Source: Candidatus Chisholmbacteria bacterium RIFCSPHIGHO2_01_FULL_52_32 | GTDB taxonomy: Bacteria; Patescibacteriota; Microgenomatia; UBA1400; Chisholmbacteraceae | Reading direction: 5' to 3' | NCBI GenBank assembly: GCA_001816585.1 | Contig: MHCJ01000007.1 | Span: forward strand, 2,062 to 66,061 | DNA: 64,000 nucleotides | Translations under genes and position numbers: made by a program | Shown: positions 1 to 64,000 of the stretch, in pieces | Numbering within the stretch: the stretch's first letter is position 1 | Layout of the letters: each line of letters starts with the position of its first letter | The notes under the pieces: model-generated | Told to the model about the DNA's origin: nothing | The model's input: only the letters and a program-made list of their open reading frames with translations | The model's database searches: none

Positions 1-145
1 CGAAGGCGGTTTTGAAGATTAGAGGTATGGGCCGTTGTTCTCATGGATGTCGGAAAGATCTCCTTTAAGGGTGCGTTGCACCCTCAACGTCCAGTATCCT
101 AACAAAGCACTGAGGCAAAGTCAAGCCGGAAAACCATAAAGACTG

Positions 146-628
146 TTACTTCTTCTCTTTTTTGCCCGAAGCTTCGCTCGCCTTATCCGAAGGCAACTCA
201 ATCTTTGGATTTTCAACCGGAATCGGCCCCCGAATCGCCATTTCAAGCGATTGATAGGCCAACACGAAGGCAGAAAGAAACACCAGGATCATGACAAACT
301 CCAAAACACTTCGGAGTCCTCCCACATAGAGAATCCCCAGATTCTCAAGCCCATCAACCACCTTCACCAAGGCCAATACGCTCATCCCGGCGGCAATCAG
401 CTTCCAAACATGCTCAAGCTTTCCGCCCCGCATCAGGGAAGCTACCTTAATGGCAAACCAGGCCACGATCACCGGCAGAATGAGGCCGACGTCATTGACG
501 AGTTTGATATCAAACTTCTGGAATATTTGGGACGAGAACAGGACATCCTGAGGAGGTTCCGAGGCAAAAACAGGTGAAACCATCCACAAGAACGAACCGG
601 AAAGCAGTAGTCGAACAATCCGCCTCAT
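146..628 (-). CDS. hypothetical small integral membrane protein
   Basis: 160-aa ORF with several hydrophobic helices; its start overlaps the stop of the upstream ORF 625..945 by 4 bp (ATGA), suggesting an operon. Confidence 0.55.
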   Translation of the reverse strand: MRRIVRLLLSGSFLWMVSPVFASEPPQDVLFSSQIFQKFDIKLVNDVGLILPVIVAWFAIKVASLMRGGKLEHVWKLIAAGMSVLALVKVVDGLENLGILYVGGLRSVLEFVMILVFLSAFVLAYQSLEMAIRGPIPVENPKIELPSDKASEASGKKEKK

Positions 629-945
629 GTTTCCCCCTTTCCGGCCGATGCCGCCGCATTCGCCACGACTTCAGCGACAGTCCCCGGATGTTTTGCGAGT
701 AGCGGCTCGATCGTTTTGCGGACAATCAGTCCCGAGAGATTCACGTACCCATTGATGAGGGACTGTAAAAGATCCTTTGCTTCTCCGCTGAAATCAACTA
801 CTTTCCCCTCTTCAGAAAACTTCAGTCCTTCAACCTTCTTGGCGATAATCACGGAAATATCCGGTCCTAACACAACCACCTGTCGCGCGATGATCTCATT
901 AAACAGGGAAATATATTCATCCTTTGACGATTGTCCGTCCGGCAT
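625..945 (-). CDS. hypothetical protein
   Basis: 106-aa ORF translationally coupled to 146..628; a candidate minus-strand promoter TTGACA-17-TATCGT lies at ~983-1010. Confidence 0.45.
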   Translation of the reverse strand: MPDGQSSKDEYISLFNEIIARQVVVLGPDISVIIAKKVEGLKFSEEGKVVDFSGEAKDLLQSLINGYVNLSGLIVRKTIEPLLAKHPGTVAEVVANAAASAGKGET

Positions 946-1043
946 AGTTGACCTCTATGATCAACGATAACGGCTATACGGTGTTGTGTCAAGAAGGATA
1001 ATTACAACCGAAAGAATACGTTTTACTCGAGGAGTTCCAAACT

Positions 1044-1066
1044 GTGGGTGAGGGAGGGATCGAACC
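1044..1066 (-). other. tRNA 3'-end-like fragment (T-loop GGTTCGATCC plus acceptor-like tail) with no matching 5' half
   Basis: reverse complement reads ...GCGGGGTTCGATCCCTCCCTCACCCA; no complementary 5' acceptor strand within reach (tRNA-Ile starts 100 nt away); abuts repeat copy A. Confidence 0.3.
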
Positions 1067-1129
1067 CCGCACAGCTCCTGCCTGAGCTACGGCTTTCAAC
1101 CTGTACTCTCAGGCGCGTCGTCTACGGGG
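1065..1129. repeat. copy A of a 65-nt structured repeat (outer stem CCCCG/CGGGG, inner stem GCCTGAG/CTCAGGC, conserved CTCCTGCC and GCGCGTCGT-TACG blocks)
   Basis: aligns base-for-base with copies at 2744..2809 and 8620..8684; the outer stem differs from copies B and C by a compensatory C-G to A-T change. Confidence 0.6.
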
Positions 1130-1166
1130 CAAGCCTTCGACCTCTGAATACAATTTTTGAGCTTTG

Positions 1167-1238
1167 TGGGTAGCCGTGGAATCGAACCACGCACCTCTTA
1201 CTTATCAGGTAAGCGTTCTGCCGATGAACTAGCTACCC
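1167..1238 (-). tRNA. tRNA-Ile (anticodon GAU); CCA not encoded
   Basis: reverse complement folds as a cloverleaf: acceptor GGGTAGC/GCTACCC, D-arm GTTC-ATCGGCA-GAAC, anticodon arm CTTAC-CTGATAA-GTAAG, T-arm CGTGG-TTCGATT-CCACG, discriminator A followed by CA. Confidence 0.9.
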
Positions 1239-1646
1239 TTTTTATGTTTCAGCTCCCTCTACACCCGTCGCTCCCCGGAGAACATCATCGACGTGCTCAG
1301 GCTTACCGGCAGTCGCTGCTTTGGTCGCCTCAACCCCCACAGCTCTTACCGCCTCAGGATGCTCGGCGATGACTCGACCCAAATGTTCCCGGAGCTCCTT
1401 TCCCGATAACTCCGCTACCGATGTTCCCGGCTTTGTTTCTGCCATCATACCTCCTTAACAGAACTCCCCTATCCTACCATAGACTTCTGAAAAAATCACA
1501 TCATGGCAAAACTAAAACCCTAAGATTTACGTTTTGAGTTTGAACGGATGCTTACACAGCAAGTATGTATTTTTCCCAGGAAATCATATGGGCTGATGCA
1601 TAATATTACCTACTACACCAATCTTTTCTCATCTCTGGCACTTACC

Positions 1647-1675
1647 TTGACAATGTGCTAATCACGTGGTATAGT
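1647..1675 (+). promoter_or_regulatory. near-consensus sigma70 promoter TTGACA-17 nt-TATAGT
   Basis: TTGACA at 1647-1652, exactly 17-nt spacer, TATAGT at 1670-1675. Confidence 0.6.
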
Positions 1676-1694
1676 ATCCCCATTCGGACAGGAG

Positions 1695-1726
1695 AATATT
1701 AGCCCCAAAGGCTAATATTTTTTTAA
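1695..1726 (+). terminator. intrinsic terminator: perfect 10-bp stem AATATTAGCC/GGCTAATATT, 5-nt loop, T7 run
   Basis: lies about 15 nt downstream of the predicted transcription start of the 1647 promoter; either a ~45-nt transcript or an attenuator. Confidence 0.55.
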
Positions 1727-1770
1727 GGCCTGAGCATTGAAAAATAAAATCTGATTGATCGCTCAAAAGA

Positions 1771-1957
1771 AAAACCCTTTTGAACGCAGCTACTCGAGAA
1801 TGAAGTGAGCGAATACCACTAAGATGTCATCGACTGTTCGACGAAGGGTTTATCCCGAGGAGTTTGATGACATGGAATGAGCGAACGAGTTCCCGAGAGA
1901 CCGTTCACTGGGGCGTCATTCTTTGGTTACTTTCTTGGATGAGCAAGAAAGTAACAA
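1771..1957. ncRNA. copy 1 of a conserved ~190-nt structured non-coding element (family unidentified)
   Basis: collinear nucleotide similarity to 58806..59001, including covarying hairpin GAGCG-(loop GGTTCCCGARAGA)-CGYTC and terminal hairpin TTTCTTGG-loop-CAAGAAAG; no credible ORF. Confidence 0.4.
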
Positions 1958-2123
1958 TTTCTCCTGGGTTCCACTCTGGTGGGAGGCTGCGAGCGCCTTT
2001 TTTTTAATTAGGTTCGTCCTTCCAGCGTTCCGCCAGAGTCGAGTCCAGGATGAAATACCCGGACGAAGACCCCGTAGCCATAGGAACTATGTGGTACCGG
2101 GGTTGAGTCCAGGAAAAATAAAA

Positions 2124-2186
2124 AACGCTTTAGAGGAGCAATCACGAAGGGCTTTGATACGCCGTGCCTCTAAAGCACGGCGTTTT
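2124..2186 (+). terminator. terminator hairpin GCCGTGC-CTCTAAA-GCACGGC plus TTTT, with an upstream alternative pairing GCTTTAGAGG/CCTCTAAAGC (antiterminator-like)
   Basis: two mutually exclusive pairings visible in the sequence; resembles a riboswitch or attenuator expression platform. Confidence 0.4.
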
Positions 2187-2368
2187 AGTTGTCCGAAGTA
2201 AATTGCTCTTTTAAAACCTTTTGAAGCCGCCGCCGCCGCGACTCAAAGATGAAACGAGTGGGAAACCAAAACTGACCGAAGGGAATTTTGGAGGGAAATG
2301 AAATGAACCTGACTGAAAGTCAAGATCTCCCACCGTCGAATCTGAAGAATCGCCGGCAAGGCTTCACT

Positions 2369-2420
2369 AGGGGGCCATTCTTTTGGATACTTTTCTTGGG
2401 CAAACAAGAAAAGTATCAAC
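2369..2420. repeat. partial third copy of the terminal hairpin module of the ~190-nt element (GCCATTCTTTTGG-ATACTTTTCTTGGGCAAACAAGAAAAGTATC)
   Basis: matches 1912-1957 and 58953-59001. Confidence 0.45.
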
Positions 2421-2743
2421 CGCCTGGATCCCAGGCATATGTAAAAACTTATAGTAATATAATCTGGGACTCTCCCCTCTGGTGGTCCCGGGAATTATTG
2501 ACAATAAACCTTAACAATTTGACCGAAAATAGGTGTCCGGGAGCGTGGGAGAAAAGGGCCAGCCTCGACTAGACGCCAGCCTCGCATAGATACAAGTCTA
2601 GGCGGGCGAGTCTAGGCGGGAGCAAATCCTCTAAAGCGCAGGCCGAAAGACCTGAAAACCCCTTTCTCCTACACTCCCTGGCATCAGGGGAGTCCCAAGA
2701 TTGCCTTGGGAAGATCCCCAAGATGAAAGGGGTTGCTCTTTAA

Positions 2744-2809
2744 CCACGCTACAACTCCTGCCTGATCTACGGCCTACGGCCTGTACTCTCAGGCACGTCG
2801 TATACGTGG
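2744..2809. repeat. copy B of the 65-nt structured repeat (outer stem CCACG/CGTGG)
   Basis: same orientation as copy A, 1.6 kb away; the two bracket the non-coding island. Confidence 0.6.
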
Positions 2810-3059
2810 TCTGCAGAGCTCATCTCGACATATTGTCGGGATTCGCTCTTTGACAATTGAATGGCGAGGTTCCCGATGAATACATCGAGAACCGAAGTCC
2901 CGCAGCAAAACCCGAATACCGATACGGCCGAATAGGCAGTGAGCGGTAAGTCGAGTTTTTGGTGCTGGGACGAGGTTCTCTGTATCCTCGGGAATCTTCA
3001 TAAAAATGAAAATAGGCGCAATAGTGATGCAGGGAAGAGTGGAATAAAACTATCTCACT

Positions 3060-3386
3060 TTACGAGGAGTGTTGCCCGCCAGGATGGATACTTTCAAGCT
3101 TCTCAAGCCTCTCTTCATGATCGTAAACTTTTGGAGCGAAAATATCCAGACTTTCTCGAATAGCTTTCAACTGGCCCATCACATCGGAGATAGCATTCAT
3201 AATTCGACTGCTATACATCTGGAACTTTTCCTCAAGTCTTCGGTCAACGACTTGCTCGATCTGATCAACATCCTGCTCCGTAAGCATAACGACACAATTC
3301 AACCACATCATCCCAAAGGAGTCAACGACATTTTGGGGAAGCAATTCCCCTCCACTCTCCCCTGCATCACTCGGGGAAAAACCCAC
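3060..3386 (-). CDS. hypothetical small protein (uncertain)
   Basis: 108-aa ORF divergent from the gene at 3421; competes with an overlapping plus-strand ORF 3069..3512 that runs out of frame into the next gene. Confidence 0.3.
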   Translation of the reverse strand: MGFSPSDAGESGGELLPQNVVDSFGMMWLNCVVMLTEQDVDQIEQVVDRRLEEKFQMYSSRIMNAISDVMGQLKAIRESLDIFAPKVYDHEERLEKLESIHPGGQHSS

Positions 3387-3420
3387 GCCCGTAAAGGGCT
3401 AGAGAAAAGGAGAAGGGACG

Positions 3421-3879
3421 ATGAAGTCGTTGAGGAAAGTGATCTTGCCCGCCGTAGTAGCAACTGCTATCTGTGTCCTCTTGTCGGAGGTATTGTTCCG
3501 GCTGCTGACTGATGCGCCGACCGCAAGTCCGCTCCGCTGGCTCGTGACTGACATGCAGCGCTTCACCGTGCTGATCTCTGTTCTACTTACTGCAGCCGTG
3601 CTGCTTCGACGGGACGATCGAGCACCTGAAGAAGTCCTGATGAGCGGATTCAGATTCACCGTCAAGGTCTACTGGCTGTACATCCGGATCGTCGTCGCGA
3701 TCGTGAGCACCGCCGTGGTTGCATACCTGGTAGTTGGCGCTGTCGTGGGAATCTTCAATCCCACAGATATCGCGATCTACCTGGGCGTCCCGATTCTGAC
3801 AGGCTTTGCGGCAGGAATACTCCTGCTGGCAGTCAAAGCCCTCATAAGAAGGAGTAACAACCACCAGCCGTCACCCTAG
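3421..3879 (+). CDS. hypothetical integral membrane protein (about 4 TM)
   Basis: 152 aa; ATG preceded by AAGGAG; the 20-nt leader AGGGCTAGAGAAAAGGAGAA is identical to the leader of the next gene. Confidence 0.7.
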   Translation: MKSLRKVILPAVVATAICVLLSEVLFRLLTDAPTASPLRWLVTDMQRFTVLISVLLTAAVLLRRDDRAPEEVLMSGFRFTVKVYWLYIRIVVAIVSTAVVAYLVVGAVVGIFNPTDIAIYLGVPILTGFAAGILLLAVKALIRRSNNHQPSP

Positions 3880-3919
3880 AGCCACCGGGCTCAGGGCTAG
3901 AGAAAAGGAGAAAAGGATC

Positions 3920-4573
3920 ATGAACGCGGAGACTCCTGTTGAACAGCCGATCTATGATGCCATAGATAATGCGTGGGCACATGCAAGCATCTGGGGCAAG
4001 ATCGGCATGGTTCTTGGAACACTGTTGGGAATCGTCCTACTCTTCTCTTGCATCTGGTCTTGGACCGCTGCAAGAGCTGCTAGGGACATGGCAGTCTCCA
4101 GAGCCAGGGAAGAGCTCCGGCAGAGCATCGGCATGGAGGTCGATGTCTTCGGCAACCCACACCCGGCCAGGTTCAGGGTTGAGAAAAACAGTCCCTGGGA
4201 CGAGCCTGTCAGAGGAACCCTCGTTGTCCTGCTTCCAGAAGGAGCCGAAGACTTCCAGATCTTGCCGGCCCTTGAGGTATCCGACACCGATTCGGGCTTG
4301 TTTGGCCTCACGGATTTCGAGCTTGCGCTCTCGAAATGCAGCTTCTCCGTCAACTACAACGTCGACGGGGTGCAACGCGCTCGAGTCTGGAATGGGTGCC
4401 CCACATTGAAGGAGGGCATCGAGATCGACGTTCGGGAGATCGAGGCCCGCGTCGGTGAAGACGAACATGCCTGGTCGCAGCCCACCCGCTCAACGAAAGA
4501 GTACGATCTGTTCGAGGTATTCGGGCTGTTAGTAGGCCTTCTCATCGACCAGCCAGAAGAATCCGGGAAGTGA
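3920..4573 (+). CDS. hypothetical single-pass membrane protein
   Basis: 217 aa; identical 20-nt leader and Shine-Dalgarno as the gene at 3421. Confidence 0.7.
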   Translation: MNAETPVEQPIYDAIDNAWAHASIWGKIGMVLGTLLGIVLLFSCIWSWTAARAARDMAVSRAREELRQSIGMEVDVFGNPHPARFRVEKNSPWDEPVRGTLVVLLPEGAEDFQILPALEVSDTDSGLFGLTDFELALSKCSFSVNYNVDGVQRARVWNGCPTLKEGIEIDVREIEARVGEDEHAWSQPTRSTKEYDLFEVFGLLVGLLIDQPEESGK

Positions 4574-4728
4574 TCACCCGCTCCGTATCCCGCAACCGAG
4601 GAGGACAAACTGAACAATCCTGACTCGTGAAAGACGGTAGAGACAACCGAAACTCATCCGCCTCCTGATCCCGAACTCACCGACAAGGTGAGAAATCTCC
4701 CGGGCAGGAGAAAGAAGGAGAAGGTGAA

Positions 4729-7065
4729 GTGAACCATCGTAACCGTACGTGGTATCCCCGTCTGGCGCTGGTCACGGTGGCAAGCATGCTGCTTGCCGCT
4801 GTCATGCCAATCGTTCCCACCGCCGCTTCGCCGGCAACCAGGCCTCTCGCCTGGAACGTCAGCCAAACGGCCGAGTCCGTCTGCATCCCTGAAAACCAAG
4901 TGGGTATCCAGGGAAGCTTCCGAAACGATGACAACCGTTCGATGGACGTCGTCGCCACGGACGAGCAGACGGGAAAATCCGTCAACCTGGGATCGGTCGC
5001 CCCGAATGAGACTGATGAGTTCCTCATCGAAACCGGCCTGTCGGTTGTTACCGAGGGCAAGGTCAGGTTCGACCTAACCTGGACGCAGGAAGATGATGAC
5101 GATGAGGACGGCGATACGACCCCGACGGAACCGCCCCCGGCGGAAACCGAAGATCCGACGGATGAGGCATCCCCGACTCCAACGGAGACCGTCGAGCCGG
5201 CACCGGAGGAAACGCCCATCCCTGATGATGACGGCGACGATTCCGATGACACGGAAGACTCGGACGACTCCGACGACGGAGAAGAGGAAGACGACGACTC
5301 CGACGGAGATGACCAGGACGATGACGGCGAAGATTCCGAAGACTCGGATGATTCCGACTCTGAGGATCGCAAGGGCGATCACGACGATGACGACGAAGAC
5401 GAGGATGAGGGAGACGACACGGCTTCGGCCGTTTTGAACTTCTTCTCAATCGGCGCCGTCGCCAATGCGGGCGGAAACCACGACGAGAAGTTCGCAGAGT
5501 ACGACGCCCGCGACTGCCGCCAGCCCGAACCGACCCCTGAGCCGACACAAGAACCGCCTCCTTCATGCTCGATATTGGCCTCTGCCAACAACGAGCAGTG
5601 GGTGAGCGTCAGCGTCGACTACTCAGGTGGACCTACCGGCTGGTGGTGGCAACTCGAGTACAACCTCGGAACTGGGTGGACCGAATGGGCAGGTTGGCAA
5701 AATGGCAGTTCGCCGAACCCATGGACTGCGGGCCAGACGTTTGCTCCAGGAACTCTAGACCTTCGGGTCAACTTTCTGGGCATCGGAAATGGCATCTGCG
5801 GTACATCGGTCGTCGTCCCCGAATCTCCTCCACCGGAGCCAACCCCGGAGCCGACTCCCGAACCGCGGGAGAACCCGCAATGTACCGGCGCATCCTACGC
5901 CTTCACGGACATCTTCCGCGAGGTCGAGGTCACTGCTTCCTGGCAGAACGCCACTATGACCTCCGTCGTCTGGGAGGACGCCACCCACTTCGAGTGGAGC
6001 AGTCCCTACCCTGACGGAGAAGGATCAGCCAAGCACATCATCGACGAAGCGCTCGGACCCGGGCCGCACCTGATCCAGGTTGTGGTCACCGGCGCCGAAG
6101 GCACCGATCCGAGCCTTTGCTCGCCGATCGAAGTGACCTTCCCAGCGCCACCGCGACCGACCCCGGAGCCCAAGCCTGAAGTCAGCGCCGCTGTACAGTC
6201 CCTTCCGCAGCTCTCCTTCTGCCTGAAGAGCCCAGCCATCGTGCTTGAGCGCGGTGGTGAGATCGTCCGTCTGGACGTGGACCTCCAAAAGCTTGTGATC
6301 GTTCAGGAGACCATCCTATCGGCAGACCTGGAGGGCATCAGCACTCACTCGAGGATCAGCCCGGACGGCTGCTTGGTCGTTTTCAGCCACACCATGCCAG
6401 GCGCTTCCCAAGCGGAGCTCTGGACGGTCGGGCTCAACGGCCAAGGGCTGTACCAAGTCACCCGGACAGAGGATGCAAGCGAAATCCAGCCTGACTGGGC
6501 CTCCAACTGGGTGATCGACTACAGCGCCGGAGGACAGCTTTTCTCGACAGACCGTCTGTACACGTTCGTCCGCGACCTGCGCGTCGCCGGAACAAGCCCT
6601 GACGCATCGCCGGACGGCGAGTGGGTAGGCTATACCGACCCGGATGGGAACATCCGCATCGTCAGCGCCCACACCGCACGTCTGGGTGACTTTGCCACCG
6701 GCTTGACCGGCACGAATCCGACGTTTGATCCCCGCGGAACTACGCTGTTCTACACCAGTGACGCCGGCCTCGAAGCGTTTACCTTCGCAAACCGCGAAGT
6801 AACCACCATCGACCGCTCCGCCACCGACATCGCACGGGATCCATCCAATCACGCAGCCCTCCTGGTTGTCAGCGGAGAGCTAGTGGTAGTCGATCCGGTG
6901 GATTCGGCAAATGTCGTCGGCACCCTCACCGGCCCCGAAGCCGAAACCGGCTTCCGAGCCCTGGCGGTCGAAGCCCCGAACCTCTCACCCGACTGGTGGG
7001 ATCCGAATCCGTTGGTGCCCAGCACCATCGGACTCCAGCTGTTCCTCACAGGGAACGGCACCTAA
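4729..7065 (+). CDS. secreted multidomain protein: signal peptide, ~110-aa poly-acidic (D/E/S) tract, proline-rich PEPTPEP linkers, C-terminal TolB-like beta-propeller repeats
   Basis: 778 aa; GTG start after AAGGAGAAGG; N-terminal hydrophobic signal; repeated SPDG..W.. propeller-like motifs; antisense ORFs over the acidic tract are artefacts. Confidence 0.8.
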   Translation: MNHRNRTWYPRLALVTVASMLLAAVMPIVPTAASPATRPLAWNVSQTAESVCIPENQVGIQGSFRNDDNRSMDVVATDEQTGKSVNLGSVAPNETDEFLIETGLSVVTEGKVRFDLTWTQEDDDDEDGDTTPTEPPPAETEDPTDEASPTPTETVEPAPEETPIPDDDGDDSDDTEDSDDSDDGEEEDDDSDGDDQDDDGEDSEDSDDSDSEDRKGDHDDDDEDEDEGDDTASAVLNFFSIGAVANAGGNHDEKFAEYDARDCRQPEPTPEPTQEPPPSCSILASANNEQWVSVSVDYSGGPTGWWWQLEYNLGTGWTEWAGWQNGSSPNPWTAGQTFAPGTLDLRVNFLGIGNGICGTSVVVPESPPPEPTPEPTPEPRENPQCTGASYAFTDIFREVEVTASWQNATMTSVVWEDATHFEWSSPYPDGEGSAKHIIDEALGPGPHLIQVVVTGAEGTDPSLCSPIEVTFPAPPRPTPEPKPEVSAAVQSLPQLSFCLKSPAIVLERGGEIVRLDVDLQKLVIVQETILSADLEGISTHSRISPDGCLVVFSHTMPGASQAELWTVGLNGQGLYQVTRTEDASEIQPDWASNWVIDYSAGGQLFSTDRLYTFVRDLRVAGTSPDASPDGEWVGYTDPDGNIRIVSAHTARLGDFATGLTGTNPTFDPRGTTLFYTSDAGLEAFTFANREVTTIDRSATDIARDPSNHAALLVVSGELVVVDPVDSANVVGTLTGPEAETGFRALAVEAPNLSPDWWDPNPLVPSTIGLQLFLTGNGT

Positions 7066-7487
7066 GTAGCACTCGTCCCACGAAGGGACAACCGAACCTC
7101 GCCATTCACCTGGAAGGGACCTCGCTCCCTACACCCGCTCACTGACGTTTCGCGTCAGGAAGAATAGTCAAGTCTGACTTGACGCATTCGGCAGCGGCAG
7201 GGTCGAACCTTTTCAGGTCACAAGGGTATCTGGTAATAGATCGGGCAGAGCAATGCCGTGAAGTCACTGGACGATCGAAAGATCGCGTGTCTTCTGGATT
7301 TCATCCAGACTGACCTCCACCTTCCCCATTGCCCGCGCCCCAAATCTCTACCAGCACTACCCTCCTTGGTCCGTTAAACGGGCCCTGATGAGATCTCGTC
7401 AGGATTGCAATTTGCATCCGACGATCCGTAAACAGGAATCAGGACATTTACCCTGAGCCTGTCGAAGGGCAGATCGAAAGGAAATCA

Positions 7488-8456
7488 CTACCGCTCACCC
7501 ATCACCACCGGCTCCTCATACACCCGCCATTCAATTTTTTCCATGAACCGCTTAAGGTAGTCCCGCTTCCACGCCAAGCTTCGGGGGGATTTCAACACCG
7601 CCAGCGGAAAATTCACCCGCAGCGCCCGGAACCGAATGATATGCCGGGTAATCCCGGGAGGAAACTTCTCTCCGGCCCGAACCACATTCAGCACATCCTG
7701 CGGCCGAAAGGTCGGGAAAAACAACACCACGTTTTTCCCTTGATGACGGCGGAAGAACTCCGCCAGGGTCTCTTCGTCAAAGAACACATCCTCCTGATCG
7801 CGAATCACCAAATGCTTATAGAAATCAACCACCTTGTTCATCAGGGAAACCTGCGAAACAAGCTCCTCATTCCCCCACACTCTGCACGCCTTCCCGTCGG
7901 CAAACACGACCAAACAAACCGTGCGCTTCTCCAAAGACACATGCCGATCCCGACCAACTTTAAGTAAATCAACCGAAACGCCGGGCAGCCCCCGAATAAG
8001 CCTCATGAACCGTCGCTCGTCAACCGCGGACACATGGCACCAGGATTTCAACTCGACCGACCGGGGATCAAAATAATCAACCACCTGAACGATCGCGTGG
8101 GGATAGCCGAGTTCCGCAAGGGTGGTAAGCCGATTCGCCCCATCCAAGTGGAGGTACCGCGAACCAAAGGCGGCCACGATCGGCGGGTTCATGAGCACTC
8201 CGTCCTCCTCTATTTTCCGCAGTAAGTCACGCGAAATACCGGAGTCAAAGTACTCCTGGATAACAACCGAGCGTAGGGGAACAATCCGAAGATCGGGAAG
8301 AAGGTAGGACATGAAAAGAGCATAGTGTATGAAAAAACTCACCGCAATAGGAAAGAGGAAGCCATATGCCAAAAACACCCCGCCAAAAAAGTTGCAGTCG
8401 GGGTGTATAATTGGGAGTGCCTGCTCCAGAAGAAATTGAACAATACTCCTGCCCAA
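7488..8456 (-). CDS. membrane-anchored protein with a ParB/Srx-like N-terminal domain (degenerate LDGANRL motif)
   Basis: 322 aa; N-terminal TM helix; the segment RYLHLDGANRLTTLAELGYPHAIVQVV resembles the ParB nuclease-domain core. Confidence 0.55.
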   Translation of the reverse strand: MGRSIVQFLLEQALPIIHPDCNFFGGVFLAYGFLFPIAVSFFIHYALFMSYLLPDLRIVPLRSVVIQEYFDSGISRDLLRKIEEDGVLMNPPIVAAFGSRYLHLDGANRLTTLAELGYPHAIVQVVDYFDPRSVELKSWCHVSAVDERRFMRLIRGLPGVSVDLLKVGRDRHVSLEKRTVCLVVFADGKACRVWGNEELVSQVSLMNKVVDFYKHLVIRDQEDVFFDEETLAEFFRRHQGKNVVLFFPTFRPQDVLNVVRAGEKFPPGITRHIIRFRALRVNFPLAVLKSPRSLAWKRDYLKRFMEKIEWRVYEEPVVMGER

Positions 8457-8619
8457 GTTTTCAATAAAAGATTGTTACGACAGTGATAACATCTCTAATC
8501 GACTTTTCCAAACCTGCCTGACACCTCCGAAAAAAGGGGTGTCGAACGTTTCCGTCGCGCCCAGGCGGCTGAATGTATCGTGCTCAGCCGATCGTTGGCG
8601 TGAGCGGAAAGCACTTTGA

Positions 8620-8684
8620 CCACGCTACAACTCCTGCCGGCAAAATCCGCTTAGCGTATTCTTGCGGGCGCGTCGTATACGTGG
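8620..8684. repeat. copy C of the 65-nt structured repeat (outer stem CCACG/CGTGG, variant inner stem)
   Basis: identical 5' block CCACGCTACAACTCCTGCC and 3' block GCGCGTCGTATACGTGG as copy B; about 30 nt of additional downstream similarity to the flank of copy B. Confidence 0.6.
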
Positions 8685-8899
8685 TTTGCGGTGCAAAAGC
8701 ACCTTAACAAGTGAATGATGAGGTTACTTGTCCCTTTTGTGGGACAAGGAATTCTCTATAGCCCCGGAAAACTCGACAATCGTGCGTTGCAGAGACATCC
8801 CCCGCGTTCCGCCAATCGGCGGACTACTGAGGAAAAGGAGGTCAACAGGAAACGGCCTATCAATCCGCGCGCTAAATCAAGTACGAAGGAGACGTTCCC

Positions 8900-9202
8900 A
8901 TGGCAAGACGGATCGGAATGGTCGTCGGGAGCGCTATTGGGCTGGCTGTCGGAGTGCCCGTCGCCATCGTCATGGTAGCCTCACGGCCGCACTTCAACAT
9001 CCAAAGCCCGGACGCCACGATTATCTGGTTCGCGCTGGTCTTCATCCTTCTCACCGTCTTGCCATACGTCTGCGCAGTGTTCTTCGGTGAGATAGCTGAA
9101 GCCGTCGTCCAGAAAGTGAACAAGCGTCGCAAACCACCGGCACCACCTCAAGCAGCGGTTGCGACCGACTCAAGGCCGCGACCAAGGGAGAAGCAGCCAT
9201 GA
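8900..9202 (+). CDS. small membrane protein (2 TM)
   Basis: 100 aa; ATG preceded by AAGGAG; stop overlaps the start of the next gene (ATGA). Confidence 0.55.
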   Translation: MARRIGMVVGSAIGLAVGVPVAIVMVASRPHFNIQSPDATIIWFALVFILLTVLPYVCAVFFGEIAEAVVQKVNKRRKPPAPPQAAVATDSRPRPREKQP

Positions 9203-10092
9203 AGACAAAACTGCAACCGATGATCCTCGTTTGCACGGCACTCTTCCTGGTCTCGTGCAGTAGAGATGCCTCCGCGCTGAGCAGCGGTGAGATCGCCGCC
9301 ACGGCACTCGCCGCAGATCTCCGGGAAACCGAGCAAGTCAACCAGGCGAAAGATCAAGCCAATCAGGCAACCGAGCAAGCCATCCAAGCTACTCAGGCAG
9401 CCCTGGAACAACCAACGGACATCCCCATACCAGTGGTGGCAACCCAACCAACCGAAGAGGTCTCTTCCTTTGCAGACATGGGTCTGAACCACTGGGCGTA
9501 TCAAGGCCGCAAGTGGGCCATCGACCAGGGTTATGCGACCGCATGCTCGGTCGAGGGCGGAGATCCGACCCAAGTCTACGCCTGCCCGGACAAGCCGATG
9601 CAAATCTGGGAGCTCATCGAGTCCGGAGTCAGGTTCTACCATGACACCCAGTCGTTCAGACCGCCGGAGGCCACGGGCAGAACCTTCGATGACCCTGACT
9701 TTCACGGCCACGAAGGTGAAGCGTGGGCAGAGGATGCCAGTCGGCAAAACATCCTTCCCGATTGGTTCCTCACCAACTACCCCAACCCGCACTACATCGG
9801 GCCCTTCCGCACGGCGACCCGCTGCGACGGCCACGTCTTTGTGCGGGTGCTCCTCTACAAGAAGCTCGAGTTCCCCAACTGGGACCTTTTGGCAGAGCGT
9901 CAATTCTCGGACTACTACAAAGCCTCGAGACTCTGCAATCAAGCCGCGGAAGCCAACCTCGAAGAGGGGATCTTCGACCCGGGCCCGGCAAGCCTGCTGG
10001 AGCCTGAACGGGAACTTGACTGGGGGTATTGGTCCGTCCTCCTCTATCAGGCTGACTCCGTCCGAACCAAGAACTCCGATCCGGCTAACTAG
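9199..10092 (+). CDS. secreted lipoprotein, function unknown
   Basis: 297 aa; lipobox-like LVSC after the signal peptide; the long antisense ORF 9148..10209 is rejected. Confidence 0.75.
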   Translation: MKTKLQPMILVCTALFLVSCSRDASALSSGEIAATALAADLRETEQVNQAKDQANQATEQAIQATQAALEQPTDIPIPVVATQPTEEVSSFADMGLNHWAYQGRKWAIDQGYATACSVEGGDPTQVYACPDKPMQIWELIESGVRFYHDTQSFRPPEATGRTFDDPDFHGHEGEAWAEDASRQNILPDWFLTNYPNPHYIGPFRTATRCDGHVFVRVLLYKKLEFPNWDLLAERQFSDYYKASRLCNQAAEANLEEGIFDPGPASLLEPERELDWGYWSVLLYQADSVRTKNSDPAN

Positions 10093-10130
10093 CGGTTGCG
10101 ACCTTCGGCCGTAACCAAGGAGAGGCATCC

Positions 10131-11276
10131 ATGTCCAAACGGTCGTTGATCCTGATTTCATCCGTGTTCGCCATCCTCCTGATTGGAGCCTGCACTCGCG
10201 TAGGTTCACCAGTATCCCAGCAGCAGATGTTGGGAACTTGGGTGGCAGGCAGTGTGACGGCGGTCTTCAGGACGCAGGAAGCTCAAGTCACGCCATCGGC
10301 AACGCCGTCGGCCACTCCACAACCTACGCACACCGCGACGGCTTCCCTCACCGCAACCGCCACCGTCACACCGATCATCGTCGTCGACGTGCCTGATCCC
10401 AAGGAGCGCGAGGACGCTCTTTGGAACATCGACAAGGACCTGATGAGGCCAAAGCTTCGGGACCCGTTGACCTTCGGCCGCAATGATCCCTACATCATGG
10501 GTGACATGGCCATCGCCATGGGGAGAGCCTGCCTGTGGGACAAGATCGAGAAGCCGTTCGGGACGGTTTTCACCGATCTGGGTGTCGTCGTACCCCCTCC
10601 AAGGGCCAGTCCTGAAGAACTCCGGCAGGCCGAGCATCAAAGGCTCGTCCTCGCAGTCTCGGAAGAGCTGTTCCAGCGGGGGCTCTATCTCCACAAGAAC
10701 CCGGCCAAGCCGAACCTGTCCAACTGGGACGACACGCTCACCCCAGATCAACTCCGCCAGTGGTGGGAAATGGCCTCCAACTCTCCCGAGTGCCGGGAGC
10801 AGATGACAAGCTCAGGTGGCGGGAACTCCCCCGGCATCACCCTTTTCACCAACGCCGTCAGTTTCAACCGGGTGAGTCTCCTGGCAAGCACGAACACGCC
10901 GAAGTCGAATCCGATTCCGACCCGGACTCCCGTCCCGAAGCCGACCGACCCACCGGAGCCGAAGCCCAAGACAGCCACGCCGGCTCCGCCAACAGCGGTT
11001 CCTCCATCCAATACGCCGGTACCACCGACCGACACCCCGGTACCACCCAGCAACACGCCCAAACCTGGAGGTGGTGGGAATGACGACGACGACGACCCGA
11101 CCAAGACCCCGAAGCCGGTGATCTATTACACGGCGACACCGTCTATTTGTGTCGATGGCGCCGTGGTCGGCGGCTGTGGTCTGACGAGAATCCAGGCGGC
11201 AGACCTTCTGCATCAATATCTCGCCGACTGGGTTTTCCCGCCCAACCAGCTGCCTCCATCGCAGAACGGTCCCTAG
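10131..11276 (+). CDS. secreted lipoprotein with a Pro/Thr-rich C-terminal linker
   Basis: 381 aa; signal peptide with IGAC lipobox; PT-rich low-complexity region. Confidence 0.75.
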   Translation: MSKRSLILISSVFAILLIGACTRVGSPVSQQQMLGTWVAGSVTAVFRTQEAQVTPSATPSATPQPTHTATASLTATATVTPIIVVDVPDPKEREDALWNIDKDLMRPKLRDPLTFGRNDPYIMGDMAIAMGRACLWDKIEKPFGTVFTDLGVVVPPPRASPEELRQAEHQRLVLAVSEELFQRGLYLHKNPAKPNLSNWDDTLTPDQLRQWWEMASNSPECREQMTSSGGGNSPGITLFTNAVSFNRVSLLASTNTPKSNPIPTRTPVPKPTDPPEPKPKTATPAPPTAVPPSNTPVPPTDTPVPPSNTPKPGGGGNDDDDDPTKTPKPVIYYTATPSICVDGAVVGGCGLTRIQAADLLHQYLADWVFPPNQLPPSQNGP

Positions 11277-11725
11277 CGCCTGCATCCGAAGCAGCGCCTC
11301 TCAGGACCTCATCATTCACAACCAGGGAAACGCACCCGTGTAATACCCACGCGCTAACCCTCTCCCCAGCGGAGAGAAGCAAACGCCGCGCGTTTGGCAA
11401 GACATAGGGAGCGTTCTCCCCCAGGAAAAAACGGGCAAGCTTTTTTGCTTGCGACTGGGCATCAAGTGTGGGGAAAGAACAAGAGAGAATCTGTCTCTCT
11501 GACTGAGGGAACCATCCCTCACTCAAGTTCCCCCCCACTCCCATTCGCAACCATCCGCCCGTTTTTTCATGCCTAAAAAGGGGAAATAGGAGTGCCAAAA
11601 CGATACAGGTTGTACATCCTTTACACAATAAACGATGTTCGGATGAAATAACTTGACCGCAAGGTGTATACTAATCTTCGCGATATATCTTCTGCTCAGT
11701 CTCCTGCTAGAATCTGCCCACCGTA

Positions 11726-12655
11726 ATGAAACAGAAACTCGGATTGGCAATCGGCGTCATCTGCCTCCTTCTTCTCGGAATGGTATCCGCTGTGCGGATC
11801 GCCAAGGCCGCCAGCCCCGCAGCTTGCTCAATCAACACCTTCCCTGTCAATGATCCCAACACCCGTTACCACACGGTCTTCACCTGGAGCAATGCCCACA
11901 CAAACCAATGGTTCCTCTTTCAATGGGGCGATGAAGCCAATACCGGCAAAGATCCCGTGGGATTCATCGGCCAAAGCGGTAGGGCGGAATGGGAACACGA
12001 GTACAACCCCGGAACTTGGGAACAGTGGGCAAACCTTTCCGGTCCGGGAGGAAACGGCGGATGCAAGGTCTCGGTAACCGTCCAGGTCACACAAGACCCC
12101 GCCAGCTGTACAATCGAAGCCTTTGTTGACGGATCAAATCCCAGCCTCTTCCACACGGTACTGCGCTGGAACAACACAAACGATGGCGAGTGGTCCCTTT
12201 TCCATTGGGGCGATGAGGAATTCACCAAAGCCGATCCCCCGGGATTCCGCGGACCGTTTGGGGAAATTTCCTGGGACCACGAGTACAACCCCGGAACCTG
12301 GGATCAGTGGGCCAACGTTGCAGGACCGAGAGGCAATGGGAGTTGTAAAGTCGTGGTTACCGCAAAACTCCAACAACCGGCGGCAACCTGTACCATCACC
12401 ACCAATCCGGTGAATGTCGAACAGACCCGCTTCCATACGACGCTCACTTGGAACAACTCGTACAGCGACCAATGGTCCCTCTTCCACTGGGGCGATGAAG
12501 AATTCACCCAAGCCGGCCCTGTCGGTTTCTTCGGCAGCAATGGAACAACGGAATGGGAACACGAATACAACCCCGGCACCTGGGAACAGTGGGCCAACGT
12601 TTCCGGTCCCGGCGGTCCCAGTGGCTGCAAAGTCATCACTTCCGTCAACCCATAA
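11726..12655 (+). CDS. secreted protein made of three ~95-aa tandem repeats (conserved HT.F/LTW.N....W.LF.WGDE and EHEYNPGTWEQWAN.SGPGGNG.CKV blocks)
   Basis: 309 aa; signal peptide; three collinear internal repeats, each starting with a Cys and ending with CKV. Confidence 0.8.
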   Translation: MKQKLGLAIGVICLLLLGMVSAVRIAKAASPAACSINTFPVNDPNTRYHTVFTWSNAHTNQWFLFQWGDEANTGKDPVGFIGQSGRAEWEHEYNPGTWEQWANLSGPGGNGGCKVSVTVQVTQDPASCTIEAFVDGSNPSLFHTVLRWNNTNDGEWSLFHWGDEEFTKADPPGFRGPFGEISWDHEYNPGTWDQWANVAGPRGNGSCKVVVTAKLQQPAATCTITTNPVNVEQTRFHTTLTWNNSYSDQWSLFHWGDEEFTQAGPVGFFGSNGTTEWEHEYNPGTWEQWANVSGPGGPSGCKVITSVNP

Positions 12656-12697
12656 ACCACCTTGAAAGGTCTGACCTTTCAAGGTAATCTTCCCCAC

Positions 12698-12728
12698 AAA
12701 AAAACCGCCTCTTAAAGCGGTTTTCTTG
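12698..12728 (+). terminator. intrinsic terminator AACCGC-loop-GCGGTT plus T-run
   Basis: follows the stop of 11726..12655; preceded by an A-run, so possibly bidirectional. Confidence 0.55.
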
Positions 12729-12756
12729 TTTCTTGTTTCTTGTTACTCCTGACAGC

Positions 12757-12773
12757 TCAAGATGTGGTAGGAA
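12757..12773 (-). promoter_or_regulatory. 3' half of the pre-16S processing stem (TCAAGATGTGGTAGGAA; pairs with 14394..14410)
   Basis: 17-bp perfect inverted repeat flanking the 16S gene, the arrangement seen in RNase III processing stems. Confidence 0.6.
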
Positions 12774-12788
12774 AAACCGGTTTTTTTA
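12772..12788 (-). terminator. palindromic terminator AAAAACCGGTTTTTTT downstream of the 16S 3' end
   Basis: GC-cored palindrome flanked by A and T runs, about 45 nt after the 16S 3' end. Confidence 0.5.
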
Positions 12789-12828
12789 CAAGACACCGGC
12801 AAACCTTGCGTGAGTGAAAAATATCTCC

Positions 12829-14345
<1,517 letters not shown>

Positions 14346-14393
14346 AAATTTGACGCAGTCAAATCCGCCAACTGGCGGACAGACCACGTCTGA

Positions 14394-14410
14394 TTCCTAC
14401 CACATCTTGA
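14394..14410 (-). promoter_or_regulatory. 5' half of the pre-16S processing stem
   Basis: reverse complement of 12757..12773. Confidence 0.6.
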
Positions 14411-14465
14411 ACTATCAAAATGAACCTTACTCTATTGAGTCTATTATTCACTTTTCAAAGAGCAC

Positions 14466-14492
14466 AAAAACGCCCCGACCAAGGCGGGGCAA
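14466..14492 (-). terminator. intrinsic terminator GCCCCG-loop-CGGGGC plus T-run downstream of mnmA
   Basis: hairpin flanked by A and T runs between the mnmA stop and the 16S leader. Confidence 0.55.
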
Positions 14493-14574
14493 AAAGTGAA
14501 ACCACATCCTTGGCCAGTTGTTATGTCATACGAACACCCGTACTATAGCAAGATTCCTTCAAAAAATCAACGCC

Positions 14575-15906
14575 TTAATTCTTCTCGGATGAATCTTTTG
14601 ATACTTGCTGCTCAACGATAATGCCGCCTCCCAAGCATTCATCTCCGAGATAAAACACCGCTGCTTGCCCTGGAGCGATTCCCCGCTGGGGCTCAGCAAG
14701 TTCCACAAACAACTTTGAATTTTTCACTTTTAACTTTGAACTTATCAGCTCTCCTCCGTGTCTGATTCGCACCTGTAACCCTTTCATGACTGTTAATTCT
14801 TCATTCTTGATTCCGTTGATGAAATGAAGGTCGGCTACCTGAAATTTATCGCGGAATGTTTCTGCTCCAAATCCGACAATCAGCTGATTCCGAACAACAT
14901 TTTTACCCACCACATAGAATGGCGGTATCGCATGTCTCAACTTGTCACTTGTTACTTGTACCTTGTTGCTGATACTGAACCCATGCCTCTGTCCGATCGT
15001 GTAGAACCAAACACCTTTGTGCTTTCCAATAACATCCCCATCGGTATCGACCACATCACCGGTCTTCTCGTTGATTCTGCGCCGTAAAAACTCGCCGACA
15101 TCGACTTCTCCGACAAAACAAATCCCGACCGAGTCTGGTTTATCCGCAGTCAATAACCTACGTCTCTTCGCCTCTCGCCGAACCTGTTTTTTTGTCAGAT
15201 GTCCGACCGGAAACAAAACGTGAGCCAACTGCTCCTGCATTAGCGGGTAGAGGAAATAACTCTGATCTTTCTTGGCATCAATTCCCTGTAAAAGATGATA
15301 CATTCCGATTCCATCTCGGTTGTGGTGAGCGGGGAGACGAACAAATTTGCGCTGGTCACCCAGACCAGGCATATCGCCTGGAAAGACTTCCGGTTTGGCT
15401 CGAAGTTTCGAACGCAATCGTTGGTGACCAAGCAAATTTCCGTTCGGCGACCTCAGCTCACCGAATCCTATCCTCGCGTAATGCCCTGTTGCTACATAAT
15501 CAAACCCGTGGTTCAAAGCCCATCGCAAGAAGAGCCCGAATTTAATCTCCCGATTGCACACCACATCCGGATTCGGCGTCCGTCCAGCTTCGTACTCGCG
15601 ATAAAAATACTCGATGACCTTCTTCCGGTATTCCTTCTGAAAATCCAGCACCTGAAATGGAATCCCAAGCCCAAGGGCTACGCTCAATGCATCCTTCCGA
15701 TCCTCCGGAGCCCGGCACCCCGGTTCATTCCAACACTCAAGGAAAACACCGGTAACATCATAGCCTCGCTCCACAAGCAAAGCCGCCGAAACCGAGGAAT
15801 CTACCCCGCCTGACATACCCACAGCGACACGTCTGCCCTGAACCGTTCCGCCAACTGGCGGATCTGGTTCACGGGCTACTCGAGGGAATTTCTGCCTCTT
15901 CTCCAT
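14575..15906 (-). CDS. mnmA: tRNA-specific 2-thiouridylase MnmA
   Basis: 443 aa; PP-loop SGGVDSS; conserved NPDVVCN and GHYAR motifs; about 30-aa N-terminal extension. Confidence 0.9.
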   Translation of the reverse strand: MEKRQKFPRVAREPDPPVGGTVQGRRVAVGMSGGVDSSVSAALLVERGYDVTGVFLECWNEPGCRAPEDRKDALSVALGLGIPFQVLDFQKEYRKKVIEYFYREYEAGRTPNPDVVCNREIKFGLFLRWALNHGFDYVATGHYARIGFGELRSPNGNLLGHQRLRSKLRAKPEVFPGDMPGLGDQRKFVRLPAHHNRDGIGMYHLLQGIDAKKDQSYFLYPLMQEQLAHVLFPVGHLTKKQVRREAKRRRLLTADKPDSVGICFVGEVDVGEFLRRRINEKTGDVVDTDGDVIGKHKGVWFYTIGQRHGFSISNKVQVTSDKLRHAIPPFYVVGKNVVRNQLIVGFGAETFRDKFQVADLHFINGIKNEELTVMKGLQVRIRHGGELISSKLKVKNSKLFVELAEPQRGIAPGQAAVFYLGDECLGGGIIVEQQVSKDSSEKN

Positions 15907-15973
15907 ATCCAGATTATATCACCTCTGATAGGCACAAACAGCAAACAAAACCCGTAAAAGGTATAATACACTC

Positions 15974-16900
15974 ATGCATGCCAGGCCACTCAATCGCCAA
16001 GCCGCTCTCTACATCGAGGCAGCCAAGAAAATTGGAGCAAGCTATACAATCATCCATCCTGCAGGACTGGTTCGGTTTTCAACCAACGGTAAAAGCACGA
16101 GGATCTACAAGAGCCAGGTCGAAGCCAACAACGCCGTCGCCACCCTCCTTGCAAGAAACAAGTACCACACAAACAGGCTGCTTCAAAAAGCCAAGATTCC
16201 CGTACCCAAGCTCTCCTTTTGCCGAACCGTCGGGGATGCGAAAAAAGCCGCTGCATTAATCGGCTACCCCATTGTCCTTAAACCCACCAAAGGCTCCCGC
16301 GGCCACCGCACGGTCCTAGAAATAAAAGGAGAAAAAGAGTTGATCCAAGCCGCAAGAATTATAAGAAAGGTCAATCACACTTTCCTGGTTGAGAAATTTC
16401 ATCTTGGAAAGGATTACCGCTTTCTTGTCCTAAAAAACAAGGTCATTGGTATCGTCAAACGTCTTCCCCCGACCGTAACGGGCAATGGCAAACAAACGAT
16501 ACAAGAGCTCATCCGCAAACTACCCAGAGTAAAGATAGACGCTGAGGTGAGAAGCGTGCTCCGAAAACAAGGGCAAACCCTCGCAAGTATCCTTAAGAAA
16601 GGGAAAGTTATCCCCATCCGCCGAAACGCTAACTACTCAACCGGAGGCTCGGCAGAAACCGTAGACAAGAGCCAAATCCATCCCGCGATCCTTAGGCTTA
16701 CCGTTAAAACAGCCCAAACCATAGGAATCACGCTTGCGGGCGTCGATATGCTCATTAAAAGCACGTCAGAGCCCCCAAAAGACAACGCCGTCGTCATCGA
16801 AGTCAATTCCAAACCAAGCATTTTTATCCATCACCACCCCGACCGCGGCCGACCCCAACCCGTCGCCAAAACCATCCTCAACCACCTCCTCCGCCTTTAA
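15974..16900 (+). CDS. RimK-like ATP-grasp amidoligase (paralog 1)
   Basis: 308 aa; collinear with the RimK/GshB architecture (YPIVLKP.KGS.G, DYRFLVL, VIEVNS.P); tandem paralog of the next gene. Confidence 0.8.
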   Translation: MHARPLNRQAALYIEAAKKIGASYTIIHPAGLVRFSTNGKSTRIYKSQVEANNAVATLLARNKYHTNRLLQKAKIPVPKLSFCRTVGDAKKAAALIGYPIVLKPTKGSRGHRTVLEIKGEKELIQAARIIRKVNHTFLVEKFHLGKDYRFLVLKNKVIGIVKRLPPTVTGNGKQTIQELIRKLPRVKIDAEVRSVLRKQGQTLASILKKGKVIPIRRNANYSTGGSAETVDKSQIHPAILRLTVKTAQTIGITLAGVDMLIKSTSEPPKDNAVVIEVNSKPSIFIHHHPDRGRPQPVAKTILNHLLRL

Positions 16901-16942
16901 GCGGTATAATACCGCAAGGCTTAGGAATGACGACAACCATTT

Positions 16943-17860
16943 ATGCTGAACCCACACACCGCTCTCTTTATCAAAGCCGCCCAAAAATTGGGGGTCGGTT
17001 ACCGGATCGTTAACCCACCGACGCTTGTCCGTTTCACGAAAAACGGGAAATCAACCCTGATCTACAGAACCCAAATCGAGGCAAACGCCCTGATCCCCTC
17101 CCTCCTCTGCCTATCGAAGTACCAAACGAACTTGACGCTGCGGAAAGCCAAACTTCCGGTTCCAAAGCAACTCTGTTGCCAATCGGCGGAAGATGCCCGG
17201 ACGGCTGTTAAAGAGATCGGCTTTCCCCTGGTCGTTAAACCGCTCAAAGGTCTGGGCGGGAAATATGTAACGGTCAATATCAAGTCTGAAACGGAACTAA
17301 GAAAAGCGGTAAATCAAGTCCTCAAAGAACACCGTGGTTTTGTCGTCGAAAAGTTTTGCCAAGGGAAAGATTACCGCTTCCTCGTTTTGAAGGGAAAGCT
17401 GATCGGAATCGTAAAAAGAGAACCACCGACCGTAACGGGGGATGGAAAACATAGCGTCAGACAATTGCTGATGATAGGTAATCCGAAGCTCCCGATCGAC
17501 GCGGAACTCCGACAAACACTCACAAGACGAGGTTTGCAGTTAAACAGCGTGCCTCAAACAGGAATCGTGGTTAAGCTTCGCAAGAACGCCAACATCACGA
17601 CCGGCGCCGACTCCAGTACCGTAACAAACAACACCATCCACCCGGACCTCCGAAAGCTCGCCATCAAAGCCGTAAGCGTAATGGGCATGAGCTTTGCGGG
17701 TGTCGATATGCTGATAAAAAATCCGAAAAAACCAAGAAAAGACAATGCCGTTATTCTGGAGTTAAACTCCCAGCCGGGAATTGATATCCATGAGCGCCCG
17801 GACAAAGGCATTCCCCAACCCGTCGCCGAAACCATCCTCAGGTACCTCCTCCACCTTTAA
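16943..17860 (+). CDS. RimK-like ATP-grasp amidoligase (paralog 2)
   Basis: 305 aa; about 50% identical by eye to 15974..16900. Confidence 0.8.
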   Translation: MLNPHTALFIKAAQKLGVGYRIVNPPTLVRFTKNGKSTLIYRTQIEANALIPSLLCLSKYQTNLTLRKAKLPVPKQLCCQSAEDARTAVKEIGFPLVVKPLKGLGGKYVTVNIKSETELRKAVNQVLKEHRGFVVEKFCQGKDYRFLVLKGKLIGIVKREPPTVTGDGKHSVRQLLMIGNPKLPIDAELRQTLTRRGLQLNSVPQTGIVVKLRKNANITTGADSSTVTNNTIHPDLRKLAIKAVSVMGMSFAGVDMLIKNPKKPRKDNAVILELNSQPGIDIHERPDKGIPQPVAETILRYLLHL

Positions 17861-17921
17861 GGGAGTCTCCCTTCAAGGGGACTCCAATACAATACTATAG
17901 GAACTTTAAAGGTTCGACCTT

Positions 17922-19382
17922 TCAAGGTAGGTCAACTGGCTGCAAATCCAACCGAAAGTAAACTTCATTCACTATCGTCCTCGCCCATTCGTTGAGTCGA
18001 TTGTGCGTTCCGTCCAAAATCGTTCGTCCGAACACCAATTTTCCGCAGCGAAGGTGTGGCTTCACCAAATCTCCCCTCCTTGGCACCCCATCGGTAAGCA
18101 CAAACTCATCAGGATGTTGTATATCAAGCGGTGTCACTCCCTCCCTCACCCACTCGACTCCAAACTTTTCACTTTTCACTTTAAACTTTGAACTTAACTT
18201 ATAGACTCCCGCCTTCAAATCACCTTTCACTTCTGCCCACCGTTCCGGATCCTTATTATGTAAGACCAAATGCGCCCCCTCCTTCGGCGCCTTCAACGAT
18301 CGATCAACCGCTGCAAAGTCCATCGTATAGTTGATGTCCAAGAACTCTAAAAGCTGGAACACATCAAATGGGATTTCCCCCTTCTGGAGCTGAAGAAACG
18401 AATAGACCGGGAACGCTCCGGTGTAGCGCGGGTTGATCTCATTGGGATAAACCTTCCCTGACTTAGCATCAATCATCAAATCCACCCCAAAAACACCTTT
18501 GTACCCCTGATGCGCCATCGCTTCACCCAGGTTTCTGGCAATCCGCTCCGCCCCTTTCTGTATCGCTGAAGAATAATGTCGGAAGCTCCAATCGTGTCCC
18601 CGCCAGATTCCCCGCCGCTCCCTCAGATTCACAAGCTCCGGAACATCAAGAATCTGCGTCTGCACCAAACCAGTTAACACTCCGTACCGAGTTACACAAC
18701 CCGTTATCGACCCAGAAATCCCATCAATGAAGCGACTGACGTTCACCAACTGCGTTCGAGAAAGATCCAATCGCCCTTTTGCATCCTCCAAAAATGTCCG
18801 AAAGTCAGAAATATCATTGATAAAATACGTTCCTTTTCCTCCACCTTCCGAGAAACTCGTAAGCTGAAACACCAACTGCCTCCCTAGCCTCTTCCTTAGC
18901 CTCCGGTAGTCATCCTCGGTAAATTTCTCAACCTCCCACTGCTCCCCCGGGATTGGAGCCAGTCCGAGTCGTCTAACCAGTGTAAAGAACGCATCCTTAT
19001 CCTCAAACTGATCCCGGATCGCCCGCGGATTGGCAAGAAGCAGCCATCCTTGCTCCTGACAAAACCGATCCACCCACTCCGTATGCTTATAGGAAAAGAC
19101 GGCTATCTTCCCCAGGCTTTGCAAATACCGTAAAACCCCGGGATGCTTAAGAATGGCCTGCGTGTTGAGTTTTTCAACCTCATTTGGAGAGAAGTCGCGC
19201 TGCACTGCTCGGATCGGGCAAAACCGCTTCAGGAAAGAGAGATCGCTCCCCCACTTGTAGCAGACAATCTCGTAGTTTGATGTCACCAAAGCCGGAGAAA
19301 TCCTCCCAAACGCCGTCAGTCCAATTCCCACAATATGGCGCCCTGCCCCATCAAGAAGCTTACAGTAATCCTGAAATTCCAT
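17922..19382 (-). CDS. large ATP-grasp superfamily enzyme (pre-ATP-grasp plus ATP-grasp core)
   Basis: 486 aa; the segment GVFGVDLMIDAKSGKVYPNEINPRYTG is typical of the ATP-grasp C-terminal subdomain. Confidence 0.7.
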   Translation of the reverse strand: MEFQDYCKLLDGAGRHIVGIGLTAFGRISPALVTSNYEIVCYKWGSDLSFLKRFCPIRAVQRDFSPNEVEKLNTQAILKHPGVLRYLQSLGKIAVFSYKHTEWVDRFCQEQGWLLLANPRAIRDQFEDKDAFFTLVRRLGLAPIPGEQWEVEKFTEDDYRRLRKRLGRQLVFQLTSFSEGGGKGTYFINDISDFRTFLEDAKGRLDLSRTQLVNVSRFIDGISGSITGCVTRYGVLTGLVQTQILDVPELVNLRERRGIWRGHDWSFRHYSSAIQKGAERIARNLGEAMAHQGYKGVFGVDLMIDAKSGKVYPNEINPRYTGAFPVYSFLQLQKGEIPFDVFQLLEFLDINYTMDFAAVDRSLKAPKEGAHLVLHNKDPERWAEVKGDLKAGVYKLSSKFKVKSEKFGVEWVREGVTPLDIQHPDEFVLTDGVPRRGDLVKPHLRCGKLVFGRTILDGTHNRLNEWARTIVNEVYFRLDLQPVDLP

Positions 19383-19390
19383 GAACTTAT

Positions 19391-20677
19391 CTATTCCGAA
19401 CGTACCAAAAAAGTCTTCAGGTCCTTTCGACCGATCAAAAGCTTTTCTCTGAATTTTGACCGATCGGATACCGAAATCGCTGTCTTTACCCTCCGACCGG
19501 AAAGCCAGTAGGTAAGCTCAATGACCGGCCGCCGCTCCCGGCCCAAAGAACTGTAATAATAGTTCTGCCAGAGAATGTTTCCCTTCCGTAGTAACCCCAA
19601 GCTTTTGGCAAGTTTCCTGTCTATACTTGAGCGGAATGCCCCCGTATCCACCTTGGCTAGGATCTCAAGTTTCTTGCCATGCGCGTCTTTCACCTTGACC
19701 AATTCATGGACACCGATAATCTTTGCTCCCCGTTTTGCCAACACCCGATCGGCAAAGCTCTCCGCAAACAGAGCCCGGGAAATCTGGATCCCCTTTCCCT
19801 TCCCAGCCTGCTCGAGTCCCTCAACCCGTTCAAGCCGTTTTTGTAAGCCAGCCCTGTTGGCAATCTGGATTCCTAAACCCGGCCGCGCCGTCAGCTCGAG
19901 TATCATCGGTCCCTTCTTGCTGTGGAGGACAAAGTCAGCCGCCATGTATCCTAAACCGACCTCGCGCGCGACCGCCAGGGAAATTTCAAGCATCTCATCC
20001 CACTGCGGGATCCGAAGACCGGAAACCTTCTTCCCTGATACGGGAACATAGAGTGTCGGCCGGTCGAAGATCGTCCCGTGGGTAGTTATCCCCGTGGCCA
20101 AATCGACCCCCAAACACAGGCCGCCTTGATGAAGGTTGGCCTTACCATGCGATCCCGGAGTGGGTAGCCTCAGCATTGCCATGATGGGAACTTGGTTGAA
20201 CACGATGATCCGGACATCAGGCGTCCCGCGGTACGCATAGTGTCGAAAAGCCGGATGTCTGGGAACCCGTTCTTCAATAAATGCGGTATCCGGCATCTCG
20301 TACTTGTGGTAATTCCCCTCCAAGATATCCAAAACATGGAGCTTCAGATCATCGAGCAGTATCTCTTCCTGCTCAACGGAAAGGAAAGCCTCGCTTCCTA
20401 GTCGTCTTTTGACGATCACAATCCCGTCTCCGCCGTACCCTTCGCTCGGCTTAATCACGAAGTTTCGCCGTAAAGATCCCCAATCGAACCGCGGGACATC
20501 GGAGAAGTTCCGGAAAACGCCATAAAGCTCCGGATGAGGGAAACCGTGACGCCGGAGGAAGCGCTTCGTCAGAAGCTTGCTATCGGCAATCGCCTTTCCC
20601 TGCTTGCTGTTGTAGCGGGAAAGAAAGAGATGATTTCGGGCATTGAGGCCCATGATGTGGGAAACCAAAAAAGCCAT
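19391..20677 (-). CDS. alpha-L-glutamate-ligase-like (sugar-transfer-associated type) ATP-grasp fused to a C-terminal retropepsin-like (putative ATP-dependent zinc protease) domain
   Basis: 428 aa; N-terminal 290 aa carry ATP-grasp motifs (FVIKPSEGYGGDGIVIV, ADFVLHSKKGPMILELTARPG); C-terminal 130 aa resemble the RimK-associated retropepsin-like domain; 8-bp gap to the downstream gene. Confidence 0.7.
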   Translation of the reverse strand: MAFLVSHIMGLNARNHLFLSRYNSKQGKAIADSKLLTKRFLRRHGFPHPELYGVFRNFSDVPRFDWGSLRRNFVIKPSEGYGGDGIVIVKRRLGSEAFLSVEQEEILLDDLKLHVLDILEGNYHKYEMPDTAFIEERVPRHPAFRHYAYRGTPDVRIIVFNQVPIMAMLRLPTPGSHGKANLHQGGLCLGVDLATGITTHGTIFDRPTLYVPVSGKKVSGLRIPQWDEMLEISLAVAREVGLGYMAADFVLHSKKGPMILELTARPGLGIQIANRAGLQKRLERVEGLEQAGKGKGIQISRALFAESFADRVLAKRGAKIIGVHELVKVKDAHGKKLEILAKVDTGAFRSSIDRKLAKSLGLLRKGNILWQNYYYSSLGRERRPVIELTYWLSGRRVKTAISVSDRSKFREKLLIGRKDLKTFLVRSE

Positions 20678-20680
20678 ATT

Positions 20681-21601
20681 CTATCCGATAAGTTCTCGGA
20701 ACCTCCAGTACTCGAGTAGCCGTAACCCGACGTACTTCCCCAAAAACACATCAAAAACTGCAACCGAAATGACGGTGAGTTCAGGATTGAGAATGGTAAA
20801 TCGTTGCAGGAATTCCATGGATAGTACCAGATAGCAGATGACGGCAAGAAGGACCGTCTCGCTGGCAAGCTCTACCGCCCGCCGCATCCCCAGGCCCATC
20901 TGCGAACCGATAAAGGTCTCCGTCAAAAGGACAAGCAAAAGAATAGGAAAGATCGAAAGCGAGACCAAGGTTCCCAAACCCAAGTACGGGTATAGGACAA
21001 GTACCGCAAAGATCGACAGGGAAACAAACCACAAAAGCAGGGCAATCCGGGGCAGATACTGCAGCCGCAATTGGCGAAGTGAAATCCGCGTTACCGTTGC
21101 GACAGAGAGGATCATCAGAAAGAAAAGGATACCGACCGTCACTCCTGTTGCGAGAAAGACTATAGAGAGGGCCGCGGTCGTAAACAGTCCGTACCCCCGC
21201 AGTCCGATGAGGTGTCTGGCTGAGGCGATAATCGCTCCCACCAAGGGAAATAAAAGGATCAAAACCAATGTTGTTGCCGGAACACCACGCGCAACCGCCC
21301 GTCGGATCGCATGCTGAAGGAAATTGTTGATCGATAAAGGCCCCGGATCTTTTTGCGCCAGGTACTGCTCAAGCTTTCCCTTGGCTGGACCCGCCGGTTC
21401 GGTAAGATCCGTGGTATCTTCTCGCATCACCACCACCGTTTCAACGGCGGACGATCCCGTTGCCGCGAGTACTGCCTCGGTCGCTTCCGCATCCAAAGCG
21501 GAAGCATTTGCCGCCCTGATTAACAGGAAAATGCCAAACACGATTACAAGGACTGCCGAAGGACGCCTCTTCATGAGAGGAATTATACTCCTGTAAGGCA
21601 A
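20681..21601 (-). CDS. polytopic membrane protein (signal/anchor, ~80-aa ectodomain, 6-7 TM), probable partner of the ATP-grasp
   Basis: 306 aa; 3-bp gap to 19391..20677; topology matches 7-TM proteins reported next to sugar-transfer ATP-grasp genes. Confidence 0.65.
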   Translation of the reverse strand: MPYRSIIPLMKRRPSAVLVIVFGIFLLIRAANASALDAEATEAVLAATGSSAVETVVVMREDTTDLTEPAGPAKGKLEQYLAQKDPGPLSINNFLQHAIRRAVARGVPATTLVLILLFPLVGAIIASARHLIGLRGYGLFTTAALSIVFLATGVTVGILFFLMILSVATVTRISLRQLRLQYLPRIALLLWFVSLSIFAVLVLYPYLGLGTLVSLSIFPILLLVLLTETFIGSQMGLGMRRAVELASETVLLAVICYLVLSMEFLQRFTILNPELTVISVAVFDVFLGKYVGLRLLEYWRFRELIG

Positions 21602-21641
21602 ATCATCCTCTCAAAAACCCTCTAATATTGAAATATCGCTC

Positions 21642-22544
21642 TTGCGGGAACAAACGCTCTTTGTTATGCTCATTTTCGTGCAGTTAAAAACCCTCTCTCT
21701 GATCACGCCGGTCTTCAACGAACCGAAAATCCACGAGAACCTACCCGTCATTGATCGGGAGCTGACAAAAACCGGCCTTCCCTACGAAATTATTGCCGTG
21801 AACGATGGTTCCGACGCGGTCACAACCACCCGATTAAATAGCCTCTCCCTCCCAAATCTTCGAATCTACACCTATGCACAGAATCGCGGCAAAGGCTTTG
21901 CCCTCCGCTTCGGATTCGAACAATCTAGAGGATCACTCATCTGTCTCATGGATGCCGACTTACAACTCCATCCACAACAAATAGCCCTCTTCACAAACCT
22001 TGCCACACTCCTTAATGCCGATGTGGTGATCGGAAGCAAGCGCCACCCCCTCTCCAAAGTCGAGTATGGCCCCTACCGGCGAATGTACTCCTGGGGATAT
22101 CAGCAGCTCGTACGATTCCTGTTTAACCTCAACCTCACCGACACGCAGGTAGGTTTAAAGCTCTTCCGCCGCCATGTGCTTGAAGCCGTCATGCCGAGGT
22201 TAAGCATCAAGGCCTGGGCCTTCGACCTCGAAGTCTTAGTGGTTGCCAAACACCTCGGTTTCCACCGAATACTCGAAGCCCCAATCATCTTAGGCTGGAA
22301 ACCAGGGGAATCGCACATCAACTGGCGGGTTATTCCTGGAATGCTCCAGGATACCCTTGGGATTTTCTATCGCAAATATCTGCTTGGGTACTACAACCGC
22401 CCTCTGGAAACGCACCAGGAAGACAACCTCACGGTCGTTGAACATGAAACCGGTGAAACGGTAGAGACAATCCGGGAACCTGAACTCTTCCCGGAAAAAC
22501 CGCGCCCGACCAGCGGCATCATCTTCGCTGCCGGAGAGAAATAA
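21642..22544 (+). CDS. GT2 family glycosyltransferase (polyprenyl-phosphate sugar synthase-like)
   Basis: 300 aa; ITPVFNE and NDGSDA motifs, DXD (MDADL). Confidence 0.85.
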   Translation: MREQTLFVMLIFVQLKTLSLITPVFNEPKIHENLPVIDRELTKTGLPYEIIAVNDGSDAVTTTRLNSLSLPNLRIYTYAQNRGKGFALRFGFEQSRGSLICLMDADLQLHPQQIALFTNLATLLNADVVIGSKRHPLSKVEYGPYRRMYSWGYQQLVRFLFNLNLTDTQVGLKLFRRHVLEAVMPRLSIKAWAFDLEVLVVAKHLGFHRILEAPIILGWKPGESHINWRVIPGMLQDTLGIFYRKYLLGYYNRPLETHQEDNLTVVEHETGETVETIREPELFPEKPRPTSGIIFAAGEK

Positions 22545-22688
22545 GAGACCAGGCAATTGGCACCGGACACTCACAACCTATTTCTCTCTCATGTTACAAT
22601 CTCCCCGCAAGAGTAGCAGTCATCCATTTGCTATTTGCCATTAGCCATAAGCTATACGCTATAAGCTATCTGCAATCTGCATATTCCT

Positions 22689-24974
22689 ATGCACATTCTC
22701 ATGCTTTCCTGGAGGGATATCGGAAATCCACTTGGCGGTGGTGCCGAGTCATTTCTTCACGAACTGGGAAAACGCTTGGTCAATAAGGGCCACTCGGTAA
22801 CGCTCTTCTCAAGCGCCTTTCCGGGATCAAGTGCGTCGGAAACGCGAGGGGGAATAAAGATCATCCGTCGCGGTAATCCCTGGACCGTTCACTTTGAAGC
22901 ATATCGCTGGTACAACAAACTACCCGCGGATACTTTCGATCTCGTCATCGACAATTTCCACGCCATTCCTTTCTTTACCCCCCTGTATGCGAAAAAACCG
23001 GTCATCGGCGTGATTCACGAAGTAACCCGAGAACTCTGGTTTGCTGAAACGTTCCTCCCAATCAGTCTCATTGGATACCTCCTCGAACCCCTATTTTTCC
23101 TTCCCTACCGCCACCGGCACTTCCTGGCGGCCTCGCCTTCCACGAAGGAAGACCTCCTCCGTTTCGGACATCCGAAAGACCAAATCACCGTCTTCTTCGA
23201 AAGTATCGACTTAAAACCGGTCAACAGATTCCCAAAAAAGGCAAGTTTCCCCCTTCTCATCTGTCTCTCGCGTCTCTCACCGACAAAGCGCTTTGAGCAC
23301 GCGATCATGGCGATGCCCATCGTTCGAGAACACGTTCCCCAAGCAAAACTTCTCATCATCGGATCCGGGAAACCGGAATACCTCCATAAACTCAGGACGC
23401 TGGTGCGCCATTTACATCTCACGCGCGTCGTTAAGTTTCTTGGGTATATCTCGGAAGAAAAGAAGCGGGGACTCCTGAAAAAATCCTGGTTGATTCTTGG
23501 GACATCAATTCGGGAAGGCTGGGGACTGGCAATCACGGAAGCAGCCAGCGTCGGCACACCAGCGGTAGCCTATAATGTTCCGGGCTTTAGGAATTCCGTA
23601 CGTAATGGAAAAACAGGAATTCTCGTCACCCCCCAGAAGCCTGAAAATCTGGCACAAGCGGTAATTAAACTGATCCGCGATGACCGACTCCGCCACCGAC
23701 TCGCTCTTGAAGCAATCCAGAGCGCCAAGGGGAGGAATCGGCAGAAAACGGCAAATCAACTCTTGCCGATCTTTAAGAAGATAGCCATTCCAGAAACAAG
23801 CAGGGTGCAAGGGAAATTGCACGTCCTCATTACCTCATGGAGAGATATCAAAAGCCCAGCCGCCGGGGGTGCAGAGATCTTAACCCACGAAATCGCAAAA
23901 CGGCTCGTACGTTGGGGGCATACGGTAACCATCCTTTCCCCCATTTTTCCCGGCGCGAAAAACATCGAAATCCTAGATGGTGTTCAGATCCTTCGTCCGT
24001 CGTTTTTCTACGCAACCCGCCCGATCACCTACCTCAATTGGCCGCGATTTCTGGTGAACGCGAGTGCAACCTACCGGGCTCAATTAGCCAACCGGATCGA
24101 TGTTGTCGTCGACCAAGTTCATGGACTCCCCTCCTTCACTCCGCTCTATGTCGCCAAACCGGTCGTTCTTTTTCCCCTGGAGGTCGCCAATGAAATTTGG
24201 CTCATGGAAATCCCATTTCCGGGCAACGTGCTTGGCTGGATGATCGAGCGACTCTATCTCTTCCTCTTCCGGAATAAACCCTTCCTGACCATCTCTCCCT
24301 CAACAGCCGCGGATCTCCATCGTTTTGGGATACAAAACGTTCGGGTCGTCACTCCCGGAATCGCCATTCCCCCGCAAAAGCTTCCGCCCAAAAGCAAGCA
24401 CCCGTCCTTCATCTATTTGGGTCGAGTGACAAAGATGAAACGGATCAAAGATTCCATCCAAGCCTTCACCATCTTCCACCGCATGCACCGAAAGTCACGG
24501 TTTCATGTCGCCGGAAAAGGAACACCAAAGTATTTTGAGGAACTCAGGCGCTACGCAAGACTTTTGAGACTCGGACGCTCCATCATCTTCCATGGCTCTG
24601 TCTCCGAACCACGCAAATATGATCTCCTCGCCCGTTCCTGGGCCCTCCTCTCAACCTCGGTAAGGGAAGGCTGGGGCTTAAACGTGGTTGAAGCCGCCAG
24701 CGTCGGCACACCAACCCTGGCATACCGAATTCCAGGAATCGTTGACACGGTTGCGGATGGAAAAACTGGGCTCCTCACCAATATCAATTCACCTTCCGCG
24801 CTGGCGAAGAAAATGGTACTACTGATTGAAGATGAAGAACGAAGACTTGCAATGGGGAAGGCTGCCAAAATCTATGCCAGAGAATTTTCCTGGGACAAAT
24901 CAGCCCGCCAGTTCCTGAAAGCCATCCGAAATTATCTCAACAATGAAACCGCGTCTGACGCGGTGAAGCAATGA
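22689..24974 (+). CDS. tandem double GT4 (group 1) glycosyltransferase fusion
   Basis: 761 aa; two complete GT4 modules, each starting SWRDIGNPLGGGAE / SWRDIKSPAAGGAE and each with an E-x7-E region. Confidence 0.85.
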   Translation: MHILMLSWRDIGNPLGGGAESFLHELGKRLVNKGHSVTLFSSAFPGSSASETRGGIKIIRRGNPWTVHFEAYRWYNKLPADTFDLVIDNFHAIPFFTPLYAKKPVIGVIHEVTRELWFAETFLPISLIGYLLEPLFFLPYRHRHFLAASPSTKEDLLRFGHPKDQITVFFESIDLKPVNRFPKKASFPLLICLSRLSPTKRFEHAIMAMPIVREHVPQAKLLIIGSGKPEYLHKLRTLVRHLHLTRVVKFLGYISEEKKRGLLKKSWLILGTSIREGWGLAITEAASVGTPAVAYNVPGFRNSVRNGKTGILVTPQKPENLAQAVIKLIRDDRLRHRLALEAIQSAKGRNRQKTANQLLPIFKKIAIPETSRVQGKLHVLITSWRDIKSPAAGGAEILTHEIAKRLVRWGHTVTILSPIFPGAKNIEILDGVQILRPSFFYATRPITYLNWPRFLVNASATYRAQLANRIDVVVDQVHGLPSFTPLYVAKPVVLFPLEVANEIWLMEIPFPGNVLGWMIERLYLFLFRNKPFLTISPSTAADLHRFGIQNVRVVTPGIAIPPQKLPPKSKHPSFIYLGRVTKMKRIKDSIQAFTIFHRMHRKSRFHVAGKGTPKYFEELRRYARLLRLGRSIIFHGSVSEPRKYDLLARSWALLSTSVREGWGLNVVEAASVGTPTLAYRIPGIVDTVADGKTGLLTNINSPSALAKKMVLLIEDEERRLAMGKAAKIYAREFSWDKSARQFLKAIRNYLNNETASDAVKQ

Positions 24975-25909
24975 AACAATCCACAGGTATCACAATCATC
25001 ATCCCCACGAAAAACGAACGAAAGAATCTCGGAAGACTCCTGAAAAGCATCCTTCAGAAACGATTACCCCGCGAGGTCATCGTCGTCGATAACCATTCAA
25101 CCGACGGCACGATACAGGTGGCAAAACGAATGTGGAACGACGCAACAAAGAAGGGAGGATACAAATTTTCGCCGCGAACACAGGCCAGGCTCTCAGCCTG
25201 GCTGGTTTCTCAAAAAAGAAAAAAAAGTGAGACTCCAGACCGTAGAGGAAAAGAATATATCGTAACCGACCTTCCTCAATTAACGCTCCTGTCTAAAGGC
25301 CCGGAGCGCTCAGCCCAGAGAAATGCCGGGGCAAGGATTGCCAAGGGAAGTCACCTGTTGTTTCTCGACGCTGATATGGAGATGACACCAACGTTGCTTC
25401 CCGAACTCCAACTCCTTGCAAAAAAAGGAGTCAAGGCAGCCAACCTGAAAGAGCTTGCCGTGGGGCACGATTTCTGGGGAAAAGCGATTGCGCTGGAGCG
25501 GAATTGCTACTGGGGTGACCCCATCCTGGAGGCTCCCCGCTTTATCGAAGCGAAACTTTTCCGTCATCTTGGCGGCTACGATTCTTCCCTGATCGCCGGA
25601 GAAGACTGGGATCTTGCCGAGCGTCTCAACCAAAACGGAACGCCAGTCGTCTACGCGAAAAGTCCCCTCCTTCATCATGAAGCGATGGGTTTCCTCCCCA
25701 ACATCAGACGGAAGTGGTACTATACCCACCATATCCGGCGCTACGCGAGAAAAAATCCCGGTCGTTTCCTGAAACAATCCGCTCCAAGAATGCGTCTGAA
25801 CCGCTATTGGGAGAACCGTCGAATGCTACTAAGATATCCGCTCTATACCCTCGCCTTTCTCCTCATGAAAGTCCTAATCTACGGTCGCTTTCGCTTGAGT
25901 AACAAATGA
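24971..25909 (+). CDS. GT2 family glycosyltransferase
   Basis: 312 aa; IIIPTKNE, VVDNHSTDGT, LDADME motifs; 4-bp overlaps on both sides. Confidence 0.8.
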   Translation: MKQSTGITIIIPTKNERKNLGRLLKSILQKRLPREVIVVDNHSTDGTIQVAKRMWNDATKKGGYKFSPRTQARLSAWLVSQKRKKSETPDRRGKEYIVTDLPQLTLLSKGPERSAQRNAGARIAKGSHLLFLDADMEMTPTLLPELQLLAKKGVKAANLKELAVGHDFWGKAIALERNCYWGDPILEAPRFIEAKLFRHLGGYDSSLIAGEDWDLAERLNQNGTPVVYAKSPLLHHEAMGFLPNIRRKWYYTHHIRRYARKNPGRFLKQSAPRMRLNRYWENRRMLLRYPLYTLAFLLMKVLIYGRFRLSNK

Positions 25910-28725
25910 AAGAAACAAAGAAAACTTTCCAGCGAGTGTACGCCCGCCGTCTCGAATCGGAGGGGGAAAAACGTACGCACCAGCGCTTCCAAAAGATCGT
26001 AAGCTTCTTTGGCAAAACCGCCAATCTCATCCTTCTCCTCGCAGCGTCGGTCGCAATCAGTCTCATTTGGCAACAACGTATCGCTACCCCCTACCTGTCT
26101 TCCCTACGGGCTGTCGGCGGGGATTACTTCAACGCCCTGACATACGCGGTATTCTTCGCCCGACACCATCCATTTCCCCCGACGGGTTGGATGCCATTTT
26201 GGTTCGGGGGGATACCGGTTATCGGCGGATATCCGAACCTTTTCTTCTATCTTATCCTTCCGATCACGCGCTTCTTCGATGTCCCGACAAGCATGGAGTT
26301 GACTTCGATTGTTTTTATCCTCCTCTACCTTATTGCAGCGCACTTCCTTTTCTGGGAAACCACCCGTAACCACCTTATCGCCCTCCTTTTTACCGGCATC
26401 GTCCTCGTCACTCCCGCAAGCTACTATGCGTTGACAGGAGAAGGCCTCGTAGTGGCTTCAGCAATGCAATGGCTCCTCCCGCTCACCTTCTTTTTCCTGA
26501 TCCGCTTCGTCAAGTTTCAAGACGGAACGATGCTTCTTGCGGCGGCGGTCTCAACGGGAATCGCGCTCATCATGCACCCGGGGGTTTCCGCCCTCATCGT
26601 TCTCGTCCCGGCAACGATATATCTTATGATCGCCGACTCCGGAGACCCCAAAGACGCGGCACACACCAGGCAATTGAGCCTCCTGAAACTGTCTGTGTGG
26701 GAGAAGTTGAAGACAAAACTCACCCACCTAACCCTCTATACCGGATTTGCTCTGTCTTCAGGCGCAATTGGCGTCTATACCCTACTCGTGCAGACGTTCC
26801 TTTCCGGTGGACCAGGATCTTGTGACAGCCCTCAGTGCTGGGGGGACTACCCGCCCCACCTGATCTGGTTTTCACCGCTTGCCCTCCTGCCGACGATCTT
26901 CCTGCCGGCAAGCCTCGTGGCATGGCGTATGCAGAAGTCGAGATTGAAAGAAATTATGGCACCGTTGGCCGCGCTCACCCCCCTCCTTCTCTACGTCGGC
27001 CTCGCCTATCTCCGTCGGATCGACTCACTCTCAAGCGCCCTTTTTCCCCGCAGACTCTTCTGGGCTATCACCCTCCTGACGCTTATGAGTATGGGTATTG
27101 CATTCCGGTATACCTTCAAAGCTTCAGCAAAGCTTGCGATCGCGGTACTGTCTATCTTCCTCATCACACTCTCGCTTTCCATTCCGTTCCTCCCCAAAGC
27201 CGTTCATTTTTCGTTACAAGACTACCTCAAGATTCCCAACTCCCTCCCCATGGGCGTTGAAAGCTACATCGTTCCCAAATACCAGACAATGCCGATTTCA
27301 GAAATCATTCCCCCTTGGCTCCCGATAAACGATGTCAATTGGCGGATGGATAGCATCCGCCCTGATTTTTTCGCATGGTGGAATACCATTGCCAGCCTTC
27401 CGTTGACCCGTGGTTATTCCAATGTGCCGACCAAGGAACATCTCGACTGGCTGTACTATCTTCAATCCTCCACCTTAATCCCGAATAATCCGGATGAACT
27501 AAGTTTGGAAACCCGGTATAACCGGGCCCTCTTTTTATTGGATGCGTACGGCGTCCGCTTCCTCCAGCATCCCGGAGGATCCATCGTCTACGAAGGCATT
27601 GCCTACGATCCGCTGCTGTTAAAAAACCGCGACTTAGTCAAAAAGTTTGAGCGGGTTCGGGAATGGAGTTTCGTGGAATTATCAGAAAAGCTCATCACAC
27701 CCGTCGTTTCTCCCACCAACGCCGCGCGGGTGATGGTGATCTCAGACCAGGGGGGGTATGAAACAATCCTCCGGGCAATTTCGCTCGAGAACCTCAACTC
27801 CACGGTCCTGATTCCCATCCAAGGCCCCCAGTCCATTGACAAAATTTCTCCGAAACTGGTTGAAGAGGCAGACGCCATCATCCTTTATCAATTCACCGGT
27901 TCCAGCTTCAGGACGCTCGAGGCATTTGTGGAGAATGGAGGCAAGGTCTTTATCGACATCGGCTCCCTGCAAAACTTACCGACTTCGGTCCCGAAGTTAT
28001 TCGGGGCAAAAAGCCTCCAAGTCTTTGACCAAGAAAGAATTTGGAAGGTCAAAATCCTGTCTCCCTCACCGCTGATGAAAGAGATTGACACCACGAAATT
28101 CTCCCCCCTTCTTTTTAACGAACATGCCTGGAGAATCGTTGCTCCGCCCTCAAAACAATTCCTCAAAGGAGAGATGGAAACGATCCTGACGCAAAACGAC
28201 ATCCCGGTCTTGGCAACCGGAAAGTTCGGGAAGGGATCCGTCATCTTCTCAGGCTTCAACCTCCCCTACCATATCGTGAATTACCAAAACGAAGAGGAGG
28301 CAAAACTCTTAAAGAACATCATCCTATCCCTGGTTCCCGAGAGCCTTGCGATCGGAGAATTCTCCGTCAACTGGACCGACCCAACCTTGATCGTAGCCTC
28401 CGCAACAGACGCCAAGGGAATCTATTTCAAACAAAACTATCACCCGGGATGGAAAGCAGCCGTCAACGGGAAGAAGACACAGGTTTTGAAGGCAGGGCTC
28501 GGATTCATGTATATCCCTTTCCCGAAAGAAAGCCAGACCAAAACCACGACACTCGACCTTGAGTTTCGCGGCAGTTTGGCAACCTGGGGCATTCCGGCGT
28601 TGAGCCTGGGAAGCATGATCGCCGCCGCCATTTTGGCGCTCAGTCAGTCTCCAATTAGGCTTCTGGGCCTTCTCTATTCGAAACTCTTCCTCAAAAGACT
28701 CAAATCCTGGTGGGCAAAAGACTAA
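25906..28725 (+). CDS. large GT-C-like polytopic membrane protein (YfhO-like) with a C-terminal extracytoplasmic domain
   Basis: 939 aa; about 13 N-terminal TM helices with GGDYFN and WFGGIP motifs, shared with 42835..45798 and 45932..48841. Confidence 0.8.
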   Translation: MKETKKTFQRVYARRLESEGEKRTHQRFQKIVSFFGKTANLILLLAASVAISLIWQQRIATPYLSSLRAVGGDYFNALTYAVFFARHHPFPPTGWMPFWFGGIPVIGGYPNLFFYLILPITRFFDVPTSMELTSIVFILLYLIAAHFLFWETTRNHLIALLFTGIVLVTPASYYALTGEGLVVASAMQWLLPLTFFFLIRFVKFQDGTMLLAAAVSTGIALIMHPGVSALIVLVPATIYLMIADSGDPKDAAHTRQLSLLKLSVWEKLKTKLTHLTLYTGFALSSGAIGVYTLLVQTFLSGGPGSCDSPQCWGDYPPHLIWFSPLALLPTIFLPASLVAWRMQKSRLKEIMAPLAALTPLLLYVGLAYLRRIDSLSSALFPRRLFWAITLLTLMSMGIAFRYTFKASAKLAIAVLSIFLITLSLSIPFLPKAVHFSLQDYLKIPNSLPMGVESYIVPKYQTMPISEIIPPWLPINDVNWRMDSIRPDFFAWWNTIASLPLTRGYSNVPTKEHLDWLYYLQSSTLIPNNPDELSLETRYNRALFLLDAYGVRFLQHPGGSIVYEGIAYDPLLLKNRDLVKKFERVREWSFVELSEKLITPVVSPTNAARVMVISDQGGYETILRAISLENLNSTVLIPIQGPQSIDKISPKLVEEADAIILYQFTGSSFRTLEAFVENGGKVFIDIGSLQNLPTSVPKLFGAKSLQVFDQERIWKVKILSPSPLMKEIDTTKFSPLLFNEHAWRIVAPPSKQFLKGEMETILTQNDIPVLATGKFGKGSVIFSGFNLPYHIVNYQNEEEAKLLKNIILSLVPESLAIGEFSVNWTDPTLIVASATDAKGIYFKQNYHPGWKAAVNGKKTQVLKAGLGFMYIPFPKESQTKTTTLDLEFRGSLATWGIPALSLGSMIAAAILALSQSPIRLLGLLYSKLFLKRLKSWWAKD

Positions 28726-28732
28726 GCCTTCA

Positions 28733-29854
28733 TTAGCGATTTTCAAAGAAAGTGACTTCCCGGTAATGCTTGAAGTTCTGCCGACCTCCCACATTCCTTC
28801 GCATCACCGCATCGTAGGTTCTCCGCCGGAAGAGGAAGTAATCAAGGACAATACTCCCAGGGTATACGGTTGCAAGCGAATGGAGGCTCCTGCCGGAGAA
28901 TTGGAAAACCTTGGTACGTAAAAATATTGGCAGATGCCAAACAAGCGCACCATAGGCTTTGAGAACACTTAAAACGAAAGAAAATCTTCGCTCGGAAAGA
29001 TAATAAAGAATCGATCCGATATCAAAGAGACATCGAAGAATAAACAGCGGAAAATAGGGCCATAGGGAATTGTGCTTCAGAACAAAATAGAGGTTGTTTC
29101 GATGATTCATATAGATCTTCCGCCCAAGATTACGATTGCTGGTATAGGACCCGTAATGGTAAACCAGGCTTTCTGGAACAGAAAAAATCCTGTATCCCCG
29201 TTCCCGAAGGCGAACACAGAGATCAATCTCCTCAAAGTAGGAAAAGAAGTACTCATCGAATCCGCCCATATCCCATAACGCCTGCGTTCGAATCGCAAAA
29301 CAGGAACCCGATGCCCAGGTAATCTCGCAGGGATCATCGTACTGGCCAATGTCCTTCTCGATGGAATCAAAGATCCGGCCCCTGGTAAATGGGTAGCCAA
29401 ACCTATCCAAAAACCCTCCGGCCCCGCCGCTGTAGTCAAAGTAGGCTTTGAGGATATTTGAGCGAAGCTTCGGTTGAACGGCCACAACCCCAGGATACCG
29501 TTCTAAAAAAGAAACCAAAGGAGTCAGCCAGCCACGGGTAACGATACAATCGTTATTGAGAAACACCAAAATTTTTCCACGTGCCTTGGCAGCTGCCAGG
29601 TTACTACCTCGTGCATAGCCAACATTGACAGGAAACTGGATGAACTGTAGGGTGAGAAACCGAAGTTTCGCAATACCCCTTTCCAAAAGTGCGCGCTCCT
29701 TCTCCTGGGAACCGTTATCAACCAGAATCACTTCAAAAGGGAGGGCTGTGGTACATTTGGCAAGGGCCCTAAGACACTCCACAGTCACCTCTGCCCCGTC
29801 GGCGAAGAGGACTATAATGCTGACCATCGGCGCGTGTCCGCGATGAGTTTCCAT
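28733..29854 (-). CDS. GT2 family glycosyltransferase
   Basis: 373 aa; VSIIVL, VDNGS, DXD (NNDCIV) motifs. Confidence 0.8.
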   Translation of the reverse strand: METHRGHAPMVSIIVLFADGAEVTVECLRALAKCTTALPFEVILVDNGSQEKERALLERGIAKLRFLTLQFIQFPVNVGYARGSNLAAAKARGKILVFLNNDCIVTRGWLTPLVSFLERYPGVVAVQPKLRSNILKAYFDYSGGAGGFLDRFGYPFTRGRIFDSIEKDIGQYDDPCEITWASGSCFAIRTQALWDMGGFDEYFFSYFEEIDLCVRLRERGYRIFSVPESLVYHYGSYTSNRNLGRKIYMNHRNNLYFVLKHNSLWPYFPLFILRCLFDIGSILYYLSERRFSFVLSVLKAYGALVWHLPIFLRTKVFQFSGRSLHSLATVYPGSIVLDYFLFRRRTYDAVMRRNVGGRQNFKHYREVTFFENR

Positions 29855-30042
29855 GGAACTGGTTTCAAGACTCTGCAGGTACTCTGAAACTTGGGTTCAG
29901 CTTTCTTAAGTAATTGTGAGTTTTGAAACGACTTAACTTTAACAAATTATTGTTCTCATAGATGCGGCCGCACATTTGACAACAATATTTATCGTAAACA
30001 TATATGGAATAACCAAAGGATCAACCCTTTGAGGTGTGCTTT

Positions 30043-30063
30043 CAGTCTTCAGTCTTCAGTCTT
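30043..30063. repeat. heptamer tandem repeat (CAGTCTT)x3 spanning the stop codon of the GT4 gene
   Basis: perfect 3 copies; the TGA stop lies inside the repeat. Confidence 0.8.
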
Positions 30064-31197
30064 CAATTGCCTCCTCGTAAATCCGAAACAGCTTCTTTTG
30101 CATAACAGATAGACTGAAATGCGCAAGGTAGCGCCGCCGAGCCGCCTGCCCCAACCTCCCTCTTAAGTCCGCGTCCAAAACTAGCCGTTCAAGTGCCTCC
30201 GCCAAATCGCCCACGCTTCCAGGCCGCACCAACAACCCCGTCTGTCCATCAACGACCATCTCGGGCAACGCTCCCAGCCGTGAGGCCACCACAGGAATCC
30301 CAAAGCTCATCGCCTCACAAACTACCAGGCCATACCCTTCAGCCTTCGGCGGAACATGGACCAAGATATCCGCCGCCGGGTAAAACTCCGAAACCAGCCG
30401 GTCATAGGAAACAAAATCATGCTGCGTAATCCCGTAAGATTTGTCATTTGTCATTTGTAATTTGTAATTTTTAGGCACCGGTCCCAAAATCGTCAACCGC
30501 ACCGTATCTCCCAACATCTCTCTCACTTTCCGGTATGCCTCCCACAAAATCATTCCCCCCTTCCGCTCAAACCACACTCCGGCAAAAAGTAGTCGAACCG
30601 GACCAACCTTTCGAACCGAAGGTTCCGCTCGATCCGATAGGCCCGGATAGATAACCGCGATTTTTGCGGGATCAGCTCCCAGTGCAATATGCTCCTGTTT
30701 GGCAAACTCACTCATCACCAAGAGTTTCGAGAAATTGCCCAGGGAAAGATCCTGGTCATAAACGGAAAGGAGGGAATGCATCGCCCGCCGCAATCCGTAC
30801 GTAGCCTCGATGCGAAGCCTTCCCTGACCAAAGTATTGAGAAAGCCCCCAACGATTGGGGATACTGTCCCCCATGACCACGGGAATGTGTCGCAAAGACC
30901 CCGAAAGCCGAAGTGTATACGCATGGCAGTGGACAAGATCGAACTTCCCCAAAATCTCAACATCAACGGTTCCTGCCGAAAGGGGCAGGATACGAAACTT
31001 CACCAGCGTCCGAAGAAAAGCGTGGAAGGAGCCATACCGAACCTCCCCCTTCTTAAGCGCGTCCGTATGGTGCACGTACGTCACGCCGGGTGGCGGATTG
31101 GCAAGCAGCGTCCGGGTATAGGTATTCTCCCCACCCATCAGAAACTTGAGGTTCAAAGGAACATCTGGATCGAGCGGTGAAATCAAAAGCACCCGCA
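30056..31197 (-). CDS. GT4 (group 1) glycosyltransferase
   Basis: about 380 aa; EGYGLVVCEAMSFGIPVVA motif; start assigned to ATG MRVLLISPL, with an alternative GTG at 31213; carries an internal heptamer tract. Confidence 0.85.
30439..30473. repeat. in-frame heptamer tract (ATTTGTC)x2 (ATTTGTA)x2 ATTTTTA inside the GT4 coding sequence
   Basis: 5 consecutive 7-mers encode the NYKLQMTNDK linker; the unit length is not divisible by 3. Confidence 0.8.
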
Positions 31198-31223
31198 TAA
31201 TAAAGCGCAGCACTCTGCTCTCT

Positions 31224-31272
31224 GCTATTCGCTATTCGCTATTCGCTATTCGCTATTCGCTATTCGCTATTC
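31224..31272. repeat. perfect heptamer tandem repeat (GCTATTC)x7 in the divergent intergenic or 5' region
   Basis: 7 perfect copies plus degenerate CTCTGCT flank copies; lies 10-30 bp upstream of the GT4 start codon on the minus strand and about 80 bp upstream of the rmlD-like gene. Confidence 0.9.
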
Positions 31273-31351
31273 GCTTTCAATCATATCCTATCAGACCAAC
31301 CAATAATCGTCTTTCTTGTCATACCCAGGGAAAGTATGCTACCCTGCCGCT

Positions 31352-32254
31352 ATGCGCATCCTTCTCACCGGCTCAAACTCGCTCCTCGGAAAAGCGCTTT
31401 GGGAAACAGCTCCGAAAGTATCCTCTCTCATCCTCACCTTCCTCCCTTCCGCTGAGCCAAGCCAAACACGATGGGAAACAGCACCGATGGATATCACCGA
31501 CAAAGCTGCGGTGAAACACACCCTCGCCCGCTTCAAACCCGATTGGATCATTCATTGTGCCGCCCTGTCCGATGTCGATTCCTGCGAGAAAAACCCCGAC
31601 CAAGCCTATGCCGTCAATGTCTTCGGCACGGAGAACCTCGTGAACACGGCAAAAAAGGCTGGCTTACGCTTTCTCTTTACCTCCTCAAACGGTATTTTTG
31701 ACGGTAAACGCACCCTCTATACCGAACGCGACAAGCCCCATCCGCTGCATACTTACGGAAAAACGAAGCTTGAAGCCGAACAGCTCATCACTCGCTCCAA
31801 AGTCCCATCCATAATCGTCCGTCCGAACGCCATGTATGGCTGGCCCCCCGTTGGTGCCCGCCAAAACCCGGTCACCTGGGCAGTGGAGCAGTTGAGTGAA
31901 GGCATCACCCTCGATATGGTGAGCGACACCTTCATAAGTCCGCTCTACGCGCCATCAGCGGCAGAGGCTATTTGGAAACTCGTTAAGACCGACACAAGAG
32001 GCATATACCACATCGCAGGGAAAACCCGCGTCAGCCGTTTTACGTGGACGAAGGAGATCGCCAGGGTTTTCGGCTTCAACCCCTCCTTGGTCCGGCCGGT
32101 AAAAAGTGGTTTCTTTCCGAACCTCGCACCACGCCCAAAAGACACCTCATTCTCAACTGCCCGCCTTGAACAAACCATCGATTGGAAGCCGCTCACGCTG
32201 AAACAGGGACTCATGAGAATGAAAAAAGAGTCAGATCAATTGCTCCACTGTTAA
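31352..32254 (+). CDS. dTDP-4-dehydrorhamnose reductase-like (RmlD family) NAD(P)-dependent sugar reductase
   Basis: N-terminus MRILLTGSNSLLGKAL with a Rossmann GxxGxxG; RmlD-like length; an alternative upstream ATG at 31316. Confidence 0.7.
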   Translation: MRILLTGSNSLLGKALWETAPKVSSLILTFLPSAEPSQTRWETAPMDITDKAAVKHTLARFKPDWIIHCAALSDVDSCEKNPDQAYAVNVFGTENLVNTAKKAGLRFLFTSSNGIFDGKRTLYTERDKPHPLHTYGKTKLEAEQLITRSKVPSIIVRPNAMYGWPPVGARQNPVTWAVEQLSEGITLDMVSDTFISPLYAPSAAEAIWKLVKTDTRGIYHIAGKTRVSRFTWTKEIARVFGFNPSLVRPVKSGFFPNLAPRPKDTSFSTARLEQTIDWKPLTLKQGLMRMKKESDQLLHC

Positions 32255-32308
32255 ATTGTTAAATTGCTGTAGTGAAAAAAACAATAGAACAATACAACAA
32301 TAAAACAG
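32252..32308. promoter_or_regulatory. operator-like motif pair TTAAATTGTTAAATTG ... AACAATAGAACAAT
   Basis: same bipartite motif recurs at 38426..38497; directly upstream of the GTG start of the 32316 gene. Confidence 0.45.
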
Positions 32309-32315
32309 TCAGACG

Positions 32316-33347
32316 GTGAAGAAACAGTTCATTGCGAACAAAAGAGCTGAGGTTGAGTTTCGCACTCGGCTTCAAGAGGGTGCGTACGTAAGCCGCGAGC
32401 CGAGCGGCAATGAACTCCTCTCCGAACTCACGAAACGGGTAGAAAAAGCAAGAATCATCTTCCGTGCGCACGAACAGGAAACCAGCTTTTCTCCATTCCT
32501 TGAGATCGGGGCCGAGCGCGGCCAGCGTTCCATGCTTCTTGCGTCGGAATTCCGCGCCCAAGGATTCATGCTCGATCTCTCCCTTGACAGCCTACGGGAA
32601 GCCGAAGCGCTGCGCCGCCCCCTGAAGCTCAATAAAATCCCGCAAAGCGTCGTAGCCGATGCCTACAACCTTCCTTTTCCAAACAATTCGTTTGCCTTCA
32701 TCATTGCATTCCAGACCATCCACCACTTTCCTGATCCCGAACCTATCCTCCGGGAAGTCAATCGGGTCCTTGCCCCCGGAGGAGTATTTATCCTCGACGA
32801 AGAACCGATTCGCCAAAGCTTCAACGTGCGCCTTTGGCGAAGGCCGACCATACTTCGCTGGTGGGAAAAGATACTTAAAGCAACTATCCTCCTCCACTTC
32901 CTCTCCGAAATCGGAAAAAGCGAAACCGATGCCGGCATTATCGAGACATCATTCAGTCTTCCTACTTGGGAAAAGGCATTGAACGTCTTCGAAACAGCAA
33001 AAGCCGCCCTCACCGTCTTCCCATTCGGACCAACCGAGACAATATCCAAAACCGGTCAAGAAAAATGGCTTAATCCTTCATTGCCAACCCGAATCCTCCT
33101 CAAACTTCTTGGGGGGAACATCCAAGCCATCTGTACAAAATCTCCTAATAAGCGAAGAAGCTACAAGCTACAAGCTAAACATCTGCTCCCACCATTCGTC
33201 TGTCCTTCCTGCCCTCCCCACCCGCTATTGGAACAACGGCTGGGGAGCTGGTATTGCCTAACCTGCAAAAATACCTATCCTGTTAAAGACGGCATCCCGA
33301 TCCTGATTGAACGCACACTCCGCCAAACCCTATATCCTAATGCCTAA
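32316..33347 (+). CDS. class I SAM-dependent methyltransferase with a C-terminal Cys4 zinc-ribbon
   Basis: 343 aa; LEIGAERG motif I, LPFPNNSFAFI, LAPGGVFIL; C-terminal CPSC...CLTC. Confidence 0.8.
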   Translation: MKKQFIANKRAEVEFRTRLQEGAYVSREPSGNELLSELTKRVEKARIIFRAHEQETSFSPFLEIGAERGQRSMLLASEFRAQGFMLDLSLDSLREAEALRRPLKLNKIPQSVVADAYNLPFPNNSFAFIIAFQTIHHFPDPEPILREVNRVLAPGGVFILDEEPIRQSFNVRLWRRPTILRWWEKILKATILLHFLSEIGKSETDAGIIETSFSLPTWEKALNVFETAKAALTVFPFGPTETISKTGQEKWLNPSLPTRILLKLLGGNIQAICTKSPNKRRSYKLQAKHLLPPFVCPSCPPHPLLEQRLGSWYCLTCKNTYPVKDGIPILIERTLRQTLYPNA

Positions 33348-33366
33348 ACCCTACATCCTAATGCCT
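33325..33366. repeat. 21-bp tandem duplication AAACCCTAYATCCTAATGCCT x2 spanning the stop of one gene and the start of the next
   Basis: two copies with one mismatch; each copy contains an in-frame ATG for the downstream GT2. Confidence 0.85.
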
Positions 33367-34155
33367 TCCATCTCCATCATCATTCCAACGTCGGGAGACA
33401 GTCCCCATCTTGAGGACTGTCTCTCCTCAATCAAAAAACTTGACTACAATCCCAAACACATCCAAACAATCGTCATCACCAATCGCGATCTAAAAAAGAC
33501 AGGTCGATCCTTTAGCTTCTCACGCGCCGTCAATCTTGCCGCAACGAAGGCGCGCGGTGAGTATTTCCTCATCACCAACGACGATATCGTCTTTGCTCCG
33601 GCATCCCTCAAATCCTTGGTCAAGGCCAAGAAGCGCAATCCCAATACCATTCTCGGAGGAAAACTCTTTGATAAAACGACACACGAACCCGCTGCAGCGG
33701 GATACACCATGAATCTTTTGCTTGGAATCATTAGACCGGTTTTCACCGGTAACAAGCCAACACCCTGCGACTGGGTTTCAGCTTGTGCCCTCTTGCTAAG
33801 TCAAGAGCTCTGGAAAAAGCTCCAAGGGTTTGATGAACGCTTTGCTCCCGGTTTTTTCGAGGACGCGGATTTGTGCCTCCGTGCCGGAACCCTCGGCGTC
33901 AAAAGCCTTCTCATTCCTGAAGTCGAGCTTCTCCATGCCCAAACCGCCACCTTCAACCGCGATAAATCAAAGAAGTACGAGTATTGGTACCGAAATAAAA
34001 TCCTTTTCCTGAGGAAACACGCCTCACCCATCAAGCTTGCCACAAACCTCCTTGTGCAGTATGCTCTCTTCACTCCTTTCAGAGGTCTGATTCTGCATGA
34101 CGGCCGTTTCCTACCTGCCCTCAAAGGTCTCACATGGAATCTGAAACACCTCTAA
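33361..34155 (+). CDS. GT2 family glycosyltransferase
   Basis: start MPSISIIIPTSGDS is typical of GT2; alternative in-frame starts at 33340 (ATG) and 33307 (TTG) lie inside the duplicated 21-mer. Confidence 0.8.
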   Translation: MPSISIIIPTSGDSPHLEDCLSSIKKLDYNPKHIQTIVITNRDLKKTGRSFSFSRAVNLAATKARGEYFLITNDDIVFAPASLKSLVKAKKRNPNTILGGKLFDKTTHEPAAAGYTMNLLLGIIRPVFTGNKPTPCDWVSACALLLSQELWKKLQGFDERFAPGFFEDADLCLRAGTLGVKSLLIPEVELLHAQTATFNRDKSKKYEYWYRNKILFLRKHASPIKLATNLLVQYALFTPFRGLILHDGRFLPALKGLTWNLKHL

Positions 34156-34230
34156 ATGTACTTTCTCACGAACGATCGTCGCATCGTTAGGTACATTTCG
34201 ATAAGAAGAATTGTTTAGGAAAAATATTCG

Positions 34231-36090
34231 ATGAATATTGCTATCGTCTCCGCAGGTTTAAGCACCCATTCTGGCCTCCGCGCCCCAATTGAGCTTGCCA
34301 AGGCCCTCAAAGCCCTCGGCCACCAAATCACGTTCTATGCTCTCTCCAAAGGAAAAGACAACCCGGCAGTCAACGATCTTCGAAGAACAGGGATTCGCGT
34401 TTCCGTCGTAAACGCCCGGTCTCTGCTTACACAAATCCTAATCCTGAAAAAAAAGCTTGAGGCTGGCAATCATGACATTATTTCGGCACACTGTTTCGTA
34501 AGCCAGCTCCTGGCTGCGCGCCTCACAGGTATCCCGGTCGTTTGGACCTACTACGGCACCCAGTTAAACGTCCTTCGCGAACACGTGTTCCCAACCAAGA
34601 ATACGGTGATTGACACAATCGATAGCCTCCTCAACCTGACTATCCGCCTCAAAACGCAAGCAATGGCTTGGCTGGCCGACGAAATCCTGTCGATTAGCAA
34701 TAGCGCAAAGCAGGAGCTTAAAAAGCTCTACGGCCGCAAACCCTTTGCCACCGTCCCCCTCGGCTCCGCCCCACCATCCTTCACAACAAAACCGCTTTCT
34801 CTCTCTCTACGCCCTACGCCCTACGCCCTAAGCCCTAAAATCATTCTCTCCGTCAGCCGTATCACTCCCTACAAAGGCTTTCATCTCCTCATCAGAGTGG
34901 TAAACAGGCTTTCAAAACGCATTCCCGATCTGAAACTTGTGATCGTCGGCTCTGCCCCCCTTCCCCGGTATCTCTCCTACCTTAAAAAAATCTCCGGTTC
35001 CTCTGTGGAAATTATCGTCAATCCAAGTGACGCCAAACTGGTCACGCTTTTCCGACAAGCCAAAATCTACGCGACGGCGGATGAGTACCTGTTCTACGGA
35101 CTCCCGATTTGGGAAGCCTCATCATTTGGCATCCCCTCTGTTGCACTCAAACGCAAAGCCGCTTCCGAAGCGATCGTTCACGGAAAAACCGGCTTTCTTG
35201 CAAAAAACGAGGCTGATCTCGAAGAGTACCTCGAACGGTTACTTACGAATCCAAAACTCTGTCAGCGTATGGGGGAAAAAGCCAGAGAACTCGCTTCCCA
35301 TCGGACCTGGGGAAAAACCGCCCGAAGCTACGAAGGGATACTCCGACAAGTCCTGACCAAACTCTATCTCCCCCTGATCCCGACGGGCTTCTATAGCCTA
35401 ATGAAAAATCTTCAAACGCAAAGAAACCTCACCCTTGCCGACCTCGGATCAGATACGGGAATGAATCTTAAGATTCTGGGAAAACTTGATCTCCTCCGCC
35501 CCATCGCCAAGTTGATAGCTGTCGACATCGATACCAAAAATCTCAAACCCCTCGCCAGAGAAGATCCCAAAGTCCAAATACTCCAAGCGAACCTCACCAG
35601 CCTAAGAAGGGTCCCGAAAAACTCCGTTAACACCATAATCTGTACACAAGTCATTGAACACATTGAAAATCAACAAAAAGCGCTCTCGGAAATTGCCAGG
35701 GTTCTCAAACCGGGAGGAAAGCTGTTCTTAAGTTCGGTTGCAAAAAAATGGTATGGCCTCTACTGGCACAACAATAAAAAGGGAAAAATTGTCGTCCACC
35801 CAGACCACGTCCATGAATTCAGCAGTGTTGAGGAGTTTATTGACCTGATTCAGTCATCAGGACTAACCGTGATCAGATCTGAGCAACTTCCGGGTAGGTT
35901 TCCGCTTTTTGATTACTTCCTTCGTGCGATAAACCTTCTTGCAGGAAAACCAACTTCAGCCGAACACCGGGATTTCTACCTAAAACATCCTCGCCTCATC
36001 CGCTGGCACAAACATCTTTCCTTCCTTCCCATCCCCGGATACTCGATTGTTGAGGCACTCGCTCAAAAACCAATGAGGGAACAGAAATAA
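34231..36090 (+). CDS. GT4 glycosyltransferase fused to a C-terminal class I SAM methyltransferase
   Basis: 619 aa; GT4 region residues 1-370, then the MTase motif DLGSDTGMN...VLKPGGKLFL; contains a (CTACGCC)x3 tract. Confidence 0.8.
   Translation: MNIAIVSAGLSTHSGLRAPIELAKALKALGHQITFYALSKGKDNPAVNDLRRTGIRVSVVNARSLLTQILILKKKLEAGNHDIISAHCFVSQLLAARLTGIPVVWTYYGTQLNVLREHVFPTKNTVIDTIDSLLNLTIRLKTQAMAWLADEILSISNSAKQELKKLYGRKPFATVPLGSAPPSFTTKPLSLSLRPTPYALSPKIILSVSRITPYKGFHLLIRVVNRLSKRIPDLKLVIVGSAPLPRYLSYLKKISGSSVEIIVNPSDAKLVTLFRQAKIYATADEYLFYGLPIWEASSFGIPSVALKRKAASEAIVHGKTGFLAKNEADLEEYLERLLTNPKLCQRMGEKARELASHRTWGKTARSYEGILRQVLTKLYLPLIPTGFYSLMKNLQTQRNLTLADLGSDTGMNLKILGKLDLLRPIAKLIAVDIDTKNLKPLAREDPKVQILQANLTSLRRVPKNSVNTIICTQVIEHIENQQKALSEIARVLKPGGKLFLSSVAKKWYGLYWHNNKKGKIVVHPDHVHEFSSVEEFIDLIQSSGLTVIRSEQLPGRFPLFDYFLRAINLLAGKPTSAEHRDFYLKHPRLIRWHKHLSFLPIPGYSIVEALAQKPMREQK
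34807..34841. repeat. heptamer tract (CTACGCC)x3 CTAAGCC CTAAAAT inside coding sequence
   Basis: encodes LRPTPYALSPK; the same TACGCCC unit recurs at 51036-51050 and 55281-55300. Confidence 0.8.
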
Positions 36091-37010
36091 TGAACCAAAG
36101 CAGCCTCACAACCATCCTTCATTCCCTCAACTTCGACCGTCAATTTCTCTTCAGCCCATTTCCGAAAACCCTCAGCGACCGCCTGGAATTTATTGTGAGA
36201 AAATACTCGCTTCTGTTGAACCATCACTACTTGGGAAGACCGGTGAGACTCGGAGATTCCAAAGTGAGGATCAACGGACGCTTCTTCTACTACGAATCCA
36301 CCCTGGGCATTGCCCCCTATCAAACTATGCTTGTCAACTTCGAAAACCGCTATCTTCCCTATCTCCAAAATCTGCATAAACCGCTCGTTATTGACATCGG
36401 CGCCCACATCGGGTTTTTCTCCCTCACGGCGGCAAAGCTTTGCAAACCATCCCGCATTTTCGCCTGCGAACCGCTTAGGCTTACCTTCAGCCTCCTCAAA
36501 AAAAATTGCACTGGGGAAAAAGCCATCATCCCAATCCACCTCGGATTTTGGAACAAGCCAACGCGCCACAAAATGTTCTATACGGAAAGCTTCCTTGCCT
36601 ATAGCTCCCTCTTTCCCGAACGCTTCACCTGGAACAACCACCCAATGACGCAAACAGTGAAGGTTACAACCCTCGATGCATTCGCAAAGCGGAACCACAT
36701 TGATCGAATTGATCTCTTAAAGATCGATGCCGAAGGGGCCGAAGAGCAAATTCTTAAAGGGGCAAGCCAAACGCTGACAAAAACGATCTATCTTCTCATC
36801 GAATGCTCCTTCGACCAGCTTGGTGGAAGTACGATGAGCTCTCTGGTAAAACATCTCCATGGCAAAGAAAAGAATTTTCAACTCATTGAAATTGGTGATA
36901 TTCGGCGCACTCCCCAAAGAGAACTCGCGACCATCGATTTCTTCTTCAAGAACCTTCGATTTAAAGGGGCGAGGCAAAAACAATACCCTTTACCCGCAAG
37001 CATCGGCTGA
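36090..37010 (+). CDS. FkbM-family methyltransferase
   Basis: 306 aa; IDIGAHIGFF, ACEP, KIDAEGAE motifs; 4-bp overlap with the upstream gene. Confidence 0.8.
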   Translation: MNQSSLTTILHSLNFDRQFLFSPFPKTLSDRLEFIVRKYSLLLNHHYLGRPVRLGDSKVRINGRFFYYESTLGIAPYQTMLVNFENRYLPYLQNLHKPLVIDIGAHIGFFSLTAAKLCKPSRIFACEPLRLTFSLLKKNCTGEKAIIPIHLGFWNKPTRHKMFYTESFLAYSSLFPERFTWNNHPMTQTVKVTTLDAFAKRNHIDRIDLLKIDAEGAEEQILKGASQTLTKTIYLLIECSFDQLGGSTMSSLVKHLHGKEKNFQLIEIGDIRRTPQRELATIDFFFKNLRFKGARQKQYPLPASIG

Positions 37011-37034
37011 CTAAGCTAAAATAACTGACAAATC

Positions 37035-38405
37035 ATGAAAGGAAAGCCCTTAACTACCATCATCCTTCTTGGCATATTCTTGAGAGTCATCTTCCTCTTC
37101 CACCACAATATCTGGCTTGATGAATCCATAAGCATCCTCATCTCACGGCTCGCAATCCCCAGGCTCCTCTCAGTCGCCAGCTACGACAACAACCCACCGC
37201 TCTTCTATCTCTTACTCCACTTCTGGATGAAGGTTTCCCAAAATCCCATTTGGCTTCGCACGCTATCTCTCCTCTTCTCGACAGCGACGATTCCCGCAGT
37301 CTTCCTCCTTGCACGCTCTCTTGCAAATCAGAAAACCGCGGTCCTTTCATCACTGCTCGTTGCGATCATGCCTGCGCAGCTCTACTATTCCGGCGAGATC
37401 CGCTTCTACTCTCTTCTAATCCTCCAATCCGCTCTCCTTTTCTCAATCGCTCTCAGAAAGAACAAACCCCAGGGAGTTCCGCTTACCGCCCTTCTCACCG
37501 CAACTATCCTTACCCACTATACCGGTATCCTAGGAATTGCTTTGGCATTCTTCCTGATATGGAAAAAGTCAAAGCGACACATTTGGGTATGGATAACAAG
37601 TGCTGCTCTCGCTCTTCTCCTAAGCGCTCCTTGGATAACGCTAACGCTCTCAAAGCCACATCCGACACCCTGGACTCCGAATCCCCTCTTATCTGTTGCG
37701 TTCATGCCGATTGCGGCGACCACCGGTCTGGTGGGAATTGCTCCGCCCTCTACGCTCTCCCTTCTCCATGCCGCCCTCCGCTTCCTGATCGTCATCGTGG
37801 GCTTACTCTTTCTTTTGGCATTGGGAGCTCAACTTCGAACACCAGCGTCCAAGCTCACCGCCATAGTCGCAGTCATACTGGTCCTTTTGGCCGCAAGCCT
37901 CTTCCCCATCCTCTCGCCCCGCCTCATTCTTCCCTTCACACCCCTGCTCTATGTCTTCGCTGCAACATTCCTTGAGAAAAGTGCCTCCCTTCGCCTGGTA
38001 TTTCTTACCGCCACGACGGCCATAAGCGTCGCAAGTTTCCTCGTCCCAATGCGAGGGCCGCTGATCCAAACCGCCCTCGGAGCGTACCGAAACTCCGCCT
38101 TCCCCACCTACCACACCGCCCTGACCACGTTCTATCCTACTTCGGTTCTCCGAACAAACTCGGATATCTACCTCGGCCCCCGCACCTTTCCCACTCAAAT
38201 GACCGACGTAATCGGTGGCACACCGAAACCCATTGAATCAGTCGCCGAGAACCCCACATTTACACTCATTATCGATGAAAAAAATACCGATGAAAAAACG
38301 AAAAATGCCATAAAAGAACAACTTAAGTTTACACACGAGATGACAAAGCGATTTGATGCTGACTCAATCACCGTCCAAATGTATGAAAGAAAATCCAACC
38401 CCTAA
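37035..38405 (+). CDS. GT-C membrane glycosyltransferase, GT39/ArnT/PMT-like
   Basis: 456 aa; about 11 TM helices; N-terminal IWLDESISI ... NNPPLFY motif region typical of PMT_2/ArnT-like enzymes. Confidence 0.7.
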   Translation: MKGKPLTTIILLGIFLRVIFLFHHNIWLDESISILISRLAIPRLLSVASYDNNPPLFYLLLHFWMKVSQNPIWLRTLSLLFSTATIPAVFLLARSLANQKTAVLSSLLVAIMPAQLYYSGEIRFYSLLILQSALLFSIALRKNKPQGVPLTALLTATILTHYTGILGIALAFFLIWKKSKRHIWVWITSAALALLLSAPWITLTLSKPHPTPWTPNPLLSVAFMPIAATTGLVGIAPPSTLSLLHAALRFLIVIVGLLFLLALGAQLRTPASKLTAIVAVILVLLAASLFPILSPRLILPFTPLLYVFAATFLEKSASLRLVFLTATTAISVASFLVPMRGPLIQTALGAYRNSAFPTYHTALTTFYPTSVLRTNSDIYLGPRTFPTQMTDVIGGTPKPIESVAENPTFTLIIDEKNTDEKTKNAIKEQLKFTHEMTKRFDADSITVQMYERKSNP

Positions 38406-38425
38406 TTTAAGAATTGTTGTATTGC

Positions 38426-38497
38426 TAAATTGTTAAATTGTTAAAACAATAGAACAATGAGCGAGCGCTAGTGAGCGATAACAATAGAACAATGAAC
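38426..38497. promoter_or_regulatory. operator-like motif cluster: TAAATTGTTAAATTGTTAAA, then AACAATAGAACAATGA twice (19 nt apart), the second overlapping the start codon
   Basis: shares the 14-mer AACAATAGAACAAT with 32279-32292. Confidence 0.45.
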
Positions 38498-40798
38498 ATT
38501 GCAGTTCTCATCGACCTACTTGTACCCGGAGGCGTGCAGAAGGCAGCCATTGAAGAAGTGCGAAACCTTAGAACATCCGGCCACAAAGCAGAACTCTTTT
38601 GCCTCACCCGTACCCGCGTTGACTACCAATACGAAGATTTACTCAAAGGTATTCCTGTGCGCTATCTTTCCGACCGCAATCCCTTGTTTCTCCAAAGGGC
38701 AGTAAAAATTCCTTTCTTTACCTTCCTTACTACAAACCATCTCCTCTCCCCCTTTCTCGCCCACCGGTACCGAATCCTCAAGGACTTCGACCTCCTGATT
38801 GCCCACGGCACCACCACCTGCCCGACGGCCCTTGCCGTGAGCCGACACTTCAACGTCCCCTATGCGGCGTTCATTTGGGATCCTATGGGTTTTATCCTCC
38901 ACACGGTGTATAGAGTCACCCCCCTTCAGTACTTCTCCCCCCTCCTCGATATCATCATTCGTCTGGTCGAAAGACGGATGCTCACAAATGCGAGGCTCAT
39001 CGTGGCCCCATCCTCCGTGCACAAACGGGCCTTACAAAAAGCCTATGGGATCCAACCGATTGTCATCCCTCCAGGCCATGATTTCATCACAAAAAGAAAG
39101 CCGGGAAAACGAACCTACATCCTCGGATATTCCCGCTGGCAGAAAGAAAAGCATCCCGACTTCTTCCTGAAACTTGCCCAACAGGTGAACCTCCCGATCG
39201 TCCTTGCCGGACTCTGGTCAAACCAAAACGACCTGAAAGCCCTTCGCAGGGAAATCCATGAAAAACACCTCAACATCCAAATCGTCCAACCAGTCCACCA
39301 TAAGGATATCCCTCGCCTCGCAGGCAGAGCCATCGTCTGGGTTCACCCCCACTTCGAGGCGTTCGGAATGCCGGGCCTTGAACTGGCTTCACAGGGCGTC
39401 CCGATCATCATTCCCAAAGGATCCGGCGTGACCGATCTCTTCAAAAACGGTGTTCACGGGCTTTTTCCACCGAGAAACGAACGGGCGCTAATCGCTGCGG
39501 TAAAGACCATCCTGGAAAACCCGGTGTCGGCGCGACAAATGGGACGAAAGGCAGCCCAAGTCGCCAAGGCCTATACCTGGAAAGCCCATACCGCAAAGCT
39601 CCTCGATGCCATAAGCGGAAGAATGAAAGAAAATCCGCCCGCAACCATCCTGCACAACTCGTTTGTAACGACCGCATCCATCGGCGGTGGTGACCGGTTT
39701 ATGATTGAAATCGTCTCCCGCCTCAAACCCAGGAAATTTACGCTCATCACCCCAGAAATCGGCCTCTATCACTGGAAAAAATCGAAGGCAATCAATGTCT
39801 CCTACAAACTCCTCTCCCCCTCCATTTTCGATAACAACGAGTCTCCCTTGCTTCTCTTTTTGGCCTATCTCATCCGAAGCATTCAGACAATAATGAAATT
39901 AACCTTTCTTCCTCAAGTAAAAATCCTCATCTCAACCAACGAACTCACGCCGGAAACTCTCCCCGCCTATTGGTACAAAAAGACCCATCCGCAAACCCGG
40001 TGGATAGCCCGAATCTTCCACCTCGTCCCACCTCCGACAAAGAGAGAAGGCAATTTTCTTGTGAACGGAGGGTCTTTTCTTCTTCAACGGGCAAGCCTCA
40101 TGCTCATGCGCTCCTGCGATCGCATCCTGGTCGATAACCCGTTCCTAAAACAAGAGCTTATGAAACTTGGTTTCCCAAAACAACAAACCGAGGTCCACTA
40201 TGGCGGTGTCGACGTTGAAAAAATAGGAAGCTATAAGGCCGGGAAAACTGAGGCGTTCTCAGCAATCTCAGTCGGCCGCTTCTCTCCCCACAAGGGGACC
40301 TTCGACCTCGTGCCGATCTGGGAAAAAGTCATCCGAACAGTCCCTAAGGCAAAATTGGGCATTGTCGGAGACGGACCGGAAGATCTCAAGCAAAAACTGC
40401 GGGACCAAATCCAAAACGCCAACCTGAAAGATCATGTAAAACTCTTAGGGTTCCTGCCCCATGGTAAGCCACTATTTGATATGCTGAAAAACGCTCGCCT
40501 GCTGATCTTTCCCGATCACGAAGCCGGTTTTGGGCTTATCGTTGTCGAAGCCATGAGCGCCGGGCTGCCTGTCGTAGCCTACAACCTCCCCATCTTTGGG
40601 GAAACATATAAAAAAGGCTACCTTACTGCTCCGCTAAAACAGACTGATACGTTCGCCGCAAATATCGTCAAACTCCTCGAAGATCAAGCCCTCCATCAGA
40701 CCATACAAACACAAGCACGTGAAGAAGTCGGCAAATTCGATTGGAACCGCGCCGCCAGAAAATTTGACCGTCTCCTTAACCGGCTTAGCCAGGAATGA
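38471..40798 (+). CDS. tandem double GT4 glycosyltransferase fusion
   Basis: 775 aa (GTG start; alternative ATG at 38492); two GT4 modules; the second module is paralogous to the downstream gene 40795..42021. Confidence 0.8.
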   Translation: MSDNNRTMNIAVLIDLLVPGGVQKAAIEEVRNLRTSGHKAELFCLTRTRVDYQYEDLLKGIPVRYLSDRNPLFLQRAVKIPFFTFLTTNHLLSPFLAHRYRILKDFDLLIAHGTTTCPTALAVSRHFNVPYAAFIWDPMGFILHTVYRVTPLQYFSPLLDIIIRLVERRMLTNARLIVAPSSVHKRALQKAYGIQPIVIPPGHDFITKRKPGKRTYILGYSRWQKEKHPDFFLKLAQQVNLPIVLAGLWSNQNDLKALRREIHEKHLNIQIVQPVHHKDIPRLAGRAIVWVHPHFEAFGMPGLELASQGVPIIIPKGSGVTDLFKNGVHGLFPPRNERALIAAVKTILENPVSARQMGRKAAQVAKAYTWKAHTAKLLDAISGRMKENPPATILHNSFVTTASIGGGDRFMIEIVSRLKPRKFTLITPEIGLYHWKKSKAINVSYKLLSPSIFDNNESPLLLFLAYLIRSIQTIMKLTFLPQVKILISTNELTPETLPAYWYKKTHPQTRWIARIFHLVPPPTKREGNFLVNGGSFLLQRASLMLMRSCDRILVDNPFLKQELMKLGFPKQQTEVHYGGVDVEKIGSYKAGKTEAFSAISVGRFSPHKGTFDLVPIWEKVIRTVPKAKLGIVGDGPEDLKQKLRDQIQNANLKDHVKLLGFLPHGKPLFDMLKNARLLIFPDHEAGFGLIVVEAMSAGLPVVAYNLPIFGETYKKGYLTAPLKQTDTFAANIVKLLEDQALHQTIQTQAREEVGKFDWNRAARKFDRLLNRLSQE

Positions 40799-42021
40799 TC
40801 AAGAATAAACCGAATCTCGTTATCCTCGTCAACGCCTTTGTCTCCGCGAAATCGATCGGCGGAGGTGATCGTTTCATAATGGAAGTGGCGCCAACGCTCT
40901 CAAAAAGCGCCGACACAACCATCATCCTTCCCAAAGTCGGTTACCGTCACTGGCTGCAAAAAGGCCTGGCAAAAGCAAAATATATTGTCCTGAGACCAAC
41001 AGTATTTGACAACCGCGACAACCCATTTGCCATTATGCTGGCGTACCTTATCCGTTGCTTGCAAACGATTGTTATCCTCAAACGCTCCCGTCTGAGTCAC
41101 CTCGTAACCGCCTCGCACTACCTCCCCGATATTCTTCCGGCAGCCGTAATAAAATGGCTTCAGCCCGACATACGCTGGACCGCCAGAATGTACCACTTGA
41201 TCCCTTCACCAACCAAACGCGTCGGCAACCCCCTAACCAATACTGCAGTCTTCCTCCTCCAAAGGCTCTCCCTCCTTTTTCTGAGATACGCGGACCTGAT
41301 CGTCGCAGATAACCGGGAAACACTGATCCACTTAAGGAAAATGGGCTTCCTCCCCAACAATCTCAAGCTTCTTTTAAGCGGTATCGACTACCAAACAATC
41401 GCAAACCATATCCCAAGAAAAAACTTTCCTTTCGCTGCCGCCTATATCGGCCGCCTCGATCCCCACAAAGGAATCTTTGACCTTCCACAAGTCTGGCGCC
41501 TGGTTGTCAAAACCCTCCCAAAAACCAAGCTTGCGATCGCGGGCTATGGCCCAAAGGAAACCACACGAAACCTAACCAGGGAATTCAACAGGAACAATCC
41601 CAGCTCAAGTTTCAGCTTTGTCGGATTCCTACCCCATGAAGAAAATGGTTCACATCCGCTCTATGATCTCTTAAAGTCAATCAAAGTCCTTCTTTTGCCC
41701 AACCACGAAGGCGGCTGGCCACTCACCGTTGCCGAAGCCATGGCCGCTGGAGTTCCAGTGGTTGCGTATGATCTCACAATTTTCAGGACAGCCTTTACAC
41801 GAGGGAGGCTTATCGCCCCGATGAAAGATAAGCACATTTTTGCCAAACACGTGATCGCCCTGCTGTCCGATGAAAGGAGGCGAAAAAAGATTGGTCATAT
41901 CGCGGAAAAACAAGCCAGGCAATATGATGTCCGCCCAATCTCCCGCCAATTTGCTCAACTGATCTTGGGGAACGGTCCCGTCCTTCCAAGCCCAAAGCCA
42001 AGAAGTCATCCGGGACAATGA
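40795..42021 (+). CDS. GT4 glycosyltransferase
   Basis: 408 aa; EGGWPLTVAEAMAAGVPVVA; N-terminus SIGGGDRFIME parallels the second half of 38471..40798. Confidence 0.85.
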   Translation: MIKNKPNLVILVNAFVSAKSIGGGDRFIMEVAPTLSKSADTTIILPKVGYRHWLQKGLAKAKYIVLRPTVFDNRDNPFAIMLAYLIRCLQTIVILKRSRLSHLVTASHYLPDILPAAVIKWLQPDIRWTARMYHLIPSPTKRVGNPLTNTAVFLLQRLSLLFLRYADLIVADNRETLIHLRKMGFLPNNLKLLLSGIDYQTIANHIPRKNFPFAAAYIGRLDPHKGIFDLPQVWRLVVKTLPKTKLAIAGYGPKETTRNLTREFNRNNPSSSFSFVGFLPHEENGSHPLYDLLKSIKVLLLPNHEGGWPLTVAEAMAAGVPVVAYDLTIFRTAFTRGRLIAPMKDKHIFAKHVIALLSDERRRKKIGHIAEKQARQYDVRPISRQFAQLILGNGPVLPSPKPRSHPGQ

Positions 42022-42027
42022 GCAAAG

Positions 42028-42720
42028 TCAAAAGGATTGATAAGGCTTATTCCCAAAGATATAGAGCGTCCCGCAGAGCTTTTTAAAGGGAAAAAACAAC
42101 GGGCCGCGAAACACCGGGAAATTCCACTGTTCAAGTGTACGGCGAACTCCGGGAAGGGGCGGAAGCCCGTGAAGGATGGCTCCTTGAACACGTAAATCAC
42201 GAAATCCAGCCTCGAAAAGACGTTTCGCCCAGTAGCGGGATGCACGAACGTTCACATGCGTAGGGTCATCAGGAAAAATCCTCGTCGTCACCGATCGTAG
42301 CCAACCCTGGTGGTTTGGCGTCGTGATGAACAGGACGCCGCCTGGCCGGAGCACACGAAAGGCTTCGGAAAAAAGAAACATCGGAGAATGAAGATGTTCA
42401 ACAACATCAAAAATTGTTATTGCATCAAACCAATCATTTTTAAATGGAAGCCGTTGGCGAGCCACGTCTACCTTCTTAAGGACACCGTGTACTCGCCTTC
42501 TGGCTTGAGCCAGTGCGTATCCGGAAATATCAACTCCAGAGACTTTAGCCCCCCTCTTTTGCACAGAAGATAGAAAGTCCCCAAAGCCGCACCCGACATC
42601 TAACACGCGTCGCAAAGAAGCAACCTTTTCAAACAGGATCTCCGCACGGGCTTTGGAGATGAGTTCCCCCTCTCTCGATGCGTTATAAATCCGCTCAAAA
42701 TATTCCCGACCATAGTTCAT
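42028..42720 (-). CDS. class I SAM-dependent methyltransferase
   Basis: 230 aa; VLDVGCGFGDF motif I, DVVEHL, LRPGGVLFITTPN. Confidence 0.85.
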   Translation of the reverse strand: MNYGREYFERIYNASREGELISKARAEILFEKVASLRRVLDVGCGFGDFLSSVQKRGAKVSGVDISGYALAQARRRVHGVLKKVDVARQRLPFKNDWFDAITIFDVVEHLHSPMFLFSEAFRVLRPGGVLFITTPNHQGWLRSVTTRIFPDDPTHVNVRASRYWAKRLFEAGFRDLRVQGAILHGLPPLPGVRRTLEQWNFPVFRGPLFFPFKKLCGTLYIFGNKPYQSF

Positions 42721-42813
42721 AGGGTATAGGGTATAGGGTATAGGAATTAGGGTTTAGGAATTAGAAATTTGATGTCATTCGTACTGTAATTTGTTATTTG
42801 TAATTTGAAATTT
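42721..42813. repeat. two heptamer tracts: (AGGGTAT)x3 plus 4 degenerate AGGNNTT units, then (GTAATTT/GTTATTT/GTAATTT/GAAATTT)
   Basis: begins at the nucleotide after the ATG of the methyltransferase (minus strand), so it occupies the RBS and promoter region. Confidence 0.85.
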
Positions 42814-42834
42814 GTCTCCCCCTCACCATCCTTC

Positions 42835-45798
42835 TTACTCCTCCTCCCTCTCCCACCACCGTCCTACATGCTTCAGAAGAACATTCCAAATCCTTCTGAC
42901 CAGCGCTCCGAAAACTCTACCATTAAACAGAAATTTATCCAAAAGGATGATCCCGATCACGGCGGAAGCCGCAATCTCAAGCCAAGTCAAAAAGGCCCCG
43001 CGGAACCGAAAATCAACGACCATGGGCTTGCCTTCAAAATCCGGAGGGATCCTTGCCCACATTACGCCTGGATATCCGAGTCCCGTCCGCCAAATCGTCA
43101 GGCCCATTCCCTTCCCCTCCGAAGTCAAACGTGCCGACCACCCGGGAAATCGTGACTCTTTAAACAGAACGCCGCGTGTTCCGTCTCCCGAGACCCGGCG
43201 ATGCGAAGCAGAAACAAACGATGCATCAAACTCCGGACTCTCCGTAGCCTCCGAAAAGGACTCCGGGAGGACAATCCGAAGCAGCGTTTTCAAAAGCTCC
43301 CCTTCCTGGAGGTTACGGTTGCGTTCAAGGTGTGCCGCAAGGTTCAAGCCCGACCAAACAGCGGTTCCCGACCCAACCTGAACGGTAGCAATCACCGGCT
43401 TCCCTGAGAGCCGTAGTAGTACTGAGGCTTTATCGTCAATATCACTATCCTCCGCATAGGAAACGTTCCACGGTCCGCCATCATAGATGAGCGGAGCAAA
43501 TTCCCCGAACGCTATCCCGGAGAGGAGAGGATCAGCCTCAACCTCCCAACGCATTCCTAAATCTCCCCGATGGGTCGCAACCATAGGAAAGAGTGCCGGG
43601 AGTTCCCTGGGAAATGTACCCGGGAGGGCTACTGATTCCGACTCTTTGACTTCTGCTCCCGTGTCAACCAGAACCGCTCCTCCGCCTTCCACAAACCGAA
43701 CCAGCATATTCCATGCCTTCCCATGATTTCGATAGTCATATCCGTAGAGGAAAACGGCGTCAAACTGGACAAGGTCGGATGGTCGCACCTGATCAAGGAA
43801 CTTTGGCCCCTTGACCGGAATAAGCTGACGGCTCGTCAACCCCAGCTGTGCCAGGGTTCTTATGAAAATCTCCCACCGTGGCTCATCACCGACGAACAGA
43901 ACCGAAGGCGCATTGGTCAGGGAGAGGATCGGCCCCACCAGGCTTTCTTGAATCTCAAGAAACCGCACCCAGTTCTGCATCGAAGGCTCGTATCGACCCC
44001 CCCTAATGTCTCCCGGTAGAGGCAAGCGGGCACCCTGCACTGCCCACTTTTCATCCCTGCCAGAGAACTCCGGGGTCGGCAGATACGAGGAGAATGTTGT
44101 CACGACGGATGAACCAGACCCATAGCTCTCCCCAGCCAGATATCGGATCGCATTCCAATCCAAAACAAACCGCGCCGCATTCTTGGACATCTCCACGGGA
44201 TAATCAAATTTTTCCACTGCGACATTATTGTCAAGCACTATATCCATCAGGAATATCCCCCATCGCTGTGCGTCCGTGATTGCCGGATCAATGTATCCGC
44301 GCGCCAGCGGCATATCGTAGTAGCTGTTGAACCAGATGTTGAAAATCTGATCTGCACTATAGAGCCGGTAATCCTTTGTTTGAACCGGAACCCAGGGGGG
44401 AACGGCCACCTTCGCAAAATCCTCCTGGTCTTTCCGGTCCACCACATTGGTTGTCCTCCCGGGAAAACCGGCCGAAAATACCGATTTGAAGTACAGCGAA
44501 TTGTCGAAATCCGAAAGATAGAGCCGTGAACCCAAAATCACAACCACACCTAAGAGAACGACATCCACACCCAAATCAATAACCTTCCGAAAGGCGGTGT
44601 CGGATCGCCCAACAACTGTTGAAAATACTTCCCCCCAACAGACGGAGGTAAAACACCCTATCAGGAGTGGCACCGGCCAAAACACGCGGTACCAACCTCC
44701 GTGGAAGATATCGATACCGATGGAATAGAGATATAAATAGCCGGTGGTATATCCAACCAGAAGGGTAACCCAAAGGATGGAAAAGACGGATGACCTCGAC
44801 ACTTGTCTCTTCACCATCACCCGGATGAAGGTAAAGCTAAAGTACACAAGCAAAAACACAACCACCCCCGCTCCGGCAATCAAAAAGAGCCAAGGATGGC
44901 TGTCGGTGTAGAAGTGGTAGATACGTGTGCGGTAAAACTCCCGCACTTCATCGGAGAGTGCTGGCCCCGGAGTTGCCTGGTAGGTCACCGGAATTTCTCC
45001 GGAAAGACCGGAGAGAATCTGGGCAGGCATCCGAACCAGCGCCGGGAGTCTCACGGCAGTCACCGGAAAACCGATGAAGAAAACCAATACCATGAACAAA
45101 ACCGTTTCAACAATCCTCTGCCGAAAACCCGATGCTTGCTCACGCGGAGCAGTCAGGAGCGAAATGATGGAAAGCGCAAACCCATAAGAAAGCGCCACCT
45201 GTGGATGCCCGTACTGCGAGACACCCAAGGCAAGGATTGCTCCGGCAAACCACCGTTTCTTCCCGGTCTGAAAGTACAGGACAAGGAGAAGCAATGTTAA
45301 AGGAAGAAACATCTGGGTCCCGAAGTAAGGAACGCTACCGCCCCAAATGAGAGCGCCGTAGAGGTTGACTGAATACGTTCCCAAAATCGCAAGGAAAAGC
45401 GCCAATCCCCGATTACGCGAAAGCCTGGCAAAAAGGAGATAGGAAAAGACAAGGAAAGCAAACGTCGTTACGAGCATCCAAAATTGAACCGCCCGAACGG
45501 CAGCAAGTTGGGAAAGGAACGGTAGCGCAGCGTAGAGATGAAGACTCGGGTAATCCAAAATCAAAGGCTCCCCGTTAAAAGCGATGTACTTCCACGACAG
45601 AGGAAGCGTGGCAAAATGCCGACCCAAATAAGCCACAAGGGTCGTCGTATTCAGAAGGTCAACCCCCCGAACCGGAATCGCCTCCCAGTACCACCGCGCC
45701 ACCGGCAGAAATGCCTGGTAGAGAACATAAAGAGCTGCAAGGTGAAGAAACAGCCCCACCAGCAGAATGAGGAAATTGACGATTCTTTTCGCCATCAC
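42835..45798 (-). CDS. large GT-C-like polytopic membrane protein (YfhO-like), paralog A; C-terminal tail GRWWEREEE
   Basis: 987 aa; about 13 N-terminal TM helices and a ~550-aa C-terminal soluble domain; collinear with 45932..48841. Confidence 0.8.
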   Translation of the reverse strand: MMAKRIVNFLILLVGLFLHLAALYVLYQAFLPVARWYWEAIPVRGVDLLNTTTLVAYLGRHFATLPLSWKYIAFNGEPLILDYPSLHLYAALPFLSQLAAVRAVQFWMLVTTFAFLVFSYLLFARLSRNRGLALFLAILGTYSVNLYGALIWGGSVPYFGTQMFLPLTLLLLVLYFQTGKKRWFAGAILALGVSQYGHPQVALSYGFALSIISLLTAPREQASGFRQRIVETVLFMVLVFFIGFPVTAVRLPALVRMPAQILSGLSGEIPVTYQATPGPALSDEVREFYRTRIYHFYTDSHPWLFLIAGAGVVVFLLVYFSFTFIRVMVKRQVSRSSVFSILWVTLLVGYTTGYLYLYSIGIDIFHGGWYRVFWPVPLLIGCFTSVCWGEVFSTVVGRSDTAFRKVIDLGVDVVLLGVVVILGSRLYLSDFDNSLYFKSVFSAGFPGRTTNVVDRKDQEDFAKVAVPPWVPVQTKDYRLYSADQIFNIWFNSYYDMPLARGYIDPAITDAQRWGIFLMDIVLDNNVAVEKFDYPVEMSKNAARFVLDWNAIRYLAGESYGSGSSVVTTFSSYLPTPEFSGRDEKWAVQGARLPLPGDIRGGRYEPSMQNWVRFLEIQESLVGPILSLTNAPSVLFVGDEPRWEIFIRTLAQLGLTSRQLIPVKGPKFLDQVRPSDLVQFDAVFLYGYDYRNHGKAWNMLVRFVEGGGAVLVDTGAEVKESESVALPGTFPRELPALFPMVATHRGDLGMRWEVEADPLLSGIAFGEFAPLIYDGGPWNVSYAEDSDIDDKASVLLRLSGKPVIATVQVGSGTAVWSGLNLAAHLERNRNLQEGELLKTLLRIVLPESFSEATESPEFDASFVSASHRRVSGDGTRGVLFKESRFPGWSARLTSEGKGMGLTIWRTGLGYPGVMWARIPPDFEGKPMVVDFRFRGAFLTWLEIAASAVIGIILLDKFLFNGRVFGALVRRIWNVLLKHVGRWWEREEE

Positions 45799-45931
45799 TA
45801 AGCCTTTTTAATTGCTATATTGTTACATTGTTCTACTGTTGGTAGATCAAAGATTGAGTGTTTTCAACAATATAACAGTGAAGCAATATAACAATATCTC
45901 TTTGTCTCCAATCCCTCCCTCTCCTACCTCC

Positions 45932-48841
45932 TCACTCCTCCTCTCTCTCCCACCACCGTCCGACGCGTGCAAGAACTCTTGAAAGAAGTTTCAGGACTCG
46001 CTTACCCACAAACCAGCCGTTGAACAGGGAAAGATCAACCAAGGTCAGACCCGCCACCCACGATAAAATCCAGGGAAGATACCACTGAAACCTCCCCCAG
46101 TAGGTAAATCGTGCTTCTACCGGTCCTTGCCCGCTCAGCGGAACGTACAGGTATCCCGGGTACGCCGGCCCGGCCGTATAGGCTTTCGCCGTTTTTCCGT
46201 TCACCGTCACCTGCCAGCCGGGATAGAACTGTTCCTTGAACAGGATGCCTCTTCCGCTCTGATCGGAGCGGAAAGAAACTGATCGGGAGCTTTCAAACCT
46301 CGGCTCCCCCGCCGAAATATCGGTCAGATTGAGAGGAACCAATTCGTCGAGAAGATTCACCAGGAGTCTGCTTTCCATAACGTTGGTATTGGCATGAACG
46401 TGGTAGGCAAGGTTCATCCCGCTCCAGAGAACAGTCCCCTCCCCCAAAGGATAACGCACCAGAACCGGCTTTCCTCTCTGAAACAACAGAACCTCTGCCT
46501 TTGCATCAACCTCCGAAACAGGATAGGAAAACTTCCACTCGCCATCCTCCCAAGTTGGCGGAGAAAATGCCTCAAAATCAACTCCCGAAAAGACAGGATC
46601 GGAGGACGCAGTAATTTCCCATTGTGAACCTAAGCCCTGACGTTGGGCATCTAAAAATGGGAAGAGTTCCGGAAGGTTGAGGCGCGCTGACTCCCGTGTT
46701 TCACTCCCGGTATCGATCAGAACCTTCCCGCCCGCTGAAACATACCGGGAAAGTGAGGAAAACGCCTTATCCCGATTCCTGTAACGGTAGTTGGCAAGGT
46801 AAACCACATCAAAGGATGACAAATCGCTTGTCGAGAAGCTGTCAACGGGCTTTTCCGAATATGCAGTAATCAGAAACCGCGAATGGATGTTGTTCATGGA
46901 CAGCGCTTTAATCAGAGCCTCATACGCCGGCCAATCGCACAGACAAAGAAGAGACGGGGCGTTTGAAACGGAGACTACCGGTGAGACCAGCTCATCCTTA
47001 ACTCGGAAGTACTCAAGATACTGCGGGATGTCCATAATTTCCGGTTTTCCTGAAGGCGTTTCATAGAGCCGGTACAATCCCACGGTCTTCGTCTGTGCCT
47101 GCTCCGCTATGGCACCCTCAAGAAAGGACGAAGGTCTCTTATTGTCCGAAATCGAAACATGCCCGCCTTCAAAGTAGCGGACGGCATTCCAATCGATGTA
47201 GTAAAGCGCCATATTTTTCGCCGTATCCACGGGATAATGGAAGTTCTCGACAAGCCCGTCGGCACCCAAAGCCTGATCGGTCAGGAAAATTTGCCCCATC
47301 CGATCGGTCCCGATCGGCGGATCGATATATCCCCGCACCAACGGCATATCAAAAAGCGCATTCCACCACACATTAACCTGGGCATCAGTCTCATATAATC
47401 GCCAGTTGCGGTCAAAAGGGTCAAGCCACGCCGGAACAAGATCCTTCTGAAGCCTCGTAAGATCCTCGTCTGAACGGATCAAGTTGATCGCTTCAGGATA
47501 TGCACTGGAAGGCGATGACTTTTCAGTCACAACCGCAAGCGTCTTTGCAAGGTCCACTGACTGGTACACCACTCCGAGCATACCCACAGACAGAACGCCC
47601 AGAGCCACGGAAGCGATTTTCCCAAAGGTCCGGGTAATCCTCGAAAACGTGTCCAATATGTAGCCGACGATTACGGCCAGAAGAAGGCCAAGACTTACCG
47701 GAAAATGCCAGAACGCCCGATACCATCCCTGTGACAGGAACGGAAAACCATAGCTATTGGCAAACACGTGCAGGATGGAATATCCGGCCAAGATTGCCCA
47801 CGGGACAATCCGAAGCACCTGTTTCTTTTCTTTATCCATGACGAGAGCGACGAGAAACACCGCCACGGCAAAACCGATTATGGCAAATATCCACGGATTG
47901 GTATCTGAAAAAAGAACCAGGAATCTGCTCTGTTCCCAGGCAGCTTGGGCGGAATCTTTCATTCCCGCCAGGCCACCCTCGCGAAATTGCGCTCCCGAAG
48001 AGGCGGCGCCAAAGGAGGTCAACAACCGTCCCTTGAGCGAAGCGATGAAAAGCCCGCTGAACAAGGAGGTCGTGACGCGGTTTGAGAGGATCGTAAGTCC
48101 CACAAGAAAGACCGCGAACTCCCCCAGACGCCCCTTGAGTCCGAGCGGCTGTTTCCGCCATCCCAGGAAGAGAAGGAGGGCCGCCGAAACCAAGACAAAC
48201 GTTCCCGCGTTCATCGCGTGCCCGAGAAATGCCAGCCCAACCAAAAATACGGACCCCCAGAACCAACCCCGACGGCCAGTCTCAAGATAACTGGATAACG
48301 TCCAAAGGCACAGTGGAAAAAACAGCTGATTGGCAAAATAGGGCAAACTCCCTCCCCAGGTCAACGACCCGTAGAGGTTAGGAGAAAAAGCCACCAGCAC
48401 GGCAATCACGACTGCAAACAGATGGTTTCTGCTTAATCGCTGGGCTGTAAGATAGGTAAACACAAGAAAGAGGAACAGACTGACAAGCATCCCGACCTTG
48501 ACCGAGGCAATCAGGGGCAACCAGCGCGCCAGGATGGAAATCGGATAATACCAGCCGATCGAAAAATCGGGATACAGGGGTGAACCCCCAAACCAAAAGG
48601 AGCGATATGCCCACGGGGGGAAATTGAAATTCTCTGCAAACATCCGCACATGGGTCACGGTATTGAAGAAATCAACACCAAGAATCGGTCGGAAATCAAA
48701 GTACCATGAAGCGATCGGCCAAACGGCCGCACCGAGAATGAGGATTGCAACCAGATGGAAAAAAATCCCTATGGCAGTCTTTATGACGGCAACAAGCTTC
48801 ACATGTTTCTCCCAATGCCATTCCGTTCGTCTCTCCCCCAT
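45932..48841 (-). CDS. large GT-C-like polytopic membrane protein (YfhO-like), paralog B; C-terminal tail GRWWEREEE
   Basis: 969 aa; same architecture and the same last 9 residues as paralog A. Confidence 0.8.
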   Translation of the reverse strand: MGERRTEWHWEKHVKLVAVIKTAIGIFFHLVAILILGAAVWPIASWYFDFRPILGVDFFNTVTHVRMFAENFNFPPWAYRSFWFGGSPLYPDFSIGWYYPISILARWLPLIASVKVGMLVSLFLFLVFTYLTAQRLSRNHLFAVVIAVLVAFSPNLYGSLTWGGSLPYFANQLFFPLCLWTLSSYLETGRRGWFWGSVFLVGLAFLGHAMNAGTFVLVSAALLLFLGWRKQPLGLKGRLGEFAVFLVGLTILSNRVTTSLFSGLFIASLKGRLLTSFGAASSGAQFREGGLAGMKDSAQAAWEQSRFLVLFSDTNPWIFAIIGFAVAVFLVALVMDKEKKQVLRIVPWAILAGYSILHVFANSYGFPFLSQGWYRAFWHFPVSLGLLLAVIVGYILDTFSRITRTFGKIASVALGVLSVGMLGVVYQSVDLAKTLAVVTEKSSPSSAYPEAINLIRSDEDLTRLQKDLVPAWLDPFDRNWRLYETDAQVNVWWNALFDMPLVRGYIDPPIGTDRMGQIFLTDQALGADGLVENFHYPVDTAKNMALYYIDWNAVRYFEGGHVSISDNKRPSSFLEGAIAEQAQTKTVGLYRLYETPSGKPEIMDIPQYLEYFRVKDELVSPVVSVSNAPSLLCLCDWPAYEALIKALSMNNIHSRFLITAYSEKPVDSFSTSDLSSFDVVYLANYRYRNRDKAFSSLSRYVSAGGKVLIDTGSETRESARLNLPELFPFLDAQRQGLGSQWEITASSDPVFSGVDFEAFSPPTWEDGEWKFSYPVSEVDAKAEVLLFQRGKPVLVRYPLGEGTVLWSGMNLAYHVHANTNVMESRLLVNLLDELVPLNLTDISAGEPRFESSRSVSFRSDQSGRGILFKEQFYPGWQVTVNGKTAKAYTAGPAYPGYLYVPLSGQGPVEARFTYWGRFQWYLPWILSWVAGLTLVDLSLFNGWFVGKRVLKLLSRVLARVGRWWEREEE

Positions 48842-48878
48842 ACTATCAAAAAGCTACCCTTGAAGGAAATGGAAATTC

Positions 48879-50036
48879 TTACGCAATCCAAAAGTGCAGG
48901 CTAAAAAGAAGTAAAAACCACACCAGGACAACAACCGACAGGGACAATACGAGAAGAGCCACCCACGGCCGTCGAAGAAGTCCGGGCAAAATCAAAAAAC
49001 TTGGGAAGAGAACCAGGACGAATCTCGGCGCCCCTTTGAGTGTTCCGACGGATAGCATCATAACCAGGGACAGAAACTGATACATGCCATAGGACAACCG
49101 TAGGCGGCGAAAGACAACCATGGTCAAAAACAGAAACAGAAGAAAGAACGATAAGTCAGATAACTCCTTGAGTTGTACGAGAAGGAGTGGAGTCAGTCCG
49201 CCGGCGATTGCCCGAAAAACAACCGGAATTTCTGAAAAATAGGAGCCAAGAACCAAAAGAGGTGAGGTCAACGCTCGTTCGCGCTGCCAAGGTCCCTCTC
49301 CCCACTTTGAGAGATCACGCAAAAAAAGCAAGGGGTCACCGAATCTGTCCCAAAGGAACCAACACCAAGGGAGAAGTGCCAACGGAATAAGAAAGAGAGC
49401 CAAATGCTGCCGTCTCAACTGCCTCTTCCGAATGGCAATTTCGATAAGAAAGCTCGGGAAGAGTAACAATCCCTGCAACCGTGTCAGCGCCGCCAGCCCG
49501 CCAAACAAGCCTGCCGGGATAAACCGGTCCCTGCGAAAGAACCAGAAACTTACGACCGTCAGAAACAAGAACAGGCTTTCTCCGTACGCCGCCGCGAAGA
49601 AAAACGACGTCGGAAAGACCAGGAGAAACAGGAGAACCTGCCATGCCAATCCCCTGCTTCGAAGTTCCCCAATTCCCAAACGATACAACCACAGCATTGC
49701 CAGAAAAAAGAAAACCAGCGAGAGGACCTGGGAAGCCGCGAGTTCGCTGCCGAGAAAAACAGGTGCAAACAAGCGAATCAGGAGTGGGTAAAGGGGAAAA
49801 CGAAGCGTTAAGCCCGGGGTATCGTACCCGAATCGCGCGATGTAGGTATGCCAGTAGCCATCCCATAATCCGAAGGTCTGAAAGGCAATGGCTGGGACAG
49901 ACCATGGAATCGATAAGCCGCGGATGGTGAATAACTGGATGAGAAAGAGGGAGAACCGCCATCCAAGAAGGAGAATGAGAAGGCGAAACCAAAAGTGAGA
50001 AGTAATCCTGCACATGGAGCTCAGCCTGAGTTTCAT
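48879..50036 (-). CDS. polytopic membrane protein, GT87/DUF2029-like putative mannosyltransferase
   Basis: 385 aa; about 10 TM helices; WDGYWHTYIARFGY motif region reminiscent of GT-C family 87. Confidence 0.55.
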   Translation of the reverse strand: MKLRLSSMCRITSHFWFRLLILLLGWRFSLFLIQLFTIRGLSIPWSVPAIAFQTFGLWDGYWHTYIARFGYDTPGLTLRFPLYPLLIRLFAPVFLGSELAASQVLSLVFFFLAMLWLYRLGIGELRSRGLAWQVLLFLLVFPTSFFFAAAYGESLFLFLTVVSFWFFRRDRFIPAGLFGGLAALTRLQGLLLFPSFLIEIAIRKRQLRRQHLALFLIPLALLPWCWFLWDRFGDPLLFLRDLSKWGEGPWQRERALTSPLLVLGSYFSEIPVVFRAIAGGLTPLLLVQLKELSDLSFFLLFLFLTMVVFRRLRLSYGMYQFLSLVMMLSVGTLKGAPRFVLVLFPSFLILPGLLRRPWVALLVLSLSVVVLVWFLLLFSLHFWIA

Positions 50037-50083
50037 AGTCCCTTAGCGATTACCAATCACCTTATCATAACTGTTCAAGCATA

Positions 50084-50962
50084 TTGTGCCCACGAAAAGT
50101 TGGGAAATCGCTTTCGGCAATAATCCCTTATAATGGATACGCCAAAACCATGACGAAATCATACATCGCACTGGTCAATGCCAGAAAGCTTTGTTCACTT
50201 GTCTTGTCTCCCCATACCTACACCGAAATCTCCAATTGGCCGCTTTACTTTGCGGACCACCTCGGACTTGTGCACGGAGAATATACCCTCAGGTTCCGCA
50301 GGGACTTCAAGCTATTGCTGCAGGCAAACCACCCTGTCAAATGGCCAATCCAGGAGATTGTCATTCAAGATGACTATCGGTTACGTTCGCTCAAGGCAGA
50401 CCCGCCATCAATCATTATCGATCTGGGGGCTTGTATTGGTATGTTCTCTCTGTATGCAAAAGCGCTCTTCCCCAAAGCCAAAATCTATGCCTTTGAACCA
50501 TTTGCCGGGTATTTCCCGGGTCTTGAAAAGAACATCAGGCTAAATAGCCTTGGAATGGGCATTATTCCCTATCCTCTGGCTTGTTATTCCGAAACAGCAG
50601 TACGATTGTTGAAATCAGGAAAAACGCTGAAATCTCCCCCGTTGGCCGCACCGTCCTGGATCTATTCCTACAAAGATTCGATCTCCCTGCAGGGTATTTT
50701 GGACTACAACAAGTTATCAACTTGTGATCTTCTCAAAATCGACGTCGAGGGCGCCGAATACGACATCATCTACTCGCTTCCGGCTCGAATGTACCGTCGC
50801 ATCCGCAGAATCCACCTCGAATACCACAACCTGGACGTAAAAACTGACCTCAACGGACACAGTTTGAAAAAGTGGTTAGAAAAAAATCATTTTGAAGTCG
50901 TCCAAACAAAGGTACCGTTTCAGAAAATGGGAATGATCTTCGCCACCAACCTTGCCCCGTGA
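50084..50962 (+). CDS. FkbM-family methyltransferase
   Basis: 292 aa; IIDLGACIGMF, AFEP, KIDVEGAE motifs. Confidence 0.75.
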   Translation: MCPRKVGKSLSAIIPYNGYAKTMTKSYIALVNARKLCSLVLSPHTYTEISNWPLYFADHLGLVHGEYTLRFRRDFKLLLQANHPVKWPIQEIVIQDDYRLRSLKADPPSIIIDLGACIGMFSLYAKALFPKAKIYAFEPFAGYFPGLEKNIRLNSLGMGIIPYPLACYSETAVRLLKSGKTLKSPPLAAPSWIYSYKDSISLQGILDYNKLSTCDLLKIDVEGAEYDIIYSLPARMYRRIRRIHLEYHNLDVKTDLNGHSLKKWLEKNHFEVVQTKVPFQKMGMIFATNLAP

Positions 50963-50990
50963 GATCAGCCATGTATCTCACCGGGACTGC

Positions 50991-51065
50991 CCTCTCCTCT
51001 CCTCTCCTCTCCTCTCCTCTCCTCTCCGCTCCGCTCTACGCCCTACGCTCTTAGCCCTCTACCCT
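50991..51065. repeat. pentamer (CCTCT)x7, then CCGCT x2, then heptamers CTACGCC CTACGCT CTTAGCC CTCTACC in a convergent intergenic region
   Basis: perfect pentamer run; heptamers are of the same TACGCCC family as 34807 and 55281. Confidence 0.85.
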
Positions 51066-52790
51066 CTCATAGATCTCTATCCCCGGACCTGGTCGACTCA
51101 AGCCCGAAAATCCGACAAATGGGACGTAAAAACGATCCTGCTGGTCATAGATTTGTGCCCCAGAACCGGCATCAACCCCTGCAAATCTGGCCACCAAGAG
51201 ATACGACCGTTCAAGTATTTCTGGGATTCCTTCAGGAACGGTACTGTATCCCCTAAGCGGCGACCGCTCAACGACGATGTAGCCAGGCAAACCCTCTTCT
51301 TCATCACCCGCATAGAAAAACTTCTTGCGAGAAGGATCATACGTCCATAAGACAAAGCCCTCATGTCCTCTCTCATCTCGAATCCGTATCTCCCGCTCTA
51401 AAATCCGGGCCCGCAGTAGGTTTCCCATTCCCCCCAGAGCTTCCTTCTCCCCAACCTTCCTCTCCAAATCTTCTTTCGTCGGCGGGAGAAGGAGAGTCGC
51501 CGCCGTCTGGTATACGCTGTTCTGATTTGCAAGGTGTGAATCCAAGAACGAAAGAACAAGCAACCGGCTATCCGTTCGGGACAGGAGGCGGTCAAACTCA
51601 AAAACGGTACGTGCCGACGGAAGAACAATAATAACGGCCAGCATAATCTCAACCAACATCCGCCGTCGTCCGCGAAGCTTGAGTAAGGTGCCGACCGTCC
51701 GAACGAACACCGCCCCGAGAATGCAGAGAAAGGGCACGATCGGCACCATGTAGCGTGTCATCACCGCGTAACCCTTCCCGGCAAGTACAAAGTAAAAGAT
51801 GGGGAACGCAAGGAAAACAACCGCCTTTGCAGGATAACGACGCAGAAAAAACAACATGCCAAGCATGGAGGCCGCAAATAAGCTCCAACCCAAGCCATAA
51901 AAAAGTGCCACCTGGACATTAAACCACCATCCCCTTCCGAGAAAGACATTCCCCCACACAACATCCAGGTTCCTGGCATTCAACATCACATCGGAAAGGA
52001 AGGTTTTCAAATCCAATAACGCAAACGGCACCCCGATAAGAAAAGCCAACAGAAACGCTGCCCCAAAAAGTGTTATTCGCCTCAACACAAAAAGGGTAAT
52101 AGCTTCACTTCCTGCCCGCCGCGGTGCCCGAAAAAATGACGCAAGAGCAATCGGAAGAACCAGTAGGATTCCGATGTACTTCGTTGCCGCCGCCAGGCCC
52201 GCAAATACCCCGGATAAAACAACGCTTTTCCTGCCTCTCTCCGTGAGAGAGCGGATGATGAAATAAAAGGAAACAAGGAGCCAAAACGTGGCTGCCACAT
52301 CCACCGTTCCGAAATGGGATTCCCGAACATGAAGATATGCCAAACTCAAAAAGAAACTCGAAAGGGATGCCGTCCGCCGATCAAAAAGCCGCTTTGCAAT
52401 AAAGTAGAGCAAAACGACGCTCAAAACCCCGAAACCGACCGAAACAAGCCTGGCCATGAGATAAAAAACACTTGGATTCAGCCGGTATTCCAAACCTAAG
52501 TCCGCAGGTGCCTGATACCGTCCCGAAAAAATCCCGACGGTAAAGTAGAGTCCGTAAAGCAGAAACAAAAAGTACATGGGAAACGTGGGATAGATAAACG
52601 TATTTGGATTGAGCGACCCTCCCCCGAAGCCAAGCGCGACAGTGACAAGATACGCCTCATCCGGCCGGGCAATCTCCATCGGCAATCCAAAGCGAATTCC
52701 CCATAGGCGCACAGAGGCTGCCAGAACCACGGTGGCAATAAGAAGAGAATGACGACGAAAGGCAAGGGCAACTCCCAGAAGACTCCACAT
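51051..52790 (-). CDS. GT-C membrane glycosyltransferase, GT39/ArnT-like
   Basis: 579 aa; about 12 TM helices; N-terminal R..D.L loop region; overall ArnT/PMT_2-like topology. Confidence 0.7.
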   Translation of the reverse strand: MWSLLGVALAFRRHSLLIATVVLAASVRLWGIRFGLPMEIARPDEAYLVTVALGFGGGSLNPNTFIYPTFPMYFLFLLYGLYFTVGIFSGRYQAPADLGLEYRLNPSVFYLMARLVSVGFGVLSVVLLYFIAKRLFDRRTASLSSFFLSLAYLHVRESHFGTVDVAATFWLLVSFYFIIRSLTERGRKSVVLSGVFAGLAAATKYIGILLVLPIALASFFRAPRRAGSEAITLFVLRRITLFGAAFLLAFLIGVPFALLDLKTFLSDVMLNARNLDVVWGNVFLGRGWWFNVQVALFYGLGWSLFAASMLGMLFFLRRYPAKAVVFLAFPIFYFVLAGKGYAVMTRYMVPIVPFLCILGAVFVRTVGTLLKLRGRRRMLVEIMLAVIIVLPSARTVFEFDRLLSRTDSRLLVLSFLDSHLANQNSVYQTAATLLLPPTKEDLERKVGEKEALGGMGNLLRARILEREIRIRDERGHEGFVLWTYDPSRKKFFYAGDEEEGLPGYIVVERSPLRGYSTVPEGIPEILERSYLLVARFAGVDAGSGAQIYDQQDRFYVPFVGFSGLSRPGPGIEIYERVEG

Positions 52791-52911
52791 AGAATTTTAT
52801 ACCCCTTTCACACTAGAATGTGCGCTTCATAGGCTTATTCAGCCATATCGCACATCTGGTGTTTCGGGGTATTGCACGCTATTATTAGATACAAATTAGA
52901 GTAAGATGAGT

Positions 52912-53607
52912 TTACTTGCGCACCAGGCAACGGAACAAGGTATATACTGCTTCTATTCCGTCAAAAGCGGAGATCTTCTTCCCGGATTCTTTCGTACGCG
53001 GTCGGTAGCTTATGGGAACCTCAAAGATCCGATATCCCCGCTGGGCAATTCGTGCCGTAATCTCAGGCTCTATATCAAACTCCAAGGCACGCAACCGAAT
53101 CCCATCGATCACTTCCCTGCGAAAGGCTTTATATGCCGTCTCCATATCAGTCAGACGGGTCCCGTATAAAAGATTCGTAAGCGTTGTCAGAATGGAGTTC
53201 GCCAGCCTCGTTTTGAGGGGTATGTTCCTATTTTCTTTCAAGAAACGCGATCCGTACACCACGTCCGCCTTCCCTTCGAGAATCGGGTTGATGATGGTGA
53301 GATATTCTCTTGGATCCAACTCCAAATCCGCATCCTGGATGATGATGATATCTCCCGTGGCATACTTTAGTCCCACCCGGATAGAAGCCCCTTTCCCAAG
53401 ATTGATAAATGAGAGATGTACCTTGGTGGTTTTCGGATCAAGTTGTTGTTCGCGAAGGATCTCCTCCCGACTTCCGTCGGTCGACGAATCATCCACCAGA
53501 ACCACCTCTTTGGAAACGACTCCAAGCTTCACAGCCCGCACCTTCCGCATCACCTCGCCGATGGTCTGAAGCTCATTGTAGACCGGGATAATAATGGAAA
53601 GTTTCAT
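52912..53607 (-). CDS. GT2 polyprenyl-phosphate glycosyltransferase (GtrB/CsbB-like)
   Basis: start MKLSIIIPVYNE; VDDSSTDGS; IQDADLE; about 230 aa, typical of Und-P-sugar synthases. Confidence 0.85.
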   Translation of the reverse strand: MKLSIIIPVYNELQTIGEVMRKVRAVKLGVVSKEVVLVDDSSTDGSREEILREQQLDPKTTKVHLSFINLGKGASIRVGLKYATGDIIIIQDADLELDPREYLTIINPILEGKADVVYGSRFLKENRNIPLKTRLANSILTTLTNLLYGTRLTDMETAYKAFRREVIDGIRLRALEFDIEPEITARIAQRGYRIFEVPISYRPRTKESGKKISAFDGIEAVYTLFRCLVRK

Positions 53608-53750
53608 TTCAAAGCCCCGCACAAGGCTAAAATATCGCAGTCACTATACCTATAGAGCTTCTGCACCCATTTATCAAGCGCCTCAAGCAAACGAATTTGT
53701 CTCCCCTTCCCGCTTCGGTTATACTCGCCCCAAAGTGTTAACGAACCACG

Positions 53751-54485
53751 TTGCGAATTGACACACCAGGCATGATAAAGCCGCAAAAAATAAGCCTCAC
53801 GAATACCGAATATCTTTCTCTGCGAAATAGCGACGAAGCCTTGAGAATTTCAATAGAACAGGCAATGCCAACTCTGGGAACGCTGGTTCTCGATATCGGC
53901 TGTGGCAGCATGCCCTTAACACCTCTTTTCCATCAAAAGCGATCAATATATATCGGAGTAGATATAAATCAATCAGTCAAACCACACGCAGTCATGGTTG
54001 CTGAACGCCTCGCCGTCAGATCAAAAACCGTTGATCTCATCCTTTGTATCGCAACCCTTGAACACGTCATGAGCCCCCAAGCAGTCTTAAGCGAAGCTTC
54101 AAGAGTTTTAAAGAAGGGGGGCTCAATTATCGTCCAAGTCCCCAGTCTCTATCCGTACCACCCCAGTCCTGAGGATCATTGGCGTTGGACCCACACCGGT
54201 TTGGAGCAAATTCTTAGGAACGCGGGTTTGACGGTTACTGCTTTCTATCCCTCAGGAACAACCCTCACAACCTACCTCACAATCTTCATTCAAGGAGTCA
54301 GTCTGTTTCTCATACAGTCGAAGGTTTTCTCTTGGCTGAACTTGCCTGTTGTTGTCAGCCTCAACAGTATCGGGCGTCTGCTTGAGAAGTTCTTTAGTCC
54401 GAACACACCTTTTTATGCGCCGGGGAACTTCCTCTTAAGTCTCGCTGCAGTGGCAAGAAAGGAAGGCGAAACAAACCTTCAATAA
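53751..54485 (+). CDS. class I SAM-dependent methyltransferase with a C-terminal TM segment
   Basis: 244 aa; VLDIGCGS motif I, LEHV, LKKGGSIIVQVP. Confidence 0.75.
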   Translation: MRIDTPGMIKPQKISLTNTEYLSLRNSDEALRISIEQAMPTLGTLVLDIGCGSMPLTPLFHQKRSIYIGVDINQSVKPHAVMVAERLAVRSKTVDLILCIATLEHVMSPQAVLSEASRVLKKGGSIIVQVPSLYPYHPSPEDHWRWTHTGLEQILRNAGLTVTAFYPSGTTLTTYLTIFIQGVSLFLIQSKVFSWLNLPVVVSLNSIGRLLEKFFSPNTPFYAPGNFLLSLAAVARKEGETNLQ

Positions 54486-55216
54486 CTTCCCCGGATCGAA
54501 ACCCAAATTTCACTCAAGATGAGTGCCACAAACCGTAATCCCGTTGGTATCGATTTCGCTTTACTCTCTCCACCGATCCGCTCTCCCTCAATCGTCGGGA
54601 TCTCCGAAACCTTCATGCCTAAGCGCATTGCCCGAATAGACATCTGATACTCTACGGCATACCCTGTCGCGGAGAGCCGCATCCGTTCAAACGCTGCCTT
54701 CCGAATGGCACGGTACCCATTAATCGTGTCGGAAATAGAGCGACCGCTTCTGTTCCAAAGGATGTTTGCGACAAGGGTAAATGCTTTATTCGCCCAAGCC
54801 CGTGGTCGGAAGAGCTTGCTGTCTTCCTCATTGCGAGAACCCGGCAGAAATCTTGAGGCAATGACCATATCGTAGCCTTCCGCAAGTTTCGAGAGTAACC
54901 TCGGAATATCCGCCGGATCCTCGTTGCCATCGGGAGAGAAAAAAACCAGCAAGTCTCCCCTGGCAACAGACGCGGATAACCGAAATGCCTCTCCACGTCC
55001 TGGGTTTTCTTGGGGAACGATTCGAATGCCACGTTTTTTGACAAAATCAATGGTTCCATCATCGGACTTATAGTCAACCACAAAATGCTCATCCACCGCT
55101 TCAAACGGAATCCTCCCCACCAATGCCCGCATCCCCTCAATCTCATTACGGGTCAGAATAACTAGTGTAGTCTTGACCTTCTTCTTCCTCATATTTCCCT
55201 GCCACCTTCCGAGCAC
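54479..55216 (-). CDS. GT2 family glycosyltransferase
   Basis: 245 aa; LVILTRNE, DYKSDDGT, SPDGNED motifs. Confidence 0.8.
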   Translation of the reverse strand: MLGRWQGNMRKKKVKTTLVILTRNEIEGMRALVGRIPFEAVDEHFVVDYKSDDGTIDFVKKRGIRIVPQENPGRGEAFRLSASVARGDLLVFFSPDGNEDPADIPRLLSKLAEGYDMVIASRFLPGSRNEEDSKLFRPRAWANKAFTLVANILWNRSGRSISDTINGYRAIRKAAFERMRLSATGYAVEYQMSIRAMRLGMKVSEIPTIEGERIGGESKAKSIPTGLRFVALILSEIWVSIRGSY

Positions 55217-55236
55217 TCTCTATTCGTAAATCATAA

Positions 55237-55300
55237 ATCCTAAATCATAAATCACTCTCTACCCTCTGCTCTACGCGCTAAGCCCTACGCTCTTCCTGTA
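55237..55300. repeat. heptamer tract AAATCAT AAATCCT AAATCAT AAATCAC, followed by TACGC-type heptamers
   Basis: 20 bp upstream of the GT2 start on the minus strand; the downstream part encodes the SVGLSA C-terminus of the epimerase. Confidence 0.8.
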
Positions 55301-56278
55301 CCATTCTATCGTCTTCTTCAGTCCCTCTCGCAAGGGCACCCTCGCTGTAAACCCAATCTTCTCCTTTGCCTTTCTCGTGTCGCAGTTCCTTCGTGGTTGG
55401 CCATTGGGCCTGGTCGTATCGAAAATAACCTGGGCCTTGCTTCCCGAAAGCTCAACAACAAGCTTTGCCAAGTCACCAATCCGGATCTCCTCTTCGGTCC
55501 CGATATTTACCGGGTCTGGTTCGGGATACTTCTCTACAGCCTCCATTAACCCCCGGGCAAAATCCGAAACATAAAGAAACGACCGCGTCGGTGACCCATC
55601 TCCCCAGACTACCACCGGATTCTCTCCAGAAACGACCCGCCGGATAAGCGCGGGGATGACGTGCGAAGTCCGAGGATCAAAATTATCTCTCGGTCCGTAG
55701 CCGTTGTATGGTCGAACGATACTGATTTTCATACCATACTCCTCGGCATAGCTCCTCGCCAGAATCTCCCCCATCCGCTTCGCCCATCCGTAACCGTAGT
55801 TGGTGGGTTCCGGCTCATCTAACAATCCCTCCGACTCTGGAGTCGGAATGGTGCAAAAACGGGGGTACACGCAGGCAGAACTTACAAACTGCATACGGGG
55901 AACTTGAGCCAACCGCGCAGCCTCAAACATCGTCATCGCCATTGCCAGGTTGTCCCGAAGCATCGTCGCGGGGTGTGTAGAGTTGTATCCGATCCCTGCT
56001 ACCCGCGCCGCCAGGTGAAATACCACGTCCTTATTGCGGCAGAGCGAAATGACTGTAGGGCGTGTAGACGAAAGATCAACTGAATGATAGCGGATCGAAG
56101 GATTCTTAAGATCAAGAAACCGAACCCCACTTGGTTTCTCCCTCCCCACAACCGTAACCCCGGCCCCCTGTGTCAAAAGTATCTCGGTAAGGTGAGAACC
56201 GACGAACCCATTCCCTCCGGTTACCAACACCCGCTTCCCCTTCCAAAAGCTTTTCCTGGTCTTCGCTTTTTTTCCCAT
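55271..56278 (-). CDS. NAD-dependent sugar epimerase/dehydratase (SDR family, GDP-fucose synthase-like)
   Basis: 335 aa; VLVTGGNGFVGSHL Rossmann motif; catalytic Y..xK region; a candidate TATAAT -10 box about 20 nt upstream. Confidence 0.85.
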   Translation of the reverse strand: MGKKAKTRKSFWKGKRVLVTGGNGFVGSHLTEILLTQGAGVTVVGREKPSGVRFLDLKNPSIRYHSVDLSSTRPTVISLCRNKDVVFHLAARVAGIGYNSTHPATMLRDNLAMAMTMFEAARLAQVPRMQFVSSACVYPRFCTIPTPESEGLLDEPEPTNYGYGWAKRMGEILARSYAEEYGMKISIVRPYNGYGPRDNFDPRTSHVIPALIRRVVSGENPVVVWGDGSPTRSFLYVSDFARGLMEAVEKYPEPDPVNIGTEEEIRIGDLAKLVVELSGSKAQVIFDTTRPNGQPRRNCDTRKAKEKIGFTARVPLREGLKKTIEWYRKSVGLSA

Positions 56279-56468
56279 ACCTTATGTTGACCCAATTATA
56301 CTAACAATTATCTTCACGAGTTTCGCACCAATAACAACCAGAGGAGAGCGCGGAACAAATTTGCGCGAGGAGCTAGGCCAGGCTGAAAGCCTGGCTGGCG
56401 ATCAAAAAACCAGGAAGCTAAGCAAAACCGCGCCATAGCGACCAAGCAAATTTCTGTTACGCGATCTC

Positions 56469-58736
56469 CTACCCTCTATCTGCATAAAACTGCGAAACTC
56501 GCGATCTTATCCGTTTCTCTTTCCAAACGAGAAGAAGACAAATAACAATGGTAAAACCGGATATCAAGGCACCAAGATAAACAAGGCGCGGTCGAAATAC
56601 ATACTCCACCGCATGGACCCCCGAAAGAACCGGAACGGACCGGAACGTCCCTTGATACTTTCCCATTTCAACCCTCTGCCCATCCACAAACACTTCCCAT
56701 CCCGGATAAACACTGTCCGCCAACACCAACACCCCTTGCCGATCCGCCTCTACCGCAACAACCACCCGCTCGGGCTGATTGACGAGAATTTCCGCCTCTC
56801 CTGCCGATTCCCCGGAATGATCAACCACTCTTGAGCGAGGCAGCAACTGACTACTGCGCACAATCCCTTGCTCCGAAAGGAAATACGCAACGGACAACTG
56901 GTTAAGCTTTTCCGCTTCAACCTCTTGCAGGCCAACCTCATTGAGTCTCAAAGAAGAAATTTTATCCCCCCTCAGATATTTTGCGTAAGCGCTAAGCACA
57001 AAACTGGCGTATCCGTTGGGCGTCGGCAAGCCATAAACCATATTCCAGTTCAAAGCCAAGTCGGAAAGCCTCCGATTCAGTTCCCGATAACTTCGCCGTT
57101 CTTCTGGGGTATAGAACGTGGCAGCAAATGGCGGTCCAATGGCCATGTTCTCCCAGTAATTCCCCAGTCCGCTAAACGGAACAGAGTCTTGATAACTCAA
57201 GAATCGCTCAGAAGGCGCCAAAACGTTCTGAAGTTGCCGTCCTGGTTCCGATTCAATCCGAACAAGCTGTCGCGGCATGGTAAATACGTATCGTGAGTTG
57301 AAAAAGAGAAGATCAAGAAACACAAGTCCAACAAAAAACCAATACTTTTTGCGAAAGAGAACGATGATACTAAGACCAAAAAGGAGGCTCGCCAAAACCA
57401 TATTTGCCGAAACGGTCCCCACGATCACTTGATCCCGTTCAAAAGTATGAAATGTTGAAAACGGCCGCCAGAAAAGACCAAAACCAAACCGGCCGACCAG
57501 AAAGAAAACAATCCCAACCGCCCACATAAATCCAGCCATAATGAGAAGTCTCCTCGCGGCGACGAACGAGAGCCCTCGCTTTTTCACCTCATCAAAAGCA
57601 ATGCCTCCACAAACTGCCATCGACAACGAAAACGGCAAAAGCGCCTCAGCTGGACCTCGGAAAACCCGAAAAAAGGGAATGAGGGTAAACAATATCTGAT
57701 AGATCGGGGTGTATCGCCCCAGAGCCAAAATAAGCGAAGTACACGCCGCCCCCAGGAAAAACAGGAAAAGTCTTCGCTTGGGAGTCTCTCTTCTTAAAAA
57801 AATGCGCTTCGCCGAAAGAAAAAGGATAACGAAGGTCAAGATTCCAAGATATCCGGTGTTATCCGCCACGTGTCGCCAAGCAGGACCCCACGTCATTCCA
57901 ACTTGAGGTTGGTCAAACAAATTCGGTAAGAACAGACGCAGGAGAAGCACCGGGTGAAGCGAGTCGCCGGTCGCCGTCACAAAATCCATTGAGCTTCTCG
58001 TTGATAATCTAGCAAGCTCAAGCGCCGGCAACACCACAACAGCAGTCACCCCGAACGCGAGCCCAAAAAGGAGAAGGACCGGTTTAAGTCTATTCCAACT
58101 TCTCACCTTTGAGAAGAATAGCCAGTAAGAAAAAAGAAGGACCAGCGTGTAGAGAACCGGCTGCGGATGTCCTCCGAAAATCTGCAGTGCCAAAGAAAAA
58201 GCAGCAACCACCGACCAGAGTGTTGAACCCCTTGCGATTGCCTTGTAAAAGGCGAGAAATGTAAAGGGTAACCAAATGCTACTTGATAACAACGGCAGAT
58301 AGCTCGTGTAATGAAGTATGGTCGCGCTGAACATGAACGTCATGGCCGAGGAGAAAGCCGCAATTCGTGACATCCCCAATTCCTTGACGAAGAGGAAGAA
58401 AGAGACACCGGCCAAGAACACGCTCATGATCGTTACAACGGTCAACGCCCAAAAAGGATCAAGCACCAGGAAGAAAAGGCTGAAAGGGTAAAACACAGCC
58501 GTGGAGATGTCCGCAAGGAACGGTATTCCGGCAAAAAGGTACGGATTCCAAAGCGGCAGAACTCCTTCCCGCAAACGAACCGCAGCATAAATGGCATTGG
58601 GTAATTTCAGGGATAAATTGTCTCCGAAAAACAGCACCTCACCCCGAAACACCGGATAAAAAAACACAGCCGTCGCCAGTGCTAAAACCACACCGACGAG
58701 AAGATTAGGTTGTAATCCCAATCGAAAACGCTTCAT
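56469..58736 (-). CDS. YfhO-family GT-C membrane protein
   Basis: 755 aa; N-terminal motif block FYPVFRGEVLFFGDNL...LWNPYLFAGIPFLAD is characteristic of YfhO. Confidence 0.85.
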   Translation of the reverse strand: MKRFRLGLQPNLLVGVVLALATAVFFYPVFRGEVLFFGDNLSLKLPNAIYAAVRLREGVLPLWNPYLFAGIPFLADISTAVFYPFSLFFLVLDPFWALTVVTIMSVFLAGVSFFLFVKELGMSRIAAFSSAMTFMFSATILHYTSYLPLLSSSIWLPFTFLAFYKAIARGSTLWSVVAAFSLALQIFGGHPQPVLYTLVLLFSYWLFFSKVRSWNRLKPVLLLFGLAFGVTAVVVLPALELARLSTRSSMDFVTATGDSLHPVLLLRLFLPNLFDQPQVGMTWGPAWRHVADNTGYLGILTFVILFLSAKRIFLRRETPKRRLFLFFLGAACTSLILALGRYTPIYQILFTLIPFFRVFRGPAEALLPFSLSMAVCGGIAFDEVKKRGLSFVAARRLLIMAGFMWAVGIVFFLVGRFGFGLFWRPFSTFHTFERDQVIVGTVSANMVLASLLFGLSIIVLFRKKYWFFVGLVFLDLLFFNSRYVFTMPRQLVRIESEPGRQLQNVLAPSERFLSYQDSVPFSGLGNYWENMAIGPPFAATFYTPEERRSYRELNRRLSDLALNWNMVYGLPTPNGYASFVLSAYAKYLRGDKISSLRLNEVGLQEVEAEKLNQLSVAYFLSEQGIVRSSQLLPRSRVVDHSGESAGEAEILVNQPERVVVAVEADRQGVLVLADSVYPGWEVFVDGQRVEMGKYQGTFRSVPVLSGVHAVEYVFRPRLVYLGALISGFTIVICLLLVWKEKRIRSRVSQFYADRG

Positions 58737-58805
58737 ACTTACCCCTTTGAACGCAGCAATTCAAGATGCCTACCAACCTATGGAGGAACCCAAGCAATGA
58801 GTAAT

Positions 58806-59001
58806 AAAAAATCCCCCTTTGAGCGGAGCTATTCGAGAACATGCGAAAGCGAACACTGTTAAAAAGCGATCAACTGTCTGACGAGCGCTCGACGCGAAGG
58901 AGTTTGATCGCATAGCGTGAGCGAAGCAGGTTCCCGAAAGAACGCTCATGGGGTGCCCTTTCTTTCGACGCTTTCTTTGGGCAAGCAAAGAAAGCGTCAC
59001 C
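58806..59001. ncRNA. copy 2 of the conserved ~190-nt structured non-coding element
   Basis: collinear with 1771..1957 with compensatory changes in two stems; sits between DegT and YfhO genes (both minus strand); a short extra copy of the 5' block CCCTTTGAACGCAGC lies at 58742-58757. Confidence 0.4.
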
Positions 59002-59024
59002 AGTTTGGATGAGCAAAGAAATGG

Positions 59025-60233
59025 TCAATGACCAAAATACCTCCCAAACACCTTTCCAATATACTCAACATCATCCTTCGTTATTTCAGGATGACAGCCG
59101 ATATAAAACCCGTTTTGGTTAAGGTGTTTCGCGACCGGATAATCATCCTCAATATGCCCCCACATCCGCTCGTACACCGGCTGGTTGGTCAGGGGCAAAA
59201 GGTAGCGCGTCTCAATCCCGTTCTTCTCAAGAAAAAGGATAAGTTCATCCCGATCCACACCTGCCTTCACCACGATGGGGTACATCATAAACACGTGCTC
59301 CGCGCTTGGGCGCTTTGTTGGCAACTGAAGATATTTTGAAAACCGCTTGAGCACCCGGGTCAACGCCCGTGCATTCCGCTTTCTTAAGGCGACAATCTCC
59401 CGCCACCGCCGCATTTGCCCGAGGCCCAAAGCACTCTCAAGCTCCGTAGCTCGGTAACTGTACCCGACATCGAGAAAATTGAAACGCCTGGCCACGATCG
59501 TAAACAGCTGGTTCAAACTTCGGAATTTCGTGTCATCCGGGTTCGTATAAATCCCATCTCTGCCGTGGTTGTAGAGGCTCTTTATGGAAACCGCCAATTC
59601 CGGATCGTTGGTCACCGCAAATCCCCCAACGCCAGTCACGAGGATATGCGCAGCGTAGGTTGAGAAACACCCCACTTCTCCGAAGGAACCGACGGGCTTC
59701 CCCCTGTACCTGGCAAACATCGTCTCACAGGAATCCTCAATCATCCGAAGGTTATACCGCTTCTTCAAACCCATAAGCTCATCCATATCACACGGACAGC
59801 CGCACAGGTGAACCGGCATGATCGCAACCGTTCGCTCCGTAATCTTCTTCTCTGCCTCTGCCGCATCCATCTCAAAATACACCGGATCAACATCAACCAG
59901 AACCGGAGTCAACCGGTTCTCAAGAATCACGTTAACCGAAGCCACAAACGTCACCGCCGGAACCAAAACCTCCATCCCGTCTTCCCAGCCGTACTGTTTC
60001 TTCATCGCATGAAGCCCGACCTGCAAAGCCGATGTCCCGGAGTTGCAGAATAGGGCATATCTGACCTTGTGGGCCCGCGCAAACGCCCGCTCGAACCGAT
60101 TGGTGAAGTGCCCATATGAAAGTCGATTATCATCCAAAGCTTGATTAACGTACCGTTTTTCCAACTCCGAGATATTAACAGCCCCAACTCCGATAAACCG
60201 TCTTTTTTTAATTCCAGCTACTCTTCCTGGCAT
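59025..60233 (-). CDS. DegT/DnrJ/EryC1/StrS-family PLP-dependent sugar aminotransferase
   Basis: 402 aa; SGTSAL motif; active-site lysine region FSTYAAHILVTGVGG; typical length. Confidence 0.9.
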   Translation of the reverse strand: MPGRVAGIKKRRFIGVGAVNISELEKRYVNQALDDNRLSYGHFTNRFERAFARAHKVRYALFCNSGTSALQVGLHAMKKQYGWEDGMEVLVPAVTFVASVNVILENRLTPVLVDVDPVYFEMDAAEAEKKITERTVAIMPVHLCGCPCDMDELMGLKKRYNLRMIEDSCETMFARYRGKPVGSFGEVGCFSTYAAHILVTGVGGFAVTNDPELAVSIKSLYNHGRDGIYTNPDDTKFRSLNQLFTIVARRFNFLDVGYSYRATELESALGLGQMRRWREIVALRKRNARALTRVLKRFSKYLQLPTKRPSAEHVFMMYPIVVKAGVDRDELILFLEKNGIETRYLLPLTNQPVYERMWGHIEDDYPVAKHLNQNGFYIGCHPEITKDDVEYIGKVFGRYFGH

Positions 60234-60266
60234 AATAAGTCAAATAGTATCAGGAAATATTGAAAA

Positions 60267-63233
60267 ATGAAAGAAGATAGTCATAAGTGTCGATGGATGT
60301 TGTATGATTGGAAGTCTAATCGGCAAAGTACTCCGATGGAAAAATCCCACTTTAAAAAAAACCCAGGGATAAGATCACCCAACATCAATCTCACTCACCT
60401 TGCTATCTTGCTTGTAGTGGCGTTGGCATTACTTTCTCCCTTGCTTCTCCCAGGTTTTCCCCAAACCCACGACGGCGATCAACATTTCGTTCGCACCGCC
60501 CATTTCTTCCATGCCGTGAAAGAAGGGAATCTCCTCCCTTCTTGGGCCGGAACGCTAAACAGCGGATTCGGATCCCCTGTTTTCCTCTATAATTGGCTCC
60601 TCCTCTATTACCTCTCAATCCCCTTCCTCCTGTTGAATATCCCGGTCGTCTCAACGATCAAGCTCCTCATTACTGCCTCATTCTTCCTCTCAGTGCTCGG
60701 ATTTTTCCTTTGGGTAAAATTCCTCTATAACAGCCGCTCCGCCTTCGTTGCCAGCCTGTTTTACCTTACCTCTCCGTACCATCTCTACAACATCTACACC
60801 CGCGGCGCCTTCGGCGAAGTCATGGCATTAAGCCTCCTCCCCTGGCTTTTTTTCTCAATCTCACGCCAGCTGTTTTCTGGAGTATTCAAATATTTCCTGG
60901 CAACTACAGCGCTCCTTGTCATGCTCATCCTCGCCCACAATCCGACCGCCCTTGTAGCTATTCCTCTCCTTGCCGCATACTCACTGGTGCTTTCCTGGAA
61001 AAGCAGAGAAAAAACGGTTCATGTCTTTCTGACCATCCCTCTCGCCCTCTTTCTAACCGCGTTCTTCTGGCTCCCGGCAGCGGTCGAAATGCCCTACACC
61101 AAGCTCCCTCAGGCGGTGGCCAGTCTTTATGAGAGCCATTTCCTTGAAGCTGATCGCTTCGGAACACCACAGAAAGCAACGGAACTAACAATCACAACCT
61201 TTCCACAATTGAGTCCAACGAAACCGTTCCTTCTCCCGTTATTTCGCATTACCTACATCCTTTTTTCGCTTGTCAGTGCAGTCGGAATCGCCCAAGTCGC
61301 CGCAGCCACAATCGCCATCTTCATCGTAACTAAAAACCGCAATAACAATCAGAACCGGAAAGTTGAACTCTTCTTTATCGCAACCTTCATCATTGCTTTC
61401 TTTCTCGCAACCAGTCCTTCAGCTCCTATCTGGCGCTTGATCCCCATTCTCCCCCCACTTCTCTATCCATGGAGGCTCCACGGGATAGCATCACTTGCTG
61501 CCGCACTGCTATCCGCAACCCTTATACGAACTCCCAGAAAGACAAGAGTGGCACTGATAGCCCTTTTGGCCGCGACCGCAATCCTCCTTGTCACTCGGGC
61601 TCTCCCTGCACAGAAAACCTTTCCGACGTTTACCGATGCTTCCCTCGTAAGAAGCCAGGAAAGTACCGACAGTACGGGGGTCTATTTACCTCGCTGGGCT
61701 CCTGCTCTCAGCGATCTGCCCTCCCAACCTCCACAGGATATTGCTTTTGTAAAAGACGGGAAACTCGAAACGCTCCTCATGGAACGGGGCGTTTCTCGCC
61801 TGCGATTCCGCGTCAAGAGCAAAAAAGCGACCGAAATCATCGTCAACACCTTTTTCTTCCCGGGTTGGGAAGGCTTCATCGATCGCATTCCAACGCAAGT
61901 CAGCCCCAGTGGCCAGGGGAATATCGCCATCTCTATACCAGAAGGTGAGACTGAGGTGGAACTTCGATTCACGAAAACCGAAATCCGAAAAACAGCAATA
62001 GCTGTCACAAACCTGACATTACTGGCCCTGGGAATAGGCGTGATTTTCCGCGTCTTATCTCGGGTTAACAATAAAAAGAGGCTCGGAGCTGTCCTAATGC
62101 TCATCCTCACAACGATCCTGGGTAGCGAGGCCGCAACCAGACTTGTCATCGGCGATTCATTCGCCACCACTTGCTTCAAGCGTGATCAGATCCTCCACCA
62201 CATCCCCAAATTGAATGGAACGTGCTCCTATTCGGATCCCCACAGTTCCGAAGCGAAGGTGAACGTCCGCTTCTCAAGCGTTGGAACCCGCGGAGAAGAA
62301 ATCACAATTCCCAAACCCCTGGATACATATCGAATCCTTCTCCTCGGAGACTCAACCACCGCAGCCATCAACGTGAACTACGAAGACGCCTTCGGGGAAA
62401 AACTCGAACGGCTGCTCCAACTAACATTCCCCAACAAAACAATTGAGGTGGTAAACGCCGGTGTTCCTTCTTACTCGGGACTTCTTGAGTATCTCTACCT
62501 TCGGGAGCGCGGCTTAACCCTCGAACCCGATCTGGTAATTACAAACTTTAATTCCACGGATGTCCACGATGACGCCCGCTATTTCCATCTCGCGAACATC
62601 GCACCGGATGGCACGGTGTTGACGGTCAGTGAGATAACACCGGATACTCCGCTCATAAAAAAACTCCATTGGGCCATCTTCAATCGCTCGCGTCTCTACG
62701 GACACCATCTCCAATTTTGGCTTATCGGACTCAAGGATAGATTACTCCCTCAAAAGCCTCTCGTACAAACCACAGAAAAAACCGAATTCGGTCAGTACGA
62801 AGCCGACTTCCTCGTCGCCCTCAGAGAAGATGTGCGACCGAACTACCAGGCCATTTGGCACTGGCCTCGTAAAAGTCTCAAGCTCCTCCACGCGCTCACA
62901 AAGAAACACAACATTCCCCTTGTCATCTCCCTTTTCCCCTTTCCACTGCAGGTGAATGGCCGGGAATGGATAAGCAGAGAGCGCATGGGTTTTGAACTCG
63001 GAAAAACCTATTCCACCAGGGACCTTGAGATGATGGAATCCCTGGCAAAAGAGGAAGGCATACCGGTCGTCAATTCTGTCGAAGCCTTCAGGAACTCACA
63101 GGAATTCCCCTTGTTCTTCCCCGAGGACATTCACTTCACTCCCGCCGGGCACGCGGTTTTTGCCCAAACGATAGCCACGTACCTGTTGGAACACAGAAGA
63201 CAGCTTGGGCTTCCGCCCACACCCCAACTATGA
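60267..63233 (+). CDS. polytopic GT-C/PTPS-related-like membrane domain fused to a C-terminal SGNH/GDSL-hydrolase-like domain
   Basis: 988 aa; N-terminal segment HDGDQHF...LPSWAGTLNSGFGSPVFLY with about 12 TM helices; C-terminal LLLGDSTT (GDS block) and a DxxH-like end. Confidence 0.7.
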   Translation: MKEDSHKCRWMLYDWKSNRQSTPMEKSHFKKNPGIRSPNINLTHLAILLVVALALLSPLLLPGFPQTHDGDQHFVRTAHFFHAVKEGNLLPSWAGTLNSGFGSPVFLYNWLLLYYLSIPFLLLNIPVVSTIKLLITASFFLSVLGFFLWVKFLYNSRSAFVASLFYLTSPYHLYNIYTRGAFGEVMALSLLPWLFFSISRQLFSGVFKYFLATTALLVMLILAHNPTALVAIPLLAAYSLVLSWKSREKTVHVFLTIPLALFLTAFFWLPAAVEMPYTKLPQAVASLYESHFLEADRFGTPQKATELTITTFPQLSPTKPFLLPLFRITYILFSLVSAVGIAQVAAATIAIFIVTKNRNNNQNRKVELFFIATFIIAFFLATSPSAPIWRLIPILPPLLYPWRLHGIASLAAALLSATLIRTPRKTRVALIALLAATAILLVTRALPAQKTFPTFTDASLVRSQESTDSTGVYLPRWAPALSDLPSQPPQDIAFVKDGKLETLLMERGVSRLRFRVKSKKATEIIVNTFFFPGWEGFIDRIPTQVSPSGQGNIAISIPEGETEVELRFTKTEIRKTAIAVTNLTLLALGIGVIFRVLSRVNNKKRLGAVLMLILTTILGSEAATRLVIGDSFATTCFKRDQILHHIPKLNGTCSYSDPHSSEAKVNVRFSSVGTRGEEITIPKPLDTYRILLLGDSTTAAINVNYEDAFGEKLERLLQLTFPNKTIEVVNAGVPSYSGLLEYLYLRERGLTLEPDLVITNFNSTDVHDDARYFHLANIAPDGTVLTVSEITPDTPLIKKLHWAIFNRSRLYGHHLQFWLIGLKDRLLPQKPLVQTTEKTEFGQYEADFLVALREDVRPNYQAIWHWPRKSLKLLHALTKKHNIPLVISLFPFPLQVNGREWISRERMGFELGKTYSTRDLEMMESLAKEEGIPVVNSVEAFRNSQEFPLFFPEDIHFTPAGHAVFAQTIATYLLEHRRQLGLPPTPQL

Positions 63234-64000
63234 ACCAGAAAAAGAATCAAGCAAACCAAAACCAAAAGCGGTACAGAAAACAGTTCCTCATGGAAAAAAA
63301 ACTGGCAAAGTCGTTGCTTTCCGCAAACGCACACCAAAGGCGGCGCCTCTACCGACAGGTCTACGATGAGTTTTTTCGTAAGGTACCCTTTCCGAACGAG
63401 AGCGAGAAGGACCGGATAGGTTCAGGTTTTGTATCCGGACACGTCAAACTCCTCAACCACTTTTTAAAACCTGACTCGACATTTCTGGAAATCGGTCCGG
63501 GTGACTGTTCGCTTTCCCTCGCCGTAACAAAGAGTGTAAGGAAGGTCTATGCCGTGGATGTTTCACCAAAACCATCAAGAAGCCTACACAAACCCAAAAA
63601 CTTTCATCTGATCGTCGCAGACGGCGTGAGTGTCCCGGTACCCAAAGCGAGTGTCAATATAGCATTCAGTAGCCAAGTCCTGGAGCACATCCATCCCGAC
63701 GACGCATTGAGTCATCTCAAGAACGTCCACCGGGCCCTCACCGAAACAGGTTTGTATATCGCTATCACCCCCAACCGGCTCTGGGGGCCCCACGATGTTT
63801 CGCAGTTCTTCGAAGACAAAGCAGAAGGGCTTCATCTCAAGGAATACACGGTCACCGAGTTGGAGAAACTCTTTAAAACCGCGGGGTTCTCAACAGTTCA
63901 ACTTTTCATCGAAGTCCGGGGGAAAGTCATTCGCTACCCCACCTTCCCGGTCAAGGTAGTTGAATGGTGTATACAATTACTGCCCCCCTCCGTGCAAAAA
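63230..64000 (+). CDS. class I SAM-dependent methyltransferase (3'-truncated by the window edge)
   Basis: open frame from ATG 63230 (alternative 63290) to the window end; FLEIGPGDCS motif I, VLEHI, LTETGLYIAITPN; overlaps the upstream stop (ATGA). Confidence 0.65.
   Translation, partial: MNQKKNQANQNQKRYRKQFLMEKKLAKSLLSANAHQRRRLYRQVYDEFFRKVPFPNESEKDRIGSGFVSGHVKLLNHFLKPDSTFLEIGPGDCSLSLAVTKSVRKVYAVDVSPKPSRSLHKPKNFHLIVADGVSVPVPKASVNIAFSSQVLEHIHPDDALSHLKNVHRALTETGLYIAITPNRLWGPHDVSQFFEDKAEGLHLKEYTVTELEKLFKTAGFSTVQLFIEVRGKVIRYPTFPVKVVEWCIQLLPPSVQK

What the first reader, a model, noticed from the sequence alone, without database searches (positions are those of the whole stretch)
15974..21601. Five-gene ATP-grasp amidoligase island next to the glycosylation locus
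Four consecutive genes carry ATP-grasp ligase domains.

- Plus strand: two tandem RimK-like paralogs at 15974..17860.
- Minus strand: a tight operon with gaps of 3 and 8 bp. It runs in the order 7-TM membrane protein, then ATP-grasp fused to a retropepsin-like (putative ATP-dependent zinc protease) C-terminal domain, then a large 486-aa ATP-grasp.

From memory of comparative-genomic literature on amidoligases, a sugar-transfer-associated ATP-grasp paired with a 7-TM partner and RimK-like ligases is a computationally predicted but experimentally uncharacterised system for adding amino acids or peptides to cell-surface glycans or protein tags.

The retropepsin-like fusion and the doubling of the RimK-like ligases (possibly sequential addition of two residues) make this version elaborate. 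Its position directly upstream of a 42-kb glycosylation locus supports a role in decorating envelope polymers with amino acids.

A graspetide (microviridin-like) pathway is an alternative reading of the tandem RimK-like pair, but no precursor-peptide ORF was found.
Basis: partly seen in the sequence, partly recalled or inferred. Interest (0 to 1): 0.8.

Follow-up and report, generated by a model that had tools for sequence, protein, structure and literature searches.

The report
CPR-type Rlo-like ligase–protease membrane module
This is a real five-gene cluster in a Candidatus Chisholmbacteria genome: a membrane protein, a peptide ligase fused to a polyglutamate-type protease, and three further ATP-grasp ligases, forming a previously undescribed but widespread variant of the recently named Rlo stress-tolerance system, with no conserved link to the neighbouring sugar genes.

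Summary
Five genes lie at the stated coordinates, four have ATP-grasp folds, and the minus-strand trio is packed with 3- and 8-bp gaps.

- The 7TM protein plus the ATPgrasp_ST ligase with a retropepsin tail is a variant of the RloB/RloC/RloA system, which was studied genetically in Pseudomonas in 2025.
- Here the protease is fused to the C-terminus of the cytoplasmic ligase instead of being secreted. The 7TM protein lacks the inactive transglutaminase ectodomain.
- The "RimK-like" pair resembles the cyanophycin-synthetase G domain far more than RimK.
- The 486-aa protein founds a small family, named so far only from candidate-phyla-radiation (CPR) bacteria. It sits directly downstream of the fusion gene in 9 of 10 contexts examined.

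Across 47 fused-type loci, the 7TM gene is adjacent in 44. Extra ATP-grasp ligases are adjacent in 28 of 41 informative loci. Glycosyltransferases are not enriched, so the neighbouring glycosylation locus is lineage-specific synteny. No precursor peptide can fit in the gaps, so a graspetide pathway is rejected.

Most likely function (inferred): building and trimming glutamate-type peptide chains on the cytoplasmic face of the membrane, on an unknown acceptor.

Verdict: a new variant of a known kind, of moderate interest.

The parts
15974..16900 (+). P1: stand-alone ATP-grasp ligase (308 aa) resembling the G domain of cyanophycin synthetase; intact E-V-N Mg-binding motif
   Evidence: ORF. NCBIfam cyanophycin synthetase models, 232-236 bits over model positions ~165-472. 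PDB 7wac CphA1, E 2.5e-41, aligned to residues 171-479. 392 cluster representatives at E<=1e-30, a mix of stand-alone ~300-340 aa proteins and CphA-length proteins.
16943..17860 (+). P2: paralogue of P1 (305 aa, 50% identical); intact E-L-N motif
   Evidence: ORF. Cyanophycin synthetase models, 225-226 bits. P1 vs P2: 50.3% identity, E 7e-108.
17861..17885 (.). Imperfect hairpin GGGAGTCTCCCTTCAAGGGGACTCC in the 61-bp gap between the convergent P2 and P3 genes; possible bidirectional terminator (inferred)
   Evidence: Read directly from the sequence. The consensus terminator scan did not call it.
17922..19382 (-). P3: 486-aa three-domain ATP-grasp enzyme (biotin-carboxylase / PurK / L-amino-acid-ligase fold class), member of a small family dedicated to this module
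19391..20677 (-). P4: fusion of an RloC-type ATP-grasp ligase with a C-terminal retropepsin-like protease (428 aa)
   Evidence: ATPgrasp_ST, 211 bits. TIGR02291, 274.5 bits. The top 120 homologues listed are fusions covering 88-100% of the query, all but one at 98% or more. Model pLDDT 80.8 with two confident domains and a flexible linker at 275-313.
19820..20638 (-). P4 ATP-grasp domain (aa 14-286); 41-44% identical to unfused proteobacterial RloC; carries E261-L-T263 in place of the canonical E-x-N
   Evidence: Pfam coordinates. tblastn identities to L050-L086. Motif comparison. Foldseek: CphA1, RimK and ArgX/LysX, E ~1e-10.
19394..19723 (-). P4 retropepsin-like (RloA/RimB-type) domain (aa ~319-428); catalytic D344-T-G at nt 19640-19648
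   Evidence: hhalign against stand-alone RloA: 98.7% probability, E 4.5e-16. Profile vs RloA crystal structure 9g59: E 3.9e-6. K342, D344, R383 and R406 are invariant in 20 fusions and align to the RloA residues reported to bind polyglutamate.
20681..21601 (-). P5: RloB-like 7TM membrane protein without the inactive transglutaminase ectodomain. N-terminal signal/anchor, then a ~70-aa acidic linker, then the 7TM domain (aa 113-304; nt 20690-21265). The publicly annotated start is ATG 21574.
   Evidence: 7TM_transglut, 86 bits. The RloB model matches only positions 313-506 of 508. Hydropathy. Conserved R129, E228 and the C-terminal G-x3-G-x-R-x2-E-x2-R-F motif across CPR and Proteobacteria. Annotated start.

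Best explanation
The island is a candidate-phyla-radiation (CPR) version of the Rlo/Rim type of peptide-tail system.

Shown:
- P5 is an RloB-like 7TM membrane protein.
- P4 joins an RloC-type ATP-grasp ligase to an RloA/RimB-type retropepsin in one polypeptide. Its ATP-dependent ligase domain and lack of a signal peptide imply that it is cytoplasmic.
- P3, P1 and P2 are three further ATP-grasp carboxylate-amine ligases that are evolutionarily linked to this pair.

Inferred mechanism:
- The P4 ligase domain adds alpha-linked glutamate-type residues to the C-terminal carboxylate of an unidentified acceptor, either a peptide or free glutamate.
- The fused protease domain works as a homodimer. It trims acidic chains and possibly stimulates the ligase, as RimB does for RimK.
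- P1 and P2 (related to the cyanophycin-synthetase G domain, the C-terminal ligase domain of GshF, and N-acetylglutaminylglutamine synthetase) and P3 (related to L-amino-acid ligases) add or prime further residues.
- P5 holds the machinery at the membrane through its invariant cytoplasmic C-terminal motif. It either passes the product outward or regulates the enzymes.

The chemical product and the acceptor are unknown.
For: - Family assignments.
- The catalytic DTG motif and the K/R residues that bind polyglutamate in RloA (K46, R114, R137 in PMC12239564) align with K342, R383 and R406 of P4. These are invariant in 20 fusion homologues.
- RimB cleaves polyglutamate and stimulates RimK to make free poly-alpha-L-glutamate. 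A natural RimB-RimK hybrid is active (PMC11957791).
- In Pseudomonas, deleting rloB or rloC suppresses the protease-null phenotype. This means the ligase and the 7TM protein make what the protease removes.
- Linkage: the 7TM gene is directly upstream of the ligase in 44 of 47 fused loci and in nearly all unfused loci. Extra ATP-grasp ligases are adjacent in 28 of 41 informative loci, across different gene orders and strands. P3-like genes are directly downstream of the fusion in 9 of 10 contexts.
- Other peptidases or glutamate-related enzymes join the module in related loci: a MATCAP metallocarboxypeptidase, adjacent or fused; a GATase/Peptidase_C26 protein; an Asp/Glu racemase overlapping the P3-like gene; an FGase-family (N-formylglutamate amidohydrolase) gene next to a P3 relative outside the module.
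- P1, P2 and P3 keep the E-x-N(-x-R) catalytic motifs.
Against: - No activity, substrate or product has been measured for any CPR member, and the product of the Pseudomonas Rlo system is itself unknown.
- The window's P4 and its subclade have Thr in place of the Mg-binding Asn of the E-x-N motif, so its ligase activity could be altered.
- The CPR protease domain lacks ~24 residues in the region where RloA's non-conserved substrate contacts lie, probably including the flap. Its specificity may therefore differ from polyglutamate.
- P4 falls just below the TIGR02291 cut-off (274.5 vs 314.2), and its Pfam/NCBIfam protease matches are sub-threshold.
- The fold of P3 does not discriminate a ligase from a carboxylase.
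- The C-termini of the 7TM proteins are basic, not acidic, so they are not obvious acceptors. No candidate acceptor protein was found.
Confidence: 0.5

Rival explanations
1. Envelope-polymer decoration. The ligases add amino acids or short peptides to a lipid-linked glycan or peptidoglycan precursor at the inner face of the membrane, and the 7TM protein handles the lipid-linked intermediate.
For: - Pfam names the P4 family 'sugar-transfer associated'.
- The window and the sister Chisholmbacteria locus abut glycosyltransferases.
- Pseudomonas rlo mutants have cell-shape, beta-lactam and hypo-osmotic phenotypes that the authors suggest could stem from cell-wall defects.
- PBP1-type genes follow the module in L087 and L090, and an Asp/Glu racemase plus MurD follow it in L092.
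- From memory: D-aspartate ligases that build peptidoglycan cross-bridges are ATP-grasp enzymes encoded next to a racemase.
Against: - Glycosyltransferases are not enriched next to the module: 5 of 148 flanking genes in 45 loci, at least two of them from the Chisholmbacteria loci.
- Peptidoglycan genes are also only sporadic: Transgly and Transpeptidase match 3 of 148 each.
- The conserved partners are peptidases specific for peptide chains (retropepsin, MATCAP), not sugar-modifying enzymes.
Confidence: 0.2
2. Post-translational tailing of a specific cytoplasmic protein, as RimK/RimB does for ribosomal protein S6. The 7TM protein would be only a regulator or sensor.
For: - A cytoplasmic ligase plus retropepsin mirrors RimK/RimB and the RimBK hybrid.
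- The structural neighbours of P4's ligase domain include RimK and the ArgX/LysX enzymes that act on carrier-protein C-termini.
- The module lies next to the rplKAJL operon in two separate CPR lineages: convergent in Woesebacteria and co-directional in Saccharibacteria.
- MATCAP relatives are protein C-terminal carboxypeptidases.
Against: - The ligase is RloC-type, not RimK-type: rimK_fam 39.5 bits against a cut-off of 143.4.
- The near-obligate 7TM partner points to a membrane-linked process.
- The ribosomal-operon adjacency amounts to only two independent events and could be chance.
- No acceptor with an acidic C-terminus was identified.
Confidence: 0.12
3. A cyanophycin-like storage or osmolyte polymer, or a small peptide, is made mainly by P1/P2 (and P3). 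The P5-P4 pair would be a functionally separate neighbour.
For: The closest characterised relatives of P1 and P2 are the polymerising G domains of CphA1/CphA2, the C-terminal ligase domain of GshF, and N-acetylglutaminylglutamine synthetase, which makes an osmoprotectant dipeptide.
Against: - P1 and P2 lack the N and M domains that define cyanophycin synthetase.
- No Mur-ligase-like gene lies in the island.
- CphA-G-like ligases recur beside the fusion gene in 12 loci from several CPR phyla and in different arrangements, which argues for one system, not two.
Confidence: 0.1
4. A graspetide (microviridin-like) RiPP pathway or an anti-phage defence system.
For: Several ATP-grasp genes lie together, and graspetide clusters have been predicted in CPR bacteria (PMC8939145).
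Against: - All intergenic gaps are 67 bp or less. The only small ORFs overlap genes or the hairpin.
- P1 has no graspetide-ligase hit in the PDB at E<=1e-3.
- There are no PADLOC matches.
Confidence: 0.03

Closest known systems
RloABC operon of Pseudomonas aeruginosa (Lormand et al., mBio 2025, PMC12239564)
   Same: - A 7TM_transglut membrane protein is encoded immediately upstream of an ATPgrasp_ST / TIGR02291-type ligase (41-44% identity to P4 residues 8-290).
- There is a clan-AA retropepsin with DTG and the conserved K/R residues that bind polyglutamate.
   Different: - The protease is fused to the C-terminus of the cytoplasmic ligase instead of being a separate secreted protein encoded upstream. 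It has no signal peptide and is shorter by ~24 residues in the region that probably includes the flap.
- The 7TM protein lacks the ~300-residue inactive-transglutaminase ectodomain.
- Three additional ATP-grasp ligases are present.
- The host is a CPR bacterium, whereas the paper reports 96% of RloB hits from Proteobacteria.
RimK/RimB and the RimBK hybrid (Little et al., JBC 2025, PMC11957791)
   Same: A glutamate ligase and a polyglutamate-specific retropepsin act in the cytoplasm, and in RimBK they share one polypeptide. [quoted passage not shown]
   Different: - Domain order is reversed: in RimBK the protease is N-terminal.
- The ligase belongs to ATPgrasp_ST, not the RimK family.
- There is an obligate 7TM partner.
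- No link to ribosomal protein S6 has been shown.
Cyanophycin synthetase CphA1/CphA2 G domain; C-terminal ATP-grasp domain of GshF; N-acetylglutaminylglutamine synthetase
   Same: P1 and P2 align end to end with the ATP-grasp G domain that extends a peptide at its C-terminal carboxylate (E 2.5e-41; 226-236 bits).
   Different: P1 and P2 are stand-alone ~305-aa proteins with no N (primer-anchoring) or M (Mur-ligase-like) domain, so they are not cyanophycin synthetases. Their substrates are unknown.
Biotin carboxylase / PurK / L-amino-acid-ligase class of ATP-grasp enzymes (NCBIfam PRK06524)
   Different: - Only ~11-16% identity.
- The biotin-carboxylase general-base Glu appears to be replaced by Ala323. 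This alignment was made by eye against the E. coli sequence recalled from memory.
- No biotin carrier or carboxyltransferase gene was seen in any of the ten contexts.
- The family is tied to the 7TM/fusion module.
Tubulin tyrosine-ligase-like enzymes with MATCAP carboxypeptidases (eukaryotic tubulin tail cycle)
   Same: In related CPR loci the same ligase is adjacent or fused to a MATCAP-family peptidase, pairing an ATP-grasp ligase with a peptidase of a family known to remove C-terminal residues.
   Different: No MATCAP gene is present in this window. The resemblance is by analogy only, and no target protein is known.

Membership tests
RloABC system | RloC: cytoplasmic ATPgrasp_ST / TIGR02291-type ligase | tested here: met
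   PF14397, 211 bits (cut-off 31.4). TIGR02291, 274.5 bits, slightly below its equivalog cut-off of 314.2. 41-44% identity to proteobacterial RloC.
RloABC system | RloB: 7TM domain encoded directly upstream of the ligase | tested here: met
   PF14402, 86 bits. 3-bp gap to P4. The same adjacency occurs in 44 of 47 fused loci and nearly all unfused loci.
RloABC system | RloB: periplasmic inactive transglutaminase domain | tested here: not met
   The RloB model matches only positions 313-506 of 508 (66 bits against a cut-off of 900). P5 has only ~100 residues before the 7TM domain.
RloABC system | RloA: retropepsin fold with DTG and polyglutamate-binding K/R residues | tested here: met
   hhalign 98.7%, E 4.5e-16. 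K342, D344, R383 and R406 are invariant and aligned to RloA structure residues.
RloABC system | RloA: separate secreted protein with an N-terminal signal peptide, encoded upstream of rloB | tested here: not met
   The domain is the C-terminal part of P4, after the ATP-grasp domain. No other RloA-like ORF is in the window. The proteobacterial RloA ORFs I extracted begin with hydrophobic, signal-like N-termini, judged by eye.
RloABC system | Role in hypo-osmotic stress tolerance, with rloB/rloC loss suppressing protease loss | not testable with these tools
   Needs genetics.
RimBK hybrid / RimK system | RimK-family ligase (TIGR00768) | tested here: not met
   P4 scores 39.5 bits against a cut-off of 143.4. 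Pfam RimK scores 24 bits against ATPgrasp_ST at 211 bits.
RimBK hybrid / RimK system | Protease domain N-terminal to the ligase | tested here: not met
   P4 has the ligase at aa 14-286 and the protease at aa ~319-428. RimBK has RimB at residues 1-163.
RimBK hybrid / RimK system | Acts on ribosomal protein S6 with a C-terminal Glu-Glu | not tested
   No rpsF gene was noticed among the window ORFs examined, but I did not search for one specifically.
Cyanophycin synthetase (CphA1) | ATP-grasp G domain | tested here: met
   P1: E 2.5e-41 to 7wac residues 171-479. 226-236 bits to the NCBIfam models.
Cyanophycin synthetase (CphA1) | N domain and Mur-ligase-like M domain in the same protein | tested here: not met
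   P1 and P2 are 308 and 305 aa and cover only model positions ~158-472 of 862-871, far below the cut-offs of 850 and 877 bits.
Graspetide (microviridin-type) gene cluster | Precursor-peptide gene next to the ligase | tested here: not met
   Gaps of 67, 42, 61, 8, 3 and 40 bp. The only small ORFs overlap genes or the hairpin.
Graspetide (microviridin-type) gene cluster | MdnB/MdnC-type macrocyclase ATP-grasp | tested here: not met
Biotin carboxylase (P3) | Three-domain biotin-carboxylase fold | tested here: met
Biotin carboxylase (P3) | Catalytic general-base Glu (E. coli E296) and a biotin-carrier / carboxyltransferase partner | tested here: not met
   The P3 loop E315-I-N-P-R319-Y-T-G-A323-F-P places Ala at the E296 position. 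This alignment was made by eye and the E. coli motif is from memory. G322, F324 and P325 are conserved. No carrier or transferase gene was seen in ten contexts.
Pfam ATPgrasp_ST as 'sugar-transfer associated' | Conserved neighbourhood with sugar transferases | tested here: not met
   Glycos_transf_1 matched 5 of 148 flanking genes in 45 loci. Glycos_transf_2 was not among the 25 commonest families. No glycosyltransferase cluster was shared by 4 or more loci.

The most novel reading that the evidence does not exclude
CPR bacteria carry a widespread, self-contained machine for editing amino-acid tails. Up to four ATP-grasp ligases and up to two unrelated peptidase types (retropepsin and MATCAP) are organised around a minimal RloB-like 7TM protein.

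The protease here is fused to the cytoplasmic ligase. This implies that the Rlo substrate is made and edited on the cytoplasmic side of the membrane. That would revise the working picture of the Pseudomonas system, where the protease is secreted. It would also point to a membrane-proximal acceptor, such as a peptidoglycan precursor or a membrane-protein tail, or to a regulated glutamate/polyglutamate buffer.

P3 would then define a new ligase family with a dedicated step in this pathway.
Probability: 0.25. Interest if true: 0.75.

Novelty: new variant of a known kind. Interest (0 to 1): 0.55.

Why it matters
- The Rlo system affects antibiotic tolerance, biofilm formation and cell shape in Pseudomonas, but its substrate is unknown, and RloB was described as almost confined to Proteobacteria.
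- A stripped-down, fused version turns out to be common across many CPR phyla. Their genomes are small, so a conserved cluster of four ATP-consuming ligases is notable.
- This gives a minimal form of the system to study. The transglutaminase ectodomain and protease secretion are dispensable in this lineage. The invariant residues of the 7TM domain and its C-terminal motif mark what is essential.
- The accessory ligases and peptidases (MATCAP, C26-type) constrain what the product can be, namely a peptide chain and probably a glutamate-rich one.
- It also removes a tempting but unsupported link to the adjacent glycosylation locus.

Tried and rejected
Statements about it rest on memory and on Pfam family names only.
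- The afdb50 fold library was unavailable.
- The word-indexed homologue search for P1 found only 8 hits, so I used the exhaustive HMMER search instead.
- Promoter and terminator consensus scans found fewer sites than in shuffled sequence (1 vs 3.9; 3 vs 9.3) and were uninformative.
- The small-ORF scan gave only ORFs that overlap genes or the intergenic hairpin, so I rejected a precursor peptide.
- Foldseek with the whole P4 model listed only ATP-grasp hits in the top 50. The protease domain had to be tested by sequence profiles.
- P5 has no detectable solved homologue.
- PADLOC gave no matches, so I rejected a known defence system.
- I considered the 7TM protein's own C-terminus as the polyglutamylation acceptor and rejected it, because the conserved tail is basic.
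- I considered P3 as a true biotin carboxylase and judged it unlikely (loop motif, no partner genes), but did not exclude it.
- The 183/184-aa proteins that join the module in some loci have no Pfam match and no homologue in the window.
- Several ENA MAG titles (Gammaproteobacteria, Pseudomonadales, Bdellovibrionales) on fused-type loci conflict with their CPR-like synteny. I treated them as unreliable, not as evidence for fused forms outside CPR.

Full report
**Observation**

- P1, 15974-16900(+), 308 aa
- P2, 16943-17860(+), 305 aa
- P3, 17922-19382(-), 486 aa
- P4, 19391-20677(-), 428 aa
- P5, 20681-21601(-), 306 aa

The minus-strand genes are separated by 3 and 8 bp. P1 and P2 are separated by 42 bp. 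P2 and P3 converge on a 61-bp spacer that holds an imperfect hairpin. Exact-sequence look-up identifies the source as a Candidatus Chisholmbacteria MAG (candidate phyla radiation, CPR). There the proteins are annotated only as hypothetical or "ATP-grasp domain-containing". The public annotation starts P5 at ATG 21574 (297 aa), not at TTG 21601.

**What the proteins are**

- **P4** scores 211 bits to Pfam ATPgrasp_ST over residues 14-286 and 274.5 bits to NCBIfam TIGR02291 (cut-off 314.2). It has sub-threshold matches to Zn_protease/RimB-like and RloA models at its C-terminus.
- **P5** scores 86 bits to 7TM_transglut. It matches only the last ~195 positions of the 508-position RloB model, so the inactive transglutaminase ectodomain is absent. 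Hydropathy shows an N-terminal signal or anchor, a ~70-residue acidic linker, and then the multi-pass domain.
- **P1 and P2** pass the Pfam RimK threshold (57-58 bits). They score 226-236 bits against the G-domain region of cyanophycin synthetase models and align to solved CphA1 at E 2.5e-41. RimK structures reach only about 1e-5 to 1e-7. They are 50% identical to each other.

**The protease domain**

- In 20 fusion homologues D344, G346 and A347 are invariant, and T345 is conserved in at least 90%.
- The P4 model has two confident domains (ATP-grasp core and an all-beta C-domain at 319-428) joined by a low-confidence linker.
- A profile of the C-domain finds the RloA crystal structures 9G59 and 9G58 (E 3.9e-6 and 1e-3).
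- Against a profile of six stand-alone proteobacterial RloA proteins, hhalign gives 98.7% probability and E 4.5e-16 over 104 columns.
- K342, D344, R383 and R406 of P4 align with K26, D28, R94 and R117 of chain 9g58_A. With an offset of 20 these fit K46, D48, R114 and R137, the residues reported to bind polyglutamate and to be required for RloA function. The offset is my inference.
- The CPR domain lacks ~24 residues in the region where RloA's non-conserved substrate contacts lie, probably including the flap.

**Literature**

- Lormand et al. (PMC12239564) named rloA (secreted retropepsin), rloB (inactive transglutaminase plus 7TM) and rloC (ATP-grasp) in P. aeruginosa. RloA cleaves runs of 8 or more Glu. 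Deleting rloB or rloC suppresses the triple-protease mutant. The authors state that 96% of RloB hits are proteobacterial and that the substrate is unknown.
- Little et al. (PMC11957791) showed that cytoplasmic RimB removes Glu from polyglutamylated S6 and stimulates RimK to make free poly-alpha-L-glutamate of up to 28-36 residues. A natural RimBK hybrid, with the protease N-terminal, is active.
- A full-text search for the family names found nothing else relevant.

**Comparative genomics**

- The fusion architecture is common. The 120 best hits listed for P4 cover 88-100% of the query, all but one at 98% or more. The organism names attached to them are all CPR lineages.
- A scan of species-representative genomes gave 43 loci (L007-L049) of the fused type, a few of them truncated by contig ends. 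Their informative titles name Woese-, Levy-, Moran-, Kaiser-, Paceibacterota, Peregrini-, Saccharibacteria and Altimarinota. It also gave unfused RloC-type loci, mostly proteobacterial. Some ENA MAG titles contradict the CPR-like synteny of their loci and are probably unreliable.
- In 47 fused-type loci, the 7TM gene is directly upstream in 44. At least one further ATP-grasp ligase lies within 5 kb in 29 loci, or 28 of the 41 loci with enough downstream sequence. Twelve loci carry CphA-G-like ligases.
- The arrangement varies, which argues for functional linkage and not inherited synteny. The ligases are convergent in Chisholmbacteria-like loci and form one co-directional operon in Woesebacteria.
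- The 7TM ORF is ~300 aa in most CPR loci and ~510 aa in Proteobacteria.
- P3 homologues number only 123. All those that carry an organism name are CPR. In nine of ten contexts they sit immediately downstream of the fusion gene, including members only 29-33% identical. In the exception, L091, the P3-like gene sits in an oligopeptide ABC-transporter operon next to an FGase-family gene.
- Other recurring additions are a MATCAP-family metallocarboxypeptidase, adjacent or fused to the ligase in ~800-aa proteins, a GATase/Peptidase_C26 protein, and, once, an Asp/Glu racemase overlapping the P3-like gene and followed by MurD.

**The glycosylation argument**

The downstream locus is real. It holds GT2, GT4, PMT-type and other large membrane proteins, RmlD and methyltransferases. 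The adjacency is shared only with the sister Chisholmbacteria locus. In a Pfam census of 148 genes flanking the module in 45 loci, the commonest families were RuvC (9), L7/L12 (9) and YebC (7). Glycos_transf_1 matched 5 members and Glycos_transf_2 did not reach the top 25.

**Mechanism**

The domain identities, the conserved catalytic and substrate-binding residues, and the gene linkage are shown. The rest is inferred:
- P4 adds and trims alpha-linked, glutamate-type chains in the cytoplasm, by analogy with RimK/RimB and RimBK. This fits the Pseudomonas epistasis.
- P1, P2 and P3 extend or prime the chain. All their characterised relatives ligate an amino acid to a carboxylate of a peptide or amino acid.
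- P5 anchors or regulates the enzymes, or exports the product.

The 7TM domain keeps near-invariant R129, an intramembrane E228, and a C-terminal G288-x3-G292-x-R294-x2-E297-x2-R300-F301 motif across CPR and Proteobacteria. I interpret this motif as a cytoplasmic docking element. Its tail is basic, so the 7TM protein itself is an unlikely polyglutamylation acceptor.

Caveats:
- No biochemistry exists for any CPR member.
- The window's P4 subclade has E-L-T instead of the Mg-binding E-x-N.
- The shortened protease region may change specificity.

**Rivals**

- Decoration of an envelope polymer or peptidoglycan remains possible. The evidence is the Pseudomonas cell-wall-like phenotypes and the sporadic PBP1 or MurI/MurD neighbours. 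It lacks conserved genomic support.
- Tailing of a specific protein is possible. The rplKAJL adjacency in two lineages is a weak hint.
- A separate cyanophycin-like pathway is unlikely, because P1/P2-like genes travel with the module and lack the N and M domains.
- Graspetide and defence readings are rejected.

**Verdict**

This is a new variant of a known kind: an Rlo-like system with a cytoplasmic fused protease in the opposite domain order to RimBK, a minimal RloB, and an accessory ligase set that includes a family (P3) known so far almost only from CPR. It is widespread in CPR but undescribed in the searchable literature. Interest is moderate (0.55). It does not solve the substrate problem, but it offers a minimal system and several constraints for solving it.

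Noticed in passing
window 1239-12832: An 11.6-kb block lies between tRNA-Ile (1166-1238, minus strand) and the 16S rRNA gene (12833-14347, minus strand). Its GC content is mostly higher than the rest of the window (up to 0.63 against ~0.50). None of the eight ORFs tested (3421-12652) has a Pfam match. Public annotation calls the five I looked up hypothetical or uncharacterised, with one UniRef 'ParB/Sulfiredoxin domain' name and one 'SLH domain' name. No 23S rRNA gene is in the window, so the rRNA genes are unlinked or interrupted by an insertion.
   Followed up: partly
window 15960-15969 and 16901-16915: The decamer GGTATAATAC, which contains a perfect TATAAT, lies just upstream of the start codons of both P1 and P2. 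The second copy sits inside the perfect palindrome GCGGTATAATACCGC. These may be separate promoters with very short leaders, or a regulatory site. The consensus promoter scan did not call either.
   Followed up: no
window 19889-19897 (P4 residues 261-263): P4 of this genome and its Chisholmbacteria-related subclade have E-L-T where every other RloC-type sequence compared, fused or unfused, has the Mg-binding E-L-N of ATP-grasp enzymes (E-x-N in general). All other active-site positions stay conserved. The consequence for activity is unknown.
   Followed up: partly
L005, L009, L010, L012-L016 (Woesebacteria-like); L041-L043 (Saccharibacteria): The module lies next to the ribosomal rplKAJL operon in two separate CPR lineages: convergent in one and co-directional directly downstream of rplL in the other. 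The tRNA thiouridylase gene mnmA is near the module in six loci, including the window. Either could be chance synteny or a hint at the target.
   Followed up: partly
L038, L044, L048; L025, L036, L039, L041, L042, L088, L092: Some CPR lineages fuse the ATPgrasp_ST ligase to a MATCAP-family (DUF1704) metallocarboxypeptidase, giving ~800-aa proteins, or encode one next to it. This pairs a ligase with a peptidase in a way that recalls the eukaryotic tubulin tail cycle.
   Followed up: partly
L092 7416-9476: An Asp/Glu racemase gene overlaps the end of the P3-like gene by 4 bp and is followed by MurD. From memory, this resembles the pairing of D-aspartate ligase with a racemase in peptidoglycan cross-bridge synthesis. 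It was seen only once.
   Followed up: no
L007-L009, L012-L014, L017, L018, L020-L023, L029, L034, L039, L040, L045-L047, L049: ENA 'TPA_asm' MAG records titled uncultured Gammaproteobacteria, Pseudomonadales or Bdellovibrionales carry CPR-type fused loci with CPR-like neighbours, for example the same YebC-RuvC or rplKAJL synteny as the named Moranbacteria and Woesebacteria loci. The organism names in these records look unreliable.
   Followed up: no
window 14575-15906: The MnmA protein of this genome (443 aa) is about 70 residues longer than that of the sister Chisholmbacteria locus (369 aa). The Pfam HUP-domain match is split into two stretches, which suggests an internal insertion.
   Followed up: no
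window 21642-58736: The glycosylation locus contains unusual fusions: two double-GT4 proteins (761 and 775 aa), one GT4-methyltransferase fusion (619 aa), and several 750-990-aa membrane proteins with only weak PTPS_related or YfhO matches that may be GT-C-type transferases.
   Followed up: partly
L001 10828-11382; L005 11132-11683: Proteins of 184 and 183 aa with no Pfam match join the module in the sister Chisholmbacteria locus and in Woesebacteria. The two did not detect each other at E<=1e-5, and neither has a homologue in the window. Their role (acceptor, carrier or regulator) is unknown.
   Followed up: partly

Follow-up and report, generated by a model that had tools for sequence, protein, structure and literature searches.

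We found that the region running from base 21642 of the window (the 64,000-nt stretch of DNA analysed here) to about 10 kb past base 64000 is probably a cell-surface glycoconjugate island of modular build, belonging to a monoderm bacterium of the CPR, a reading to which we assign a probability of roughly two in three. The source is a groundwater metagenome-assembled genome from the Rifle aquifer, that of Candidatus Chisholmbacteria (Microgenomates group), an ultra-small, monoderm member of the CPR. To us, several modules that act on one putative surface acceptor, or on a small number of them, seem likelier than a single linear pathway; candidate acceptors are a wall glycopolymer, a lipoglycan, and S-layer proteins, pilins or lipoproteins. 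The layout of the island genes in about seven transcription units, together with self-contained synthase/GT-C pairs, fits several modules and one highly branched polymer equally well. The kinds of enzymes encoded are known; their number, like the family that makes up the core of the island, is uncharacterised.

Gene content and extent

Gene families were assigned by Pfam scans and transmembrane (TM) helices by a hydropathy scan of positions 21642-64000, which contain 28 genes arranged back-to-back:

21642-22544, plus strand: GT2a, 300-aa open reading frame (called gene 21666-22544, 292 aa); Glycos_transf_2 73.3 bits
22689-24974, plus strand: GT4-GT4 fusion a, 761 aa, two complete GT-B modules; Glycos_transf_1 in two stretches, 237 bits
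24971-25909, plus strand: GT2b, 312 aa; Glycos_transf_2 71.4 bits, MftF/EpsD-like below cut-offs (NCBIfam)
25906-28725, plus strand: YfhO-like GT-C protein, 939 aa; PF10131 28.6 bits (cut-off 26.4)
28733-29854, minus strand: GT2c (called gene 28733-29827, 364 aa); Glycos_transf_2 69 bits
30056-31213, minus strand: GT4b (called gene 380 aa); Glycos_transf_1 95.3 bits
31316-32254, plus strand: RmlD-like sugar reductase, NAD(P)-dependent (gene called from 31352, 300 aa); RmlD_sub_bind 197 bits
32316-33347, plus strand: MT-a, class I SAM methyltransferase, 343 aa; Methyltransf_11 65.6 bits
33307-34155, plus strand: GT2d (called gene 264 aa, from 33361); Glycos_transf_2 36.8 bits (cut-off 23.3)
34231-36090, plus strand: GT4-methyltransferase fusion, 619 aa; Glycos_transf_1 at residues 201-353, Methyltransf_11 at residues 404-500
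36090-37010, plus strand: FkbM-family methyltransferase a (FkbM-a), 306 aa; Methyltransf_21 64.5 bits
37035-38405, plus strand: PMT_2 (GT39/ArnT-like) GT-C protein, 456 aa, 9 TM helices; PMT_2 41 bits (cut-off 26.1)
38471-40798, plus strand: GT4-GT4 fusion b, 775 aa, a member of the conserved core; 171.6 bits to Glycos_transf_1 over two stretches
40795-42021, plus strand: GT4c, 408 aa; Glycos_transf_1 77.8 bits
42028-42720, minus strand: MT-b, methyltransferase, 230 aa, part of the conserved core; Methyltransf_23 79.5 bits
42835-45798, minus strand: YfhO-like GT-C protein, 987 aa, second of the conserved tandem pair; PF10131 27.8 bits (cut-off 26.4)
45932-48841, minus strand: YfhO-like GT-C protein, 969 aa, first of the tandem pair; PF10131 46.3 bits
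48879-50036, minus strand: PIG-V/Gpi18-like small GT-C protein, 385 aa, 8 TM helices; Mannosyl_trans2 24.9 bits (cut-off 22.4)
50084-50962, plus strand: FkbM-family methyltransferase b (FkbM-b; called gene 270 aa, from 50150); Methyltransf_21 43.5 bits
51051-52790, minus strand: PMT/PMT_2 (GT39/ArnT-like) GT-C protein (PMT-579), 579 aa, 9 TM helices; PMT_2 54.6 bits, PMT 48.9 bits
52912-53622, minus strand: GT2e, short soluble GT-A protein, 236 aa (called gene 231 aa); Glycos_transf_2 99.5 bits
53751-54485, plus strand: MT-c, methyltransferase (called gene 237 aa, from 53772); Methyltransf_23 and Methyltransf_11
54479-55216, minus strand: GT2f, short soluble GT-A protein, 245 aa (called gene 217-237 aa); Glycos_transf_2 44.8 bits
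55271-56278, minus strand: SDR sugar epimerase/reductase, GDP-fucose-synthase-like, 335 aa; Pfam Epimerase 199 bits
56469-58736, minus strand: YfhO-family GT-C protein (YfhO-755), 755 aa, 10 TM helices, one of them C-terminal; Pfam YfhO 36.7 bits (cut-off 28.5)
59025-60233, minus strand: DegT/DnrJ/EryC1-family PLP sugar aminotransferase or dehydratase, 402 aa; Pfam 302 bits
60267-63233, plus strand: fusion of a GT-C protein with a membrane-anchored SGNH/AlgX-like domain, 988 aa, 11 TM helices; Lipase_GDSL_2 35.9 bits (cut-off 32.9)
63230-64000, plus strand: MT-d, methyltransferase, cut by the window end; Methyltransf_23 and Methyltransf_11

Glycosyltransferase genes make up 19 of these 28 contiguous genes, far above chance expectation, and a comparable assortment was found again in related loci. 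The inventory given in the original prediction was reproduced almost exactly: the scans returned six GT2 enzymes, five genes of the GT4 family with three fusions among them, eight GT-C-like polytopic proteins, one DegT aminotransferase and two SDR sugar enzymes (the epimerase/reductase and the RmlD-like reductase). The methyltransferase domains number seven and not eight as had been claimed, although the two of the FkbM type were recovered (NCBIfam fkbM_fam 98.1 bits for FkbM-a, cut-off 37.7, and 72.8 bits for FkbM-b). MT-d is complete in L007 (10397-11239, 280 aa). The island occupies more than 50 kb of the ~1.16 Mb genome contig and extends at least 10 kb beyond base 64000, so that the window coordinates understate its extent. 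Past the window end it also encodes methyltransferases, a radical-SAM enzyme, one more PMT_2 protein, a GT2 and, after ~9 kb, a Wzx/MOP flippase, whose best NCBIfam match is the O-glycosylation flippase (124 bits). In the window and the 10 kb downstream we recognised no priming phosphoglycosyltransferase and no ABC exporter, LCP ligase, Wzy polymerase or GtrA-type flippase.

As no island enzyme reached an NCBIfam equivalog cut-off, GT4-GT4 fusion a included, the sugar and the linkage cannot be named. The RmlD-like reductase scores 197.9 bits against the rmlD cut-off of 224, the SDR 220 bits against 500 for Fcl, and the DegT protein 234 bits for RfbH and 223 bits for PseC, both below cut-offs. 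Together, the tailoring genes make it fair to infer methylated and amino sugars, as had been proposed, and also 6-deoxy sugars. The stop of GT4-GT4 fusion a is overlapped by the start of GT2b, and GT4c is a paralogue of the C-terminal half of GT4-GT4 fusion b (39% identity over 390 aa, BLASTP).

The conserved core, GT-C-like proteins and donor supply

We determined that 16 related Microgenomates loci have a common core: two YfhO/PF10131-type GT-C proteins of 950-1000 aa encoded in tandem, together with a GT4-GT4 fusion and a methyltransferase. The flanks of this core are mosaic, and the same organization is retained in a relative at 60-66% identity. Invariance of the locus across relatives had been set beforehand as grounds for refutation; gene content is instead mosaic around the conserved core. 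The tandem or near-tandem pair occurs in 13 of the 13 informative non-redundant related loci, with a third gene separating its members in L009 and L026. Seven polytopic proteins are encoded within 22.9 kb in L026, and the density of the present island may therefore not be unique. In relatives, homologues of GT4-GT4 fusion b (780-793 aa, 40-42% identity) adjoin the pair, and MT-b homologues of ~230 aa are present in most related loci.

The claim that the large membrane proteins are GT-C-like is borne out by several lines of evidence. In each of the eight polytopic proteins the hydropathy scan predicts 8-11 TM helices, and TM1 is closely followed by an acidic residue; seven of them reach the Pfam gathering score of a GT-C-clan family. 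Structure models, covering two of the eight (969 and 385 aa), match solved GT-C enzymes with modest TM-scores of 0.3-0.5. The AlphaFold2 model of the 969-aa protein (pLDDT 85.9, pTM 0.80) retrieved STT3, AftD, AglB, PglB and ALG12 as best PDB matches in Foldseek (probability 1.00). The 969-aa protein is related to its tandem partner (34% identity over the full 987 aa, E 7e-168) and to the 939-aa paralogue (25% identity over 921 aa, E 8e-67; both BLASTP), and its family aligns with YfhO-755 at an hhalign probability of 91%. Residue D57, just after its TM1, is invariant in 30 homologues; the alignment places an Asp at this position in all three paralogue lineages, and aligned Asp, His and Arg residues are retained in both the 939-aa and the 987-aa protein (Asp within GVDLL in the latter). 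The WFGG motif assigned to all three holds for the 939-aa and 969-aa proteins (residues 99 and 83) but not for the 987-aa one, which has IAFNGEP at the aligned position. In the 939-aa protein about nine N-terminal TM helices precede a large domain on the extracytoplasmic side, and one further TM helix lies at the C-terminus (hydropathy scan). A soluble outer domain of ~470 aa is found in each of the three 940-990-aa enzymes and fits recognition of a polymeric acceptor.

Among the remaining polytopic proteins, the two described as GT39/ArnT-like indeed match PMT_2 and carry DE motifs after TM1, LDES in the 456-aa protein (first-loop sequence) and PDE in PMT-579. The 'classic YfhO' passes the Pfam YfhO cut-off, yet the match is limited to the last 70 residues of YfhO-755, and its sole NCBIfam matches, PgfM1 and PgfM2, are weak (31.7 bits for PgfM1, cut-off 1400). 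The fusion to an SGNH domain stands, with Lipase_GDSL_2 above its cut-off in the 988-aa protein, next to ALGX at 25.7 bits and a sub-cut-off PTPS_related match (22.2 bits, Pfam); a PF10131-like GT-C part spans residues ~45-595 and the SGNH/AlgX-like part residues ~600-988. In an exhaustive search both halves occurred together only in the protein's own cluster, with 136 matches to the N-terminal half only and 11 to the C-terminal half only. As for the 385-aa protein, we rejected its assignment as GT87-like in favour of PIG-V/Gpi18-like (PF04188), an annotation carried by many of its 777 homologues. The best 26 PDB matches of its AlphaFold2 model (pLDDT 89.8, pTM 0.90) are all GT-C enzymes, with weak E-values of 1e-3 and worse, and PimE (GT87) first appears at rank 30.

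The GT2 enzymes were thought to include several of the short GtrB/CsbB type. Two or three do resemble polyprenyl-phosphate-sugar synthases in NCBIfam, but the two short ones, GT2e and GT2f, lack the C-terminal TM helices of GtrB/CsbB in the hydropathy scan. The best five NCBIfam matches of GT2e are all polyprenyl-phosphate-sugar synthases (AglJ at 115 bits, Dol-P-hexose transferase, ArnC, PpgS and PgfS), and GT2f matches AglJ (95.5 bits) and Dol-P-hexose transferase (56.7 bits), in each case below cut-offs; by these sub-threshold matches both resemble such synthases and are candidates for this role. GT2a, a GT-A protein, is weakly PgfS/ArnC-like, the two best models scoring it far below their cut-offs, while the weakest of the six GT2 assignments is that of GT2d (BLASTP to GT2c, E 2e-17). 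Each of GT2e and GT2f adjoins a GT-C gene on the same strand, GT2e being the same-strand neighbour of PMT-579. Since the two synthase-like GT2 share a transcription unit with a GT-C gene, sugar transfer outside the membrane from lipid-linked donors seems the most reasonable reading of these sequences.

Putative function and related systems

In the proposed glycoconjugate island, the RmlD-like, Fcl-like SDR and DegT enzymes would convert nucleotide sugars to their 6-deoxy and amino-deoxy forms. The five GT4 proteins, which contain seven GT-B modules, would build an oligosaccharide or polymer on polyprenyl phosphate at the inner membrane face together with three ordinary GT2 enzymes. At least seven SAM methyltransferases may O-methylate this polyprenyl-linked product, the architecture of the GT4-methyltransferase fusion suggesting coupled transfer and methylation, or chain capping, and the Wzx-type flippase ~9 kb beyond the window would export it. 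Two, possibly three short soluble GT2 (GT2e, GT2f, perhaps GT2a) would load single sugars onto polyprenyl phosphate; these, once flipped, would be transferred on the outer face by eight to ten GT-C enzymes relying on the acidic residue conserved in their first extracytoplasmic loop, and the fused SGNH/AlgX-like domain may add or remove O-acyl groups outside the cell. GT2e and PMT-579 would form a self-contained pair like ArnC/ArnT, Ppm1/Pmt, CsbB/YfhO and GacI/GacL, and GT2f, the SDR, YfhO-755 and DegT a similar Arn- or Pgf-like one.

Two systems to compare are the Arn pathway, with its ArnB aminotransferase, ArnC GT2 and ArnT GT-C, and mycobacterial PpgS/Rv3779. Block 54479-60233 resembles these in its same-strand DegT aminotransferase, SDR, short GT2 and GT-C, and ArnC and PpgS are among the best matches of GT2e, but all Arn/PpgS matches are sub-threshold, the formyltransferase, deformylase and ArnE/F flippase are missing, and a monoderm CPR cell is devoid of lipid A. 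Batteries of envelope GT-C enzymes are a feature of Corynebacteriales (EmbA/B/C, AftA-D, MptA-C, PimE), in which EmbA-EmbB is a known pair; many outer-acting GT-C using polyprenyl-phosphate sugars (presumed for the island), large outer domains and paired GT-C are common to both, yet similarity stays at the fold level and the island GT-C are clustered with many cytoplasmic GT4/GT2 and a Wzx flippase. Multi-domain GT4 and terminating methyltransferases also characterise polymannan O-antigen and S-layer systems (E. coli O8/O9a WbdA-D; Geobacillus WsaE). The two-module GT4 of the island core, the further GT4 and the methyltransferases, including the GT4-methyltransferase fusion, recall these as a lead only; no ABC exporter (Wzm/Wzt) was seen and no WbdD-like kinase or coiled-coil ruler was recognised.

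Multi-component transmembrane glycosylation is established in Firmicutes, including a variant with a soluble GT-A and a Wzx flippase, and large GT-C enzymes there bear outer carbohydrate-binding domains (PMC8035078). As in the CsbB/GtcA/YfhO, GtlA/GtlB, Csd and GacI/J/K/L systems (PMC8035078, PMC5836110), a GT-A gene adjoins a polytopic GT-C gene in the island, the YfhO-type architecture (TM bundle, large outer domain, final TM helix) is common to both, and the soluble GT-A and Wzx-type variant of GacI/GacK/GacL agrees with the absence of TM helices from the short GT2e and GT2f and with the Wzx encoded past the window end. The island differs in having eight to ten GT-C genes where Firmicutes organisms have one to three scattered pairs, in the lack of a detected GtrA/GtcA-type flippase or GacJ-like partner, in its three largest enzymes, which belong to PF10131 and not to the YfhO Pfam model and have no characterised member, and in its CPR host with no known teichoic acid. 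YfhO-type enzymes are known to glycosylate teichoic acids as well as proteins (PMC8035078, PMC12041528). The streptococcal Pgf and GtrB/PgtC2 systems (PMC12041528) have the same gene set of GT-A, epimerase and YfhO-type GT-C and act extracytoplasmically, as we suppose for the island. Many more glycosyltransferases and methyltransferases are encoded in the latter.

It is possible, though distinctly less probable than the island reading, that the locus encodes chiefly a general protein O-glycosylation machine, in which PMT-/YfhO-like GT-C would decorate Ser/Thr/Pro-rich regions of S-layer proteins, pilins or lipoproteins, as Pmt in actinobacteria and PgtC2/PgfM1 in streptococci decorate proteins. 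The two PMT/PMT_2 matches with their DE motif, the NCBIfam matches of YfhO-755 to PgfM1/PgfM2 and of GT2a, for which PgfS is best, the likeness of the GT2f-epimerase-YfhO-755 unit to the pgfS-pgfM1-pgfE-pgfM2 operon and the downstream flippase, closest to an 'O-glycosylation flippase' model, all speak for it. YfhO-type enzymes also O-glycosylate disordered Ser/Thr-rich regions (PMC12041528), and secreted proteins and lipoproteins with Pro/Thr-rich linkers are encoded in the same window (4729-7065 and 10131-11276). However, these candidate acceptors lie 10-17 kb from the island, the similarities are all far under family cut-offs, 13 Leloir glycosyltransferase modules and more than seven methyltransferases exceed the needs of a monosaccharide or short O-glycan, and a polymer acceptor is in better agreement with the three YfhO-like enzymes and their large outer domains (PMC8035078). 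Protein O-glycosylation and a glycoconjugate island overlap and are not exclusive.

We consider less likely still an assembly line of mycobacterial style, with GT-C enzymes polymerising and branching a lipoglycan or wall polysaccharide outside the cell from polyprenyl-phosphate sugars, and the tandem pair acting as a heterodimer. Precedents are the Emb, Aft, Mpt and PimE enzymes and the heterodimers EmbA-EmbB and Pmt1-Pmt2. Eight to ten GT-C proteins in a single island, fold matches that include AftD, AftB, EmbB and PimE, the constancy of the pair in all 13 informative loci, candidate catalytic residues kept in both of its members and the large outer domains would agree with it; against this, many cytoplasmic GT4/GT2 and the Wzx flippase point to cytoplasmic synthesis of much of the glycan, eight to ten GT-C would have to be served by only two or three candidate donor synthases, and likeness to Emb and Aft is confined to the fold.

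Repeat tracts and palindromic arrays

The following repeats were analysed within the island:

30439-30470: ATTTGTA x4.6 heptamer tract inside GT4b
31224-31275: perfect heptamer tract, GCTATTC x7.4, between the divergent GT4b and RmlD-like genes (spacer of 102 nt)
32247-32309: palindromic 8-mer array (ATTGTTNN)n...(NNAACAAT)n between the RmlD-like gene and MT-a, which run in the same direction
38413-38493: like palindromic 8-mer array between the 456-aa PMT_2 gene and GT4-GT4 fusion b (z -3.4, alignment)
45811-45895: like palindromic 8-mer array between the 987-aa and 969-aa YfhO-like paralogues (z -3.5, alignment)
50991-51036: CCTCT x9 tract where the convergent FkbM-b and PMT-579 genes face each other with their 3' ends (spacer of 88 nt)

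It was proposed that such tracts serve as on/off or volume switches of single glycosyltransferases in a phase-variable surface-glycan system, which we now regard as very improbable. Heptamer and pentamer tracts do occupy numerous spacers, one of them a divergent promoter spacer with GCTATTC x7, and are also present inside two glycosyltransferase genes, and gene content is mosaic between species. Yet in about 12 independent assemblies of the population, which are consensus sequences and can hide minority length variants, CCTCT is the one variable tract, differing by one unit between two assemblies, a 5-nt gap in L001 relative to the window that is the sole indel in 22.9 kb. Being located between convergent 3' ends, this tract cannot gate a promoter or reading frame. 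All other covered tracts are length-invariant, even in strains with a few SNPs per contig: GCTATTC in the assemblies that span it (L014, L015), and both in-gene heptamers, ATTTGTA of GT4b among them. Moreover, like heptamer repeats are found outside the island, for instance within mnmA and an ATP-grasp gene and next to the 16S gene, and coding homopolymers are no longer than A8.

Three of the supposed switch tracts were rejected as such, being the palindromic 8-mer arrays between co-directional genes. A search with the 8-mer pattern gave 16 matches against 3.3 expected, and the array at 32247-32309 folds as an RNA hairpin of -18.1 kcal/mol (z -3.1).

Gene content and extent of the island

The ORF map resolved 28 tightly packed genes at 21642-64000, arranged in about seven blocks of alternating strand. 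According to Pfam, these include six GT2 genes (GT2a to GT2f), five GT4 genes (two GT4-GT4 fusions, one GT4-methyltransferase fusion and two others), seven methyltransferase domains, two of them FkbM-type and confirmed as such by NCBIfam, and, for sugar tailoring, one DegT gene, one RmlD-like reductase gene and one Fcl-like SDR gene. Eight large membrane proteins, each with 8-11 predicted TM helices in a Kyte-Doolittle hydropathy scan, complete the set; a polytopic topology is thus predicted for every one of them, within the 8-13 TM helices of GT-C glycosyltransferases. With the Pfam and hydropathy data at hand, the tally of gene families proposed earlier was right except for four small points, one of which concerns the methyltransferases: the two FkbM-type members stand, whereas the total is seven domains and not eight. 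Genes discussed individually and located in the window are:

25906-28725, plus strand, 939-aa YfhO-like protein
30056-31213, minus strand, GT4b, GTG-start ORF with a shorter recorded gene call
42835-45798, minus strand, 987-aa YfhO-like protein
45932-48841, minus strand, 969-aa YfhO-like protein
50084-50962, plus strand, FkbM-b, FkbM-type methyltransferase
51051-52790, minus strand, PMT-579, GT-C-like protein
52912-53622, minus strand, GT2e
54479-55216, minus strand, GT2f
56469-58736, minus strand, YfhO-755, 755-aa GT-C-like protein
60267-63233, plus strand, 988-aa GT-C::SGNH fusion

The island sequence is also present in independent ENA and Logan assemblies, and locus L002 is 100% identical to positions 35932-58841. 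Another contig, L007, runs 10 kb beyond base 64000, where it completes the methyltransferase gene MT-d and carries the following genes:

576-aa PMT_2 protein
one GT2
B12-binding radical-SAM enzyme
two further methyltransferases
Wzx/MOP flippase, about 9 kb after the window end (NCBIfam O-glycosylation flippase, 124 bits, below cut-off)
522-aa ORF with 7 TM helices and no family match, L007 11257-12825

Because L007 carries more island genes 10 kb past the window end, the island spans at least 52 kb and encodes nine recognised GT-C-like proteins plus one polytopic protein without a family match. This corresponds to about 4.5% of the host's 1.16-Mb largest contig and amounts to around 24 glycosyltransferase modules and around ten methyltransferases. 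Of the Wzx/Wzy pathway, a Wzx protein is present, whereas neither the window nor the 10 kb downstream revealed a priming phosphoglycosyltransferase, Wzy or chain-length regulator, and likewise no LCP ligase and no ABC exporter came to light there. Predicted promoters and terminators were as numerous in shuffled sequence as in the 48-64 kb region.

Candidate membrane glycosyltransferases and their predicted donor supply

Seven of the eight membrane proteins pass the Pfam gathering score, three of them narrowly, for PF10131, PMT_2, PMT, YfhO or Mannosyl_trans2, all of which we take to be GT-C-clan families. The exception is the 988-aa fusion, which matches PF10131 with 22.2 bits (cut-off 26.4) and the homologues of which are annotated with PF10131, PF09586 and PF13231. 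Fold models cover the 969-aa and 385-aa proteins; among the remaining six, five pass the gathering score and the 988-aa protein falls below it. Searching the profile of the 969-aa family against sequences of solved structures found nothing useful, so that a fold comparison was needed. The AlphaFold2 model of the 969-aa protein, built from a 30-sequence alignment (pLDDT 85.9, pTM 0.80), placed STT3, AftD, AglB, PglB and ALG12 at the top of a Foldseek search of the PDB (probability 1.00, E 2e-7 to 1e-4), with a TM-score on the target (TMt) of up to 0.50 against solved GT-C enzymes. In turn, the model of the 385-aa protein (35-sequence alignment, pLDDT 89.8, pTM 0.90) yielded exclusively GT-C enzymes among its top 26 PDB matches (AftB, ALG9, STT3, ArnT, PglB, PIG-U, Pmt1/2, GPI-MT-I and others), at weak E-values of 1e-3 to 0.14 and TMq of 0.35-0.51. 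This protein had been regarded as GT87-like. We rejected a GT87 (PimE-like) assignment, as the protein and its homologues match PF04188 (PIG-V) and PimE appears only at rank 30 of the fold search (E 0.23); it is PIG-V-like instead.

GT-C enzymes carry a catalytic or metal-binding carboxylate shortly after TM1, and an acidic residue is found shortly past TM1 in all eight membrane proteins. In the 969-aa protein, D57 directly follows TM1 and is invariant in 30 homologues and three paralogue lineages, which makes it a candidate catalytic Asp; D59 of the 385-aa protein is likewise invariant in 35 homologues. The loop-1 DE motif reads RPDEAY in PMT-579 (PMT_2 54.6 bits, PMT 48.9 bits) and WLDESI in the 456-aa protein (PMT_2 41.0 bits). 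On the grounds of Pfam, the fold matches and the acidic residue, the membrane proteins are GT-C-like, as had been proposed, and a general failure to classify them was not seen; their use of polyprenyl-phosphate sugar donors is predicted.

The 939-, 969-, 987- and 755-aa proteins are built alike, with a TM bundle followed by a large soluble domain and a single final TM helix, an arrangement known from the YfhO family, in which the large domain is extracytoplasmic. In the 969-aa model, helices extend to about residue 441 and are followed by a mixed alpha/beta domain (480-915) and a TM helix (918-940); by Foldseek, the soluble domain resembles STM3548-like proteins as well as C-terminal portions of GH42 and GH164 enzymes that are not catalytic. 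The three longer paralogues match PF10131 and not PF09586, while the 755-aa protein does match YfhO (PF09586; 36.7 vs. 28.5 bits), the match being confined to its last 70 residues. All three had been credited with a WFGG motif, which in its literal form is present in only two. Identity is 34% over the full length between the 969- and 987-aa proteins and 25% between the 939- and 969-aa proteins. The 969-family profile matches YfhO-755 with 91% probability over 162 columns (first loop and TM2-6), and the 988-aa protein weakly, with 20% probability. NCBIfam returned no match for any of the large GT-C proteins except a faint PgfM1/PgfM2 match for YfhO-755, and these proteins constitute uncharacterised families. 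We also noted a conserved cytoplasmic tail, WWEKE(D/E)E, directly after the last TM helix of the 969-aa protein and its homologues, and, in public metagenomes, giant proteins (P0250, P0254, P0256 and P0263; 1093-1116, 1670 and 3329 aa) composed of two or three concatenated PF10131-type GT-C domains.

When the 988-aa fusion was searched exhaustively with phmmer against 1.84 billion representatives, 24,842 relatives were retrieved with E-values of up to 1e-3. Among the best 150 of these, both halves occur together only in the fusion's own cluster; 136 cover just the membrane half, being for the most part separate proteins of about 540 aa, and 11 cover just the TM-anchored SGNH half. In two related loci, L012 and L049, the SGNH protein is encoded by a separate gene. 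Since 11 TM helices are predicted in the fusion, its SGNH/AlgX-like domain should lie outside the membrane, which suggests that the fusion couples O-acylation or de-acylation to sugar transfer outside the cell.

Sugar donors may be provided by GT2e (236 aa) and GT2f (245 aa), which find their best NCBIfam matches in AglJ, Dol-P-hexose transferase, ArnC, PpgS and PgfS, and all these matches to polyprenyl-phosphate-sugar synthases remain below curated cut-offs (e.g., 115 vs. 325). GT2a resembles such synthases weakly, and the three remaining GT2 proteins resemble ordinary MftF/EpsD-type transferases. GT2e adjoins PMT-579 on the same strand, and GT2f belongs to one same-strand block with an SDR gene, YfhO-755 and DegT; GT-A and GT-C genes are thus adjacent, as in three-component glycosylation systems. 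The short GT2 proteins had been ascribed to the GtrB/CsbB type, which does not hold for GT2e and GT2f: GtrB and CsbB are GT-A proteins with a C-terminal TM anchor, whereas no TM helix is predicted in either protein, fitting the soluble GacI-like variant (PMC8035078). In the GacI/GacK/GacL variant, a soluble GT-A protein operates with a Wzx flippase (PMC8035078). Unlike three-component GtrB/GtrA/GT-C systems, which have a GtrA flippase, the island has a Wzx-type flippase downstream. No Pfam match to a GtrA-type small flippase was obtained anywhere in the window; as for a GtrA- or GacJ-like partner, two small upstream 4-TM ORFs (146-628, minus strand; 3421-3879, plus strand) lack a Pfam match, and the 288-nt spacer at 58737-59024 contains only short ORFs, none significant. 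NCBIfam scans of all GT, GT-C and methyltransferase proteins revealed no equivalog over cut-off except the FkbM domain; hence, sugar specificity is not assignable.

Conserved core, mosaic flanks and repeat tracts

Genome and metagenome scans recovered 35 related loci, and the 969-aa family was found in Gottesman-, Woese- and Chisholmbacteria. Sixteen of these loci, each of at least 12 kb, were labelled by BLASTP against the window proteins. The recurring core comprises two YfhO-like genes for proteins of 950-1000 aa, arranged in tandem or nearly so and detected in all 13 informative non-redundant loci, together with a GT4-GT4 fusion (about 780 aa), a methyltransferase (about 230 aa) and usually a further GT4 (16 loci). 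The flanks vary by locus and include PMT_2-like, DegT, SDR and GT2 genes, extra methyltransferases and other polytopic proteins. L049 is a closer relative (60-66% identity), in which the genes still run PIG-V-like, YfhO-like, YfhO-like, MT-b (a methyltransferase gene) and the flanks are wholly different, with an SGNH protein that stands alone and genes for heptose-type nucleotide sugars. Another locus, L026, encodes seven polytopic proteins within 22.9 kb. Judged from these comparisons, the locus is neither invariant nor unique. Gene content is mosaic around a conserved core, and the full conservation that would have spoken against a variable system was not seen.

Three loci deposited as "uncultured Gammaproteobacteria" (L010, L011 and L012) are of Microgenomates type, with 36-41% identity to the window, and hold the YfhO-like pair, GT4-GT4 and methyltransferases; their taxonomic labels are probably wrong. 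Upstream of the island, a cluster at 15974-21601 diverges from GT2a and consists of a pair of RimK-like ATP-grasp genes, a further ATP-grasp gene of 486 aa, one of the "sugar-transfer associated" type (PF14397) whose C-terminal tail is protease-like, and a gene for a 7TM_transglut membrane protein. We considered this ATP-grasp/7TM-transglutaminase-type cluster as part of the island and rejected it, as it is absent beside the YfhO-like core in every related locus; it is possibly a peptide-ligase system.

Many spacers are taken up by tandem repeats, all heptamers except for one pentamer, and heptamers also occur inside two glycosyltransferase genes (GT4b and the GT4-methyltransferase fusion). 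The 7-nt repeats are located at 22624-22669, 31224-31275, 42719-42815 and 55227-55254 in the island and at 12722-12744, 14711-14743 and 18162-18195 elsewhere, including mnmA, an ATP-grasp gene and a site beside the 16S gene; the unit sequence differs site by site, and the repeats are not confined to the island. At first the heptamers brought STRR-like repeats of cyanobacteria to mind, but a cyanobacterial origin was rejected because the window belongs to a Candidatus Chisholmbacteria genome. Such tracts had been interpreted as switches of a variable surface glycan. Twelve further contigs from other assemblies of the same or a near-identical population, which together cover 15906-64000, differ in tract length only at 50991-51036, by a single CCTCT unit; this tract lies within the 88 nt that separate FkbM-b from PMT-579, two genes with convergent stops. 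The seven GCTATTC units and the in-gene heptamers retain their length in all assemblies spanning them, including contigs with 5-14 SNPs, and the other covered tracts are invariant as well. Because only a tract between convergent stops varies, phase variation is unsupported, although consensus assemblies could hide minority length variants. Breaks of Logan contigs at two tracts may be due to repeats that equal or exceed the assembler k-mer in length, and they are counted neither for nor against phase variation. In the metagenome relative L049 (5901-8772), a frameshift near 7040 splits the 969-aa orthologue into two ORFs, which may represent a pseudogene or a sequencing error; it does not lie at a repeat or homopolymer and so provides no evidence for phase variation.

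A different type of repeat is represented by palindromic 8-mer arrays of the form (ATTGTTNN)n...(NNAACAAT)n, situated in spacers between co-directional genes:

32247-32309, palindromic 8-mer array
38413-38493, palindromic 8-mer array
45811-45895, palindromic 8-mer array

The pattern has 16 hits vs. 3.3 expected, a count reached in none of 100 shuffles, and the arrays fold into AU-rich hairpins (z -3.1 to -3.5). They look like intercistronic stem-loops or operator-like elements rather than slippage switches. When the pattern was tightened to three units, the only contigs with a match came from the same or a near-identical population (L006, L014 and L015), and the arrays were not found in the loci of more distant relatives. 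When the ENA contig L018 is compared with the window, six of seven SNPs fall within 46 nt (22337-22382) at the 3' end of GT2a, which could reflect a small recombination patch or an assembly artefact.

Proposed glycan assembly and its acceptor

We favour the view of a modular island built around a conserved core, because it consists of several transcription units, contains self-contained pairs and has mosaic flanks. The whole mechanism is one that we infer. The RmlD-like SDR, the Fcl-like SDR and DegT would tailor nucleotide sugars, from which the GT4 and GT2 proteins would build a lipid-linked oligosaccharide or polymer in the cytoplasm; this product would then be methylated and exported by the Wzx flippase. 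Outside the membrane, the GT-C enzymes, supplied by candidate synthases of the GT2e/GT2f type, would extend or branch the glycan, and the SGNH domain would alter its O-acyl groups.

Known targets of YfhO-type enzymes are teichoic acids (PMC5836110; PMC8035078) and Ser/Thr-rich regions of proteins (PMC12041528). Due to the large outer domains on the three YfhO-like enzymes, a polymer is our favoured acceptor. Protein O-glycosylation is also in play, since PMT-like enzymes are present and secreted proteins or lipoproteins with Pro/Thr-rich linkers are encoded nearby. These latter stem from the interval of about 4.0-12.6 kb, where G+C is 0.56-0.60 vs. about 0.50 elsewhere and where the ORFs lack a Pfam match, are signal-peptide or lipoprotein-like and carry acidic and Pro/Thr-rich low-complexity linkers. 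A distance of 11.6 kb separates the 16S rRNA gene (12833-14347, minus strand) from tRNA-Ile-GAT (1166-1238, minus strand), with no 23S gene in the window; the interval could either encode O-glycosylation acceptors or be a region inserted into the rRNA operon.

A reduced polysaccharide metabolism has been described for Patescibacteria (PMC7137472), "29 genes of glycosyl transferases" were mentioned in passing for one Microgenomates genome (PMC7143001), and the families enriched in Microgenomates are mostly hypothetical membrane proteins (PMC6744442). The CPR reviews and protein-family surveys examined do not discuss glycosylation, and we found no description of the island or its core in the literature examined. 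New here are the scale of the island, the conserved uncharacterised GT-C pair and the GT-C::SGNH fusion; the kinds of enzymes and the general logic are known. CPR bacteria are usually called metabolically stripped, and their surface biology is essentially unstudied. The scale of the island and its core, which recurs in Gottesman-, Woese- and Chisholmbacteria, suggest a surface glycan that is costly to make and has diversified by lineage; such a glycan could plausibly influence how ultra-small cells attach to a host, how susceptible they are to phages or how they keep their integrity. Concrete targets are the uncharacterised GT-C family, with its good structural model and candidate catalytic Asp, and the GT-C::SGNH fusion.

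A bolder and, in our estimation, rather unlikely extension is that the main surface glycopolymer of Microgenomates is built largely on the outer side of the membrane by the lineage-typical pair of 950-1000-aa PF10131/YfhO-type GT-C proteins, possibly a heterodimer like EmbA-EmbB or Pmt1-Pmt2, with accessory GT-C modules swapped between lineages and the methylated glycan serving as a species-specific surface identity. If this were true, the methylated glycan would be relevant to host attachment or phage evasion in episymbiont-like cells. To our knowledge, an outer-face glycan assembly line is otherwise known mainly from Corynebacteriales.

With regard to base composition, GC skew is negative in 32 of 32 consecutive 2-kb windows at any gene orientation, being stronger where genes lie on the plus strand, and AT skew is mostly positive across the window. 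Some Microgenomates genomes are reported to have a GC skew that keeps to one direction (PMC7143001).

What the first reader, a model, noticed from the sequence alone, without database searches (positions are those of the whole stretch)
30439..30473. Heptamer repeat tract inside the coding sequence of the GT4 glycosyltransferase
ATTTGTC ATTTGTC ATTTGTA ATTTGTA ATTTTTA on the plus strand encodes a KNYKLQMTNDK linker of the minus-strand GT4. Gain or loss of one 7-bp unit would shift the reading frame and truncate the enzyme. This is a translational phase-variation switch.

A second heptamer run (CAGTCTT)x3 sits at the stop codon of the same gene (30043-30063).
Basis: partly seen in the sequence, partly recalled or inferred. 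Interest (0 to 1): 0.65.

Follow-up and report, generated by a model that had tools for sequence, protein, structure and literature searches.

The report
In-frame heptamer microsatellite in a glycosyltransferase
The 7-base repeat inside this glycosyltransferase gene is real and would break the gene if it gained or lost one unit, but it is one of many such repeats scattered through this tiny groundwater bacterium's genome, housekeeping genes included, and nothing shows that it acts as an on/off switch.

Summary
Window 30439-30473 holds five 7-nt units (ATTTGTC x2, ATTTGTA x2, ATTTTTA). They lie in frame in a minus-strand GT4 glycosyltransferase of a Candidatus Chisholmbacteria (CPR/Microgenomates) genome and encode KNYKLQMTNDK. 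A second perfect heptamer array spans the stop codon.

A change of one or two units truncates the enzyme at 246 or 253 aa. The "phase-variation switch" reading is not demonstrated:
- The tract is short and imperfect.
- It is identical in six independent assemblies, and 15 contigs carry the same full-length protein.
- No truncated allele of this population's protein was among the listed database hits.
- Ortholog clusters at 90% identity or more never differ in tract length.

Period-7 arrays are enriched across the window (9 perfect arrays against 0.1 expected). Most are intergenic. Others sit in frame in the housekeeping gene mnmA, an ATP-grasp gene and other transferases.

The GT4 site and both mnmA sites carry heptamer arrays with different units in orthologs down to about 41-60% identity. 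That implies slippage-driven turnover over long periods.

Best reading: a lineage-wide heptanucleotide microsatellite tolerated in a surface connector helix. Its frameshift liability is a by-product. Read-level data are needed to exclude low-rate switching.

The parts
30439..30473 (-). Heptanucleotide microsatellite, five imperfect units (coding strand TAAAAAT TACAAAT TACAAAT GACAAAT GACAAAT), in frame, encoding KNYKLQMTNDK.
30056..31198 (-). GT4 (GT-B, retaining-type) glycosyltransferase CDS, 380 aa, identical to P0121 (OGY17658.1 / OGY20561.1, Candidatus Chisholmbacteria).
30041..30065 (-). Perfect heptamer array (coding strand GAAGACT x3.6) spanning the TGA stop codon. It places a TGA in all three frames. 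An array sits at the same place in ortholog L026 (ATGACTG x4.6).
31224..31275 (.). Perfect (GCTATTC) x7.4 array, 26 nt upstream of the GT4 ATG, in the intergenic region between the divergent GT4 and RmlD-like genes. It is the longest perfect array in the window. Orthologs L026 and L027 also have arrays upstream of their GT4 start.
14711..14743 (-). In-frame heptamer array in the mnmA C-terminal barrel (SSKLKVKNSKL).
14940..14967 (-). In-frame heptamer array in the mnmA PRC-barrel domain (NKVQVTSDKL).
18162..18195 (-). In-frame heptamer array (AAGTTNA family) in an ATP-grasp protein (SSKFKVKSEKF).
33158..33177 (+). In-frame (AAGCTAC) x2.9 array between the methyltransferase domain and a C-terminal Cys-rich tail (SYKLQAK).
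33325..33366 (+). Two copies of a 21-mer built from three heptamer variants, spanning the methyltransferase stop and the start region of the next GT2 gene.
34807..34837 (+). In-frame (CTACGCC) x4.4 array in the inter-domain linker of a GT4-methyltransferase fusion (LRPTPYALSPK).
42719..42815 (.). Cluster of three intergenic heptamer arrays (ATAGGGT, TAGGAAT, TGTAATT). The last uses the same ATTTGTN unit family as the GT4 tract.
22624..22669 (.). Two adjacent intergenic heptamer arrays (CCATTTG, AGCTATA) about 20 nt upstream of a GT gene start.
55227..55254 (.). Intergenic (TAAATCA) x4 array between two minus-strand genes.
12722..12744 (.). Perfect (TTTCTTG) x3.3 array about 90 nt beyond the 3' end of the 16S rRNA gene.
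61972..61991 (+). In-frame (CGAAAAC) x2.9 array in a 988-aa ORF (TKTEIRK).

Best explanation
The tract is a genuine heptanucleotide microsatellite. It belongs to a class of period-7 arrays that pervades this Chisholmbacteria genome and its Microgenomates relatives.

The arrays most likely arise and turn over by replication slippage. This step is inferred. It is the mechanism proposed for the heptamer SSR excess seen in many bacteria.

Most arrays lie in the small non-coding fraction of the genome, next to gene starts and stops. A minority survive inside genes, where the encoded peptide is structurally tolerated and only in-frame alleles persist. In this GT4 the array encodes the short surface helix between strands beta233-238 and beta257-260 of the donor-binding Rossmann domain. 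This is the most length- and sequence-variable part of the protein family.

The present allele has five imperfect units with no more than two identical neighbours. It is fixed in the sampled population. It behaves as a slowly evolving, partly decayed microsatellite. Its capacity to frameshift is a mutational liability shared with arrays in housekeeping genes. It does not look like a dedicated expression switch.
For: - Period-7 excess: 9 perfect arrays against 0.1 expected. TRF lists 18 period-7 arrays, 10 of them in the 11% of the window outside genes.
- Across about 500 kb of CPR loci, period 7 is the commonest period: 61 arrays with 45 distinct units, 67% A+T, about four times the density in the non-CPR loci.
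- Equivalent in-frame arrays occur in mnmA (two sites), an ATP-grasp gene, a methyltransferase and a GT4-methyltransferase fusion.
- mnmA orthologs L071 and L072 carry period-7 arrays at the same two sites with different units (autocorrelation 0.46-0.74).
- At the GT4 site, 7 of 42 distinct ortholog linkers have period-7 autocorrelation of 0.57 or more, above all ~60 control segments from their own gene. Six more keep remnants. Units differ: ACAAGCT x5.1, ACATCRG x6.6, CGCTCAG, GAAAGTT, CAAAGTT, AAATGTC.
- Upstream and stop-codon arrays are also conserved in position in L026 and L027.
- AlphaFold model: mean pLDDT 91.3. Residues 243-251 form a helix between two strands, and the pLDDT of 78-80 there is the lowest in the C-terminal domain. 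The alignment shows this segment is hypervariable in length and sequence.
- Stability: six assemblies are 99.96-100% identical with no gaps, and 15 contigs carry the identical protein. There is no length variation within 90% clusters.
- Literature: the heptamer SSR excess and the polymerase-slippage idea, plus arrays conserved in position but variable in sequence between Xanthomonas species (PMC4692102); heptamer arrays that overlap stop codons and sit at ORF peripheries (PMC4679880).
Against: - Arrays remain periodic at the same site in orthologs only 41-70% identical. That implies ongoing slippage, so single-unit (frameshifting) events must occur at some rate. Population heterogeneity below the consensus level cannot be excluded.
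- L001 carries a perfect five-copy array, and L002 a 6.6-copy array that is out of frame.
- The gene lies in a surface-glycan cluster, which is the classic setting for contingency loci.
- The slippage origin is inferred. No slippage event between close relatives was observed.
- Some unit families recur (AAGTTN, ATTTGTN), which pure random seeding does not obviously predict.
Confidence: 0.62

Rival explanations
1. The tract is a true contingency locus. Slipped-strand mispairing changes the unit number at a biologically useful rate. This switches the GT4 between full-length and truncated (246 or 253 aa) forms and varies a surface glycan, as heptanucleotide repeats do for NeuO in E. coli K1.
For: - A change of one or two units truncates the enzyme at once, and a change of three units restores the frame.
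- The gene lies in a large glycan-biosynthesis cluster.
- Orthologs carry longer, purer arrays at the same site: x5.1 perfect in L001 and x6.6 in L002.
- L002 is frameshifted within the array.
- Long persistence of periodicity implies continuing slippage.
- A perfect x7.4 array lies 26 nt upstream of the start codon, and two contigs end inside it.
- NeuO is a precedent (PMC13001214).
Against: - No more than two adjacent units are identical.
- The sequence is identical in six assemblies and on 15 contigs, and no truncated allele was among the listed database hits.
- No length variation occurs within 90% clusters, including the perfect five-copy array in P0011/P0126.
- 40 of 42 ortholog linkers are in frame. 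The L002 gene has also lost its last ~80 codons, and it sits on a k=31 contig where a 46-nt repeat can be misassembled.
- The same kind of array occurs in mnmA, where switching would have no obvious use.
- NeuO shows 3-53 copies with 65.6% of genomes OFF (PMC13001214). Nothing comparable is seen here.
Confidence: 0.17
2. The arrays have a sequence-independent cis function at the DNA or RNA level. Examples would be binding or spacing elements near gene boundaries, three-frame stop modules, or preferred recombination junctions that allow module swapping in glycosyltransferases. The intragenic GT4 array would be retained for that reason.
For: - Arrays are conserved in position upstream of the GT4 start, inside the gene and across the stop codon in orthologs, while their units differ.
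- The stop-codon array supplies TGA in all three frames, as described for TAACTGA arrays (PMC4679880).
- L001 and L004 are 97-100% identical up to the array and only 65-75% identical beyond it, with synteny lost downstream.
- Small palindromic elements have inserted inside the arrays of several orthologs.
Against: - There are 45 different units among 61 arrays, so no common motif exists for a binding factor.
- The L001/L004 comparison has other identity breaks away from the array, and it is a single case.
- The promoter-like hit at the tract is at chance level: 3 found against 1.3 expected.
- There is no Rfam match at the locus.
Confidence: 0.12
3. The periodicity is a by-product of selection for a particular peptide, such as a lysine-rich amphipathic helix, and not a DNA-level repeat process.
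For: The segment is predicted to be helical. Many orthologs have K-hydrophobic-K patterns there.
Against: - Perfect DNA repeats such as (ACAAGCT) x5.1 cannot arise from selection on the peptide.
- Peptides differ completely between orthologs: KNYKLQMTNDK, DKLQATSYKLQAM, RSLSAQRSALSL, KNIRHKTSDIRH.
- Identical array types are abundant in non-coding DNA.
Confidence: 0.04

Closest known systems
NeuO O-acetyltransferase of E. coli K1 (CUS-3 prophage): intragenic heptanucleotide (AAGACTC)n phase variation
   Same: A 7-nt unit repeated inside the coding sequence of a surface-polysaccharide-modifying enzyme. Only copy numbers that keep the frame give a full-length protein. The repeats are translated into a peptide (PMC13001214).
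   Different: NeuO has 3-53 perfect copies in the 5' region. 65.6% of 64 complete genomes are out of frame, and mixed populations were measured (PMC13001214). Here there are five imperfect units in the middle of the C-terminal domain, with no copy-number variation and no OFF allele in this population.
Genome-wide heptameric SSR over-representation in bacteria (Mrazek et al. 2007, as cited in PMC4692102; GGGAATC arrays in Xanthomonas, GGGGAYT and STRR arrays in Nostoc/Calothrix)
   Same: Period 7 is specifically over-represented and mostly intergenic. Arrays lie between the same genes in related genomes but differ in length and sequence. Polymerase slippage is the proposed cause (PMC4692102).
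   Different: Those systems are dominated by one or a few unit sequences, some of them G-quadruplex-forming. This lineage uses dozens of unrelated, AT-rich units. It also keeps in-frame arrays at conserved sites inside housekeeping and transferase genes. No such report for CPR bacteria was found.
TAACTGA direct repeats of marine Beggiatoaceae, Cyanobacteria and Bacteroidetes (PMC4679880)
   Same: Heptamer arrays of 2-6 copies, mostly just upstream of start codons. Some overlap the stop codon of the upstream gene and give stops in all three frames. Rare intragenic copies lie at protein peripheries.
   Different: That system has a single fixed unit with a suggested post-transcriptional regulator. 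Here the units are diverse, and intragenic arrays lie in internal loops and connector elements.
Rickettsia palindromic elements (in-frame selfish insertions in protein-coding genes; from my own knowledge, Ogata et al. 2000)
   Same: Repetitive DNA tolerated in frame at surface positions of otherwise conserved proteins, including essential ones. The palindromic 30-42-nt inserts inside the ortholog arrays (L004, L026, L045) resemble this most closely.
   Different: The window's tract is a tandem microsatellite. It is not a palindromic mobile element, and no copy of the ortholog insert occurs in the window.

Membership tests
SSR-mediated translational phase-variable gene (contingency locus, NeuO type) | Tandem repeat with a unit length not divisible by three, inside the ORF, so that unit gain or loss shifts the frame. 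| tested here: met
   Five 7-nt units lie in frame. A change of one or two units gives products of 246 or 253 aa.
SSR-mediated translational phase-variable gene (contingency locus, NeuO type) | A long, near-perfect tract able to slip at high frequency. | tested here: not met
   TRF gives 4.6 copies at 96% matches, but no more than two identical units are adjacent. NeuO arrays reach 3-53 copies, commonly about 20 (PMC13001214).
SSR-mediated translational phase-variable gene (contingency locus, NeuO type) | Copy number differs among closely related strains or assemblies. | tested here: not met
   Six assemblies are 99.96-100% identical to the window with no gaps. 15 contigs carry the identical protein. 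No length variation occurs within five multi-member 90% clusters. This is consensus level only.
SSR-mediated translational phase-variable gene (contingency locus, NeuO type) | Out-of-frame (OFF) alleles are common among sequenced genomes. | tested here: not met
   No truncated high-identity fragment appears among the listed hits. 40 of 42 distinct ortholog linkers are in frame. The exceptions are a decayed copy on a k=31 contig and a non-repeat sequence.
SSR-mediated translational phase-variable gene (contingency locus, NeuO type) | Within-population mixture of repeat lengths (reads or colonies). | not testable with these tools
   No read data are available. Two contigs end inside the upstream x7.4 array, which is ambiguous.
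SSR-mediated translational phase-variable gene (contingency locus, NeuO type) | The gene product acts on a surface or variable structure. | tested here: met
   It is a GT4 inside a cluster of GT2, GT4, RmlD-like, methyltransferase and PMT_2 genes.
Lineage-wide heptanucleotide SSR excess (long-SSR class of Mrazek et al., via PMC4692102) | Period-7 arrays significantly over-represented relative to shuffles and to neighbouring periods. | tested here: met
   9 against 0.1 expected in the window, with little or no excess at periods 4-6 and 8-12. 61 arrays in 500 kb of CPR loci, about four times the non-CPR density.
Lineage-wide heptanucleotide SSR excess (long-SSR class of Mrazek et al., via PMC4692102) | Arrays concentrated in intergenic DNA near gene boundaries. 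| tested here: met
   10 of 18 arrays lie in the 11% non-genic DNA. Two more span stop codons.
Lineage-wide heptanucleotide SSR excess (long-SSR class of Mrazek et al., via PMC4692102) | Arrays at the same genomic positions in related genomes, with differing length and sequence. | tested here: met
   This holds for the GT4 upstream, internal and stop arrays in L026 and L027, the GT4 linker in 13 orthologs and the mnmA sites in L071 and L072.
Single-motif heptamer systems (TAACTGA, GGGAATC, cyanobacterial STRR) | One dominant unit sequence across the genome. | tested here: not met
   45 distinct canonical units among 61 arrays. The commonest unit occurs four times.
GT4 retaining glycosyltransferase (GT-B fold) | Two Rossmann-like domains, the Glycos_transf_1 C-terminal domain, and a conserved E-x7-E motif. 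| tested here: met
   Pfam PF00534 E=3.8e-27 and PF13439 E=1.8e-6. The AlphaFold model has pLDDT 91. Foldseek matches 7qsg, 3c4q and 2gej at E of 1e-18 to 1e-19. E287 and E295 are invariant in 28 sequences (EGYGLVVCE).

The most novel reading that the evidence does not exclude
Heptanucleotide arrays in Chisholmbacteria and related Microgenomates may be long-lived hypermutable modules conserved in position. Some sit inside glycan-synthesis genes, some in their promoters and some across their stop codons. Together they would give these regulator-poor, ultra-small bacteria stochastic variation of surface glycans. They might also serve as junctions for swapping glycosyltransferase modules. That would be the first contingency-locus system described in the candidate phyla radiation. 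The GT4 tract would be a low-activity member, and the upstream (GCTATTC) x7.4 array the more active one.
Probability: 0.12. Interest if true: 0.75.

Novelty: new member of a known kind. Interest (0 to 1): 0.38.

Why it matters
On its own, the tract is an ordinary if tidy example of a coding-region microsatellite, and calling it a switch would be premature. The wider pattern deserves a note. A CPR lineage has a strong excess of period-7 repeats with many different units. Arrays persist at the same codon positions of orthologous proteins, including the housekeeping enzyme MnmA, while their unit sequences turn over. This bears on three things: how microsatellites are born and maintained under frame constraint, the mutational load that tiny genomes tolerate, and annotation quality. 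Assemblers and gene callers can break or frameshift genes at these arrays. If read-level data showed real length heterogeneity at the glycan-gene arrays, it would be the first evidence of phase variation in CPR bacteria.

Tried and rejected
- L002 frameshift. I took it at first as an OFF allele. It was downgraded because the same gene copy has lost its last ~80 codons to unrelated sequence, and because the contig is a k=31 Logan assembly in which a 46-nt repeat can be misassembled.
- Contigs L068 and L070 end inside the upstream x7.4 array. This could hint at heterogeneity. It is equally explained by k-mer length (L068) or by low coverage of a 1.6-kb contig (L070), so I did not use it as evidence.
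- Internal promoter. A TTGACG-18-AAAAAT match overlaps the tract on the coding strand, but the scan found 3 hits against 1.3 expected, which is chance level.
- Structured RNA. Rfam at gathering threshold found only a 16S rRNA and one tRNA in the window, and nothing at the locus.
- Mobile palindromic element. The 30-nt insert inside the arrays of L004 and L026 has no copy in the window even with 3 mismatches. Among all loci the exact 22-nt core pattern searched matched only L004 and its duplicate L029.
- A single common heptamer motif or binding site was rejected by the unit census.
- Peptide-level selection as the cause of periodicity was rejected because of the perfect DNA repeats and the intergenic arrays.
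- Literature searches for heptamer repeats or phase variation in CPR or Patescibacteria found nothing relevant. The primary Mrazek 2007 paper is not in the held library, so it is cited only through PMC4692102.

Full report
**1. What is in the sequence**

TRF scores it as 4.6 copies of a 7-nt unit with 96% matches.

The tract lies in a minus-strand ORF, 30056-31213. The real start is almost certainly the ATG at 31198. That start gives the 380-aa protein beginning MRVLLISPL, which is identical to database protein P0121. On the coding strand the units are TAAAAAT TACAAAT TACAAAT GACAAAT GACAAAT. They encode (P)KNYKLQMTNDK(S), residues 242-254.

The protein is a GT4 glycosyltransferase on three grounds:
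- Pfam matches Glycos_transf_1 (E=3.8e-27) and Glyco_transf_4.
- A confident AlphaFold model (mean pLDDT 91.3) matches solved structures of MshA, PimA and BshA at E of about 1e-18 to 1e-19.
- The E-x7-E glutamates are invariant in the alignment.

It has 3.6 perfect copies, GAAGACT on the coding strand. It spans the TGA stop codon and places a TGA in all three frames.

**2. Is it more than chance?**

Yes, but mainly because the whole window is rich in period-7 arrays. Perfect period-7 arrays of 2.5 copies or more occur 9 times, against a mean of 0.1 in shuffles. Neighbouring periods show little or no excess.

TRF lists 18 period-7 arrays. About 89% of the window is genic. Even so, 10 of the 18 arrays lie in the non-genic 11%, two span stop codons, and seven are fully inside genes.

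**3. Organism and context**

The closest proteins come from Candidatus Chisholmbacteria and other Microgenomates of the candidate phyla radiation. The gene sits in a large cluster of GT2, GT4, RmlD-like, methyltransferase and PMT_2 genes. The window also holds a 16S rRNA gene and a tRNA.

**4. Consequences of slippage**

Removing or adding one or two units leads straight into a TGA inside the array. The products are 246 or 253 aa long and lack most of the donor-binding domain. A change of three units keeps the frame, giving 373 or 387 aa.

**5. Where the peptide sits**

In the model, residues 243-251 form a short helix between strands 233-238 and 257-260 of the C-terminal Rossmann domain. The pLDDT there is 78-80, the lowest in that domain. 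The segment is a surface connector within a domain. It is not an inter-domain linker. In the alignment of 28 family members it is the most variable segment in both length and sequence.

**6. Orthologs**

I extracted the DNA between conserved anchors in about 50 loci. Many orthologs carry a heptamer array at the same place, with other units:
- (ACAAGCT) x5.1, perfect, in L001
- ACATCAG/ACATCGG x6.6 in L002
- CGCTTAG/TGCTCAG in L027
- GAAAGTT, CAAAGTT and AAAAGTT types in L010, L047, L049, L039 and L008
- AAATGTC in L045

Of 42 distinct linker sequences, seven have a period-7 autocorrelation of 0.57-0.76. That exceeds every one of about 60 control segments from their own gene. Six more keep clear remnants.

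L026 and L027 also have arrays upstream of the GT4 start. L026 has one across its stop codon as well, mirroring the window.

Periodicity would decay at this level of divergence (41-70% amino-acid identity). The arrays must therefore keep turning over by slippage, or keep being reborn. This is an inference.

**7. Tests for switching**

Several results argue against an active switch.

- Six independent assemblies from several samples are 99.96-100% identical to the window, with no gaps, over as much as 21 kb. That span includes this tract, the x7.4 upstream array and several other arrays.
- Fifteen contigs carry exactly the full-length protein.
- No high-identity N-terminal fragment appeared among the listed hits of a search of 5.8 billion protein clusters.
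- Within the ortholog clusters at 90% identity or more, linker length never differs. This includes P0011 and P0126, which differ at about ten residues elsewhere but share the perfect five-copy array.
- Only L002 and L062 are out of frame. L002's gene has also lost its last ~80 codons and lies on a k=31 contig. L062 has no repeat.

The benchmark heptamer switch NeuO behaves very differently. It has 3-53 copies, and 65.6% of 64 complete genomes are out of frame (PMC13001214).

All of these are consensus-level tests. They cannot exclude low-frequency heterogeneity within cells of the population.

**8. The housekeeping control**

The same type of in-frame array occurs twice in mnmA, the tRNA 2-thiouridylase gene (SNKVQVTSDKL and SSKLKVKNSKL). 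It also occurs in an ATP-grasp gene (SSKFKVKSEKF), a methyltransferase and a GT4-methyltransferase fusion.

MnmA orthologs show heptamer-type peptides at both sites. The DNA of two of them, L071 and L072, is period-7 at both sites with different units.

Position-conserved heptamer arrays are therefore a property of the lineage. They are not specific to surface-variation genes.

**9. Nature of the arrays**

Across about 500 kb of CPR loci, period 7 is the commonest tandem-repeat period, with 61 arrays. They use 45 distinct units and are 67% A+T.

This differs from the single-motif heptamer systems:
- TAACTGA arrays (PMC4679880)
- GGGAATC arrays and cyanobacterial STRR (PMC4692102)

It fits the general heptamer SSR excess attributed to polymerase slippage (Mrazek 2007, as cited in PMC4692102). 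I found no paper describing this in CPR bacteria.

**10. Verdict**

The tract is a real heptanucleotide microsatellite, tolerated in frame in a surface connector of a GT4. It can frameshift, but it is short, imperfect and fixed in the sampled population, and it has close analogues in a housekeeping gene.

The phase-variation reading remains possible at low probability, about 0.17, and needs read-level data. The more interesting result is the lineage-wide pattern of heptamer arrays that keep their position while their units turn over, including arrays at gene starts and stops.

Side observations are listed separately. They include a recombination boundary that coincides with the array and small palindromic in-frame inserts inside ortholog arrays.

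Noticed in passing
window 31224-31275: Perfect (GCTATTC) x7.4 array, 26 nt upstream of the GT4 start codon, in the divergent intergenic region shared with the RmlD-like gene. It is the longest perfect array in the window and a better candidate for variable expression than the intragenic tract. Two independent contigs (L068, L070) end inside it, but copy number is identical wherever it is spanned.
   Followed up: partly
window 14711-14743 and 14940-14967 (mnmA); 18162-18195 (ATP-grasp): In-frame heptamer arrays of the AAGTTNA and ACAAGTN families lie inside a housekeeping tRNA-thiolation enzyme and an ATP-grasp protein. MnmA orthologs L071 and L072 have arrays at the same two sites with other units.
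   Followed up: yes
L004 10730-10800, L026 3798-3866, L045 2590-2662, L006/L038 linker: Small palindromic elements of 30-42 nt have inserted in frame inside the heptamer arrays of several GT4 orthologs. One example is CCTCCTTCGCTAAAGCTACGGCGGACAGGG, which encodes SSFAKATADR. Close relatives P0009 and P0010 differ by its presence. This recalls the in-frame Rickettsia palindromic elements. No copy occurs in the window.
   Followed up: partly
L001 1-1900 versus L004 9600-11500: A mosaic GT4. The DNA is 97-100% identical up to just before the array, then 65-75% identical, with synteny lost downstream. P0124's C-terminal part is closer to P0002 than its N-terminal part is. The array coincides with a recombination boundary, but other identity breaks exist.
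   Followed up: partly
window 42785-42815: An intergenic array (TGTAATT/TGTTATT/TGAAATT) of the same ATTTGTN unit family as the GT4 tract, 12 kb away. It is part of a cluster of three arrays at 42719-42815.
   Followed up: no
window 50991-51036: (CCTCT) x9.2 pentanucleotide repeat, followed by CGCTC and CTACGCC-like units, between two convergent genes.
   Followed up: no
window 32249-32307, 38412-38445, 45811-45897: Octamer tandem arrays sharing an AACAAT/ATTGTT core in three intergenic regions of the glycan cluster. They may be regulatory or promoter-associated.
   Followed up: no
window 33325-33366: Two copies of a 21-mer built from three heptamer variants (AAACCCT, ATATCCT, AATGCCT). They span the methyltransferase stop codon and the start region of the next GT2 gene. 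Public gene calls start that GT2 gene 18 codons downstream of the longest ORF.
   Followed up: partly
window 14575-15906 (mnmA residues ~150-205): The MnmA here is 443 aa, against about 350-370 aa in most homologs. The main cause is a ~55-aa low-complexity insert after ATGHYARI. Its length and sequence vary widely among CPR orthologs.
   Followed up: no
window 12833-14347 and 12722-12744: A full-length 16S rRNA gene lies on the minus strand, so ORF 12948-13427 is spurious. A perfect (TTTCTTG) x3.3 array lies about 90 nt beyond its 3' end.
   Followed up: no
window 5235-5408: A run of 9-nt and 27-nt in-frame repeats (CGACGACTC and similar) inside ORF 4729-7065, presumably encoding an acidic low-complexity region.
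   Followed up: no
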